From Minisyncoccota bacterium (GTDB lineage Bacteria; Patescibacteriota; Minisyncoccia; Phycocordibacterales; Phycocordibacteraceae), in assembly GCA_038106525.1 (NCBI GenBank), contig JAYOEC010000004.1, forward strand, positions 1-49,773: 49,773 bases of DNA. The letters are read 5' to 3'. Under the pieces are notes generated by a model. It made no database searches and had not been told where the DNA came from. It saw nothing but the letters and a program-made list of their open reading frames with translations. The stretch's first letter is position 1; every line of letters begins with the position of its first letter. The position numbers were made by a program, and so were the translations under genes. Below, one piece after another: positions 1 to 49,773 of this stretch.

Positions 1-153
1 GGGTGGGGCAACGCCTGCAATTCCGAGGTACTAACCGCTGGCAGAGTGTGGAAAAGCGAGGTTGAGACGGGTTGACATGCTTTCAAGTGCCGTCTATGGT
101 ACCAGTAGGTCGACCTTTACGAGGTAATTGGTAGTTTTCAGTTCATACATCGT

Positions 154-276
154 ATGATCGACGATACACAAATGAATCCGAACGCCGACATGCCAGCAGG
201 CGATATGCCTGCCGAGATGGGCGGGGAGATGGAGAAAAAGGAGGAGGGTGAAGGAATGGGCGACTCAGCCGAGTAG
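154..276 (+). CDS. small acidic Met-rich protein (40 aa; not in ORF track)
   Basis: ATG154-TAG276, MIDDTQMNPNADMPAGDMPAEMGGEMEKKEEGEGMGDSAE; preceded by TTGACA(72-77)-17bp-TATGGT(95-100), followed by hairpin 297-322. Confidence 0.55.
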   Translation: MIDDTQMNPNADMPAGDMPAEMGGEMEKKEEGEGMGDSAE

Positions 277-296
277 TCTAGAAAACGGCCTTCACT

Positions 297-323
297 ACAA
301 AGACCCCGGATGGGGTCTTTGTT
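297..323 (+). terminator. hairpin / likely intrinsic terminator
   Basis: ACAAAGACCCC-GGAT-GGGGTCTTTGT perfect 11-bp stem. Confidence 0.6.
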
Positions 324-334
324 ATAGTGCAGTG

Positions 335-538
335 GTGAGGGATACTATCAAGAACAATATTGAATCGTGGCGTCAAAAAGCCGGTATGACTCAAGCGGTA
401 CTCGCTGAACGGGTCGGCGTCACCCGACAGACCATTATTGCGATTGAAAAAGGAGACTACGCACCGTCAGTGGCGCTTGCGCTGAAGCTTGCACGCATAT
501 TTAAATGTAGGGTCGAAGATTTGTTTAAGGTATCCTGA
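335..538 (+). CDS. XRE-family HTH transcriptional regulator
   Basis: MTQAVLAERVGVTRQTIIAIEKGDYAPSVALALKLARIF is a classic HTH_3; GTG335 lies 6 nt after TATAGT. Confidence 0.9.
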   Translation: MRDTIKNNIESWRQKAGMTQAVLAERVGVTRQTIIAIEKGDYAPSVALALKLARIFKCRVEDLFKVS

Positions 539-542
539 GCCT

Positions 543-887
543 ATGCACGCATTTGCACTATCTATTATTCTTTCGCTTGCACTTCTGGTAGTCGCCAATC
601 CGTTCGGGTGGTGGATGCCGACAACATTTCAAAGCATCGCCGCAGGCGCAGTGGCATTCATTCTTGCTGTTTTTGCAGGCATGGTATACCGCGATGGTGC
701 CAAGGACGAACGAGAGCTCGTACTCCGCGCCGAGGCGGCGCGTATCGGCTATCTGGCTGGCATTGCAGTCCTTGGTGCTGCGGTGGTGGTGCCGCTACTC
801 ACCAATGACGAAGTATCTCGTTGGGCACTCGGGGCACTGGTCGCCATGATCATTGCCCGTTTACTTGCGCGGCATCGCGCAGAATAA
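543..887 (+). CDS. small integral membrane protein (DUF2178-like)
   Basis: 4 hydrophobic segments with DERE motif; typical partner of the XRE regulator. Confidence 0.7.
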   Translation: MHAFALSIILSLALLVVANPFGWWMPTTFQSIAAGAVAFILAVFAGMVYRDGAKDERELVLRAEAARIGYLAGIAVLGAAVVVPLLTNDEVSRWALGALVAMIIARLLARHRAE

Positions 888-947
888 TCCACAGGGCAAT
901 GTAAAGGATACTTTACATCCATCTCTCAGTCGCTATACTAGCAGCAT

Positions 948-1526
948 ATGCAAACACCAACTATCGCGGCATTGGTCGCACTCGTGCTTATTATCGGCGG
1001 CGGATTGTACTACAACTACGGCTACCCAGAGGGAGAGGTCATGATGGAAAAGGGTGAGGCAATGATCGAAAAAGGTGATGCCATGATGGAAAAGGGTGAT
1101 GCCATGATGGAAAAAGGCGAGGCGATGATGGAGGAGGGGAAGAAGATGCAGTTTACAGCGGAGGACGGCACTGTATATGAAGGAAGCGCTGACGGAGCAA
1201 CTTGGACTTCAAAGGGCGGCACCTATGAGTCGTATGCCGCGGAAAAGCTTGCCCGCGCAGCTGATGGGCCAGTAGTTCTGTTTTTCCGTGCGTCATGGTG
1301 CCCCACTTGCCGCGCGCTTGATGCGGATATCAAGAAGAATAGCGCTTCTATCCCTGAAGGTGTGACCATCCTCGATGTTAATTATGACGACTCTTCCGCA
1401 CTGAAAAAGCAGTACGGGGTCACTGCGCAGCATACCTTGGTCCAGGTGAATGCTGACGGCTCGATGATCACGAAGTGGAGCGGATCTGGCACACTTGCAG
1501 AAGTACTCGCTCGCATCAAGAAGTAA
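948..1526 (+). CDS. membrane-anchored thioredoxin-family protein with Met-rich repeats
   Basis: N-terminal TM, (MMEKG[D/E]A)n repeats, WCPTC active site. Confidence 0.88.
   Translation: MQTPTIAALVALVLIIGGGLYYNYGYPEGEVMMEKGEAMIEKGDAMMEKGDAMMEKGEAMMEEGKKMQFTAEDGTVYEGSADGATWTSKGGTYESYAAEKLARAADGPVVLFFRASWCPTCRALDADIKKNSASIPEGVTILDVNYDDSSALKKQYGVTAQHTLVQVNADGSMITKWSGSGTLAEVLARIKK
1041..1145 (+). repeat. 21-nt coding tandem repeat, ~5 copies
   Basis: ATGATGGAAAAGGGTGA(G/T)GC-type units encoding MMEKG[D/E]A. Confidence 0.85.
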
Positions 1527-3196
1527 TGATCCTTTTCATTGTCTCGTTTGTAGCCGGCGTTCTAACCGTTCTCGCCCCGTGCATCTTGCCGGTCCTCCCC
1601 GTGGTGATCGGATCCTCGGCAACGGGGAAAAGTAAGTGGACCCCGTTCGTGGTTGTAGGGTCGCTTGGGGTATCGGTGATTGCGTTTACCTTCCTCCTAA
1701 AAGCGTCAACGGTGCTCATTGCAATCCCAGAGACCTTTTGGACCTACTTTGCGGGCGGCGTCTTTGTGCTCTTTGGTCTCACACTGGTGTTTCCCCGAAT
1801 ATGGGAGTCGGTTCCAGGACTTCTGCGCGCCTCTCAGGCGAGTAACCAGCTTCTTGGTGCCGGATTCCAGAAAAAGTCGTTGCTTGGTGATGCGATCGTT
1901 GGTGCCGCGCTGGGTCCAATCTTTTCTACCTGCTCGCCGACTTACTTTCTCATCCTTGCCTCGGTGTTGCCCGCAAGTTACCTCCTCGGCTTTGTGTACA
2001 TTGCAGCATATGTGCTTGGCCTTGCTGCAGTACTCCTTCCGCTCGCACTCTTGGGCGATCGGCTTGCGCACCGGCTTTCCGGCTTTGCGGATCCGAACGG
2101 CTGGTTCAAGCGCGGACTTGGCATACTGTTCATTATGCTCGGGTTTCTGGTGAGTAGCGGGATTATAAAGCAGATTGAGACCGCAATTCTTGATGCTGGC
2201 TACCTTGATATCACCAAGTTCGAGCAGCAAATCCTTGATCTTGTGCAACCAAAAGAGGATCTATCGTCCAGCAAAAGTCCGTATCGCGAGATCAGAGAGC
2301 CAGCTGGGTTTATAAACACTGATCCTTTTACTCTGGGCGATTTGGTAGGGAAGAAGGTAATTTTGGTGGACTTCATGACCTACAGCTGTATTAACTGCCA
2401 ACGGACTTTCCCTTACCTCAATCAATGGTATACCGAGTACCGCGATCAGGGACTCGAGATTGTCGGCATTCATACGCCTGAGTTTGCTTTTGAGCAACGC
2501 ATTGAGAATGTCCGTGCGGCCGCAACAGAGTTTGGGCTCGAATTTCCGTTGGTACTTGATAACGAGTATGCAACTTGGAACGCATACGGGAACCGCTTTT
2601 GGCCGCGTAAGTACCTCATCGATATTCATGGCACTATTGTCTACGATCATATCGGAGAGGGGCAGTATGATGAGACGGAGGCAAAGATTGTCGAGCTATT
2701 AAATGAGCGAAAACGGGTGCTTGGCGAGGAAGGGATCGTCAAGTTGGTTGCAATGTCGCCAAAAGACGCACCGGTGGTTGATTTTTCAGCGGTAAGAACT
2801 CCTGAGACATATCTTGGAGCCGCGCGGACGCAGTATCTGGTCAATGCGCCGAATGTTTCGTGTCTCTCGGGTTCGTGCACCTACTCGTTTTCTGATCGCA
2901 CTTTTCGCGGATATGAGCTGAATGGGGCGTGGTCCATGGATGCAGAGCACGCAATGCTTGAGTCGGAATCCGGTGCAATCCGCATTTCGTTTTCAGCTCG
3001 AAAGGTGCACTTGGTAGCGGGAGCTGAAAAACCGGTCCAGGTTCGCGTCCGTATTGATGGAACATTGGTGTCCGAGTTTATTATTGCGCAGTACCAGTTG
3101 TATGACCTTGTCTCGCTTCCAGAGTACCGTGAGGGAATCCTGGAGGTGGAGTTTATGCAGCCTGGTGTCCGCGCCTTCGCATTCTCGTTCGGATAG
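1526..3196 (+). CDS. dipZ: DipZ-like protein (CcdA/DsbD TM domain + thioredoxin + C-terminal beta domain)
   Basis: LAPCILP and STCSP TM cysteines, YSCINC Trx motif, GIHTPEFAFE; ATG overlaps upstream TAA. Confidence 0.88.
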   Translation: MILFIVSFVAGVLTVLAPCILPVLPVVIGSSATGKSKWTPFVVVGSLGVSVIAFTFLLKASTVLIAIPETFWTYFAGGVFVLFGLTLVFPRIWESVPGLLRASQASNQLLGAGFQKKSLLGDAIVGAALGPIFSTCSPTYFLILASVLPASYLLGFVYIAAYVLGLAAVLLPLALLGDRLAHRLSGFADPNGWFKRGLGILFIMLGFLVSSGIIKQIETAILDAGYLDITKFEQQILDLVQPKEDLSSSKSPYREIREPAGFINTDPFTLGDLVGKKVILVDFMTYSCINCQRTFPYLNQWYTEYRDQGLEIVGIHTPEFAFEQRIENVRAAATEFGLEFPLVLDNEYATWNAYGNRFWPRKYLIDIHGTIVYDHIGEGQYDETEAKIVELLNERKRVLGEEGIVKLVAMSPKDAPVVDFSAVRTPETYLGAARTQYLVNAPNVSCLSGSCTYSFSDRTFRGYELNGAWSMDAEHAMLESESGAIRISFSARKVHLVAGAEKPVQVRVRIDGTLVSEFIIAQYQLYDLVSLPEYREGILEVEFMQPGVRAFAFSFG

Positions 3197-3212
3197 GCTA
3201 CACTGATACTCT

Positions 3213-3674
3213 ATGAAGGCAACGCATGCGTGGGCAATCGTCGGGGTCGGAATTATCAGTATCACAGTTGTGTATCTGCTGTTTGCAACGCCTGCAGCAG
3301 CCCCATCGAAAGAAATTACTGAACCATACCGGTATGTGAACGCAAGTGCGGACGACATTATGGTTTCGCTGCCATATCCAGGCGCGGTAACCGGAAAAAC
3401 TTTTTCTGTAATTGGCGAGGCGCGTGGGTACTGGTTCTTTGAGGCTTCATTTCCAGCCGAACTGAAGACGGCTGACGGCACGGTGCTTTGGCAGGGCCCT
3501 GTTACCACCGATGCGGAGTGGATGACTGCCGACTTTGTTCCGTTCAGGGCGGATATTATCGTCTCTGATCAATCGTTCATTGGTCCAGCAGTACTTGTCC
3601 TCAAGAGGGATAATCCGTCGGGTGAACCCGAGAATGACGCATCGCTCTCGTTCGACATTATTGTTGAATACTAG
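3213..3674 (+). CDS. Gmad2 immunoglobulin-like domain protein
   Basis: N-terminal TM; GEARGYWFFEASFP and DNPSG motifs. Confidence 0.8.
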   Translation: MKATHAWAIVGVGIISITVVYLLFATPAAAPSKEITEPYRYVNASADDIMVSLPYPGAVTGKTFSVIGEARGYWFFEASFPAELKTADGTVLWQGPVTTDAEWMTADFVPFRADIIVSDQSFIGPAVLVLKRDNPSGEPENDASLSFDIIVEY

Positions 3675-3715
3675 TGCTGACGGTTGGCGCGCAGAGCGCG
3701 ATATAGTGTACAGGT

Positions 3716-4681
3716 ATGCTCCGGCAGGTACTGATAGTCGCGCTTGGACTTATCGTCCTTGGTTTTTTGTATACAGTGGTAATCCCGTCACTGCCTGCGT
3801 TGGCAGTTGCTCCAGGCGCAACGCATGAGAACGATTCAAACGCGATCGACTTGCCGGCATTTGTTCCGCCGGACGATCCTGATAGCCCCCCGGCATCCTC
3901 AGGCGGATCCCTCCTCGATGTACAGCCGCTTGGCGGATCTTCGGGAGCTAGTCAAACGGATGACGGATCTTCAGATTCTGGAAGCGGCACCAGCAACACG
4001 GAAGCGGTGCTCACTCTTTCTCTTGGTGCCCCAAGCAGCTCGTCGGGTGTCGAAGCGGACGGTTCGGGGTCTGAGGCAGGGTTCCTCACATCGCTGCTTG
4101 AGGAGTCGGGAGCAATCAGTATTTCCAGTGGTGGCAGCAGTGGCAGTGGCGGGGTAAGTATTTTTGGGGACGCAGTGAGAGGTTTTTTTGCCGGAGAGGG
4201 TATCGAGGAGATCCGGTTTCAAACTTGGGATCCCGTCAGCGAAACATTTGTTCCTGGCGTTGAGCCAACGCAGGTCACAAGCCTTTCTGAGCGCGAAACC
4301 AGCCTTATTGCCGCTGCTGCGGTACTCGAGGATTCTCGCATCGAATCTGTAGATATCTCAGGACCGCGGATAACCATGCAGTACCGAACCTCGGGCAGGA
4401 TCGCTGCTCTGATTCCCATCTCTTTTATCCTCGGCATTGTAGTCGATGGTGCTGCCCCTGAGGGGTTGCGCACGGATTTTTCATATCCGTGGTATCGGTG
4501 GTTCATGTGGCTCACGGTGCCGCGGGCAGAATTAAGAGGCTCGATCGAGCTTGCAATACAAAACGCACTCACCGTTTCTGTAGATGCGAAAGATGCCGAA
4601 GCAAGGGTTTTTACCGCAACTGTTCGTGCGCTCAAGGAGGTACATCGCAGGTACGAAGGGGGTATCCGCATTGTGCTCTAG
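3716..4681 (+). CDS. hypothetical membrane-anchored protein, Ser/Gly-rich linker
   Basis: N-terminal TM, low-complexity S/G region, C-terminal IP...YPWY domain. Confidence 0.7.
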   Translation: MLRQVLIVALGLIVLGFLYTVVIPSLPALAVAPGATHENDSNAIDLPAFVPPDDPDSPPASSGGSLLDVQPLGGSSGASQTDDGSSDSGSGTSNTEAVLTLSLGAPSSSSGVEADGSGSEAGFLTSLLEESGAISISSGGSSGSGGVSIFGDAVRGFFAGEGIEEIRFQTWDPVSETFVPGVEPTQVTSLSERETSLIAAAAVLEDSRIESVDISGPRITMQYRTSGRIAALIPISFILGIVVDGAAPEGLRTDFSYPWYRWFMWLTVPRAELRGSIELAIQNALTVSVDAKDAEARVFTATVRALKEVHRRYEGGIRIVL

Positions 4682-4700
4682 TTTGCTATACTACCCGAGT

Positions 4701-5711
4701 ATGAAGATCCATGACGCGGTACGCGCGCTCATGAAGCAGGGCAAAGGCATTCTTGCCGCCGACGAGTCAACTCGTACCATTACTGAGCGATTCTCAGAAC
4801 TTGGCATTCCTTCGAACGAGGATACGCGCCGTCAGTACCGCGAGTTGCTGCTCGCCACCCCGGGCGTTGAGCGCTACTTAAGCGGCGTCATTCTATTTGA
4901 CGAGACCATTCGGCAGGCGCTGTCAGACGGGACGCCCTTTGTTGACTTTCTTTCAGCTCGTAGCATTCTTGTCGGAATAAAAGTTGATGAGGGAGTAGTG
5001 CGCGACCCCCAGTTTGAGGGAGGAGAGGTGACCAAGGGCCTTGAAGGGCTACGCGAGCGCATGCGCGAGTATGTCTCACTCGGTGCACAGTTTACCAAAT
5101 GGCGCGCAGTGCATGCTGTTGCAAGAGAACATAGTTCTCCTGCAGTTCGGGAGAATGCTTCGCGTATGGCGGCATATGCCGCAGATGCGCTTTCAGAGGG
5201 TCTAGTTCCTATTGTAGAGCCGGAGGTGCTGATGCAAGGGGTGCACAGTGCTGAGGATGCTGAGCGGGCCATCCAAGAAGTACTCTCGCTCACGGTTGAC
5301 GCGCTTCATGCACGAGACATTGACCTCAAACAGGTGATTATAAAGACCGCAATGGCCGTGTCGGGCGACATGGCGCCCGAGCGAGCGGCGCCCTTAGAGG
5401 TTGCCGAGCGCACGGCGCGCGCGTTAGTGGGCGCACTTCCTGAAGAAATCGGCGGTGTCGTGTTCCTCTCGGGTGGTCAGAGTCCTGAAGAAGCAACAAT
5501 GAATCTCAACGCCATTGCTCGCATCGAGCCGTTGCCGTGGCCCATTACATTTTCATTCGCACGCGCGCTTCAGGCACCTGCGCTCCAGGTTTGGAAGGGC
5601 GATGACGCTCGTCGCGCCGAAGCGCAGTCCGTTTTTCTTGAACGACTGTCGCTTACAGCTGCCGCAGATGCTGCTGGATATTCGCCGCAACAGGAAGAAA
5701 GCTCTCTTTAG
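4701..5711 (+). CDS. fructose-bisphosphate aldolase class I
   Basis: GKGILAADES, GIKVD, KWR, PIVEPEV, FLSGGQS, FSFARALQ; start reassigned to ATG4701. Confidence 0.93.
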   Translation: MKIHDAVRALMKQGKGILAADESTRTITERFSELGIPSNEDTRRQYRELLLATPGVERYLSGVILFDETIRQALSDGTPFVDFLSARSILVGIKVDEGVVRDPQFEGGEVTKGLEGLRERMREYVSLGAQFTKWRAVHAVAREHSSPAVRENASRMAAYAADALSEGLVPIVEPEVLMQGVHSAEDAERAIQEVLSLTVDALHARDIDLKQVIIKTAMAVSGDMAPERAAPLEVAERTARALVGALPEEIGGVVFLSGGQSPEEATMNLNAIARIEPLPWPITFSFARALQAPALQVWKGDDARRAEAQSVFLERLSLTAAADAAGYSPQQEESSL

Positions 5712-5777
5712 GACTTGGTATAGAGCCGTGTATTCTGGTGTCGTTTGACAATCCAAATTTTTATTCCAATACACAGC

Positions 5778-5786
5778 TTATCCACA
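5778..5786 (+). promoter_or_regulatory. consensus DnaA box upstream of nrdA
   Basis: TTATCCACA about 45 nt upstream of -10 TACAAT (5831-5836). Confidence 0.5.
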
Positions 5787-5846
5787 CGCTGGTGCATTTT
5801 TTCTTCGGACAGTGCGCGTGGCAGAGGGGGTACAATACGGGGACCT

Positions 5847-8711
5847 ATGGCCGACAGTCTCAAAATCAAGAAGCGGAATGGAGCAATTGTTGATTTTGAC
5901 ACTACTAAAATAGCGCACGCGATCGAAAAGGCGTTTACCGAGGTAGTGGGGGACACAAAGACTGATGAAGCGCTTGCAATTGCAGGACAGGTGACCGATA
6001 TGGTGGTCGCGCGATATGGCGGCGGCGCAAATTTTCCGAATGTTGAGGAGATCCAGGATCTGGTCGAGCGCGCGCTCATGGCGCGAGGCTATTTTGAGGT
6101 TGCAAAGGCCTACATAATTTATCGGTACGAGCACGCCAAGCTCCGCGCCGAGGCACAAGAGGCAGTAGTAAAGAAAATTGAGGAACGCGGACTCTTAATT
6201 ACCACACATGATGGGTCAAAAGAGATTTTTTCTGTCGATCGGGTCCGCCGTACGATCGAGCAATCGGTTTTGCCCGAACATCGCGGTTCAGTTGATGTCG
6301 AATCAATTATTGAGCAGGTGCAGCGAGAGATTTACGACGGTATTACCGTTGCGGAACTTGAGCGGCTGATGGTGATGGTTGTCCGCTCGATGATTGAGCG
6401 CGATCCAGCATACTCGCATCTTGCGGCACAGCTCTCGCTTGCGAGTATTTATGCCGAGGCGCTTGGCGATAAGACGATATCCTCCACCTCTCCGGCGTTC
6501 ATTGACCGATACCGTGCGTCGTTTGTTGAAAATATCCGCCGTGGTGTTGCTGAGAAGGCCTATGATGAACGGCTGCTTGCCTTTGATCTTGAAAAGGTTG
6601 CCGCAGCCATCGAGCCGTCTCGTGATCAACTATTCAATTACCTCGGCATCGCAACGATTGCTGACCGTTACTTGGTCCGCAGTCGCACAGAAGGAAAGCG
6701 GTATCTCGAGGCGCCGCAGCATTTTTGGATGCGCATCGCGCTCGGCATTGCTATTGCTGAAAAGGATGCACACGAATCTTGGGCTATCCAATTTTATGGA
6801 GTCATTTCGGAGATGCGCTTTGTGCCATCGACGCCCACATTGTTCCATGCAGGCACCCCAAAGCCGCAACTCTCATCGTGCTACCTCAATACTGTTGAAG
6901 ATGATCTCACAAATATTTTCAAAGTGTTTGGTGATAATGCACAGCTCTCAAAATGGGCTGGCGGCATCGGCACTGACTGGTCAAATATCCGCGGCACCGG
7001 CTCGTTGCTCAAGAGTTCCGGCATGACGAGCCAGGGTGTAATCCCGTTTTTAAAAATTGCAAACGATGTAACCGTCGCTATCAATCGCTCCGGCCGCCGC
7101 CGCGGCGCGACGGCGGTATACCTTGAGACTTGGCACTACGATATAGAAGATTTTCTTGAGCTTCGCAAAAATACTGGCGACGAACGCCGCCGGACGCATG
7201 ACATTAATACTGCAAACTGGATTCCAGACCTATTCATGAAGCGGGTCCGCGAGGATGGACAGTGGACACTCTTTTCAACCGATGAATGTCCTGATCTTCA
7301 TCACCTGTATGGGCGAAAATTTGAAGAGGCCTATGTACGGTACGAGCAGCGTGCAGACGAGGGTAAGATCAAACTTTGGAAGAGGATGAAGGCCGCCGAT
7401 TTGTGGAAGAAGATGCTCGGGATGCTCTTTGAGACGGGCCACCCTTGGATTACTTTTAAGGACCCCTCCAATGTGCGCTCACCGCAAGATCATGTGGGTG
7501 TTGTCCATAACTCGAACCTGTGTACCGAGATTACGCTTAATACCTCCGCATCAGAAACCGCCGTGTGCAACTTGGGGTGGGTGAACTATGCGCGACACAT
7601 TACGAACGGTGCATTTGACACCGATACGATCAAGGAAACGGTCTCGGTCGGCATGCGTATGCTCGACAATGTGATCGACATTAACTTTTATCCGACAGTG
7701 GAGGCAGAGCGCTCGAACATGCAGCATCGGCCGGTTGGGCTTGGAGTCGGCGGTTTTCAAGACGCGTTGTATCAACTTGATATTGATTTTGCATCCGAGC
7801 GCTGTGTGCAGTTCGCTGACGAGTCGATGGAGCTGATCTCATACTATGCGATTTTGGCGTCAGTTGCGCTCGCAAAAGAACGCGGTGCGTATGCCACCTT
7901 CAAAGGTTCAAAATGGGATCGCGGACTTTTGCCTATCGACACTATCAAGTTGCTTGAGGAGGAGCGAGGAGAGGCGGTTGAGGTTTCAAGGGACGCGGCA
8001 CTTGATTGGACCGTGGTGCGCCAGGCGATCAAGCAGTTCGGGATGCGTAATTCGAATTGCATGGCAGTTGCGCCGACTGCGTCGACCTCGAATATCGTTG
8101 CTGCAGTACCGTCGGTCGAGCCTATCTACAAGAATATCTATGTCGAGTCTAATATCAGCGGTGACTTTACGGTGGTGAATCCGTTTTTGGTCCAGGACCT
8201 GAAGCGCCATGGGCTTTGGAACGAAGCGATGCTGAACGAGCTCAAGTATAACGACGGCTCGATTGCCCGCATTGCCGGCATTCCGGAGACGATAAAGAAC
8301 AAGTACAAAGAGGTATTTGAGATCGATATGCGCTGGATTGTTCGCGCCGCTGCGTATCGTGCAAAGTGGATCGATCAGTCGCAGTCGCTCAACATATTCT
8401 TCCGCGGTTCAAGTGGGCGCGAGCTTTCCGAAGTGTACTTCTACGCGTGGAAGATGGGTCTGAAGACCACCTACTACTTGCGGACGCTTGCTGCAACGCA
8501 GGTTGAAAAGTCGACGGTGAAGACGCAAGAGTATGGATCGACACATGTGCGAGATAGCAAAATGGCATCGTCAGGTGTTGGTGTTGAGATACAACCTGCA
8601 CAGCCAGAACAGCAGGCGTTTCAAGCCTTTAAATCGGTCAGCGCTTCGCCGGTGCAGCAAAAGTTTGTGCTGCATCGAGCCCCAGAGGTAACCTGCGAAA
8701 GTTGCCAGTAA
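5847..8711 (+). CDS. nrdA: ribonucleoside-diphosphate reductase alpha subunit (class I, two ATP-cone-like domains)
   Basis: KKRNG ATP cone, SSCYL, NSNLCTEI, VCNL, KTTYY, C-terminal CESC. Confidence 0.96.
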   Translation: MADSLKIKKRNGAIVDFDTTKIAHAIEKAFTEVVGDTKTDEALAIAGQVTDMVVARYGGGANFPNVEEIQDLVERALMARGYFEVAKAYIIYRYEHAKLRAEAQEAVVKKIEERGLLITTHDGSKEIFSVDRVRRTIEQSVLPEHRGSVDVESIIEQVQREIYDGITVAELERLMVMVVRSMIERDPAYSHLAAQLSLASIYAEALGDKTISSTSPAFIDRYRASFVENIRRGVAEKAYDERLLAFDLEKVAAAIEPSRDQLFNYLGIATIADRYLVRSRTEGKRYLEAPQHFWMRIALGIAIAEKDAHESWAIQFYGVISEMRFVPSTPTLFHAGTPKPQLSSCYLNTVEDDLTNIFKVFGDNAQLSKWAGGIGTDWSNIRGTGSLLKSSGMTSQGVIPFLKIANDVTVAINRSGRRRGATAVYLETWHYDIEDFLELRKNTGDERRRTHDINTANWIPDLFMKRVREDGQWTLFSTDECPDLHHLYGRKFEEAYVRYEQRADEGKIKLWKRMKAADLWKKMLGMLFETGHPWITFKDPSNVRSPQDHVGVVHNSNLCTEITLNTSASETAVCNLGWVNYARHITNGAFDTDTIKETVSVGMRMLDNVIDINFYPTVEAERSNMQHRPVGLGVGGFQDALYQLDIDFASERCVQFADESMELISYYAILASVALAKERGAYATFKGSKWDRGLLPIDTIKLLEEERGEAVEVSRDAALDWTVVRQAIKQFGMRNSNCMAVAPTASTSNIVAAVPSVEPIYKNIYVESNISGDFTVVNPFLVQDLKRHGLWNEAMLNELKYNDGSIARIAGIPETIKNKYKEVFEIDMRWIVRAAAYRAKWIDQSQSLNIFFRGSSGRELSEVYFYAWKMGLKTTYYLRTLAATQVEKSTVKTQEYGSTHVRDSKMASSGVGVEIQPAQPEQQAFQAFKSVSASPVQQKFVLHRAPEVTCESCQ

Positions 8712-8735
8712 CTGCTCAGCACATCACATCCAACT

Positions 8736-9770
8736 ATGTCCATTCAAAAAAACGCAAAGCCAGTCGATATCAACCAACGCCGAGTCATTAATGGCTTTGA
8801 GGCCGATGTGATTCAGCTCTACCCGATGCGACACAAGTTTGCGTGGGAGTATTACAATGCTGCGAATGCAAACCACTGGCTCCCAACCGAGATTTCAATG
8901 CAGCTGGACATCGAGCAATGGAAGAGCCCAACTGCACTGACCCGCGACGAGCGCAGTGCGTTTGAGACCGTTCTCGGATTTTTTACCACTGCGGACTCGA
9001 TTGCAGCAAATAATATTGTCATGGCTTTCTACAAGCATGTGACCTCGCCTGAAATCCGCATGTATTTGCTGCGTCAGGCATACGAAGAGGCCATCCACAC
9101 GCATGCGTACCAGTACATCGTTGAATCGCTTGGTATGGATGAAGCGAAGATATTTAACATGTATCGAAATGTCGACGCCATTTACAATAAAGAAGAGTTC
9201 ATCCTTGGGTTCAATGAGGGGATTTTTGACGGCAGCTTCAAAACCGGAACCTTTGATGCTGATCAGAAGTTTCTTGAAAATTGGTGTGTATTTTCGCTCA
9301 TCCTCGAAGGTATCTTTTTTTACTCGTCATTTGCAGTGGTGCTCGGCTTTAAGCGGCAGAACAAGCTCACTGGTAGCGCTGAGCAGATCGAGTACATCAT
9401 GCGTGATGAATCGATGCACCTTAACTTTGGTATTGAGATCATCAATGCCATCAAACAGGAAAATCCTGGACTCTGGAGTCCTGAGTTTCAGTCGCGGATC
9501 ATTGAGTTGGTGAAAAAGGCCGCTGTGCTCGAGTACACTTATGCCAAGGAGGTGTTTCCAACCGGCATCTTTGGCCTTAACGCTGATGGCTTTGAGCAGT
9601 ACATAAAGTACATTGCGGATCGACGGCTTGAGCGGGTGGGGCTTCCAGCGCAGTTCAATACAGAAAATCCGTTTCCCTGGATGTCAGAGGCTATCGATCT
9701 TGCGAAGAAGAAAAACTTTTTTGAAACTCGGGTTACCGAGTACAAGACTGGCGGGGCGCTCAATTGGTAG
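8736..9770 (+). CDS. nrdB: ribonucleoside-diphosphate reductase beta subunit
   Basis: EEAIHTHAY (radical Tyr present), EGIFFY, RDESMH, NFFE..V.EY. Confidence 0.96.
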   Translation: MSIQKNAKPVDINQRRVINGFEADVIQLYPMRHKFAWEYYNAANANHWLPTEISMQLDIEQWKSPTALTRDERSAFETVLGFFTTADSIAANNIVMAFYKHVTSPEIRMYLLRQAYEEAIHTHAYQYIVESLGMDEAKIFNMYRNVDAIYNKEEFILGFNEGIFDGSFKTGTFDADQKFLENWCVFSLILEGIFFYSSFAVVLGFKRQNKLTGSAEQIEYIMRDESMHLNFGIEIINAIKQENPGLWSPEFQSRIIELVKKAAVLEYTYAKEVFPTGIFGLNADGFEQYIKYIADRRLERVGLPAQFNTENPFPWMSEAIDLAKKKNFFETRVTEYKTGGALNW

Positions 9771-9809
9771 GAAGGTCGCTGCGCGATTTCTCGCTCTCGG
9801 CGCTCGTTT

Positions 9810-9835
9810 GAAAAAGAAAGCCAGCTTTCTTTTTC
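9810..9835. terminator. A/T-flanked hairpin, likely terminator after nrdB
   Basis: GAAAAAGAAAGC-CA-GCTTTCTTTTTC inverted repeat. Confidence 0.55.
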
Positions 9836-9885
9836 CTCGCTCGCTTGGAGGCAAGGTCAGTAGTAAGTTTTGCTATACTGCTCTT

Positions 9886-11325
9886 ATGATTGGTTGGTTT
9901 CGGCGCGCACCACGGAGGCGTATACACCTCTACAATACCGCGTCGAAAAAGAAAGAGCTATTTGAGCCGCTTGCGTGCGGGATGGTCAAAGTGTATTCGT
10001 GCGGCCCAACAGTCTATAACTACATTCATATTGGCAACCTCCGCGCGTTTCTTCTTTCTGATGTGTTGCGACGGGTGTTTGAGTATGCCGAGTATCGCGT
10101 GCTCCAGGTTATGAATATTACCGATTTCGGCCATCTTGCCTCAGACGCTGATGCGGGTGAGGACAAAATGATGACCGGACTCCGTCGCGAGGGGCTCGAG
10201 CCAACGATGCACAACATGTTTTTACTTGCATCGAAATTTGTTGATGCCTTTCGTGAAGATCTGAGGTCAATGAATATCCTTACACCGCATGTGTTACCGC
10301 GTGCTTCCGAACATGTGCAGGGGATGATTGCGTATGTCGATGTGTTGTTGCACAAGGGATATGCGTACCGTCTTTCAGATGGCATTTACTTTGATACTGC
10401 GCGGTTTCCAAAATACGGTATGCTCGGCGGGTCCGCCTCGTTAGAGCACTCACGCACGGGTGTTTCGGGCGATAAGCGCGATCCGCGGGACTTTGCGCTC
10501 TGGAAGTTCAGCAGTGATCCGAACATGGGGTGGGAGGCGCCGTGGGGGAGGGGCTTTCCGGGGTGGCATACCGAGTGCACCGCAATGGCGACTCGATACC
10601 TTGGCAAAAGCTTTGACATTCATACTGGCGGTGTCGACCACATTGCAGTACATCACAATAACGAGTTGGCACAGGCAGAGGCAGCAAATCAAAAGCCATA
10701 CGCACGGTACTGGCTTCATAATGAATTCATTACGATCGACGGCACGAAGCTCTCAAAATCGCTCGGAAACGAGATTACCCTGCGCCAGCTCCGCGAGCGG
10801 GGCATCAGTCCGCTTGCGTACCGATACTGGTTGCTGACTGGCCACTATCGACAGAGCATGAATTTTTCTTGGGAGGCGGTTTCGGCGGCGCAGACTGCAC
10901 TATTTCGCGCCCTCAAATTGTTTACTGATCTTCGCGGGGACGGAACGGCGAATCAGGAGTACCTTGCACGATTCGAGGACGCGATCTTTGACGACCTGGG
11001 AACGCCGCAGGCTATCGCGATTCTTTGGGAGGTGCTCAAAGATGCGCTGTTGCAACCCAGGGACAAACGCGCCACTATCCTTGCCATGGACCAAGTGCTC
11101 GCAATCGGATTTTCTCTTACTGATGGAGAACGGCGGGCTTTAGAGGGAGAGTCCGCGCCACCAGCAGTAGTGTCTGCGCTGGTCGCGGATCGCGAGCGAT
11201 TCCGCGCGATAAAAAACTTTACTGCTGCTGACGCCACTCGCGAACAGATTCGCTCGCACGGGTATGAGGTTCTTGATACTGATGAGGGGCCTGTCGTCCG
11301 GCCAATTCATGCTACACTGGACTAG
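9886..11325 (+). CDS. cysS: cysteine--tRNA ligase
   Basis: YSCGPTVY, HIGN, PGWHTEC, HHNNE, KLSKS; start reassigned to ATG9886. Confidence 0.96.
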   Translation: MIGWFRRAPRRRIHLYNTASKKKELFEPLACGMVKVYSCGPTVYNYIHIGNLRAFLLSDVLRRVFEYAEYRVLQVMNITDFGHLASDADAGEDKMMTGLRREGLEPTMHNMFLLASKFVDAFREDLRSMNILTPHVLPRASEHVQGMIAYVDVLLHKGYAYRLSDGIYFDTARFPKYGMLGGSASLEHSRTGVSGDKRDPRDFALWKFSSDPNMGWEAPWGRGFPGWHTECTAMATRYLGKSFDIHTGGVDHIAVHHNNELAQAEAANQKPYARYWLHNEFITIDGTKLSKSLGNEITLRQLRERGISPLAYRYWLLTGHYRQSMNFSWEAVSAAQTALFRALKLFTDLRGDGTANQEYLARFEDAIFDDLGTPQAIAILWEVLKDALLQPRDKRATILAMDQVLAIGFSLTDGERRALEGESAPPAVVSALVADRERFRAIKNFTAADATREQIRSHGYEVLDTDEGPVVRPIHATLD

Positions 11326-11346
11326 TTAGCCATTAGCACCGTATTC

Positions 11347-11835
11347 ATGAATCGAACACATAGTTACATTGCAGTTGCCCTCGGAACTGCCGTGGTTGTT
11401 ATATTCCTTTTTTTAGGTTTTTTTGATATCACCGGTATGCAGCCATCAGAAGATCAAGGATCAACCGAGGTGCAGGCGCTCCTCGACGAAATTAGTAGAA
11501 CCGGAACCGTGTCAGAGCTTCGTGTTGTTGATACTGCGCCGGGGACTGGGGCAGGTGCACAGCCAGGCGATGTTGTGTCTGTCCATTACACTGGGGTATT
11601 GCCAGACGGAACAGTGTTTGATTCCTCACGGGAACGAGGCGAGCCGATCACCTTTACCCTCGGATCAGGGTATGTCATTCAGGGATGGGAACAGGGGCTC
11701 CAGGGCCTGCAGGTCGGCGGAAGGAGACTGCTTGCGATACCGCCTGAACTTGGCTATGGGGATCGTGGGCAGGGGAGCATCCCGCCACATGCGACGCTCA
11801 TCTTTGATGTCGAGCTTGTGAAGATCGGCGAGTAG
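11347..11835 (+). CDS. FKBP-type peptidyl-prolyl isomerase, membrane-anchored
   Basis: VHYTG, FDSS, VIQGW, IPPELGYG, LIFDVEL. Confidence 0.95.
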   Translation: MNRTHSYIAVALGTAVVVIFLFLGFFDITGMQPSEDQGSTEVQALLDEISRTGTVSELRVVDTAPGTGAGAQPGDVVSVHYTGVLPDGTVFDSSRERGEPITFTLGSGYVIQGWEQGLQGLQVGGRRLLAIPPELGYGDRGQGSIPPHATLIFDVELVKIGE

Positions 11836-11838
11836 CGG

Positions 11839-13056
11839 ATGGGCTCTCCAATCCGATTTGAGTTTGAGTCGCACGCCCCTTTGGGGCGTGTCGGCGTTAT
11901 TCATACGCCACACGGTTCATTCGAGACTCCAGCATTCTGCTGTGTCGGGACCAAGGCGTCAGTGAAAGGAGTTTTGCCGCGAGATCTTGCAAGGGTTGTT
12001 GGTGCAGAGGTAGCACTCGCAAATACTTATCATCTTTTTCTTCAGCCGGGGAGTGATACTGTTGCGGCCGCGGGCGGACTTGGAGCATTTATGCAGTGGA
12101 GTGGCCCAACGGTTACTGATTCGGGAGGGTTTCAAGTCTTCTCGCTCGGAGCGGGGTTTGGGAAGAAGGTCTCAAAATTTGAGGTACCTGAGGCATCATC
12201 TGACGGGGCGGCACCGGCAGTGTGGGATCAGGATGTGGCGTCACAGCATGGGCGGCTCGCGATTGTCGATGATGAGGGGGTGACTTTTACTTCCCACATC
12301 GATGGTTCGCTCCACCGTTTTACCCCCGAGCGCTCTGTCGAGATTCAGCATCAGCTCGGGGCAGATATCTTTTTTGCATTTGACGAGTGTACCAGTCCGG
12401 AAGCACCGCGCGAGTATCAGGTCGAGGCGATGCGCCGCACGCATCGGTGGGCTGCGCGGTCTCTCGCCACACATCGTGCGAACCTGGAGGCTCGCTCAAC
12501 GCAGGCAATCTTTGGTATTGTCCAGGGTGGTCGGTATCCTGAATTGCGCGCCGAGAGCGCTCGCGAAATCGGCAGCATGGGGTTTGATGGTTTTGGTATC
12601 GGCGGTTCGTTTAGCAAGCGCGATCTGGGAGAGGCACTTGCTGCTGCCGTTCACGAGCTGCCGCCAGATAAGCCACGGCACCTCCTTGGCATTGGCGAAC
12701 CGGAGGATCTTTTTGAAGGAGTGGCGCAGGGGATTGATATGTTTGACTGCGTGCTCCCGACACGGCTTGGCCGCACTGGCACTCTCTATACTTCTTCAGG
12801 AAAGGTTGATATTCGGAAGAGTGAGTTTGCGTCAGTGCATCAGCCATTCAGTACGGTGCCAGACCTCGCCGGGTTCTCATACGCGTACCTCAACCACCTG
12901 TTTCGTGCGGGAGAGATGCTCGGCCCCCTCCTCGCCTCCATGCATAATCTTGCGTTTATTGTGGGGCTGATGCGAGACATCCGCACCTCCCTTGTTGAGG
13001 GTGAATTTGATATGTTTAAGAACAAATTTCTTTCTCAGTATGCGCTGAAGAAGTAG
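11839..13056 (+). CDS. tgt: tRNA-guanine transglycosylase
   Basis: ANTYHL, TDSGGFQVFSL, FDEC, GIVQGG, DMFDCVLPTR. Confidence 0.93.
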   Translation: MGSPIRFEFESHAPLGRVGVIHTPHGSFETPAFCCVGTKASVKGVLPRDLARVVGAEVALANTYHLFLQPGSDTVAAAGGLGAFMQWSGPTVTDSGGFQVFSLGAGFGKKVSKFEVPEASSDGAAPAVWDQDVASQHGRLAIVDDEGVTFTSHIDGSLHRFTPERSVEIQHQLGADIFFAFDECTSPEAPREYQVEAMRRTHRWAARSLATHRANLEARSTQAIFGIVQGGRYPELRAESAREIGSMGFDGFGIGGSFSKRDLGEALAAAVHELPPDKPRHLLGIGEPEDLFEGVAQGIDMFDCVLPTRLGRTGTLYTSSGKVDIRKSEFASVHQPFSTVPDLAGFSYAYLNHLFRAGEMLGPLLASMHNLAFIVGLMRDIRTSLVEGEFDMFKNKFLSQYALKK

Positions 13057-13104
13057 GGATCCGTATAATTTGACAAGTAGCAAGTCGTGGTGTATAAAGG
13101 GTCC

Positions 13105-13230
13105 ATGACTCCGGCAGAAACATTTATACTTATAGTGGCAGGGGCTCTTGCAGTAGGGGCGGCTATTCATCCGCATACTGTCGAGAACGACGAGCCGCAC
13201 TATTGGGAACACGAACGGTACGGGTACTAA
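13105..13230 (+). CDS. small membrane peptide (41 aa; not in ORF track)
   Basis: MTPAETFILIVAGALAVGAAIHPHTVENDEPHYWEHERYGY; TTGACA(13070)-17bp-TATAAA(13093) then ATG 6 nt later. Confidence 0.55.
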   Translation: MTPAETFILIVAGALAVGAAIHPHTVENDEPHYWEHERYGY

Positions 13231-13252
13231 CCTCCTTTGCTATAGTGCTGGG

Positions 13253-15331
13253 GTGAGTCAGTTCGTACTCAAAACTTCGCATCAGCCGGCGGGCGATCAG
13301 CCTGCGGCAATCCGCGCGCTTGAGGAGGGTGTCCGGCGCGGCGACCGGCACCAGGTGCTTCTTGGCGTTACCGGATCAGGCAAGACTTTTACTGCGGCAA
13401 ATGTCATTGCGGCAGTTCAAAAACCAACTTTGGTTATTGCGCACAATAAGACACTTGCCGCACAGCTGACCCAAGAGTACCGTGAATTTTTCCCTGAAAA
13501 TGCGGTTCACTACTTTGTTTCATACTATGATCATTATCAGCCCGAGGCCTATGTCCCGCATTCGGACACCTACATCGAGAAAGAGGCGCAGATAAATGCA
13601 GAAATTGATCGGCTCCGTCACGCATCCACCCAAGCACTGCTGACGAGGAGTGATGTCATTATTGTTGCGTCGGTGTCGTGTATCTACGGCCTTGGCTCTC
13701 CGGACGAGTATGAAAAGGTACACCGTCGCATTGCGGTAGGGCAACCATTCGACCGTGCCGAATTCGTTCGATTTCTTATCTCACTTCAATTTGAGCGAGT
13801 ACAAGGAGATCTTCGGCCGGGCACCTTTCGTGCCGTTGGCCCCGTCGTCGAGGTTATGCCAGTCAATGAAACAGCGCTGTATCGTGTGGCCCCAGAGGGC
13901 GGCGCAATCATGAATATTGCGCGGCTTGATGCGGTGAGTCGAGCATTAGTTGACGAACCAAAAGAATTTTTCTTGTTTCCTGCAAAGCATTATGTGACTC
14001 CTGAGTCTGAGCGCGAGCGCGCGATTGCCGACATTGAAGGCGAACTCGCGTCCCAACTGAGTAAATTTGAGTCAGAGGGAAAGGTATTAGAGGCGGATCG
14101 GCTTAAGCGCCGGACTCGCTACGACCTTGCGCTCATCCGCGAGATCGGATATTGCAACGGTATCGAGAACTACTCACGGCATTTTGACGGCCGCACCTCT
14201 GGCGAACCACCATTCACATTGCTCTCATACTTTCCGCATCGCGCGGATGGCACGCCCGATTTTTTAACCGTTATCGACGAATCGCATGTTACGGTCCCGC
14301 AGCTTCAGGCGATGTATGCCGGTGACCAGTCGAGAAAGAAGACGCTTATTGATTTTGGTTTTCGGCTCCCCTCAGCGTCTGATAATCGCCCGCTCACTTT
14401 TTCGGAGTTCACTGAACGGGTGGGGCAGGTGATCTATACCTCTGCAACACCCGGTCCGTATGAACTCGAGCAGGCGTCCCAAGTTGTTGAGCAGGTAATC
14501 CGTCCCACGGGTCTGGTGGACCCGGAGATTTTGGTTCGACCAATTGCTGGTATTGAGGCCGAAGGGCAGGTGCACGACTTTATCCGCGAGGCAGCAGCAG
14601 TGGTGTCGGGTGGCGGCCGGGTTCTGGTTACCACGCTCACCAAAAAAATGGCTGAAGATCTTGCAGAGTTCCTGAAGCAAAAGCAGGTGAAGGCCGAGTA
14701 TATCCACTCTGATATTAAGACCATCGATCGTATCACCATTCTGACCAAGTTTCGCAAAGGAGAGTTTGACTGTTTGGTCGGTGTCAACCTTCTGCGGGAG
14801 GGGCTCGACCTCCCCGAAGTCGAGCTGGTTGGTATCCTCGACGCCGACAAGGAGGGATTCCTCCGCTCCGAGACCTCGCTCATTCAGACCATCGGCCGCG
14901 CAGCGCGGAATGTAAAGGGGCGCGTCATTGTGTATGCGGACCAGATGACCGGCGCGCTTGAGCGCGCAATCCGCGAGACCAACCGCCGCCGCGAGAGGCA
15001 GATTGCGTACAATCGCGAGCATGGAATCACGCCTACCAGCATCAAAAAAAGCATTAAAGACATCACCGAGACTCTGCAAGCGGAACGCGAGAAAGCTGTG
15101 GGGCTGCTCCTCAGTCTGGATAGCGATCGCACCACCGACCCAAAAGCACTACAACAGCTGATCGCTGAGCGACGGAGCGCAATGGAGGAGGCAGTGCAGA
15201 TGCTTGATTTTGAGACGGCCGCGCTCATCCGCGACGAAGTATACAAGCTTGAGGAGCGCTTGCCGGCTCCTCAAAAACGGCGCAAGAAACCCTTCGGAGC
15301 TCGTGATGCTCGGATATTCCTTGACGAGTAA
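13253..15331 (+). CDS. uvrB: excinuclease ABC subunit B
   Basis: GVTGSGKT, YYDHYQPEAY, DESH, QTIGRAARN, C-terminal UVR coil. Confidence 0.97.
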   Translation: MSQFVLKTSHQPAGDQPAAIRALEEGVRRGDRHQVLLGVTGSGKTFTAANVIAAVQKPTLVIAHNKTLAAQLTQEYREFFPENAVHYFVSYYDHYQPEAYVPHSDTYIEKEAQINAEIDRLRHASTQALLTRSDVIIVASVSCIYGLGSPDEYEKVHRRIAVGQPFDRAEFVRFLISLQFERVQGDLRPGTFRAVGPVVEVMPVNETALYRVAPEGGAIMNIARLDAVSRALVDEPKEFFLFPAKHYVTPESERERAIADIEGELASQLSKFESEGKVLEADRLKRRTRYDLALIREIGYCNGIENYSRHFDGRTSGEPPFTLLSYFPHRADGTPDFLTVIDESHVTVPQLQAMYAGDQSRKKTLIDFGFRLPSASDNRPLTFSEFTERVGQVIYTSATPGPYELEQASQVVEQVIRPTGLVDPEILVRPIAGIEAEGQVHDFIREAAAVVSGGGRVLVTTLTKKMAEDLAEFLKQKQVKAEYIHSDIKTIDRITILTKFRKGEFDCLVGVNLLREGLDLPEVELVGILDADKEGFLRSETSLIQTIGRAARNVKGRVIVYADQMTGALERAIRETNRRRERQIAYNREHGITPTSIKKSIKDITETLQAEREKAVGLLLSLDSDRTTDPKALQQLIAERRSAMEEAVQMLDFETAALIRDEVYKLEERLPAPQKRRKKPFGARDARIFLDE

Positions 15332-15356
15332 TGGAGGAGGCGATACTCTTTGTCAT

Positions 15357-15626
15357 ATGATTAGTGGACCAGGGTTCGAAAGTGGTGCATGGGTTGGCGA
15401 GGGGACCGCGGGCAATCCTAAATCTCTTGCAAACTCGATGAACCGTGCACGCGAAAAAGCACAGCAAGCTGTCGGTAGAGACCCGGCGGCGCAAAACAGA
15501 GAGCTAGCAACGGCGCTGGATTTTGCAAAACAGCTGCTCGCATGCGCACCGCTTGAGCGCACTCGAGACGGAGTGACTCATTTTGAGATTGTGACTGCAC
15601 AAAATCTTGTTCGCCAAGCAAACTAA
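15357..15626 (+). CDS. hypothetical protein
   Basis: fills the uvrB-uvrA gap; ATG15357 follows GATACT; no motif recognised. Confidence 0.45.
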   Translation: MISGPGFESGAWVGEGTAGNPKSLANSMNRAREKAQQAVGRDPAAQNRELATALDFAKQLLACAPLERTRDGVTHFEIVTAQNLVRQAN

Positions 15627-15677
15627 TCTGTGCCGTGCTATGGTGGGGGTGCCGCCGCTTTGGGCGGTTCTTCGGCT

Positions 15678-18284
15678 ATGAGTGCAAAAAAGAAAGAGGA
15701 GCACGGGCAACTCGATACCATCCGCGTGCGCGGCGCAAAGACGCACAATCTGAAGAATATTTCGGTCGAATTGCCACGAAACAAGATGGTAGTCTTTACC
15801 GGCCTTTCCGGATCGGGCAAGTCGTCGCTTGCGTTTGATACCATCTTTGCCGAAGGTCAACGCCGGTATGTCGAGTCGCTCTCAGCCTATGCGCGCCAGT
15901 TTTTAAATCAGATGTCAAAGCCTGATGTCGAGGAAATCACCGGACTCTCGCCCGCAATATCAATCGATCAAAAGTCACGATCTAACAATCCTCGTTCAAC
16001 GGTGGCGACCATTACGGAAATTTACGACTACCTCCGCATCCTGTATGCGCGTGTCGGTCAGCCATACTGTCTTACCGACGATGTGCCAATCGAAAGGCTC
16101 TCAAAGGAGGAAATCTTAAAAATTATCCTTCGCACCGTTGAAGCCGAGGATATACAAAAGAGTTCAAAAAAAGTGCTCGGTGTGCCGGTGTCCGGCGCTG
16201 CGGTGCGCATCCTTGCGCCAGTAGTGGTTGGCCGGAAGGGCGAGTACTATCAACTTCTGTACGATCTCCTCGGCAAAGGATATGAGAAGGTGGTGGTCGA
16301 CGGCGTCGGGCATCGGCTCCGCGAGCGAATTACGCTTGAAAAGACCAAAGTCCACGACATTGATGTTGTAGTAGACGAGATATTCCTTTCTGAATTTGAG
16401 AGCGCATCAGAGAGCGCGCGTGAGCGACTTTCCGAGGCGGTAGAGCTTGCGCTGAAAGAATCGAACGGTCTGGTAAGAATCAAGAATCCCGCAGGCGAAG
16501 AGCGGCTGCTCTCGGCCAAATTTATCTGCCCGAGCGACGGATCATCGTTCCCTGAAGTTGAACCACGCCTTTTTTCCTTCAACTCGCCGTATGGTGCGTG
16601 TCCTGAATGCAATGGGCTTGGAACAGTTGGCTTTTTCAGTCTAGACCAGTGCCCAAAGTGTTCTGGGGCGCGGCTTCGGCCCGAGGCACTCCGCGTATTT
16701 CTTGGCGGTGGCCCGAATGTCGGCAGGAATATCGTCGAGCTCACGCGGCTTTCAATCGTTGATGCCAAGTCTTTTATCACAGAGCTTGCACTCACCAAGA
16801 AACAAGAAGAGATATCAACCTCGGTTTTAAAAGAGATCACTGCCCGACTCGACTTCATGATTAATGTTGGCATCGGGTACCTAACACTGGATCGCACTGC
16901 AAACACTCTTTCGGGCGGTGAGGCGCAACGCATCAGGCTCGCGTCGCAGCTCGGTTCTGGCTTGGTGGGTGCACTCTATGTGCTCGATGAACCAACCATT
17001 GGTCTCCATCAAAAAGACAACGATCAGCTTATCAAGACACTGGTCCGGCTCCGTGATATCGGGAACACTATTATTGTGGTTGAGCATGATGAAGACACCA
17101 TCTTTGCATCAGACTACCTTGTTGATATTGGTCCCGGCGCGGGTGTCCACGGCGGCACTGTGGTGGTGTCGGGCTGGCTCGAGGAGCTGCTGACGGCAAA
17201 AAAGAATACCAGTGGTTCCGCGACGCTCGCGTACCTCCGCGGAGAACGAAAGATCGAAGTCCCTGCCGAGCGACGCACCGAGCAAAAAGGAGCGCTGAAG
17301 ATTCGCAAGGGGGTGGTACATAACATTACAAACATGGATGTCGATGTTCCGCTCGGCAGGCTTACGGTCATTACTGGCGTCTCAGGATCGGGGAAGTCGA
17401 CATTTATGTACGACATCCTGCACCGGAACCTCCGCGCGCGTCTCGAGTACAAGTACCGCTCACCAAAAACATTTAACTGTACAAGCTTTAGCGGATCCGA
17501 ATATCTCTCTCGCGTCATTCTGATCGACCAGTCGCCGATTGGCCGCACGCCGCGTTCGAATCCGGTCACCTATACCGGCGCCTTTACTCACATCCGCGAA
17601 ATGTTTGCCGCTACTGCCGAGGCGCGGGCGCGCGGGTGGAAATCAAACCGCTTTAGTTTCAATGTGAAAGGCGGAAGATGCGAGGCATGTCAAGGCAACG
17701 GCACTATTGCAGTTGAAATGCACTTTTTGCCGACCGTATTTGCCACCTGCGATGTATGCAACGGCACGCGTTTTATGCAGGAGACTCTGGATATCAAGTA
17801 CAAGGGTAAGAATATCAACGAGGTACTCCATATGACCATCGAGGAAGGTCTTGCATTTTTTGCCGATATTCCAGCGATTCATGACCGATTGAGCACCTTG
17901 TCTGCAGTAGGGCTCGGGTATCTCGAGCTTGGGCAATCGGCAACCACATTGTCTGGTGGCGAAGCTCAGCGCGTTAAAATATCTTCCGAACTGTATCGCC
18001 GTCACACTGAAAAGACCATCTACCTTCTCGACGAGCCGACCATCGGTCTCCACTACGAGGATGTTAAAAAGCTGATCGAGATTTTGCAGTCGCTGGTTGA
18101 CAAGGGCAATACAGTGGTGATTATCGAGCACAACATGGACCTGATTAAGTGTGCAGATTATCTTATTGATATTGGCCCCGAGGGCGGGGTAGGTGGCGGC
18201 AAAGTAGTTGCTGCAGGTACCCCCGAAGAAGTGGCACGGGTCAAAGGATCGCACACGGGGCACTACCTCAAGCGCTACCTGTAA
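15678..18284 (+). CDS. uvrA: excinuclease ABC subunit A
   Basis: two ABC modules ([24 protein letters not shown] x2), CEAC..CDVC zinc finger. Confidence 0.97.
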
Positions 18285-18331
18285 GAGGCGGTTGCATGCA
18301 GGTGTCGGCATCGGTTATAGTTCCTCTCACC

Positions 18332-19339
18332 ATGCGAGAGGGGTATTCTGCTAAACCGGTGTACGAGTCAGAGCGGCCAGTCTTTACGGGCACTATTGGT
18401 TTTGATTTTGTATTTGAGCGTCAGCCCGATGGCAGCAAAAAGCCGTACTGCGTTGAGTTCAACGGGCATAATTCCGGTATTGAAGGTGCGGTTGCGGTTG
18501 AGAAAGATCCGTTACGAAGGTCAATTATTCAGCTTCGCGCCATGTCCAGTACCCGCGAGGCCGAGAGGATGATAGAGGCGGCCCGCCAGGTGTTTGCTCC
18601 TTATATCCGTCGTGCTGGAGGCGCTCGCCAAAAAGAACTGGAGAAGGAAAAAAATCGTTTGATTGACGATATATTGTTGCGAGTGCCGCATCCTCAACTT
18701 GCATTTTCAAACCCTGATGTAATCGAAGAGATCTCTCGAAGAAAAAATATGCACCGCGCACTTATTCCTGCTGATTATATTCCGCGGTCGTACGAGCTTG
18801 AGGGTTCGAACCAGCCACCCCAATCAGGTTACTGGATTTGTAAACCGATCTCTGGCTCGTGCGGGGAGCATATTGAAATACATCACTGGACACGGATTTA
18901 TAAAGACTTTATTGAACCCAAAGGTTCACTAATCGATGCGTGGGATATCTCAGAGTTCATTGTTCCTGCTGGAGCCGATGCTGCGTCGAAGTCGTTTAGT
19001 AGGAGGCCAGCCTCGCTCAGGCTGCTCATTGATTTTGCATACTATAAAGATAGGACCATTCGGCCAGTGTTTGTTGCAGCCTACCAGCGCGTCGCTCGGT
19101 CAGGGGCCCCTCGTCTGGGTCGCTCATGGAAACCGAATCATGCGCTCGATGCATATATTGTGAATCGTTCTCGTGGTGCCGTATCAGTGTCAGCATCTAA
19201 AGATGAGGTCGAGGCGTGTATGCCGATTGCGCTTCAGACCATCCAAAACCTTGCAAAAATGGTTCGCCCGCGGAGCGAGAGTGTAGATCAGTGGATCATC
19301 CGTCTAGAGCCCAAAGATCAACCTTTTGGTCAGTCGTAG
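18332..19339 (+). CDS. putative circularly permuted ATP-grasp protein
   Basis: GFDF...PYCVEFN near N-terminus; WICKPISGSCGEHI, ISEFI, LRL and VNRSRG later. Confidence 0.6.
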   Translation: MREGYSAKPVYESERPVFTGTIGFDFVFERQPDGSKKPYCVEFNGHNSGIEGAVAVEKDPLRRSIIQLRAMSSTREAERMIEAARQVFAPYIRRAGGARQKELEKEKNRLIDDILLRVPHPQLAFSNPDVIEEISRRKNMHRALIPADYIPRSYELEGSNQPPQSGYWICKPISGSCGEHIEIHHWTRIYKDFIEPKGSLIDAWDISEFIVPAGADAASKSFSRRPASLRLLIDFAYYKDRTIRPVFVAAYQRVARSGAPRLGRSWKPNHALDAYIVNRSRGAVSVSASKDEVEACMPIALQTIQNLAKMVRPRSESVDQWIIRLEPKDQPFGQS

Positions 19340-19358
19340 AGGAGTGGATAACTTGGTT

Positions 19359-19384
19359 GCATAGCGAACGACCGTTCGCTATGC
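19359..19384. promoter_or_regulatory. LexA operator (SOS/Cheo box) within the lexA promoter
   Basis: perfect palindrome GCATAGCGAACG-AC-CGTTCGCTATGC containing CGAAC-N4-GTTCG, spanning TTGCAT(-35, 19357) to TATGCT(-10, 19380). Confidence 0.8.
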
Positions 19385-19391
19385 TTCGGAT

Positions 19392-19973
19392 ATGTTATAT
19401 ACAAGCACTGATACAGCTCATGCACGGAAGATCAATCAGTTTTATCGTTCGCACTGGCGCATGCCCTCGTACGCTGAAATTATGGAGATCACTGGCCTCC
19501 GTTCTAAGGACTCGGTTTTTAAGCTGGTCGAACGACTTCGTCGGCAAGGCACGCTCAGCAAGGATCGTCGTGGCAGATTAATACCCCGTACGGTACTTGG
19601 TGAGATCCGTCTTCTTGGTCTCGTAGAAGCCGGATTCCCCGCACAGGCAGAGGAGGCTGAGCTTGGTACCATGTCGCTTGATGAGTACCTGATACAAAAC
19701 CGCGATGCCACATACCTCCTTAAAGTGAAAGGGGAATCGATGAAGGACGCGGGGATTGTTGAGGGAGATATGGTAGTGGTCGAGCGGACAAATAATCCGA
19801 AGGTTGGCGAGATCGTCATTGCAGAAGTTGATGGCGAGTGGACTATGAAGTTTCTGCGCAAAAAAGGCAGCGCCTACTATCTTGAGGCGGCAAACGACCG
19901 CTACCCAGATATTCATCCTGAAGGCGAGCTTACAATTGCTGCAGTGGTCCGCGGCGTCGTCCGGAAGTACTAG
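19392..19973 (+). CDS. lexA: LexA-family repressor / S24 autopeptidase
   Basis: N-terminal wHTH (PSYAEIM...S..SV), AG cleavage site in EAGFP, GESM Ser and TMK Lys. Confidence 0.88.
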   Translation: MLYTSTDTAHARKINQFYRSHWRMPSYAEIMEITGLRSKDSVFKLVERLRRQGTLSKDRRGRLIPRTVLGEIRLLGLVEAGFPAQAEEAELGTMSLDEYLIQNRDATYLLKVKGESMKDAGIVEGDMVVVERTNNPKVGEIVIAEVDGEWTMKFLRKKGSAYYLEAANDRYPDIHPEGELTIAAVVRGVVRKY

Positions 19974-19980
19974 CCAGCGC

Positions 19981-21207
19981 ATGTCAGACCCGTTCTTGCG
20001 GGCAATTGTGCATGTTGACGGAGACGCGTTCTTTGCCTCATGCGAGGTGGCAAGAAATCCGCGCCTGCACGGCAAACCAGTGGCGGTTGGCGGCGCGCGG
20101 GGCATTGTACTTGCGTTGACCTACGAGGCAAAGGCGCGTGGGATCGTACGCGGAATGCCAACACATGTGGCCCGGCAGATGGTCCCCGAGCTCGTGGTGC
20201 TGCCTGGCGAGTATGGTCTGTACAAGCTTTTTGCACAGAGGATGTATCGTATAGTCGAGCGGCATGCGCCAGTGGTCGAGCGGTATTCCATTGACGAGTG
20301 TTTTGCCGATGTCTCTCAATGTGCTGACGATCTCGAGGGCTATTGGCAGATGGCGAGCACCATTCAGAATGAACTGCATCGCGATCTCGGCATCTCTTTT
20401 TCCGTTGGGCTTGCACCCTCGAAGGTGCTTGCCAAGGTTGCATCCAAGTACCGAAAGCCGGGCGGATTGGTGCTCATTCCTCCGGACGGAATTAATGCGT
20501 TTCTTACTGGTGTGTCGGTGAGCAAAGTGTGGGGGATCGGTCCTCAGAGCGCCGCGCTTCTGAGGAATCGCGGCATCGAGCGCGCTGCACAGTTTGCGGC
20601 GCTTGGGGTTGGAGAGATTCGTGGATCGTATGCACGCCCACTTCGTGATATTTGGGCAGAACTCCGTGGGATTTCAGTATTTCAGGTTTCTAACCTCCAT
20701 ACAGTGCAACAGTCGCTTGCCGCGACGCGGACCTTCCGACCGCCAACCACAGACAAGAGCACGGTTCGTGCTGAGCTTGCTTTGAATGTTGAGGAGGCGT
20801 GCGCCCGCGCCCGCCAGCACGGCCTCTCCGCCGGGCGGGCACATTGCTTTTTAAAGTCACAAGATTTTCAGTACCTTCGGTTCGAAGTTTCTTTTGGCGC
20901 ACCGACCAACGCAACCAGCCGCATACTGGAGGTGGTCTTGGGTCGGTTTGATCAGTTATTTGCTCCAGGCATTAAGTATCGAGCAACAGGCATAACTCTT
21001 TCGGATCTAAAGGACCGATCATTTTCTCAAGCAGGGCTTTTTGGTCCTGATTTATATGAACAGAGACTCGAGGCTGTGTATGGTGTTGTCGATGCTCTCG
21101 GGAGGCGTTTTGGAGATGGAATCGTACATTGTGCTGCGGCGGCACCAGCCGCACACCAGCTGCGACCACGGATTTTTTCTCTCCCCATGCTTGGGGAGGT
21201 GTACTAG
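19981..21207 (+). CDS. Y-family DNA polymerase (DinB/UmuC-like)
   Basis: HVDGDAFFASCE, YEAKARG, YSIDE, LAKVAS..KP, VWGIG. Confidence 0.93.
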   Translation: MSDPFLRAIVHVDGDAFFASCEVARNPRLHGKPVAVGGARGIVLALTYEAKARGIVRGMPTHVARQMVPELVVLPGEYGLYKLFAQRMYRIVERHAPVVERYSIDECFADVSQCADDLEGYWQMASTIQNELHRDLGISFSVGLAPSKVLAKVASKYRKPGGLVLIPPDGINAFLTGVSVSKVWGIGPQSAALLRNRGIERAAQFAALGVGEIRGSYARPLRDIWAELRGISVFQVSNLHTVQQSLAATRTFRPPTTDKSTVRAELALNVEEACARARQHGLSAGRAHCFLKSQDFQYLRFEVSFGAPTNATSRILEVVLGRFDQLFAPGIKYRATGITLSDLKDRSFSQAGLFGPDLYEQRLEAVYGVVDALGRRFGDGIVHCAAAAPAAHQLRPRIFSLPMLGEVY

Positions 21208-21241
21208 ACAAAGTAGCATTAAGCATGGTATAATAAAACAT

Positions 21242-21517
21242 ATGGTAGAAGCGCTCAGTAAGGAAGATGAGAATTGTGTAGGGGAAATTGAAAAAGTCCT
21301 CAGATCTCATGCTACTGACCCTAAACTTTCTGACTCTCCTCAGTACTCAGAAATCCTTGATGCTGACCTCATGAAACTTCATACATTGTGGAAACAGCTT
21401 GGCTTTTATGCACGAAAGATTGCAGAAAAAAGAATAAGGTCGGCAAAGCTTTGGTCAGTCTTGCCTTTGGGTATTATTGCGAGGGGGGTTGAAACTCAAC
21501 CAGCGAACCAGCCATAA
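21242..21517 (+). CDS. hypothetical protein
   Basis: AT-rich ORF with TAGACA-18bp-TATAAT 7 nt before ATG; 3' end overlaps the convergent gene. Confidence 0.5.
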   Translation: MVEALSKEDENCVGEIEKVLRSHATDPKLSDSPQYSEILDADLMKLHTLWKQLGFYARKIAEKRIRSAKLWSVLPLGIIARGVETQPANQP

Positions 21518-22103
21518 TCTCCATCGGATCAGCGCGTCGTACTTGTCGCAGGTTTGCCGCCGGTGCCACTTGGTGGTGACGAGCGTTGTTGAGCTCGCGA
21601 TCAAGCCACCAGAGGTGCCGTCTGCTGGTTATCCAGTCGGTACCGAACCTTCGAAGGTCGAGAGCGTCTGAGTATGCACGGAGGGTCCGTATGCCGGTCC
21701 TCTCAGGGAACCACTCGTGGAAGTAGGAGAGTGCAAGCTCGCGCAGTGACCGGTATACCGGGTCGCGCCAGCGGATGGTGGCGTGGTTTGATTTTGATAT
21801 TGCGCCCCAATGTTTGTTGAATCGGTACAAGGCAACAACATGGTCATCATCTCCCCGCGCCGAGTGGAGGTCCATAATGAGCGGCCGCTCGCCATGGAAC
21901 CAAAGCGCCGCAGCGGCGAAGCAGGCTGCCTCGATGCAATGTGCTGTACCTTTCTGCACCACCATCCGAGGAGAGTAGTGGGTCTCTCCATGTTGCTCAA
22001 AGTTAATCGGCAGGGCATCAAGGTAGTCTTGTATCTTTTTTGGGGTGGAGAGCTTCTGCAGGAGCCGCACCTCATCCTTTGAGAGTCCATAGAGGGTATC
22101 CAC
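21474..22103 (-). CDS. transglutaminase/papain-like conserved protein
   Basis: AHCIEAA, DDDHVVA, WGAISKSN, LALSYFHE motifs. Confidence 0.75.
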   Translation of the reverse strand: MDTLYGLSKDEVRLLQKLSTPKKIQDYLDALPINFEQHGETHYSPRMVVQKGTAHCIEAACFAAAALWFHGERPLIMDLHSARGDDDHVVALYRFNKHWGAISKSNHATIRWRDPVYRSLRELALSYFHEWFPERTGIRTLRAYSDALDLRRFGTDWITSRRHLWWLDRELNNARHHQVAPAANLRQVRRADPMEIMAGSLVEFQPPSQ

Positions 22104-22200
22104 CCCTCCAGTCTAGCGCCTTTCCACCGTAGGGAATGCAGGCTATACTGTAAGGGTCGACGATTATTTAGACAGTAACTAATACAAACAGCATTTAGGT

Positions 22201-22458
22201 ATGGTACGAAAAGCAAATCCCGCGCTTTTGAAGCCGATGACATTGTCGGCAGACCTCGAAGCGGTGGTGGGCAAGGGTCCGATGACTCGTGGCGAAACGG
22301 TCAAAAAGATCTGGGAGTACATCAAAAAGCACGATCTTCAGAACCCGAAGAACAAGCGCAATATTATTGCGGACGACAAGCTTAAGAAGCTGTTCGGCGG
22401 TAAGGGCGAGGTGACGATGTTTGAGATGACGAAGCTCGTCTCGGCACACCTCTCGTAG
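22201..22458 (+). CDS. SWIB/MDM2 domain protein
   Basis: LS.DL..VVG, VKKIWEYIKKHDLQNPKNKRNIIADDKLKKLF. Confidence 0.93.
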   Translation: MVRKANPALLKPMTLSADLEAVVGKGPMTRGETVKKIWEYIKKHDLQNPKNKRNIIADDKLKKLFGGKGEVTMFEMTKLVSAHLS

Positions 22459-23125
22459 GTTGTGTGCCCTGAAAGGCGCTTACCTCTGCAGGGGTAAGCG
22501 CTTTTCTTTCACCTGGCTGGAGGCCGCTGAGCGTCACCGGACCGAATTTTGTGCGTTTCAGCGCGGTTACGGTATACCCAAGTTCGGAAAACATGACCCG
22601 GAGCTGGTGTCGCTTGCCCTCGCGCAGGATAACGCGGGCTGAGCGGGGGCCGGCAATATGAATCCGTGCCGGCAGCAATTGCCCGAGCGCGCTCGAGAGC
22701 ATCCCGCGCTCAAATACCAGAATAATATTTTTTTTGAGCGGTTCCTGGACGGTAATAAGGTACTCCTTTTCCATACGGTTATCACCGACACTAGCAGTGG
22801 TCGCTCTACCATCGTTGGTGAGGATGAGTAACCCTTCTGATTCCTTGTCCAGCCGTCCGATAGGGAAGAGGCCGCGTCCGCGCTCTTCGCGGATTACGCT
22901 CGGCTCCCCCGTCTCTCCCTGGGTGGCAAGACCGCGCGGCTTATAGTAGGCAAAGTAGCGGTAAACTTTATCATTACCTCGAACCTCTACAGTGTCACTA
23001 TCCTCAACTTGAAGACCAATCACGGCGCGCACCCCGTTCACAAACACCTTACCGGCTTTGATGAGTGCGTCAGCCTCGCGCCTCGATGCGTATCCGAGGT
23101 TTCTCAACCGTGTATTCAGTCGCAT
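22382..23125 (-). CDS. rRNA pseudouridine synthase (RsuA/RluB/RluF family)
   Basis: S4 domain SRREAD, YKPRG, GRLDKESEGLLILTNDG, EGKRHQLR. Confidence 0.93.
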   Translation of the reverse strand: MRLNTRLRNLGYASRREADALIKAGKVFVNGVRAVIGLQVEDSDTVEVRGNDKVYRYFAYYKPRGLATQGETGEPSVIREERGRGLFPIGRLDKESEGLLILTNDGRATTASVGDNRMEKEYLITVQEPLKKNIILVFERGMLSSALGQLLPARIHIAGPRSARVILREGKRHQLRVMFSELGYTVTALKRTKFGPVTLSGLQPGERKALTPAEVSAFQGTQPTRGVPRRASSSQTSSPRPYRRTAS

Positions 23126-23140
23126 AGGGGTAGTGTAGCA

Positions 23141-23500
23141 CTATGCGTACTCAGTACTTTTGATGCCACGGATATAGATGCCGAGCCTGGTGATGAGCAC
23201 GAACCCAGCCCCCCAGGCGATCGGAAGCCAGTAGGGGACGCCAAAAAATGACGCATCAGCCCATTCCTGCTGGTATCCGAGAAAACGGAATCCGACTTCG
23301 ATGAGGGTGCCGCACAGAATACCGATGAGGTAGAGGTAGCGCTCACCGATCCTCCGGTTCCACAAGAAAAGCAAGGACGAAACCCCAAGTGCGAACAGAG
23401 TGAGCGCAAGTTCGGACAAGGTTCCAACCGATTGAAAAAGAAAGAAGAGCGTCAACGCAGCCGCAGGCACCCAGAATTCGTTAATGATTGATTGGTACAC
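23141..23500 (-). CDS. small integral membrane protein
   Basis: 4 hydrophobic helices; GVPYWLPIAWG motif; start uncertain. Confidence 0.65.
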   Translation of the reverse strand: MYQSIINEFWVPAAALTLFFLFQSVGTLSELALTLFALGVSSLLFLWNRRIGERYLYLIGILCGTLIEVGFRFLGYQQEWADASFFGVPYWLPIAWGAGFVLITRLGIYIRGIKSTEYA

Positions 23501-23512
23501 AGCAGTGTGGCC

Positions 23513-23674
23513 TTAGGGCAGGGCAGGCGATAGAGGGCGCTGGATCTGGCTTGGTGCAGGATGTCGGGGTCCGCCTTCGGGGCGCAGTAAGATGAACGCA
23601 GCAAAAAAGATAAGAAAGAGACCAATGATAGTCCACAGGACTCGGAGGTACAGCGCACGGCGATTCTGATCCAT
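23513..23674 (-). CDS. small single-TM protein (53 aa; not in ORF track)
   Basis: MDQNRRALYLRVLWTIIGLFLIFFAAFILLRPEGGPRHPAPSQIQRPLSPALP; TGATATACT 6 nt before ATG; fills the gap exactly. Confidence 0.6.
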   Translation of the reverse strand: MDQNRRALYLRVLWTIIGLFLIFFAAFILLRPEGGPRHPAPSQIQRPLSPALP

Positions 23675-23686
23675 CTCTGCAGTATA

Positions 23687-24814
23687 TCAACGATGTTTTG
23701 TTTCCGAGAAATGAGCATAGATCGCTTTGGCAAGAGCTGATGACAGCACGGTCGGGACTGCGTTTCCGATCTGCAGGTTCCGCTCGCTGCGAGTGCCATA
23801 AAATTGATACCAATCAGGAAAGCATTGCAGTCGCGCGCCCTCGCGCGTGGTGAGGGCGCGCGGTGCCTTCGGGTGTATGCATCGTGAGGATGAAGGGGTC
23901 CCTAGGTTGCGGGTAATTGTGGTTGAAGGTCGGTTCCACCACAACCTGCAATAGGTATTCTTGAACCCCGAGGAGGGCCGAAACCTCTTTGGTAGGTCGT
24001 CGGGTGTTCCTCCGTCTGGCAGGAGCTGCATGAGGCGCACCAATTTCTGATTATGAGTAGGTGCATTGTGGTCCATTAATTTGCTTGGAGCTCCGGTGCG
24101 CATAAGCGACTGAAACTTGGTTCGTGGGGGTGTGGCGTATACGGTGCTCTCCTCACCAGACTGAATGAGGGGGAGGTCGCTCATGGCGTCAGCGATGGTG
24201 AGGTACGGTTGCAGATGTGCCTTCAATGGTCGTGCGGTGCGCATCGGATCGTAGTGTGTTGGGGCTGGGTATTTAAATTCATGTGCGAGCTTTGAGCCGG
24301 TAATAATGACTCGCTCGCGGATCTGTGGCGCTCCATAGTCAGCCGCATTGAGAAGCCTCGATTGTACACGATAGCCAAGAGATTCGAAGAGGGAAATAAT
24401 TTCTGCATGCAACTCACCGCCCTGCATAGATAACAACCCCTTTACATTCTCAAAAAGAAAAAATTTGGGCTTAAACTCCTTGAGCATTCGATAGTATTCA
24501 ACAAAGAGCTTGCCTCGGGGGTCGTCGATCATTCGTTTACCCACGGTCGAGTATGCCTGGCAGGGTGGGCTTCCAACAACAATGTCGACATTGTGGCCCA
24601 GTGTGCCAAGGTCACGCTCGACTCTCTGTGCACTAAAGTGTTTGATGTCTTCAACATACATCCGTATTGTCGGATGGTTTAGTAGGTAGGCAGCTGCCAT
24701 GCTCGGGAGTATCTCGTTTGCAGCAACAATTTCAAACGCCTTGTGGTTTGCAAAGCCGAAGCTGAGCCCCCCTGCGCCACAGAAGAGGTCAATAACTTTT
24801 AATTTTTTAGCCAT
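23687..24814 (-). CDS. DNA (cytosine-5) methyltransferase of a type II R-M system
   Basis: DLFCGAGG, PPCQ, FENV, QIRER, REGARLQ.FP, QIGNAVP; start reassigned to ATG24814. Confidence 0.95.
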   Translation of the reverse strand: MAKKLKVIDLFCGAGGLSFGFANHKAFEIVAANEILPSMAAAYLLNHPTIRMYVEDIKHFSAQRVERDLGTLGHNVDIVVGSPPCQAYSTVGKRMIDDPRGKLFVEYYRMLKEFKPKFFLFENVKGLLSMQGGELHAEIISLFESLGYRVQSRLLNAADYGAPQIRERVIITGSKLAHEFKYPAPTHYDPMRTARPLKAHLQPYLTIADAMSDLPLIQSGEESTVYATPPRTKFQSLMRTGAPSKLMDHNAPTHNQKLVRLMQLLPDGGTPDDLPKRFRPSSGFKNTYCRLWWNRPSTTITRNLGTPSSSRCIHPKAPRALTTREGARLQCFPDWYQFYGTRSERNLQIGNAVPTVLSSALAKAIYAHFSETKHR

Positions 24815-25610
24815 GGTTATTGGCGAGGTTGAGCGCGTAGTAGCGGGGTGGATCTTTCGCAATATCCCAGACAAAGTCTTTCTGTGGGATTTCAAACACA
24901 AGCTGCCCCTCCATTTGCTGCCGATGCACCCAATGTACGCCGGTTTCGCTCATGGTGTCTAGTCGGACAAACGCAGCTCGTCCGTTGTGTAGGTCGAAGT
25001 GGATGACCAAAGATTCGATGTGCTCTTTGCTGAATGCATGCTTTGCCTCGAGCACTTTGTGCCTTTTAATATCGTTCACACCAGTGAAGCCGGATTGTAC
25101 CTCAATGCGAAGCCTTTTCGCTCCGTCCAAATGTACCTCGAGGTCTGCCTTAGGTGTTTTTTTGAAAGTCTCCAGTTTGGTAAAGTCGTCGTCCCCGATA
25201 AATCGGATTTTTGCCTGATCTAGGTCAAAAATATGACCGACAGACGGTAAAAAGTATCTTGAGATAAGGTATCCTCGCATCCATGAAAAGTAGACCTGCT
25301 CGCGCCTCCTCCCAAGGTTATTAAGTGCCCCTACAATTCCATTTTTTTGCATCTGCTCGAACACACGATCAATATGCCGCTTCTTAAACGCTTCACTATC
25401 GCGGGGGCGTACCTTCGGAGTGACACTAGCATCGAGCCGGTCGACTATCTCACGAAGACGCATATTCAAATGATTGAGATACACAAGGTCGATGGCGGGA
25501 CTGATATCCTTGGCCCCAAAAAAGTCTTTGGCAGCCGATTTCGAGTTAAATCCTAATCTCTTACGGTAATGCTTCCCATGCTGAGCCAAAATAACTTGCT
25601 TTGGTGTCAT
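24807..25610 (-). CDS. probable type II restriction endonuclease (PD-(D/E)xK-like)
   Basis: overlaps the MTase start; KADL...IEVQSG...DIK nuclease-like motif. Confidence 0.75.
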   Translation of the reverse strand: MTPKQVILAQHGKHYRKRLGFNSKSAAKDFFGAKDISPAIDLVYLNHLNMRLREIVDRLDASVTPKVRPRDSEAFKKRHIDRVFEQMQKNGIVGALNNLGRRREQVYFSWMRGYLISRYFLPSVGHIFDLDQAKIRFIGDDDFTKLETFKKTPKADLEVHLDGAKRLRIEVQSGFTGVNDIKRHKVLEAKHAFSKEHIESLVIHFDLHNGRAAFVRLDTMSETGVHWVHRQQMEGQLVFEIPQKDFVWDIAKDPPRYYALNLANNHG

Positions 25611-25721
25611 AAAATCCTGCGGTCATTATAGCTGAGTAGGCCAGCAGGAGTTAGATGCCCGCTCTGGAGGCCACTTTAAGCCCCACATCTAAGGAGATCT
25701 CTTAATCCCTTCATTACCTGG

Positions 25722-26081
25722 CTAGTTGCCACTTGATCCTAACTTCCGCGGATCTATTCCCATTATCACTGTTCCAGAGCGCGGAGTGCCATTACATTCT
25801 GCTGGTGCTATGGTCACAAAATAATCAGAATCTACATCTATAATTTGATAAAGATTTCCTGATGTGTTCGGGTAACTGGCAATATGCCCAAGAATGGCGT
25901 TAAGTTTTCTATGTTCTTTATGGTCATCTGCGGTAAAGGTCACATATTTGCGATCAGCCACAAGCTTAAGTGCGGTACCCAAAAGTCCTGCCGCAACACT
26001 CTCAAAATGTGTTCTCTCGAGCGGGGTTGCCCTGCGACGGGGATGTGAAACCCAAGCATCCTTGAGCGATTCAGATGACAT
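25722..26081 (-). CDS. hypothetical protein
   Basis: AT-richer ORF between tRNA and R-M genes; TACGAT 6 nt before ATG26081. Confidence 0.5.
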   Translation of the reverse strand: MSSESLKDAWVSHPRRRATPLERTHFESVAAGLLGTALKLVADRKYVTFTADDHKEHRKLNAILGHIASYPNTSGNLYQIIDVDSDYFVTIAPAECNGTPRSGTVIMGIDPRKLGSSGN

Positions 26082-26254
26082 ATAGACATCGTAGTTTGTT
26101 ACAACCATAGAGTCAACACACATTGTTCGCATGCACTAAAGTAGGATTACCTTTTCTGATCTTTGTTATCTACACAAACAGCTTGCTCTCTCGCATCCGA
26201 TGCTGTCTCCCCAAATTCCTATTTCCATAATTGAAACTATATCAAAACCCTGGG

Positions 26255-26326
26255 CTCCGCGGGTAGGACTCGAACCTACAACCAACTCGTTAACAGCGAG
26301 CTGCTCTACCATTGAGCTACCGCGGA
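26255..26326 (-). tRNA. tRNA-Asn(GTT)
   Basis: reverse complement TCCGCGGTAGCTCAATGGTAGAGC..CTCGCT-GTT-AACGAG..GGTTCGAGTCC..CCGCGGAG cloverleaf. Confidence 0.96.
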
Positions 26327-26545
26327 ATATCTTCCTAATGGAAGGAACTGAAATTCCGCGGGAGCGTAGCTACTACCGGAGCTTCCGAGAGTCGCACAAA
26401 AGCTTGCTTTTGTATGACCGAGGAAGCGGCCGGGAGGAAGGCTGGTGTTAGCCAGACTTACCGCGGAATACGCCTGTAGTGTAGCTGATTTTTTTGTTAC
26501 TGCCAAGACTTTGACTCTGAAGTTCCTGGTGTCTATACTGACACA

Positions 26546-26803
26546 ATGTCTCACGAGCAATTGCGCCATAACGGCACGGTTCAGTGGGGAGGAAGGGAGT
26601 ATGATAGGCTTGACCTCCTCAATCTCGGATCAGGCTTCACTCAAAATGAGCTGAAGCGGAATCTTATAGTCATGGGTGTTGAAAAGGAGATTATATCTCT
26701 TAATGATATTTTGGGCCGCTACGGAATCACTCCTCCTCAGTTCGTGGAATGGAAGGAGAATTTTATTAAATTGTATGATAAATCTAACTCTGCAACAATA
26801 TGA
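26546..26803 (+). CDS. divergent DUF1153/SciP-like small HTH protein
   Basis: IVMGVEKEIISLNDILGRYGITPPQFVEW parallels the downstream gene; ATGA-coupled to it. Confidence 0.55.
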   Translation: MSHEQLRHNGTVQWGGREYDRLDLLNLGSGFTQNELKRNLIVMGVEKEIISLNDILGRYGITPPQFVEWKENFIKLYDKSNSATI

Positions 26804-27081
26804 ATGAAAAATTAAGCCCACTTAAACGCATCACCGGACCAAGAGGAGAGTTAATGGATGTGCATGATTTACCGAAGCCTACTTGTCGTCGCTGGACCCC
26901 ATATCGCAAGGCACAAATTGTTGTTGCAGTTGAAGGAGGACTCATAACTTTCGACGAGGCAGCAACGCGGTGGAACATATCAGCTGAGGAGTATGGAGCA
27001 TGGAAGCGTGATTATAAACGGAGCCTGATCGATGGTATGTGTGTCAGCCAGGTACAGATCAATCGTCGAGATGCGAAGTAG
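26800..27081 (+). CDS. DUF1153 / SciP-like protein
   Basis: GPRG..DLP...RRW...RKAQIVVAVEGGLITFDEA..RWNIS.EEY.AW matches the SciP pattern along its length. Confidence 0.85.
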   Translation: MNEKLSPLKRITGPRGELMDVHDLPKPTCRRWTPYRKAQIVVAVEGGLITFDEAATRWNISAEEYGAWKRDYKRSLIDGMCVSQVQINRRDAK

Positions 27082-27105
27082 TGTCCGCATGGTATGCTGA
27101 AGTAT

Positions 27106-27801
27106 ATGCATACCATTCGTATCGGTGTTTTGTGCACCCTCATCATCGTTCCGTCGTTTGCAGCGGCGGCGTCAGCAGACTATTACCTCAAACTCGACGG
27201 TGTTGAAGGAGAGAGTACCAAGAGCGCCGCATCATCGCGTGCGTCGGTTGCTGCGCCGACTACCACTGATCCAACTGGCGCATCAAGTGGTGGATACCTT
27301 AAGATCGAGGGCGTAGAAGGAGAGTCAAGTGCGAAGGGGGAAGTTGAAATGGAGCGGAAGGTTGAAAAAGGTGAGAGCAGTACACAGTCAGCGGGTGTTG
27401 AGCGAGAGGAGATAGGAGTCATGAGCGACGATCCTCAACCGCTTACCCCTGATTTCAGCATTTTGCTTGGCGGGGGCGATGATACCGAGGAAGATAAGGG
27501 GCACAAGGGTGAGATACTCCTCGAAAGTCTGCGCGAGGCCGATGCGGCGATTGAGAGCATCTCGTTACACTTTGACAAAATTACTGCAGGGGTCCGAAGC
27601 GAGTTGTTCCTGCTCGGCTTTATCCCGCTCAGTTCGCTTGCATCTGTCGAAGTTGATGCAAAGGGCGAGACCCTGGTTCGCTTTCCATGGTGGGCAGTGT
27701 TTGCCACTGGTAAGGATGGTGAGTCGCTCGGCGCACGGGTCGTAGAGGCTTTGATGTCAAAACACGACACCATCAAAAACGCGATACAGAATATTCGATA
27801 G
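27106..27801 (+). CDS. exported protein with Hcp-like motifs
   Basis: signal peptide ending AAASA, DYYLKLDGVEGES, YLKIEGVEGES, DKGHKGEI, ESISLHFDKI; GFIP...FPWW domain. Confidence 0.7.
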   Translation: MHTIRIGVLCTLIIVPSFAAAASADYYLKLDGVEGESTKSAASSRASVAAPTTTDPTGASSGGYLKIEGVEGESSAKGEVEMERKVEKGESSTQSAGVEREEIGVMSDDPQPLTPDFSILLGGGDDTEEDKGHKGEILLESLREADAAIESISLHFDKITAGVRSELFLLGFIPLSSLASVEVDAKGETLVRFPWWAVFATGKDGESLGARVVEALMSKHDTIKNAIQNIR

Positions 27802-27840
27802 GCGTTTGCTTTTTGTTAGTGTTTAATGTATAATAAAGCT

Positions 27841-28872
27841 GTGTCCGAATCTCACCGACATGATGAACATGCTGAACCCTGTCTCGACATGTTCGGAAGG
27901 GTCAGCGATCTCGAAATCTCTGAGGAAAAGTATTCCGAGCTGATTTACGACTTCAACAAACTTATTCATAGCGAGCTCGCTGCTTCATTTTCAGCTCAGG
28001 CAGACTTCTTTAAGAGCAGCGGAGTTTCGGTGCTCGCCATTCCGGGAAGTGACGGGAGATTTGAAAAAGGTTCGCGCGTTTCCGCTGTCGAATTGATCGC
28101 ATTGCTTGATGAAACAGCATCCGGAAAGATGGATGTAATACGGGAGAAGATTAAAGGGGTTTTGACTAAAGTTTCTCCTCACAAGATTGCCCATATTGAG
28201 TGGAAGAACCATGACTCGCTTCTCTCGTCGTTTAATGGTGATAGAAATAGAATTCAACCAGCGCGCCTTGGTACCGATGCTCGTCCACTGCTCGGAGACG
28301 AGTCAATGTTACTGGCTGCTCGCAAACGAATCGGGGCTGAAATACTTGGGGAGTCAGGAGCACATATTAAAAAACGCGTTGACAATCTTGAGGCAGATGC
28401 CCGCAAGGCAATGAGCGGAGTGAACCGGATTGCAGGGACTGACGCAGTCCACTTTGATCTCGACGGTCCTAATGGTCAAGGTGTTGTCTTTTTTAATCCA
28501 AATGCATACCAGCTTTCGTTCAAAATTGGTCCGTTGCGTTTGGTTCAAAGTACGCTCCTTGCTGAGTCCGTTAAGCATATGCGTCGCGAATCGAATCAAG
28601 ATTTTTTGAGTACGCTTCGTTCAAACATAACCCGAAGATTGTCGCAGCTCTCCGACGATCGGATGCTCAATCTTTCCAACGAATCGATTAGTAAGATTAA
28701 GGAGCATTACAATTTTTTTCTGAGACTGTACCATCGGAGTGAGAGCTCGTACGCAGAGCGTGGAGTTACCGCTCTTCCGCTCGACACGCAAGAGGTAGTC
28801 GAAATTCGGAAGCGACTTATCGACTTATCTGCCCTTATGCAGACATTAAAGATTGGAAAGGTACCGCGCTGA
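27841..28872 (+). CDS. hypothetical protein, possible degenerate nucleotidyltransferase
   Basis: LAIPGSDGRFE...SAVELIAL and FKIGPLR resemble GlnD/DUF294-type motifs; GTG 6 nt after TATAAT. Confidence 0.55.
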   Translation: MSESHRHDEHAEPCLDMFGRVSDLEISEEKYSELIYDFNKLIHSELAASFSAQADFFKSSGVSVLAIPGSDGRFEKGSRVSAVELIALLDETASGKMDVIREKIKGVLTKVSPHKIAHIEWKNHDSLLSSFNGDRNRIQPARLGTDARPLLGDESMLLAARKRIGAEILGESGAHIKKRVDNLEADARKAMSGVNRIAGTDAVHFDLDGPNGQGVVFFNPNAYQLSFKIGPLRLVQSTLLAESVKHMRRESNQDFLSTLRSNITRRLSQLSDDRMLNLSNESISKIKEHYNFFLRLYHRSESSYAERGVTALPLDTQEVVEIRKRLIDLSALMQTLKIGKVPR

Positions 28873-28896
28873 TTTCGGAGTTGTTATACTTGGCTG

Positions 28897-29151
28897 ATGC
28901 TTAAACTTTTCGTCCGCGACAACTGTGCGTACTCGAAGCGGGCGCTCGATGCTGCGCTCGCAAGCGGCCTTGAGGTGCGTATCTGCAACAAAACCGAGAA
29001 CCCCGCATTCGAAGAGGAACTGCAGCAGCTGCAGGGGAGCGGCGAGGTTCCCTACCTAGTGGATACTGGCTCTGGCCTCGTCATTGACGAGTCTGAGGCA
29101 ATTGTCCACTATTTCCGTTCTTCTTCTAATGCGGAACCAAGCGCAACATAG
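28897..29151 (+). CDS. glutaredoxin / GST-N-like protein
   Basis: CAYS motif, EVPYLVD, ESEAIVHY. Confidence 0.85.
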   Translation: MLKLFVRDNCAYSKRALDAALASGLEVRICNKTENPAFEEELQQLQGSGEVPYLVDTGSGLVIDESEAIVHYFRSSSNAEPSAT

Positions 29152-29166
29152 GGTAGTATACAGAGT

Positions 29167-29535
29167 ATGATTCAGCACTCTATCAAGTGTTCAGGCTCCG
29201 TTCTTCTTACCGATGAGGTCCGGCACTACCTTGAGGCGAAACTTGCGCGGTTGGAAAAGGTAGTGGATGCGGGCGACCCAACAGTACGGGCCGAAATTGA
29301 GCTTGCCACGACCGGTGGCGCACGAACAGGTGAGCAGTATCGTGCAGAGATTAATATTTCAATGACCGGCGGGTTTATCCGCGCCGAGGCGACCCGCGAG
29401 CAGCTACACGCCGCAATTGACGAGTGTATAGATGAGGCACGACGCGAGGTCCGAAAGCGCCGCACCAGACACCGCGACTTAGTGCGACGCGGTGCGGCGA
29501 AAGTCAAAGATTTCTTCCGCTCATTCCGCGGCTAA
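29167..29535 (+). CDS. hpf: ribosome hibernation factor HPF/RaiA
   Basis: LTDEVRHYLEAKLARL, AEINI, LHAAID pattern. Confidence 0.85.
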   Translation: MIQHSIKCSGSVLLTDEVRHYLEAKLARLEKVVDAGDPTVRAEIELATTGGARTGEQYRAEINISMTGGFIRAEATREQLHAAIDECIDEARREVRKRRTRHRDLVRRGAAKVKDFFRSFRG

Positions 29536-30389
29536 CCACGCAAGAAATCCTGATAGTTCATCTCTCGCTTACCCTCGGGCAACACCCGAAGCGGCATAAA
29601 GCTCCCGCGTTCGTATGTTGCTTCAACAATTTTGACTCGAGTTCGTGCTCCCCGGCGGTCTGCAAAAAAGTAGGTACCCGGCCAGCCGTCATATGCGCAG
29701 AACTTCAGATAGTTTTGGTATGGGTCAGCAGTAAGATCGATCTCCCCATCCTGCTTTGTTATTTTTCTTGTGTAGGTTGCAGCTGCGTGGTCCTGCGGCA
29801 CTGGTTTTAATGAACCTGAGAGGTAGGGTGGTAACACTTCAGCAAGCAATATTCCTCCTTCATGTGCCAGCAGGCGTTCAAGTTCACGCGCTGAGAGCGG
29901 CCACGGATCCGGAGTGATTGCTGCCGCTGCGAGCACTGGCCCATGGTCCATCTCCGAGTCGAGCTGCATGATGCTTACCCCCACCGTGCGCTCGTCGAGC
30001 AGCAGTTGAGATTCAATTGGTGACGGCCCACGAAAGCGAGGCAGGAGCGATGGATGAACATTGAGTATGCCGTGAGCCGGAACCTCGAGTAGCGCCGGTG
30101 GTAAAAGCCGACCGTATGCTGCCACAATATATGCATCCCACTCGCTGTTCATTACGCTATCGAGGTCCGGGTCATCCGTTAGGTTTTTTGGTTGGATAAA
30201 CGGAATATCATGCATGAGCGCCCAGTCTTTGACTGGCGGTGGGGAGAGCTTTAGGCCACGGCCCGCTGGTTTGTCGGTACCTGTCACGATGAGTGCCGGT
30301 ACCACCCCCGCCTCAGAAAGCGCCTCAAGCACCCCAAGTGCAAACTCTGGCGTTCCAAAAAATGCAATGCGCTTATTGCTCTGATTCAT
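29532..30389 (-). CDS. fmt: methionyl-tRNA formyltransferase
   Basis: FFGTPEF, AAYG, NVHPSLLPRFRGPSPI, MDHGP. Confidence 0.95.
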   Translation of the reverse strand: MNQSNKRIAFFGTPEFALGVLEALSEAGVVPALIVTGTDKPAGRGLKLSPPPVKDWALMHDIPFIQPKNLTDDPDLDSVMNSEWDAYIVAAYGRLLPPALLEVPAHGILNVHPSLLPRFRGPSPIESQLLLDERTVGVSIMQLDSEMDHGPVLAAAAITPDPWPLSARELERLLAHEGGILLAEVLPPYLSGSLKPVPQDHAAATYTRKITKQDGEIDLTADPYQNYLKFCAYDGWPGTYFFADRRGARTRVKIVEATYERGSFMPLRVLPEGKREMNYQDFLRG

Positions 30390-30891
30390 GAGAGCCGATG
30401 CTGTGGGCATGATCAATAAAAAGGACGCCATCAAGATGGTCACACTCGTGCTGGAATATCTGCGCGATAAGTCCAGAACCGCCGCGTTCGAACTCCACTC
30501 CGTCAGGAGTTTGCGCGCGGATGGTGGCGCGGACTGACCGGGTGGTGGTGCCGAATACGCCGGGGACCGACAAACATCCCTCACTCATCTCACCTGTCTT
30601 TTTAGATTTTCTAATTATCGTCGGGTTAATGAATGCAACATCTGCATCATCGTCGTTCCGCTCATGGTGTTTGAGCACATACCCACGGACCACAAAGATA
30701 CGATAGGGGACTCCGATCTGCGGCGCAGCAATGGCAACACCATATGGCTCGGCACGGACAGCCCTCACCATCCGTTCAATAATTGCGCCGAGCTCCTCGC
30801 TACCAAAAAGGTTTTTAGGGACTGGGCCTGCAGGAGCCCGCAGCACCGGGTCCCCCTCGGTGCAGATCTCTGGGCTCGTGGGCCGCTTCAT
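30373..30891 (-). CDS. def: peptide deformylase
   Basis: GVAIAAPQIG, EGCLS, QHECDHLDG. Confidence 0.96.
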   Translation of the reverse strand: MKRPTSPEICTEGDPVLRAPAGPVPKNLFGSEELGAIIERMVRAVRAEPYGVAIAAPQIGVPYRIFVVRGYVLKHHERNDDDADVAFINPTIIRKSKKTGEMSEGCLSVPGVFGTTTRSVRATIRAQTPDGVEFERGGSGLIAQIFQHECDHLDGVLFIDHAHSIGSHESEQ

Positions 30892-30913
30892 GCTGTTACT
30901 GTATCATTCTGGG

Positions 30914-32806
30914 CTACGCGATGGTATCGGGGTCGATCTCGACCGCTACCTCAGGCGGCAGCGCCCGCAATCGCTCTGCAAGACCGCTCTCGGGCCAATG
31001 TGCAGCGGGGATACGGAGCACCACCCGTTCGATGCAGCGGCCGCGGTCAGTTGCAATTGGCGGCAAGGGGCCCACAAGATCTTGATCGCTGAATGACTCA
31101 GTGATGTGCAACCTAAGGCGCGCGTTGGTCGCCTCGGTTCCAGTCCAAAGCAGGCTGATAAATACGGTGTGTGGGGGATAGCCAAATTCCTGTCGCAGTT
31201 CGCTCTCGGCGCGATACAAATCCATCGGATTCCCGCCTGCGAAAGCCGCAATGGCTCCATGCTCAGGCATGCGCGTCTCAATAATACAACTTCGCTCTGC
31301 GCGCGCCTTTAGGTACCACAATATGCTGTGTGCATGCTCGTTCGCGCGCCACGCGCTTGATGAAAGAATACTATCAATCGACGCAACCACCACAAGATCA
31401 ACTTGCTCAGTGAGATAGGGGAGCATCCGCTCGGTTCCGACCAGAACCCCGCCTTCAGATGTATAAAATGCTGATGCTATTTTCCGTGCTCGGGCATGCG
31501 TTTCGGCACTGTCTTTTGTAAGTGTGTACAGCTGCGCATCAGAAATCTGATTAGCAACAAAATCCGTAACTCGGTCAACACCGATGCCGAGCGACACCAG
31601 GTTCCATCCGCCACAGGTGCGGCATACCGTTGAAGCTGGGAGTACCGCTCCTGAGCGGTGCGACACAAAGATATTTCCAGACGGAGACTTATGCAGCGCC
31701 ATTGGCGCGCCGGTCGACGGATCGGTGACAGGGGTGCCGCAATCATTGCATACGGTAAGCGGTGCAATCCCGCGGCGAGCAGCAAACACAACCGCGCGAG
31801 CTTTTCGTCCCAACGCGTCTCTGAGTGCATCAAGGCTGGTCTCGGCGAGCGGAGTAAAATGTCGTTTACTCTTCTGTACGGTGTCCTTGGCTCTTGTATC
31901 GAGGATGGTTGTTTGTGCCGTAGTGGTAAGCCGCAGCTGTGGACGAGCAAGATGCTCAGCCTCTCCGCGTTCTGCCCGATAGAGTGCGTCAACACTCAGC
32001 GGAAAATCGGCAAGGATGAGGCGGGCTCCGGATTCGTATGCGAGAAACTGGGCTGCACGGCGCGCGTCAAGGTGCGGCCACTCGCGCCCGCGGTATGCTC
32101 GTGCCGACTCGCGTTCAACAACGATGGTGTGCAGCCGCTTTAGCGGTGCTGAGAGTGCGGCTGGTGTACCAATAACGACCACTGGGCCCTCCGCATTGCT
32201 CGAGCGCTCCCAGGCACTTTGAAGCGCGGCTCTCGTGTGCGCACTGGTGAGCACTACCACCTGTTCCTCAATTCCGCGGGCAAGTTGCTCGCCAAGATGC
32301 TCGGCCTCCACAATGGATGGGGTCATAATAATGAGCGATCCGTTCTGTGCAAAGCATTCGCGCACAATATTGCGGTAGGTTCGGATGCGCTCCGCCGGTT
32401 CAGCCTGCAGCACCAAAAATTCTGGCGCAGTTGAGGCGCGCTCTTTGGTCTGCTCAGGTACTGTTGAGCGACGGGCCGATAGGATGGATGAAAAGGTCAG
32501 CGCCGCGATTGCCGCGCCGAGCGGCGCGACATGGTACGCCGCGGTCCGCTCGGCTGCACGCATAAAGGCGTCAGAGAGTACCTGCCGAGGTTGCGCACGA
32601 CCAAGTTTCTTGAGCGCAAAGTCAGACGCTTTCAGTTCGAGTTTTTCCTCACGCACATCCGCGCACGCAGTAACCAATGCGGTGAGCATACGGCCGCGCA
32701 CTGGTGCAGAGACAATGGATCCCGGCTCGATGGAGCATCGGCTGAAAAATGAGAGTTCGACTCTCTGTGGTCCTCGGACAATAGGGAGAACTCGCACGGC
32801 GTACAT
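30914..32806 (-). CDS. priA: primosomal protein N' (helicase-degenerate)
   Basis: 3'-DNA-binding N-domain (VSAPVRGR), RRG..CNDC...CRTC, R..FGYPP; adjacent to def-fmt. Confidence 0.8.
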   Translation of the reverse strand: MYAVRVLPIVRGPQRVELSFFSRCSIEPGSIVSAPVRGRMLTALVTACADVREEKLELKASDFALKKLGRAQPRQVLSDAFMRAAERTAAYHVAPLGAAIAALTFSSILSARRSTVPEQTKERASTAPEFLVLQAEPAERIRTYRNIVRECFAQNGSLIIMTPSIVEAEHLGEQLARGIEEQVVVLTSAHTRAALQSAWERSSNAEGPVVVIGTPAALSAPLKRLHTIVVERESARAYRGREWPHLDARRAAQFLAYESGARLILADFPLSVDALYRAERGEAEHLARPQLRLTTTAQTTILDTRAKDTVQKSKRHFTPLAETSLDALRDALGRKARAVVFAARRGIAPLTVCNDCGTPVTDPSTGAPMALHKSPSGNIFVSHRSGAVLPASTVCRTCGGWNLVSLGIGVDRVTDFVANQISDAQLYTLTKDSAETHARARKIASAFYTSEGGVLVGTERMLPYLTEQVDLVVVASIDSILSSSAWRANEHAHSILWYLKARAERSCIIETRMPEHGAIAAFAGGNPMDLYRAESELRQEFGYPPHTVFISLLWTGTEATNARLRLHITESFSDQDLVGPLPPIATDRGRCIERVVLRIPAAHWPESGLAERLRALPPEVAVEIDPDTIA

Positions 32807-32842
32807 GCGTTCAGAATAGCAAATGGGGTGTAAGCTATCCGT

Positions 32843-34117
32843 ATGCCAACCTTCCGCATTAAGGGTCTTGCTGGTGCGCCGCAGCTCCGTGGCGAGGTGC
32901 CGGTCTTTGGGATGAAGAACGCCGCTCTGCCGATTATGGCGGCATCAGCGCTTATTGAGGGAACCACCCGGCTTACTAATATGCCCGACATTGCTGATGT
33001 ACACGCAATGGCACGGCTGCTCGAGGGGCTTGGTGCTCGGGTCATTGTGAGCGCCGGCGACACAGAGGTAGATACCAAGCAGCTCGCAGGAACCGTGCTT
33101 GACGGTCCGATATCAAAATCGATGCGTGCATCGGTACTGCTCACTGGCCCTTTACTTGCGCGACACGGATCCGTTTCATTTCCGCATCCGGGTGGGTGTG
33201 TTCTTGGTTCGCGGCCAATTGATATTTTTGTTTCTGGGTTTGAGCAGCTGGGGGCGCAGTATGCGGAAGATGGCGAGACCTACCGCCTAACTGCTCCGCG
33301 CGGATTGCATGGTGGGGAAATTTTTTTTCGCGTGCCGTCAGTGACCGGAACTGAGACATTCATGATGGCCGCAGTTGCAGCAAACGGACCGGTCACACTC
33401 GTGAACGCTGCCATGGAGCCCGAGGTGGTTGCTACGGCAGACTTTTTGCGTTTGTGTGGCGCGCGGATTGATGGCGTGGGGACTACAACGGTCACGGTGT
33501 ACCCTTCTTCGCTTCACGCGCCGTCTGAGGATCAGCCGTTCGCAATCATTCCTGATCGGATCGAGGCAGCGTCTTTCTTGATCCTCGGCGCCGCGCTTGG
33601 CGACGATGTGCGTATCGTGGGTGCCGAACCAGCACACCTCAGTGCAGTTATCGAGGCGCTTCGTGCTATGGGCGTACCGCTTACTATCTCAAGTTCAGGG
33701 ATTAAAGTTCGGGCCCCCGAGCGGTTGCTGCCGTACGATATTCGGACACACGAGTACCCGGGTTTCCCGACTGATGCGCAGGCACCGATGACCGTGCTCC
33801 TCACACAAGCAGACGGCGAGAGTTCAGTAACCGAAACCATTTTTGACGGACGGCTGAACTACACACAGGAGCTGGTTCGCATGGGTGCTGCAATCCAGCT
33901 CTGGAATCCACATAAGGTAACAGTGCGGGGAAGGACGGCGCTCAAGGCGCGAGATATCGACGGCCCTGATATTCGTGCAGGCCTTGCGTTTGTGCTTGCA
34001 GCAGCAATTGCGGACGGCGAGTCTCGGGTCGGGAACGCGCATCTCGTTGATCGAGGCTATCAGCGCATTGAAGAGCGGTTGAGCGCACTCGGGCTTAGTA
34101 TTCGAAGAGAGCCTTAG
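32843..34117 (+). CDS. murA: UDP-N-acetylglucosamine 1-carboxyvinyltransferase
   Basis: KNAALP, MRAS, PGGCVLGSRP, PGFPTD, DIRAG, DRGY. Confidence 0.97.
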   Translation: MPTFRIKGLAGAPQLRGEVPVFGMKNAALPIMAASALIEGTTRLTNMPDIADVHAMARLLEGLGARVIVSAGDTEVDTKQLAGTVLDGPISKSMRASVLLTGPLLARHGSVSFPHPGGCVLGSRPIDIFVSGFEQLGAQYAEDGETYRLTAPRGLHGGEIFFRVPSVTGTETFMMAAVAANGPVTLVNAAMEPEVVATADFLRLCGARIDGVGTTTVTVYPSSLHAPSEDQPFAIIPDRIEAASFLILGAALGDDVRIVGAEPAHLSAVIEALRAMGVPLTISSSGIKVRAPERLLPYDIRTHEYPGFPTDAQAPMTVLLTQADGESSVTETIFDGRLNYTQELVRMGAAIQLWNPHKVTVRGRTALKARDIDGPDIRAGLAFVLAAAIADGESRVGNAHLVDRGYQRIEERLSALGLSIRREP

Positions 34118-34377
34118 CGTGGGATAAGTACGCTCGGCGCTGCCACGCATGCAAGCCCGAACACCAGTATGGCAGCAAGCCCGAACCACCGTCCATGCTT
34201 TCGTGCAATCTTCATCATAAATCCCTCAGTTGAGAGTTGTCTCGGAAACGGGATGATCTCTGCTCCACCATCACTTCCATCAAATCCTCCTCCAGCCGCT
34301 AGGCGCGGTGCCGGAACCTTTCTTCCGAGCTCTATGTTCCCGGCCGCTCCCTCTCGGCGATTTCGCAATACCAACAT
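34114..34377 (-). CDS. hypothetical protein with C-terminal TM
   Basis: TGATATAAT 6 nt before ATG; fills the gap between murA and mreB. Confidence 0.55.
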   Translation of the reverse strand: MLVLRNRREGAAGNIELGRKVPAPRLAAGGGFDGSDGGAEIIPFPRQLSTEGFMMKIARKHGRWFGLAAILVFGLACVAAPSVLIPR

Positions 34378-34466
34378 AATTTCATTATATCATTCAGTTG
34401 ACATATACGCAAGTCCATGTGTTTGTACAAATGCACTATTTGTAGTAGCCCTGCTACACTATCGGT

Positions 34467-35492
34467 ATGTCGTTTTTTTCCCCAAAGCTTGGTATTGATC
34501 TTGGCACCACCACCACATTGGTTTACCTACCCGGGAAGGGTATCGTGCTCAACGAGCCATCGGTGGTTGCAGTTTCAGAAGCGGGACGGAAGATTCTTGC
34601 CATCGGCACGGACGCAAAAGAGATGATCGGCCGGACGCCTGAATCGATTGTTGCGTACCGCCCCATGAAGGACGGCGTCATTGCAGACTATCGTGTTACC
34701 GAGGCGATGCTCCGCTACTACATCCGAAAGGCACTGGGGAGTTGGAATCTTTTCAAACCTGATGTGATCGTCTCTGTTCCCGCAGGCGTGACTTCGACTG
34801 AACGCCGCGCTGTTGTTGAGGCGGCGCTTAAGGCCGGCGCGCGGAATGCATATGTGATCAAAGAACCAATCCTTGCCGCAATAGGTGCGGGCATCCCTAT
34901 TCATGAGCCGCGGGGGCACATGATTGCCGACATCGGCGGTGGAACCATTGATGTTGCGGTGATTAGTCTTGGTGGCATTGTTGCATCAACCTCGGTCAAA
35001 TGTGCCGGCAATAGGATCGATCAGGCAATTGCTGATTTTATAAAAAAGACTTACAACCTTGCAATCGGCGACAAGACGGCTGAGGATATAAAGATTGAAA
35101 TCGGCTCTGCCGTTCCGGTCGAGGAAGAGCTCAGTATGCTCATTAAGGGGCGCGACCTTCTCTCTGGCCTGCCGCGGACGGTGACCATCGGCACAAACGA
35201 AGTGGTGCGGGCAATCAGCCGCGAACTTCGGGAGATGATCAAGGCAATCCGCAATGTGCTCCAGGAGACCCCCCCTGAGCTCGCAGCAGATATTATTGAC
35301 CGCGGCATTATTATGACTGGCGGAACTTCACAACTTCGGCACTTTCCTGAGTTAGTATTTCGTCGTACCGGCGTACCTGCAACGCTTGCAAATGAAGCGC
35401 AGTTTTGTGTTGCAAAGGGGACCGGTGTTGCACTCGAGCACCTTGACACCTACAAGCGATCAATGACTACCAAGCGCAGCTATGCAGCTTAA
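34467..35492 (+). CDS. mreB: rod shape-determining protein MreB (paralog 1)
   Basis: GIDLGT, EPSVVA, DIGGGT, AEDIKIEIG, TGG. Confidence 0.95.
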   Translation: MSFFSPKLGIDLGTTTTLVYLPGKGIVLNEPSVVAVSEAGRKILAIGTDAKEMIGRTPESIVAYRPMKDGVIADYRVTEAMLRYYIRKALGSWNLFKPDVIVSVPAGVTSTERRAVVEAALKAGARNAYVIKEPILAAIGAGIPIHEPRGHMIADIGGGTIDVAVISLGGIVASTSVKCAGNRIDQAIADFIKKTYNLAIGDKTAEDIKIEIGSAVPVEEELSMLIKGRDLLSGLPRTVTIGTNEVVRAISRELREMIKAIRNVLQETPPELAADIIDRGIIMTGGTSQLRHFPELVFRRTGVPATLANEAQFCVAKGTGVALEHLDTYKRSMTTKRSYAA

Positions 35493-36141
35493 GGATCTGG
35501 TCGCGGTCGGATCGCTGCATCACGCGTATCTGGTACGGGGGGGCGAGGAAGCAGTGCGGCAGCTTCTTCTTGCGCGTGGCATTACGGTTGCCGGAAACCC
35601 TGATGTGGTGCAGTACACATACACTGACCTTGAAGTTGATGGGGCGCGTAGCATTGGCGCATTTGCATCGATACAGCCGCTCGGAGCGCACAAGTTTTGT
35701 ACTATCACATTTGCGCGGGCAACCGATGCAGCACAAAATGCACTCCTGAAGACTCTCGAAGAGGCGCCGGGCAGCACAGTCTTTTTCCTTTGCACCCCAC
35801 GGCCTGGTGCACTGCTCCCGACGCTCCGCTCGCGTTGCATCCTCGTCGAGGCTGTCGATGAGATGCCTACCTCCGAATCAAGCGAGATCAGAGAGTTTCT
35901 TGATGCGCCCTACCCAGAGCGGCTCAAACAGGTTGAGCGGATGATCGCTGCGGCGCAAAAACAGGACGACCGCACCGAACTCAGACAATTTGTGCGTGAC
36001 CTTACTCGTTTCGGCTCAGATCATCAGTTTTCTGCGGCAGCGCTTCGTACACTTCTTGATGCCGATCAAATGCTGCAGCAATCAGGTGCAAGTCCTAAAC
36101 TTATTCTCTCCCATCTTGCTGTAGTGCTGCCACTCGCATAG
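35482..36141 (+). CDS. holB: DNA polymerase III delta' subunit-like (short)
   Basis: HHAYL, AQNALLKTLEE, LLPTLRSRC. Confidence 0.8.
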   Translation: MQLKDLVAVGSLHHAYLVRGGEEAVRQLLLARGITVAGNPDVVQYTYTDLEVDGARSIGAFASIQPLGAHKFCTITFARATDAAQNALLKTLEEAPGSTVFFLCTPRPGALLPTLRSRCILVEAVDEMPTSESSEIREFLDAPYPERLKQVERMIAAAQKQDDRTELRQFVRDLTRFGSDHQFSAAALRTLLDADQMLQQSGASPKLILSHLAVVLPLA

Positions 36142-36176
36142 ATTTTCACCATACCGGTGCGGTATACTGCAGCAGT

Positions 36177-36728
36177 ATGGCATTCGATTTCTCAAAGTTG
36201 AAGGCGGGGCTCCAAAATGTTGATGGGTGGCTTAAAACCGAACTTGGAGCACTCCGCACTGGCCGTGCGAGCCCGACGCTCTTGGACGCGGTATCGGTAG
36301 AGGTCTATGGATCGCGCATGAAAGTTTCGCAAGTTGCGTCGATTACTGTCGAGGATGCACGATCGCTGTATGTCTCACCGTGGGATACGGGGCAGTTAAA
36401 GCCGATAGAGAAAGCAATCATGCTTGCGGACCTTGGTGTTGGTGTCGGGGCAGACGATAAAGGGGTCCGTGTTACATTCCCCGAGCTGACCACCGAACGC
36501 CGTCAGCAATTGGTTAAGCTGCTTCGTGCCAAGCTCGAGGAAGCGCGCATATCGGTCCGCGGCGAACGGACAAAGGCAATGTCAGCTATCGAGTCGGCAG
36601 AGCAGGAGGGTGGTATGGGTGAGGACGATGCGGTACGGGCGAAGGAAGAGGCCCAAAAGCTTATTGACGCAGCAAATGCGGCTCTCGAGGCAACTGCGAA
36701 AAAGAAAGAAGACGAACTTCTTGGGTAA
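36177..36728 (+). CDS. frr: ribosome recycling factor
   Basis: LRTGRA, PELTTERR, EEARISVR. Confidence 0.96.
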   Translation: MAFDFSKLKAGLQNVDGWLKTELGALRTGRASPTLLDAVSVEVYGSRMKVSQVASITVEDARSLYVSPWDTGQLKPIEKAIMLADLGVGVGADDKGVRVTFPELTTERRQQLVKLLRAKLEEARISVRGERTKAMSAIESAEQEGGMGEDDAVRAKEEAQKLIDAANAALEATAKKKEDELLG

Positions 36729-36730
36729 AC

Positions 36731-37807
36731 ATGGAGATCGGACTTTTCATACTCATACTATTGGTCCTTATTGTTGGCCATGAGCTCGGCCACTTTAGCA
36801 TTGCAAAATGGGTTGGCATGAAGGTGACCGAATTTGGAGTCGGATTTCCGCCGCGTCTCCTCGGCATTCAGCGCGGGGAGACTGTGTATTCGGTAAATCT
36901 CATTCCGTTCGGCGGATTTGTAAAGATCCATGGTGAAGATCAGGAAGATCGTTTTACCGATCGTTCGTTTGTTCGGTTTTCAAAATCGTCGCAAGCGGCA
37001 GTATTGGCTGCAGGACCAGCAGCAAATATTGCCATCGGATTTTGTGCACTTTTCGCGGCGTTCATGATCGGTATCCCGACCGTGGTCGATGGTACTGCAC
37101 ATGATGGCGCAGAGGTAGTAGTTGCGTCCGTACTCGTGGACAGTCCTGCCGCTGTCGCTGGTATTTTGCCCGGCGATCGGGTGCTACAACTCGGGAGGAA
37201 TGATGTGCTCGAGGCGGTTCGCGGAAGTGGAGACATCTCTGCACACATTGGCGAAAGTACTGAACCAATAACTATTGTTGTTGCGCGCGACTCCGAGCAA
37301 TTTTCGTTTGTGCTGCTTCCGGTGGCAGGACTGCTGCCTGACGATCCGTCTCGGGCCGGGATTGGTATCTCAACGGTTGTAGTGAGCACTGATGGCATGC
37401 CGTTCTTTGCTGCACTGCAGCGAGCTGCAGCTGAGACCGCTCGTTCGCTCGTAGCAATTGTTGTCGGGATCGGCACCTTGATTGTGGGGGCAGTTACCTG
37501 GTCTGGTTCTTTGAGCGATATTACCGGTCCAGTTGGTATTGCTGGCCTTGTGGGAGAGGCGAGTGCATTCGGTGTTGGACAGGTGCTCGCACTTGCTGCG
37601 ATTATCTCACTTAATCTTGCTGTTATTAACCTACTCCCGTTTCCTGCGCTTGATGGTGGGCGGCTTGCCTTGCTTTTCCTCGAGATTGTCCGTGGTCGGT
37701 CAGTCAAGGATTCAACGGTTCAGCTGATAAATGGAGCAGGGTTCGCCGCCCTCATTCTCCTTATGGTAGTAATTACCTGGAACGATATTCTTCGCCTAGT
37801 CGCTTAA
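36731..37807 (+). CDS. rseP: site-2 protease RseP (M50, PDZ)
   Basis: HELGH, AGP..N, PDZ, NLLPFPALDGG. Confidence 0.93.
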   Translation: MEIGLFILILLVLIVGHELGHFSIAKWVGMKVTEFGVGFPPRLLGIQRGETVYSVNLIPFGGFVKIHGEDQEDRFTDRSFVRFSKSSQAAVLAAGPAANIAIGFCALFAAFMIGIPTVVDGTAHDGAEVVVASVLVDSPAAVAGILPGDRVLQLGRNDVLEAVRGSGDISAHIGESTEPITIVVARDSEQFSFVLLPVAGLLPDDPSRAGIGISTVVVSTDGMPFFAALQRAAAETARSLVAIVVGIGTLIVGAVTWSGSLSDITGPVGIAGLVGEASAFGVGQVLALAAIISLNLAVINLLPFPALDGGRLALLFLEIVRGRSVKDSTVQLINGAGFAALILLMVVITWNDILRLVA

Positions 37808-37839
37808 CACTTTATTTTTCTCTCAGGTATACTTACCGG

Positions 37840-39096
37840 ATGAGGCAATCGCAACTCTTCACTAAAACGCGTAAGGAAGCACCAGCTGACGAGGTAGCCA
37901 AGAACGCACGCCTCCTCACCCGCGCTGGATTCATCTATAAGGAGATGGCGGGTGTATACTCGATGCTCCCGCTTGGGTTGCGGACGCTTAATCGCATCAA
38001 TGCCATTGTGCGCGGGGAGATGACAGCAATCGGCGCAGTGGAGTTGCTCATGTCTGTGATGCAGAGCAAGGAATTATGGGAAAAGACAAACCGTTGGGAT
38101 GATGCTGTAGTTGATAACTGGTTTAAAACAAAATTGAAAGCTGGCGGTGAGGTTGGTCTTGGATTTACGCAGGAGGAGCCGATGACGCGGATAGTTCAAG
38201 GACAGGTCAGCTCATATGTTGATTTGCCACGGCTTTTGTATCACATTCAGTGGAAGTATCGAAATGAGGAGCGAGCAAAAAGCGGGATGTTGCGCGGAAG
38301 GGAATTCCTCATGAAAGATTTGTACTCATTTGCGCGGACGGATGCTGAGCATCAGCAACTGTACCAGTCTGTTGCAGATGCATACGAGAGAATTTTTAAC
38401 CGTCTTGGAATCGGCAATCGTACCTTTAAGACCTTTGCTTCTGGTGGAGTATTTTCCAAATATAGCCACGAGTATCAATGTCTCGCCGATGTTGGTGAGG
38501 ATACGATTTTTGTACATCCAGGTAAGAAGATTGCCATCAACAGGGAGGTTCTGGTACCAGAGGTGCTTGCGGATCTTGGAGTCGAACGGTCTGAACTCGA
38601 GGAGCATGCGGCAATCGAGGTGGGCAATATCTTTAGCCTCGGAACTCGTTTTTCTGAGCCGCTTGGGCTTTCATATACTGCCGAGGACGGAGCCTCTCAT
38701 CCAGTAATTATGGGCTCATATGGATTCGGCTCCACACGCATGCTTGGTGTCCTGGCTGAAGTCTTTGGAGACGAAAAGGGGTTAGTGTGGCCTGTTGCGG
38801 TAGCGCCGTTTATGGTGCACCTGGTTGATGTCTCGGGTGGTGCTCTTGAAAAGAAAAGCTTTGCTGATGCGCTCTACACGGATCTTACGCAGGCAGGAAT
38901 CGAAGTATTGTATGACGATCGTGATGCTCGTGCGGGAGAAAAGTTTGCGGATTCTGATCTTATTGGCATCCCGTTCAGGATTATTGTGGGCAAGCAGACC
39001 ATACCTGAACAAGTTGAAGTGGTGCGTCGAACAGATGGAGGCACCATGATATTCAATCGATCGCAGCTGCTCGACCAGGCAACCTATGCTGCTTAA
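37840..39096 (+). CDS. proS: proline--tRNA ligase (short form, no editing insertion)
   Basis: MRQSQLF, RNEERAKSGMLRGREFLMKDLYSF, EVGNIF, GSYG, anticodon domain. Confidence 0.93.
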   Translation: MRQSQLFTKTRKEAPADEVAKNARLLTRAGFIYKEMAGVYSMLPLGLRTLNRINAIVRGEMTAIGAVELLMSVMQSKELWEKTNRWDDAVVDNWFKTKLKAGGEVGLGFTQEEPMTRIVQGQVSSYVDLPRLLYHIQWKYRNEERAKSGMLRGREFLMKDLYSFARTDAEHQQLYQSVADAYERIFNRLGIGNRTFKTFASGGVFSKYSHEYQCLADVGEDTIFVHPGKKIAINREVLVPEVLADLGVERSELEEHAAIEVGNIFSLGTRFSEPLGLSYTAEDGASHPVIMGSYGFGSTRMLGVLAEVFGDEKGLVWPVAVAPFMVHLVDVSGGALEKKSFADALYTDLTQAGIEVLYDDRDARAGEKFADSDLIGIPFRIIVGKQTIPEQVEVVRRTDGGTMIFNRSQLLDQATYAA

Positions 39097-40144
39097 GCTG
39101 CCTGCATCCATTACAGCGCGGTTTTCGCGTGACATTGGTATTGACCTTGGCACCGCAAACACACTCGTCTACTTAAAGGACAAAGGAGTCATCATTAGTG
39201 AACCATCGGTGGTTGCCGTCAACCAAAAGACTGGCCAGGTGGTTGCGGTTGGCAAGGATGCGCGGGACATGCTCGGTCGGACACCAGCGCACATTGCCGC
39301 AGTGCGGCCACTCCATGAAGGCGTCGTCTCTGACTTTGAAGTAACTGAAGAAATGTTGTCGTACCTCATTCAAAAGGCGCAGGGTGAAAAGACTCCGCTC
39401 GGCCCCCGTGTGGTCATTGGGGTGCCGAGCGGCATTACCTCGGTCGAAATTCGTGCGGTACGGGACGCTGCGAGGAACGCTGGCGCCCGCGAGGTGTACA
39501 TTGTCGAAGAGCCGATGGCAGCAGCGCTCGGCGCACGACTCCCGGTCAAGGAGCCAGTGGGGACCATGATTGTCGACATCGGTGGCGGAACCACTGATAT
39601 TGCGCTTCTATCGCTCGGCGGCATTGTGCGGTCTAAAAACTTGCGCATTGCAGGCGATACATTAAATCAAGATATTGCTGCGTACATTCGGAGCGAGTTT
39701 AAAATTTTGATTGGCGAGCGGACTGCTGAAGATGTGAAGTTGGCGGTTGGTGCCGTTCGAAAACCTGCAGCTCCGCTTCAGACCACGATCCGCGGCCGCG
39801 ACTTGGTGACCGGACTTCCGCGTGAGATTGTAGTCACTGACGCAGATGTCCGCGAGGCTATCCAGGGATCTGTTGCAAGCATCGTTGAGGCAATTAAGGA
39901 AGTGCTCGAGACCGCACCGCCCGAGGTAGTGGCTGATGTCATGCGCGTCGGCATATTTGTAACCGGTGGTGGTGCACTGCTCCGTGGATTGATTGAAATG
40001 CTTGAAGATGAATTGAAGGTTCCGATCCACCTGGTTGATGATCCATTGACGACGGTGGTGCGCGGGACAGGGCTCATTCTTGAGGATATTGAAGGTTGTC
40101 GCGCTATGCTAGTGGATGAGCATGATGGGCCGATCGCTCGTTAG
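39086..40144 (+). CDS. mreB: rod shape-determining protein MreB (paralog 2)
   Basis: GIDLGTANT, EEPMAAA, DIGGGTT, TGGGALL; upstream of mreC. Confidence 0.96.
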   Translation: MLLKLPASITARFSRDIGIDLGTANTLVYLKDKGVIISEPSVVAVNQKTGQVVAVGKDARDMLGRTPAHIAAVRPLHEGVVSDFEVTEEMLSYLIQKAQGEKTPLGPRVVIGVPSGITSVEIRAVRDAARNAGAREVYIVEEPMAAALGARLPVKEPVGTMIVDIGGGTTDIALLSLGGIVRSKNLRIAGDTLNQDIAAYIRSEFKILIGERTAEDVKLAVGAVRKPAAPLQTTIRGRDLVTGLPREIVVTDADVREAIQGSVASIVEAIKEVLETAPPEVVADVMRVGIFVTGGGALLRGLIEMLEDELKVPIHLVDDPLTTVVRGTGLILEDIEGCRAMLVDEHDGPIAR

Positions 40145-40154
40145 AAGGTCGTGT

Positions 40155-40871
40155 ATGCGCTCTGGGCGCGTTCTTGTGCTCGTGGCGCTTGCAGCAGCAA
40201 CATTGTATATCGCTCCCTACCTCAGAGACCTTTTCGGAGAGGTGATACTTGGGAGTGAGCAGCAGACGAGCTACGCGCTGCTCTCCCGAGCCGCACTGAT
40301 CGGCACAATTGAAGCGCTTGAGAACGAGCGCGCGCGGAGCGCATACCAAGCAGCACTGTATCAAGCAGTCCTCGACGACCTTACTGATCTTCAGTCCAAA
40401 GTCGGGCTGCTACCGAAAGATTCGTACGGAATGGCACGGATTATCGCGCGACCGCCACGGACACATTATGATTCGGTCCTCATTGACCGTGGTTCAAACG
40501 ACGGTGTCCGTGCGGGAGATTGGGCAACCAGCGATGGAGTGCTCTTTGGTGAAGTAACTTCGGTTTCCGACGCGACCGCTGTGGTGCAACTCTATTCGTC
40601 ACCGGGGAGCGAGCGAAGCGTGAGTGTCGGAGAGCCGCAGGCAATCGTTACGATTCGTGGTGTTGGTGGCGGTTCATATGAGGCGCTGCTGCCAGAGGGT
40701 GTGCAAACTGCGAGTGGAGATTTTATCTATGACGAGTTCACCCAGCTCCCGCTCGCCATTGTGTATGATCGTATACAGCGGGAGGGGGACGCAACTGCGC
40801 GCATCTATGCAGCACACCCGATGTCGGTTTCGTCACTGACAGTCCTCGGGCTCATGCATACGATCAACTAG
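40155..40871 (+). CDS. mreC: rod shape-determining protein MreC
   Basis: TM + coiled coil, IDRGSNDGV, GEVTSV; synteny. Confidence 0.85.
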   Translation: MRSGRVLVLVALAAATLYIAPYLRDLFGEVILGSEQQTSYALLSRAALIGTIEALENERARSAYQAALYQAVLDDLTDLQSKVGLLPKDSYGMARIIARPPRTHYDSVLIDRGSNDGVRAGDWATSDGVLFGEVTSVSDATAVVQLYSSPGSERSVSVGEPQAIVTIRGVGGGSYEALLPEGVQTASGDFIYDEFTQLPLAIVYDRIQREGDATARIYAAHPMSVSSLTVLGLMHTIN

Positions 40872-40873
40872 CT

Positions 40874-41131
40874 ATGATGATAATTACTTTTTTTCTCCTT
40901 TTGATCTCGCCGCTTTGGGCTCCGTGGTGGGTGGCCGTCGCGCTCGCAATCATTGCCGCTCCGTATCGTTTTTCTGCATTCGTTCTGATTCCGGTTGGTC
41001 TACTGTACGACACATGGTTCGGCGTCCCGATTGCGCTGCTGTACGGATTCCAGTACCTTTATACTTCACTTTTTGGATGCATGGCATTCAGCGCATTTTT
41101 AATGAGAAGGAGGATGCTCAGCGATGTATGA
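40874..41131 (+). CDS. small membrane protein at the mreD position
   Basis: very hydrophobic, GLLYD motif, between mreC and pbp2. Confidence 0.6.
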   Translation: MMIITFFLLLISPLWAPWWVAVALAIIAAPYRFSAFVLIPVGLLYDTWFGVPIALLYGFQYLYTSLFGCMAFSAFLMRRRMLSDV

Positions 41132-42813
41132 GAGGGTACCAAGCACTAGAGCCAGACGAGATATTCCTCGATTCAAAAAATCTGCCGGCGTTTGATCGCG
41201 CGCGGCTTGAGGGGAGTATTGAGCGGCCGATTGCGAACAAAACATTTTTCGGATTCTTAGCGAGCGCAGCAGTACTCGGCACTCTTGTTATTGCGCAGAG
41301 CGTGTATCTGATGTTGGTTGAACATGAATACTTCTCTTCATGGGCTGAACAGAATCGACTTCAGCACTCAACCATCATTGCCGAGCGGGGCAGTATTGTG
41401 GATCGCCGAGGCGAGCCGCTTGCGGAAAACAAAACTGCAACCACTACGAGCACCTTTGCCGAGCGGGTGTACCCGCTCGGCACCGCCGCAGCACAACTTG
41501 TTGGATACATTTCGTATCCTAAACGGGATGCGAACGGATATTGGTATCAGGAGCATACTACGGGTATTGTTGGAGCCGAAGCCTATTTTGACGACCGCCT
41601 GAAAGGTGAAAACGGTATTGAGATCACCGAGACTGATGCGCGGGGCACTATTGTTTCTGGTTCAGTGGTGCGTACTCCAAAGCAGGGCGACGCAGTGTCG
41701 CTTAGTATTGATAGCGGACTCCAGCTTGCTCTCTTTTCAGCAATCCAGGAGCGGGTCGATGCTTCGTTCATCGGTGGTGCTGGCGCAATCATGGACATCT
41801 CAAATGGAGAGATTTTGGCGCTGGTCAGCAGCCCGTCGTTTGACCCGATCGTTATGTCGTCCGGAATTCCTGCTGCAACGGTGCGGGAGTATGCCGAGGA
41901 TCCGCGCGCACCATTTGTTGATCGCGCAGCCATCGGTCTGTATACACCCGGGTCAATCGTTAAGCCTTTTGTTGCAGCTGCCGCACTCGAGGAGGGGGTT
42001 GCCAGGCCGGAGACCACCTATGTTTCGACGGGAAAGTTGGTAATTCCTAACCCATATGATCCTTCAAAGCCAACCATTTTTCGTGACTGGAAAGCTCATG
42101 GCGCCGTTGACCTCCGCGACGCAATTGCAGTTTCGTCTGATGTTTACTTCTATATTATCGGCGGTGGATTCGAATCTGCGCGAGGTATCGGAATTACCGC
42201 ACTCGACCGCTACGCGCGACTCTTCGGGTTTGGATCGCCAACTGGCTTTGTGCTCGACGACGAGCCGAGTGGTACCATTCCGAATCCAGAGTGGAAAGCG
42301 GATGAATTTGACGGTGATATATGGAGAGTCGGCGATACTTACAACACCGCAATCGGTCAGTATGGATGGCAGGTGACCGCACTCCAAGCGCTTCAGGCAA
42401 CCGCGGCGCTTGCAAATGGCGGTGTAGTGAGACAGCCAATTATTGAACTCGGTGCTGTTGGCAGTGCACGGATAATTCCGATTTCAGAATCACATCTTTC
42501 GGTGGTTCGGCAGGGGATGCGGCAGGCGGTAACAGGAGGAACTGCACAAGCGCTTTCGTTTCCTGAGCTGCATGTTGCTGCAAAAACTGGTACTGCAGAA
42601 ACTGGCGTTCGTAAAGAATATACCAATTCTTTGGTTATCGGCTTTTTCCCCTACGAGGAACCTCGGTACGCGTTTGTCATCGTGCTTGAACGGTCAAAGG
42701 CAGGAACAGTGGTGGGTGCACCAGCCGCTATGCGCACGGTTTTTGAGTGGATTATCAAACATCGACCTGAAATGTATTCCACAGGTTTGACTGAGGAAGA
42801 AGGGCAGCTATAA
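41128..42813 (+). CDS. mrdA: penicillin-binding protein 2
   Basis: RGSIVDRRG, SIVK, SSD, KTGT; ATGA overlap start. Confidence 0.92.
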   Translation: MRGYQALEPDEIFLDSKNLPAFDRARLEGSIERPIANKTFFGFLASAAVLGTLVIAQSVYLMLVEHEYFSSWAEQNRLQHSTIIAERGSIVDRRGEPLAENKTATTTSTFAERVYPLGTAAAQLVGYISYPKRDANGYWYQEHTTGIVGAEAYFDDRLKGENGIEITETDARGTIVSGSVVRTPKQGDAVSLSIDSGLQLALFSAIQERVDASFIGGAGAIMDISNGEILALVSSPSFDPIVMSSGIPAATVREYAEDPRAPFVDRAAIGLYTPGSIVKPFVAAAALEEGVARPETTYVSTGKLVIPNPYDPSKPTIFRDWKAHGAVDLRDAIAVSSDVYFYIIGGGFESARGIGITALDRYARLFGFGSPTGFVLDDEPSGTIPNPEWKADEFDGDIWRVGDTYNTAIGQYGWQVTALQALQATAALANGGVVRQPIIELGAVGSARIIPISESHLSVVRQGMRQAVTGGTAQALSFPELHVAAKTGTAETGVRKEYTNSLVIGFFPYEEPRYAFVIVLERSKAGTVVGAPAAMRTVFEWIIKHRPEMYSTGLTEEEGQL

Positions 42814-42821
42814 TGCTGCAA

Positions 42822-43304
42822 ATGAGCACAAAGAAGCGACCTGGTGAGGAAAATCTCCTCAGTCAAGAAAAATTTGACGAGCTCAAAAAAGAACTCGAGT
42901 ATCTGATAACTGCAGCACGGAAAGAGATTGCAGAAAGTCTTGAGTATGCTCGTTCGCTTGGCGACCTTTCAGAAAATGCTGAATACCATGCTGCGCGCGA
43001 GCTTCAGGCTGCAACGGAGGAGCGCATCCGTAGACTTGAGGGGATTATTAAGTCAGCGGTTATCATTTCTGAAAAGAAAAAAGGAGTAGTTGGATTTGGT
43101 TCAAAAGTCACTATCAAAAAGAAAGGTGACAAAGCTGAGCATGTCTATACCATAGTTGGGTCCGAAGAAGCAGACATGCGTGAAAAGAAAATAAGCCACC
43201 TCTCACCAATGGGCGAGGCACTCATGAATAAGAAGAAAGGTGAGTCGTTTACCTTTCAGACTCCCGCTGGCCGTCAAGAGTACACGATCGTTGATATAGA
43301 ATAG
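42822..43304 (+). CDS. greA: transcription elongation factor GreA
   Basis: GDLSENAEY, IS..SPMG. Confidence 0.96.
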   Translation: MSTKKRPGEENLLSQEKFDELKKELEYLITAARKEIAESLEYARSLGDLSENAEYHAARELQAATEERIRRLEGIIKSAVIISEKKKGVVGFGSKVTIKKKGDKAEHVYTIVGSEEADMREKKISHLSPMGEALMNKKKGESFTFQTPAGRQEYTIVDIE

Positions 43305-43308
43305 GTGC

Positions 43309-44889
43309 ATGTTTTGGCTAGACCGTATCTTTGGCGAAGCAGAAAAGCAGCTAGCGGCCAAAATTGCGGCTGGCAAGACACTATTAATACGGGACGAGAA
43401 GACCGCGTCAGGTCGCGTACATGTGGGTTCGATGCGTGCCTTGGCGCTCCACGCTGCGCTTTCTGAACGGCTTACAGAAGCGAACATACAAAACAGGTTT
43501 GTATACGAAATCAACGACTTCGATCCGATGGATGGGTTGCCTGTGTACTTGGATGCAGAAGTATACAGGCAATACCTTGGAATGCCGCTTTGTAACATCC
43601 CTGCTCCTGATGGAAAGGCGGAAAACTTTGCTGAGTTTTATGCGGCAGAATACATAACGGCTATTCGCGCTGCCGGTTTCAGCCCTGAGTTTACTCGAGC
43701 ATCAAAGCTGTACCGAAGTGGCCAAATGAATGGTGTTATTCGTGAGGCGTTAGAGAAGGTAACAACTGTTAAAGCGATATACAAAGATCTCACCGGTCAG
43801 GATAGACCAGAAAATTGGTACCCGATCAATGTCGTATGCGAAAATTGCAAAAAATTGAGTACCACAAAGGTGACTGCGTTTAATGGCAAAGAAGTGACAT
43901 ATACATGCTACCCGACCGCCGTTGAGTGGACGCAAGGCTGTGGGCATCAAGGAACGATCTCACCATTCGACGGAAACGCAAAACTGCTATTTAAGCTTGA
44001 CTGGCCTGCAAAGTGGAAGGTGTACGGCGTCGACATAGAGGGCGGAGGTAAGGATCATTACTCGAGAGGTGGAACGCGCGATTACGGGCGCAGACTTTCA
44101 AGGGAGGTGTTTAACTATCCAGAGCCATTTGGCGTGCCAAACGAATTCTTCTTAGTTGGAGGCAAAAAGATGTCTTCGTCAAAAGGGGCGGGATCTGCCG
44201 CAGCAGAGGTCGTATCACTTATGCCAGCACACATTTTCCGTCTTGCGCTCTACGGTAAGGATATTAATCAGCAGATTAACTTTTCTCCAGAGGGCGACAC
44301 TATTCCAGTTTTGCATGATACATACGACCGTATTGCTGAGAGGGTCTGGGAAGGAGAGCGGGGGGATGACGCACGACTTTTCAAATACATAAACACCGAA
44401 CCGTGGTTGAATGAAAAGCGCTTTCTGCCCCGTTTCTCACAGGTTGCATTTCTTGTTCAAATGCCTCACCTCAGCCTGCATGAAGAGGTCGAAAGAATGA
44501 AAGGGGCGCCGCTTACAGATCTCGATAAGAAGGAGCTTGCGTCACGGGCTGAGTATGCGCGGGTCTGGCTTGACCGCGCAGCAGGCGAGGAATTCAAGTT
44601 TTTTCTCCAAGCCGAACTGCCAGCAAACTACTCTGTTACTGATGCACAGTGCGATGCGCTCAAAACTTTACTACAGTATCTTAATTCGCATGATCAGCTG
44701 GACGGACAGGAATTGCATACTGATCTCCATGAGATGAGGAAGAAGAGCGGTTTGGAGCCAAAGGATTTTTTTGGTCCCATCTATGTCGCGCTCCTCGGTA
44801 AGGATTACGGACCCAAAATGGGCTGGTTCTTGAGCGTTTTACCAAGGCCATTTTTAGATCAAAGGATCAGGCAGGCACAAGAGAGATAA
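43309..44889 (+). CDS. lysS: lysine--tRNA ligase, class I
   Basis: SGRVHVG, DWP.KW, GKDH, KMSSSKG, GPKMG. Confidence 0.94.
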   Translation: MFWLDRIFGEAEKQLAAKIAAGKTLLIRDEKTASGRVHVGSMRALALHAALSERLTEANIQNRFVYEINDFDPMDGLPVYLDAEVYRQYLGMPLCNIPAPDGKAENFAEFYAAEYITAIRAAGFSPEFTRASKLYRSGQMNGVIREALEKVTTVKAIYKDLTGQDRPENWYPINVVCENCKKLSTTKVTAFNGKEVTYTCYPTAVEWTQGCGHQGTISPFDGNAKLLFKLDWPAKWKVYGVDIEGGGKDHYSRGGTRDYGRRLSREVFNYPEPFGVPNEFFLVGGKKMSSSKGAGSAAAEVVSLMPAHIFRLALYGKDINQQINFSPEGDTIPVLHDTYDRIAERVWEGERGDDARLFKYINTEPWLNEKRFLPRFSQVAFLVQMPHLSLHEEVERMKGAPLTDLDKKELASRAEYARVWLDRAAGEEFKFFLQAELPANYSVTDAQCDALKTLLQYLNSHDQLDGQELHTDLHEMRKKSGLEPKDFFGPIYVALLGKDYGPKMGWFLSVLPRPFLDQRIRQAQER

Positions 44890-44915
44890 CCGCCCACCCG
44901 GGTGGTTTTTTGTTT
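44888..44915 (+). terminator. intrinsic terminator after lysS
   Basis: AACCGCCC-ACCC-GGGTGGTT followed by T-tract. Confidence 0.7.
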
Positions 44916-44922
44916 GGCTGTA

Positions 44923-44967
44923 TTGGGGATAAGTGTATTGCAGTGGGTTGAAGTGGGATATAGTGTC
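44923..44967 (+). promoter_or_regulatory. MraZ-binding direct repeats
   Basis: TTGGG/GTGTA/GTGGG/GTGGG/GTGTC at exact 10-nt period directly before mraZ. Confidence 0.7.
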
Positions 44968-44970
44968 ATT

Positions 44971-45405
44971 ATGCTGATCGGCGAGTATACACATACGCTC
45001 GACGACAAAAAGCGTCTTTCGCTGCCTGCTAAATTTCGCAAAGAACTTGGGAGGGGGATCATCATTACCCGCGGCCTTGATCGGTGTTTATTCATGTTTT
45101 CCGCTCCGGCGTGGAAGCGAATTACCGAGAAGATGGAAGCACTTTCAATGGGGGCGGGTGAGTCACGGGGGTTTAACCGATTCATGCTTGCTGGCGCCGT
45201 AGAGGCTGAGATAGATTCGGCGGGCAGGATTCTCATTCCTGACTTTCTCAAGGACTTTGCGGGGCTCAAAAGCAAGGTGGTGTTTGCTGGCGTGGGTGAT
45301 CGCGCAGAGCTGTGGGATCAAAAGCGATGGGCAATGTACACGACCAGAATTGAGTCTGAAGCGGACACTATGGCAGAGAAACTTGGTTCGATTGGAGTCC
45401 TCTAA
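44971..45405 (+). CDS. mraZ: transcriptional regulator MraZ
   Basis: GEYTHTLDDKKRLSLP, DSAGRILIP, ELW. Confidence 0.96.
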   Translation: MLIGEYTHTLDDKKRLSLPAKFRKELGRGIIITRGLDRCLFMFSAPAWKRITEKMEALSMGAGESRGFNRFMLAGAVEAEIDSAGRILIPDFLKDFAGLKSKVVFAGVGDRAELWDQKRWAMYTTRIESEADTMAEKLGSIGVL

Positions 45406-45408
45406 CCC

Positions 45409-46305
45409 ATGCACACACATACCACCGTACTGTTGCGAGAATCAGTTGACGGGCTTCAGCTTGAGCCGCGAGATATCGCCGTAGATGGGACCGTCGGCCA
45501 AGGTGGCCACGCTGCACTCATGGCAGAGCAGGTTGGGCAGAACGGAACCGTTCTCATGCTCGACGCTGACGAATCCTCGCTCAAGATGGCACAAGAAAGG
45601 CTACGGGGTAGTGCTGCACACCTCATCTTTGTGCACGGCAACTTCAGGAATATAGGCGAACACGCAGCACGAGCCGGGATTACCAGCGCAGATGGAGTTC
45701 TGTTTGATCTTGGCTGGCATTCTGGGCAGCTGACCTCGGGCCGTGGATTCTCGTTTGCCGAGGATGCCCCGCTCATGATGACGCTCGCCACAGATCCGGA
45801 ACCGTATCAGATGACCGCTGCGGATATTATTGCAGGGTGGGATCAGGGTGAGCTCGAGCGGTTGTTCCGTGATTTTGGAGAGGAGCGATTTGCCGGCCGC
45901 ATTGCCCGTGTCATTGTTGAAACTCGTCGCACGACGCCAATCACCCATGCGCGGCAGCTTGCCGATGTGGTGGTGAGTGCAGTGCCTGCTGCAGCGCGGA
46001 GGGGGCGTATCCACCCAGCGACACGCGTGTTTCAGGCACTCCGCATTGCAGTCAACGATGAGCTCGGCGCGCTTCGAGACGGAATTCGTAGTGCGTTGCA
46101 GCTCCTCGCACCTGAGGGGAGGCTTGCGATTATCAGCTTTCATTCGCTCGAGGATCGGATTGTTAAAGAAGCCTTCAAAGCTGCAGAGGACGAGGGGCTT
46201 GGTGTTCGAATAACAAAAAAACCAATTCAGGCCACCCGAACAGAGCAGCGAGCTAATCCGAGATCTCGAAGTGCAAAATTAAGAATATTTGAAAAATATG
46301 CGTAA
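45409..46305 (+). CDS. rsmH: 16S rRNA C1402 N4-methyltransferase
   Basis: DGTVGQGGH, HPATRVFQALRIAVNDEL, FHSLEDR, NPRSRSAKLR. Confidence 0.96.
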   Translation: MHTHTTVLLRESVDGLQLEPRDIAVDGTVGQGGHAALMAEQVGQNGTVLMLDADESSLKMAQERLRGSAAHLIFVHGNFRNIGEHAARAGITSADGVLFDLGWHSGQLTSGRGFSFAEDAPLMMTLATDPEPYQMTAADIIAGWDQGELERLFRDFGEERFAGRIARVIVETRRTTPITHARQLADVVVSAVPAAARRGRIHPATRVFQALRIAVNDELGALRDGIRSALQLLAPEGRLAIISFHSLEDRIVKEAFKAAEDEGLGVRITKKPIQATRTEQRANPRSRSAKLRIFEKYA

Positions 46306-46663
46306 GAAAAATCGTATTTCATATGCGCAGAAGCAACTCCCGTTTTCGGGCACTGCGCGAGCATTGGTATCGCCGTTCAAGTATGAGTATCGCGCGTTCG
46401 CTGCGCTAGGAAGCGTACTCGGCATTGTTGCGGTGGCATATGGAGTCTGTGTTGGAGTGTCAATTGCGCATGTAGCTGCCCGCGCAGCTTTGGTCGAGGA
46501 TACCCGCGCGCTCTCTGCCGCTGCGGCGGCGCTCGAGCACACCTACCTTGCTGAAACCCGTGGTATTACTGAATCGTACGCCATCTCTCTTGGATTTGGT
46601 GCGCCAGAGCGGCGCGTCTATCTGAAGGAGGGTTCGGCGCTCGCTTCAGCTCATGCGCGCTAA
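46298..46663 (+). CDS. FtsL-like cell division protein
   Basis: single TM + coiled coil between rsmH and ftsI. Confidence 0.6.
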   Translation: MRKKNRISYAQKQLPFSGTARALVSPFKYEYRAFAALGSVLGIVAVAYGVCVGVSIAHVAARAALVEDTRALSAAAAALEHTYLAETRGITESYAISLGFGAPERRVYLKEGSALASAHAR

Positions 46664-48389
46664 GTTCATATTTCGCATCAGGATTATTGCAATCCTGCTG
46701 GTGCTCTGCACTGCAGGCATGCTTGCGAAACTCTACCTGGTACAAATTGTGCATGGGGGCGAGTACCGCGAGCAGGCAGAGAATCAACACATCACCCCGA
46801 GCGCGCATGTACTTGATCGGGGAACTATCTACTTTTCAGAACGCGACGGCTCTTTGATTTCTGCAGCGACTCTGACAAATGGATACACTGTGGCGCTGGT
46901 TCCCCGCGCTGTCAAAGATTCTGCACTGGCACTTTCGGTTGCCTCCGACCTCATTCCTGACATTGACCGCGAAACATTCCTTGCAAAAGCCGCTAAAGCA
47001 GATGATCCGTACGAGGAGATCGGCCGCCAGTATTCTGAGGACATTGGCTCGGCAATCCTTGCTGCAGCAGTGCCTGGACTCGAGGCGTACCGTGAACGAT
47101 GGCGCTCATATCCCGGCGACGAGCTTGCAGCACATGAAGTGGGATTTCTTGGGTTCGGCAACGGGACCGAACTCACCGGGCAATACGGCCTCGAACGCGC
47201 CTATGACGCGCAACTTACAAAGCCGACATCAGGACTTAAAATAAACTTTTTTGCAGATCTTTTTACGAATGTCGGAGGAAGCCTGTTTGGTTCCGATGAT
47301 GGACCCGGGGCGGATCTAATTACCTCTATCGAGCCAAGCGTTCAGGCATTTATAGAGGATGAACTTTTGCTGTATCAGCGCGAGTGGAATGCAAAAACAG
47401 TTGGTGCCATTGTTCTTGATCCAAAGACCGGCGAGGTGCTTGCCATGGCCTCGCGACCCACATTTAATCCAAATGATATTAAAAACGCTCGGCCAGATGT
47501 TCTCGCTAACCCAATGGTTGAACGGGTGTATGAATTTGGATCGATTGCAAAACCACTGACCATGGCAGCGGCGCTCGACGCGGGCGTGGTGGTGCAGTCG
47601 TCTACTTACACTGACACTGGCTCAGTGCAAATCGACGGCAAGACGATCTCCAATTTCGACAAACGGGCGCGCGGAGTTGTACCGATGCAGGAAATTCTTT
47701 CGCAGTCGCTCAATGTGGGTATCGCGCATCTTGTTCAAAAAATGGGTGCTGATACTGCCAAAGAGTACCTTTCCGCGTTTGGACTTACCGAGGAGACTGG
47801 TGTCGACCTTCCGGGAGAGGCATCGCCGCTTGTATCCAACCTCGAAAGTCCGCGAACTCTTGAGTTTGTAACTGCAGGATTCGGGCAGGGGATTGCAGTA
47901 ACTCCCATTGCTATGGCGCGCGCACTTGCAGCGCTTGCAAACGGTGGTCAACTGGTAGCACCGCACCTTGGTATTGAACTCAAGTATCCTGGCGGTGCTA
48001 CCCGTAGTATTGGATGGGCACCGCCCCGCGCTGCAGTTCAACCAGCTGCTGCGGAGGTTACCACGCGGATGCTCGTTGAGGTGGTTGACACCGCACTCAA
48101 AAACGGAAAGGCAAAAGTCCCTGAAATGAGCATCGCCGCAAAAACGGGCACTGCTCAAATTGCGGATCCCGTGCATGGAGGGTACTATGCAGACAGGTAC
48201 CTACACTCGTTTTTTGGGTACTTTCCTGCATACGACGCGCGATTTCTGATTTTCTTCTTTGCAGTCGAGCCGGTTGGCGCGCAGTATGCATCCGATACCT
48301 GGACGCTGCCATTCAAGCGGACCGTGTCATTCCTTACTACTTACTATCAGGTGCCGCCTGATCGGGCACCGATTACTACTGCCCCATGA
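46653..48389 (+). CDS. ftsI: class B PBP (FtsI/PBP3)
   Basis: RGTIY, SIAK, SLN, KTGT; dcw context. Confidence 0.9.
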   Translation: MRAKFIFRIRIIAILLVLCTAGMLAKLYLVQIVHGGEYREQAENQHITPSAHVLDRGTIYFSERDGSLISAATLTNGYTVALVPRAVKDSALALSVASDLIPDIDRETFLAKAAKADDPYEEIGRQYSEDIGSAILAAAVPGLEAYRERWRSYPGDELAAHEVGFLGFGNGTELTGQYGLERAYDAQLTKPTSGLKINFFADLFTNVGGSLFGSDDGPGADLITSIEPSVQAFIEDELLLYQREWNAKTVGAIVLDPKTGEVLAMASRPTFNPNDIKNARPDVLANPMVERVYEFGSIAKPLTMAAALDAGVVVQSSTYTDTGSVQIDGKTISNFDKRARGVVPMQEILSQSLNVGIAHLVQKMGADTAKEYLSAFGLTEETGVDLPGEASPLVSNLESPRTLEFVTAGFGQGIAVTPIAMARALAALANGGQLVAPHLGIELKYPGGATRSIGWAPPRAAVQPAAAEVTTRMLVEVVDTALKNGKAKVPEMSIAAKTGTAQIADPVHGGYYADRYLHSFFGYFPAYDARFLIFFFAVEPVGAQYASDTWTLPFKRTVSFLTTYYQVPPDRAPITTAP

Positions 48390-49675
48390 AAGAAATCGTA
48401 CGATCTCTCGTTGTTCGGATACTCACTCTCGAGGCGCTTTTTTTGTTACGGCGGCACCGTCCGCGCGTAGTCATGGTTACTGGATCGGTGGGCAAGACCT
48501 CGACCAAGGATGCAACCTTTGCTGCCTTTACTAAAACGCGGTTCGTGCGACGGAGTGAGAAGAGCTACAATTCTGACATCGGTGCTCCGCTTGCAGTTCT
48601 AGGGTTGCCAAATGGGTGGAATAGTCCGCTTCAGTGGGTCCGGAACATTATTGACGGGGCGTTGCTTGTGCTTGCACACACTCCATATCCTGAGTGGCTG
48701 ATCGTTGAGGTTGGGGCGGATCGTCCTGGCGACATCACCCGCTCTCTTACATGGCTGAAACCTGAGGTGGTTATCGCAACACATTTCCCCGCAGTGCCAG
48801 TCCATGTTGAGTTTTACGACTCACCGAGGGCAGTGGTGGCAGAGGAGCTTGCCCCGCTTACCTGGCTCTCGCCAGGAGGCGTTGCGGTGATCAATGGCGA
48901 CGATGGTGCAGCATCCTCATTTGAGCTACCGGAGGGTGTCGAGCGCATTACCTACGGATTTTCAAACACTGCAGCAGTGCGGATCACCCGCCTACGAACA
49001 CTCGTAGCGAAAGGGAAGCCTACCGGAATCAGTTTTGATGTCTCGTGGGGGTCAGAGAGGGCGCATGTGTCGCTAAGCGGGGTTTTAGGCGCTGCGCACG
49101 CCACTGCTGTCGCCGCAGGAATTGCGGCAGCAGTAGGAACTGGTATGAGCTTGGAGGATGCGGTGAGCGGAGCCAGCGCCTATGAAGCACCGCCGGGCCG
49201 TATGCGCATTATTACAGGCACTGCAGGGATAACGCTCATTGATGACAGCTACAACGCGTCTCCGGCAGCCGTATTGCAAGGTCTTGAGGCGCTGCGATCA
49301 ATCAGTGGAGCGGGGAAGCGGATTGCAGTTCTTGGTGACATGCTCGAGCTCGGAGCGTACTCGATTCAGGAACATGTACGAATCGGCAAGGCTGCAGCCG
49401 AGGCAGCTGATGTCCTCATAACTGTTGGCGTGCGGGCGCGCGGCATCGCAGCAGGGGCGCTTGAGGCTGGGATGTCAGGAGAGAGTATTGCTCAATTTGA
49501 ACGCGGATCTGACGCAGCCACACATCTCGCCGCACTTGCTGAAGAGAGAGATGTGTTGTTTATAAAGGGCTCGCAAGGGATGCGGATGGAGCGGGTGGTA
49601 CGGGCGCTCATGGCAGATCCGTCTGAAGCAGCAAAACTTCTGTGTCGCCAGGATCCAGAGTGGATGCTTCGGTAG
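48386..49675 (+). CDS. murF: UDP-MurNAc-tripeptide--D-Ala-D-Ala ligase
   Basis: TGSVGKTSTK, DDSYNASP, LGDMLELG, KGSQ. Confidence 0.93.
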   Translation: MKEIVRSLVVRILTLEALFLLRRHRPRVVMVTGSVGKTSTKDATFAAFTKTRFVRRSEKSYNSDIGAPLAVLGLPNGWNSPLQWVRNIIDGALLVLAHTPYPEWLIVEVGADRPGDITRSLTWLKPEVVIATHFPAVPVHVEFYDSPRAVVAEELAPLTWLSPGGVAVINGDDGAASSFELPEGVERITYGFSNTAAVRITRLRTLVAKGKPTGISFDVSWGSERAHVSLSGVLGAAHATAVAAGIAAAVGTGMSLEDAVSGASAYEAPPGRMRIITGTAGITLIDDSYNASPAAVLQGLEALRSISGAGKRIAVLGDMLELGAYSIQEHVRIGKAAAEAADVLITVGVRARGIAAGALEAGMSGESIAQFERGSDAATHLAALAEERDVLFIKGSQGMRMERVVRALMADPSEAAKLLCRQDPEWMLR

Positions 49676-49700
49676 CTTGTCTGTGGTATAGTCTGCACGC

Positions 49701-49772
49701 GGCCTCATCGTCTAACGGTTAGGACAGCGCCCTCTCAAGGCGCAAATCCGGGTTCGATTCCCGGTGGGGTCA
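49701..49772 (+). tRNA. tRNA-Glu(CTC)
   Basis: GGCCTCA acceptor, GCGCC-CT-CTC-AA-GGCGC anticodon arm, GGTTCGATTCC T-loop. Confidence 0.96.
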
Positions 49773-49773
49773 C

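Follow-up and report, generated by a model that had tools for sequence, protein, structure and literature searches.

The closest described counterparts of the system reported here are those of Helicobacter pylori, for which passages of one study give 53-295 copies of the tetranucleotide ACGT per Mb and place the motif among the most under-represented (PMC10423294), whilst part of a second lists ACGT with m5C, M.Hpy99XI and jhp0435 (PMC3936762). Hpy99XI/HpyCH4IV resemble the present system in the word ACGT (here the inferred target), in the C5 class of the methylase and in depletion of the host genome; target word and methylase class are also the points on which the resemblance to M.HpyCH4IV/M.Hpy99XI suggested in the original prediction agrees with the passages on M.Hpy99XI. 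The host differs, being here a 0.6-Mb Patescibacteria-type genome with a sole C5 methylase, as does the cause that is emphasised: the H. pylori authors stress deamination in passages of PMC10423294, whereas codon context here indicates selection on the word. MaeII of Methanococcus aeolicus, given in parts of PMC10113651 as A^CGT with m5C, is alike in word and m5C protection when compared by description, but is an archaeal system, and passages in that source make no mention of ACGT avoidance. More generally, sections of Rusinov et al. 2015 (PMC4687349) attribute recognition-site avoidance to long-lived orthodox Type II restriction-modification (R-M) systems; as in the cases described there, endonuclease and methyltransferase are paired, the inferred site is a palindrome that the host genome under-represents, and relatives lacking the system bear traces of avoidance. 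Within a limited literature search we found no report of ACGT avoidance in Patescibacteria, and a term search of a CPR methyltransferase preprint returned 0 occurrences of ACGT or "avoid". Phages reportedly avoid restriction sites as a means of anti-restriction (work attributed to Rusinov et al. 2018), and in that situation, as in ours, a small genome has shed nearly all copies of a short palindrome; unlike a phage, however, the cellular genome considered here itself encodes the nuclease. The effect is thus a known one, seen here in extreme form yet still recognisable, and no new kind of system is revealed.

The window, i.e. the whole 49,773-bp stretch analysed, belongs to a source genome of 24 contigs (602,774 bp, estimated 96% complete) and contains no ACGT on either strand. 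The expectation was 158.4 (sd 11.8) from 100 dinucleotide-preserving shuffles, and 192, 158.5 or 90.7 from base composition, Markov-1 and Markov-2 models, respectively; the Poisson probability of observing none is 1.6e-69 for a mean of 158.4 and 4.1e-40 for a mean of 90.7. The original prediction, that ACGT is wholly absent where some 190 copies would be expected by uniform composition, and that ACG never precedes T, is borne out by these figures and by the base that follows the 593 window ACG trinucleotides (A 181, C 191, G 221, T 0); an example string that it cited is present at position 17334. The remaining 15 four-base palindromes, which it had described as plentiful, have observed/expected (obs/exp) ratios of 0.65-1.35 (Markov-2). 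Markov-corrected counting of 4-mers in window and genome, as it had proposed, confirmed that depletion is specific to ACGT: the genome holds 80 copies against 1,973 (Markov-1) or 1,100 (Markov-2) expected, a density of 133 per Mb, and 12 of the 24 contigs hold none, whilst the second-lowest 4-mer ratio is 0.75 and no 5- or 6-mer without ACGT inside it falls below 0.61. No other word is depleted to a comparable degree. In the core genome ACGT has been cleared to about 99.5%, and the core obs/exp of about 0.005 is extreme when measured against the under-representation threshold of 0.78 in passages of PMC4687349. The contention that avoidance in cellular genomes is normally partial was nevertheless too strong, the density found here lying within the range given for H. 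pylori in passages of PMC10423294.

Within the window, a putative endonuclease gene (REase) is followed by a C5 methyltransferase gene in an overlapping cassette (23687-25610, minus strand; Table 1), the methylase ATG and the REase stop codon overlapping by 8 bp; endonuclease and methyltransferase are encoded by separate, adjacent genes, as in orthodox Type IIP systems. The methylase matches PF00145 over positions 1-323 of 324 (3e-71), indicating a complete catalytic domain, as well as TIGR00675 and PADLOC MTase_II (1.6e-103), and contains FCGAGG, PCQ, ENV, QIRER and GNAVP, which we take to be the catalytic motifs of a C5 methylase. It is the only PF00145 match, and hence the sole C5 methylase found, in the genome. 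The REase has no Pfam, NCBIfam or PADLOC match; 818 homologs were found, some of them labelled "restriction endonuclease" by NCBI, and it retains 66 of 66 columns invariant across 36 aligned family members, the invariant acidic and lysine columns being D140-142, E158, E170, K182, K185, E188 and K190. Matches of its AF2 model (pLDDT 84) to PDB folds in Foldseek are all weak (best E 1.6e-3, query TM 0.2-0.3); PD-(D/E)XK nucleases such as Hjc, HincII, DpnI, SwaI and the SPARDA nuclease stand out most clearly among them. Judged from their sequences, both genes look functional.

Table 1. Positions of the ACGT-free tract, the cassette genes and their neighbours.
Feature	Position	Strand	Basis
ACGT-free tract	1..49773		whole contig C24 of the 0.6-Mb genome (window = G000:C24:1-49773)
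Putative Type IIP restriction endonuclease (REase), 267 aa, inferred target ACGT	24807..25610	-	homologs, fold matches, carrier depletion
C5 cytosine DNA methyltransferase, 375 aa from ATG at 24814	23687..24814	-	PF00145, TIGR00675, PADLOC MTase_II
136-aa ORF, possible cassette member, between cassette and tRNA	25722..26132	-	ORF list
tRNA-Asn adjoining cassette	26251..26327	-	ARAGORN

The 136-aa ORF likewise gave no Pfam, NCBIfam or PADLOC match. A 75-nt match to the tRNA-Asn, at 100% identity, occurs in the closest relative (G007), whilst five same-genus genomes gave no match to the cassette; the tRNA gene is a possible integration landmark. Cassette GC (0.47-0.57) resembles that of the genome, which suggests long residence. 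A vsr gene, for which the original prediction had advised a search, was not found in the 96% complete genome using PF03852, with an E. coli positive control giving a match.

Homologous cassettes in many phyla point to the same word. Eighty homologous REase loci were fetched, and palindromes were counted in the 67 that reach 6 kb or more. In 52 of these, none of the 16 four-base palindromes is as depleted as ACGT, for which the 67 loci together give 161 copies against 1,887 expected (0.085). In the flanks of 60 loci, with the cassette removed, the figures are 133 and 1,534 (0.087), and 30 of the 60 lack a single ACGT. By comparison, 34 control samples of at most 20 kb per genome, taken from relatives that lack the REase, contain 1,636 against 2,085 (0.78). 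This difference across phyla, which is a direct observation, supports the proposed link between ACGT loss and a resident R-M system, and it is from comparative depletion that we infer ACGT to be the recognition word of the cassette. The arrangement itself is also conserved: a methylase match occurs in 78 of the 80 loci, within 500 bp in 74, the order is REase then methylase in 77, and the downstream methylases are 58-73% identical to that of the window. REase homologs are also present in Campylobacterota MAGs, including one from Helicobacteraceae (L134). Carriers and relatives are phylogenetically non-independent samples. About nine of the 67 carrier loci are only modestly depleted (0.38-0.72). 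If short residence were responsible, weak depletion would be predicted for cassettes with GC unlike that of their flanks; the correlation with absolute GC difference runs in the opposite direction (Spearman -0.43) and lends no support to this idea.

The 80 sites that survive in the source genome comprise 12 in rRNA and tRNA genes (six in each), 59 in atypical islands and nine elsewhere; rRNA genes had been suggested beforehand as a place to look for residual sites. Its 16S gene has three ACGT, against four to eight in 11 same-genus relatives (small numbers). At four 16S positions that are often ACGT in relatives it differs by mixed changes, and one ACGT absent from the 11 aligned relatives has been gained, indicating that single sites are tolerated. 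The island at C5:5861-10780 (GC 0.39-0.45, flanks 0.54) starts where a tRNA gene has its 3' end and carries genes for a P-type ATPase and for DUF305 and DUF411 proteins. It recurs with other flanks as 97-99.8% identical copies in metagenome contigs of three other studies, and is a mobile element; stretches of locus L001 that lack cover in runs X5, X8 and X10 do not count as absences. A further island, on contig C17, encodes a large serine recombinase. The islands are internal to their contigs and bordered to left and right by ACGT-free sequence, and their residual sites mark foreign DNA.

No REase was found in any of 24 same-genus or 16 same-order genomes, and in most of these 40 relatives obs/exp ACGT is 0.8-1.0. 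Three same-order genomes are nevertheless strongly depleted, i.e. G031 (12/259, 0.05), G034 (30/209, 0.14) and G027 (34/256, 0.13), and neither G031 nor G034 has any C5 methylase; G007 (16S 92.5% identical) has neither cassette gene and contains 292 ACGT against 610 expected (0.48). Equal depletion in relatives that never had the system had been named in advance as evidence against the prediction: the near-normal values of most same-genus genomes leave it standing, whilst the three same-order genomes count in part against it, and together with G007 they suggest that the purge may be older than the cassette or due to other systems. Tracing the fates of ancestral ACGT by alignment was set aside, since DNA identity to same-genus genomes is just 68-73% and silent sites are saturated.

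Two unrelated Patescibacteria genomes, G049 and G050, carry an intact REase homolog at an ACGT-poor locus beside a conserved 247-aa NOV_C/TmtA-like protein, whose NOV_C-domain gene occupies the methylase's place, and no C5 methylase was found anywhere in either assembly. Their 16S genes contain five and three ACGT, and there are four and six N4/N6-methylase matches, respectively. It is conceivable, if decidedly unlikely, that these genomes retain the nuclease with no methylase of matching specificity, protection coming mainly from a near-complete ACGT purge with another safeguard for the few rRNA sites; ACGT density would then be a built-in clock for dating horizontally acquired segments in cassette carriers.

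The explanation that we consider probable is that a long-resident ACGT R-M cassette, or an ACGT-specific predecessor, selected against self sites by cutting them. An orthodox Type IIP cassette, in which translational coupling joins a PD-(D/E)XK-type endonuclease and a C5 methyltransferase and which is directed at ACGT, would occasionally cut unmethylated self sites, and over a long residence every dispensable ACGT would be selected against. Removal would proceed by any available silent change, i.e. NAC-GTN to NAT-GTN, ACG-T to ACH-T, or NNA-CGT to NNB-CGT or to NNA-CGV/AGR. Survivors would lie in constrained sequence (rRNA, tRNA) or in recently arrived, horizontally transferred DNA, where the intact methylase may protect them by methylation; deamination of 5-methylcytosine may hasten site loss without being its main cause.

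That such deamination acted alone, A(5mC)GT being a mutational hotspot that decays to ATGT or ACAT in the absence of Vsr repair and without selection on the word, had been one suggestion of the original prediction. It fits the C5 class of the resident methylase and the failure to find Vsr, and much of the H. pylori loss is ascribed to deamination in passages of PMC10423294. ATGT and ACAT are indeed slightly above expectation in the source genome (1.12, Markov-2), as the prediction had anticipated, but together they exceed expectation by roughly 450, no more than a quarter of the number of sites lost. Codon context is more telling. Outside the islands, NAY before GTN is NAT in 1,208 of 1,208 cases (elsewhere 48-51% C), as had been noticed for Asp-, His-, Asn- and Tyr-Val pairs, and of 1,407 Thr codons followed by T only two are ACG. 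Of 1,647 Arg codons that follow NNA, 6 are CGT, against 11-23% after other codons; pooled over the 67 carrier loci the figure is 36 of 3,714 (1.0%) against 18.8%, a pattern absent from 30 control loci (18.2% against 22.8%). Loss of an NNA-CGT site by CpG transition is possible only through Arg to Cys or His, yet these sites are purged equally, which speaks against deamination as the sole cause; nor is ACA before T enriched (0.24 in the source genome; 0.31 against 0.35 in carriers). By a rough equilibrium argument, a hotspot would have to be several hundred-fold to bring obs/exp down to the core value, and G050 is depleted (56/694) although it lacks a C5 methylase. The codon data favour selection over 5mC deamination, and decay as the whole explanation is quite improbable.

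A reversed order of events, in which the lineage was already ACGT-poor through an earlier or different system or outside restriction and the cassette then established itself and maintains the depletion, is unlikely, though of the alternatives it has the most to commend it. Few sites needing protection would let a cassette establish; G007, G031, G034 and G027 are depleted without it; it lies next to a tRNA gene and lacks an equivalent in the five same-genus genomes; and traces of lost R-M systems are described as common in passages of PMC4687349. Against this stand the strong cross-phylum association with the cassette and its genome-like GC, and since most same-genus genomes are near normal, any earlier purge is not ancient for the genus. 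The original prediction had also raised a "site-free self" strategy, in which the nuclease can cut other DNA while the chromosome needs little methylation; sites would have been shed to that end, leaving the methylase nearly dispensable. The window, which needs no methylation, and the ACGT-poor loci of G049 and G050 would accord with it, but the source genome keeps its residual sites, including those in rRNA and tRNA genes, and a translationally coupled methylase with all motifs, so that it is not a site-free, methylase-free genome; G049 and G050 themselves have 16S sites that their N4/N6-methylases could protect. We regard this reading as very improbable. As for a technical origin, whether in assembly, in binning or in the preparation of libraries, ACGT-rich stretches of a 24-contig assembly could in principle be chimeric; compensation at codon level in all three frames is, however, an evolutionary signature, the islands lie within contigs between ACGT-free flanks, another study yielded a contig that spans the right-hand junction of the island on contig C5, and 60 unrelated assemblies have the same pattern, leaving a negligible chance of such an origin. 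Selection by a resident ACGT-specific cassette, or its predecessor, is accordingly the reading that we retain as probable.

The genome probably offers a very clean natural example of a single restriction enzyme strongly reshaping a genome, in which all reading frames, codon-pair usage and even rRNA bend around one four-letter word. With the same effect recurring across many phyla, genome composition alone may reveal which word an endonuclease family, as yet uncharacterised, recognises, and the few remaining ACGT sites may serve as a simple marker of recently imported DNA in unculturable genomes.

ACGT has no match on either strand of the window, as originally predicted, against a shuffled expectation of 158.4 (sd 11.8; 100 dinucleotide-preserving shuffles) and a Markov-2 expectation of 90.7 that is itself pulled down by the absence of the word. 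All 593 occurrences of ACG are followed by A (181), C (191) or G (221) and none by T, and the remaining 15 four-base palindromes lie at 0.65-1.35 of expectation. The window is the entire contig C24 of the source genome (24 contigs, 602,774 bp, completeness estimated at ~96%), in which ACGT occurs 80 times against 1,973 (Markov-1) or 1,100 (Markov-2) expected, and 12 of the 24 contigs are free of it. The second-lowest 4-mer ratio in this genome is 0.75, and among 5- and 6-mers that do not contain ACGT the minimum is not below 0.61; ACGT is the sole word so depleted, and the anticipated specificity of its loss is borne out in window and genome alike.

The cassette in the window comprises genes for a putative restriction endonuclease (REase) and a cytosine-C5 methylase, the ATG of the latter overlapping the REase stop codon by 8 bp. 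The REase ORF matches no family in Pfam, NCBIfam or PADLOC; several of its 818 homologues carry the NCBI name 'restriction endonuclease', and it keeps 66/66 of the columns that are invariant among 36 aligned family members. PDB matches to its AlphaFold model (pLDDT 84) are all weak, the clearest being to PD-(D/E)XK nucleases (archaeal Hjc, HincII, DpnI, SwaI and the SPARDA nuclease). The methylase has the full set of usual catalytic motifs; the source genome has no other PF00145 match, and no PF01555-type N4/N6 methylase was found in it. Upstream of the REase start, at a distance of 640 bp, is a tRNA-Asn gene; this tRNA and the flanking genes match in five same-genus genomes, in which the cassette itself has no DNA match.

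Coordinates and contents of the cassettes and of the ACGT-richer stretches of the source genome (G000)
Feature	Location	Strand	Details
Putative REase	24807-25610	-	267 aa
C5 cytosine methyltransferase	23687-24814	-	375 aa; PF00145 over full length, 3e-71
Variant cassette, G049	L089:9926-11533		REase homologue, then 247-aa NOV_C protein; no C5 methylase
Variant cassette, G050	L127:10001-11542		REase homologue, then 247-aa NOV_C protein; no C5 methylase
Largest stretch (contig C5)	G000:C5:5861-10780 (L001:1862-6781)		18 ACGT sites, normal density
Stretch on contig C17			15 ACGT sites; large serine recombinase, MFS pump, two HlyD proteins, MarR, GST, NAD(P)H-binding protein
ACGT-rich end of contig C18			transposase-like HTH protein
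LOOT RNA inside C18 end	G000:C18:1070-1190 (L008)		RF03000, 83 bits; next to the transposase-like HTH protein
Single 2,722-aa ORF	G000:C15:4422-12590		6 ACGT sites
Other stretches			cytidylyltransferase; transketolase-like protein and class I aminoacyl-tRNA synthetase; the 2,722-aa ORF; amine oxidase

Specificity was assessed from the genome composition of loci with REase relatives. Scanning a single genome for each species gave 176 stretches encoding such relatives; the 80 loci retained represent Patescibacteria, Campylobacterota (Arcobacter, Sulfurimonas and a Helicobacteraceae MAG), Moraxella, Riemerella, Bergeyella, Cloacimonadota, Rickettsiales-type MAGs and others. Of the 80, 78 have a methylase match by tblastn; the match is downstream of the REase homologue and on the same strand in 77 (58-73% identity), and no more than 500 bp away in 74. 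After exclusion of 13 loci shorter than 6 kb, 67 were counted, and among the 16 palindromes ACGT held the top rank for depletion in 52 of them; it came second in six loci, third in four and further down in five, with a pooled 161 sites against 1,887 expected (0.085). With the cassette cut out (60 loci) the ratio is 0.087 (133 against 1,534), 30 of these loci being site-free and 43 falling below 0.1, and the cassettes alone hold 8 sites against 158 expected. The corresponding figure for 34 control samples, from relatives of the source genome without the REase, is 0.78 (1,636 against 2,085). ACGT is therefore taken as the probable target, this comparison of carriers with controls providing strong, if indirect, compositional evidence that the REase family cuts there. 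Known ACGT systems agree with the C5 methylase partner of this cassette, both M.Hpy99XI (jhp0435, given as an m5C enzyme in PMC3936762) and MaeII, which appears with C5 methylation of ACGT in PMC10113651.

The 80 residual sites in the source genome are strongly clustered: six are in rRNA genes (three each in 16S and 23S), six in tRNA genes, 59 in seven atypical stretches and nine elsewhere, the core, i.e. the genome minus those stretches and the RNA genes, holding 9 against roughly 1,800 expected. The 16S gene has one ACGT site absent from 11 aligned same-genus relatives and has lost four that several relatives keep. The largest stretch, on contig C5, begins at the 3' end of a tRNA gene, has a GC content of 0.39-0.45 against 0.54 in its flanks, and carries genes for a P-type ATPase, a DUF305 protein and a DUF411/beta-propeller protein. 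Comparison with public contigs showed this 4.9-kb unit again, at 97-99.8% identity, in three other studies (X5, X8 and X10, differing at 8/4,910, 1/2,785 and 136/4,920 letters), where the flanks differ and the loose ends coincide with its two borders. A contig of one further study continues across the right border into the flanking sequence of the source genome. Since the unit recurs in other studies with different flanks, the comparison indicates that it is a recently arrived mobile element. One contig with this element has the left-border sequence again ~230 letters beyond the right border, which could represent a repeat or a circular form.

The search for the REase was negative in all 24 same-genus and all 16 same-order species genomes. 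These are distant relatives (conserved-gene DNA identity 68-73%; 16S identity 85-92.5%), and in most of them ACGT is near expectation where up to 20 kb was sampled. Exceptions, re-counted on 80-140 kb each, are the nearest relative, G007 (292/610, 0.48), and G031 (12/259, 0.05), G034 (30/209, 0.14) and G027 (34/256, 0.13). The proposed tie between depletion and the restriction-modification locus consequently stands for most REase-less relatives but not for these four, in which neither the REase nor a close methylase homologue was found, nor, in G007, G031 and G034, any C5 methylase whatever. Their depletion looks like traces of lost systems, as described in section 19 of PMC4687349, or like the effect of non-homologous ACGT systems, and the resident cassette therefore need not be what began the purge. 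The depleted same-order loci of G031, G034 and G027 are L040, L043, L036, L202-L209 and L213-L215. On the first contigs of 40 relatives (L010-L049) lineage-specific purges of further palindromes appear, for instance TCGA in G018 (13/126) and G004 (25/86), GATC in G017 (21/95), CTAG in G011 (6/38) and GGCC in G001 (0/8), and strong site avoidance seems common among these relatives. The 16S match length is 1,625 in G001 (L159) and 2,314 in G016 (L164) against ~1,460 bases in other relatives, which suggests insertions in the gene.

Deamination of A(5mC)GT produces ATGT or ACAT. The excess of these words anticipated if unrepaired deamination had caused the loss is slight, at 1.12 of expectation genome-wide; in keeping with that proposal no Vsr gene was found in the source genome, which has one UDG-family gene. 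In the NNA-CGT frame both products turn Arg to Cys or His, so that pure mutation should spare such sites, silent changes making and destroying them at equal rates. Across 518 ORFs outside the atypical stretches, only 6 of the 1,647 Arg codons that follow NNA are nevertheless CGT, compared with 20% after NNC, 11% after NNG and 23% after NNT. Similarly, only 2 of 1,407 Thr codons are ACG where T follows, compared with 19-34% elsewhere. The freed share is spread roughly proportionally (ACA 0.24, ACC 0.44, ACT 0.31), ACA, the deamination product, showing no excess, and NAC before GT is absent (0/1,208). The 67 pooled carrier loci behave alike, with CGT after NNA at 36/3,714 against 18.8% and ACA before T at 0.31 against 0.35, whereas 30 control loci, from which the four depleted relatives were excluded, lack the pattern, with CGT after NNA at 18.2% against 22.8%. 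Among Thr codons of the pooled carrier loci (L056-L135), ACT rather than ACA is raised before T (to 0.48, from 0.25 elsewhere), so the replacement of ACG there is not the deamination product. Because NNA-CGT sites are purged and ACA before T is not in excess, we attribute most of the purging to selection against ACGT as a word, most plausibly through occasional self-cutting, with deamination contributing at most some of the mutations. This codon-context evidence for selection differs from the published stress on deamination.

The other explanation offered, a 'site-free self' in which the chromosome needs little methylation, fails for the source genome because the 12 sites in rRNA and tRNA genes remain and an intact methylase gene is coupled to that of the nuclease. 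A variant cassette in two Patescibacteria of different candidate phyla, G049 and G050, offers a hint of such a strategy: the REase homologues keep 66/66 and 64/66 of the invariant residues, respectively, and are followed by 247-aa proteins, 73% identical to one another, with a NOV_C domain (PF13020) resembling the C-terminus of PADLOC TmtA, and PF00145 has no match anywhere in either assembly. G050 is purged (56 ACGT against 694 in 361 kb) and likewise has site-rich islands. For both genomes it is simpler to suppose that some other methylase gives protection, because ACGT is kept in their 16S genes (five sites in G049, three in G050) and N4/N6 methylase matches are present (4-6).

Helicobacter pylori has a GC content of ~39%, from which a rough expectation of ~3,500 ACGT sites per Mb follows. 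The 53-295 sites per Mb given for this species, together with M.Hpy99XI, in PMC10423294 amount to a few percent of that rough expectation; the source genome has 133 per Mb. Since PMC4687349 presents it as established that genomes avoid the sites of orthodox Type II systems that have long been resident, and ACGT is already very low in H. pylori, the purge described here is a known effect in an unusually clean instance. A limited literature search, of main texts, found no paper on ACGT avoidance in Patescibacteria. What may be new, judging from the loci compared here, is the breadth of the effect, i.e. that one conserved cassette has carriers in many phyla that are nearly free of ACGT.
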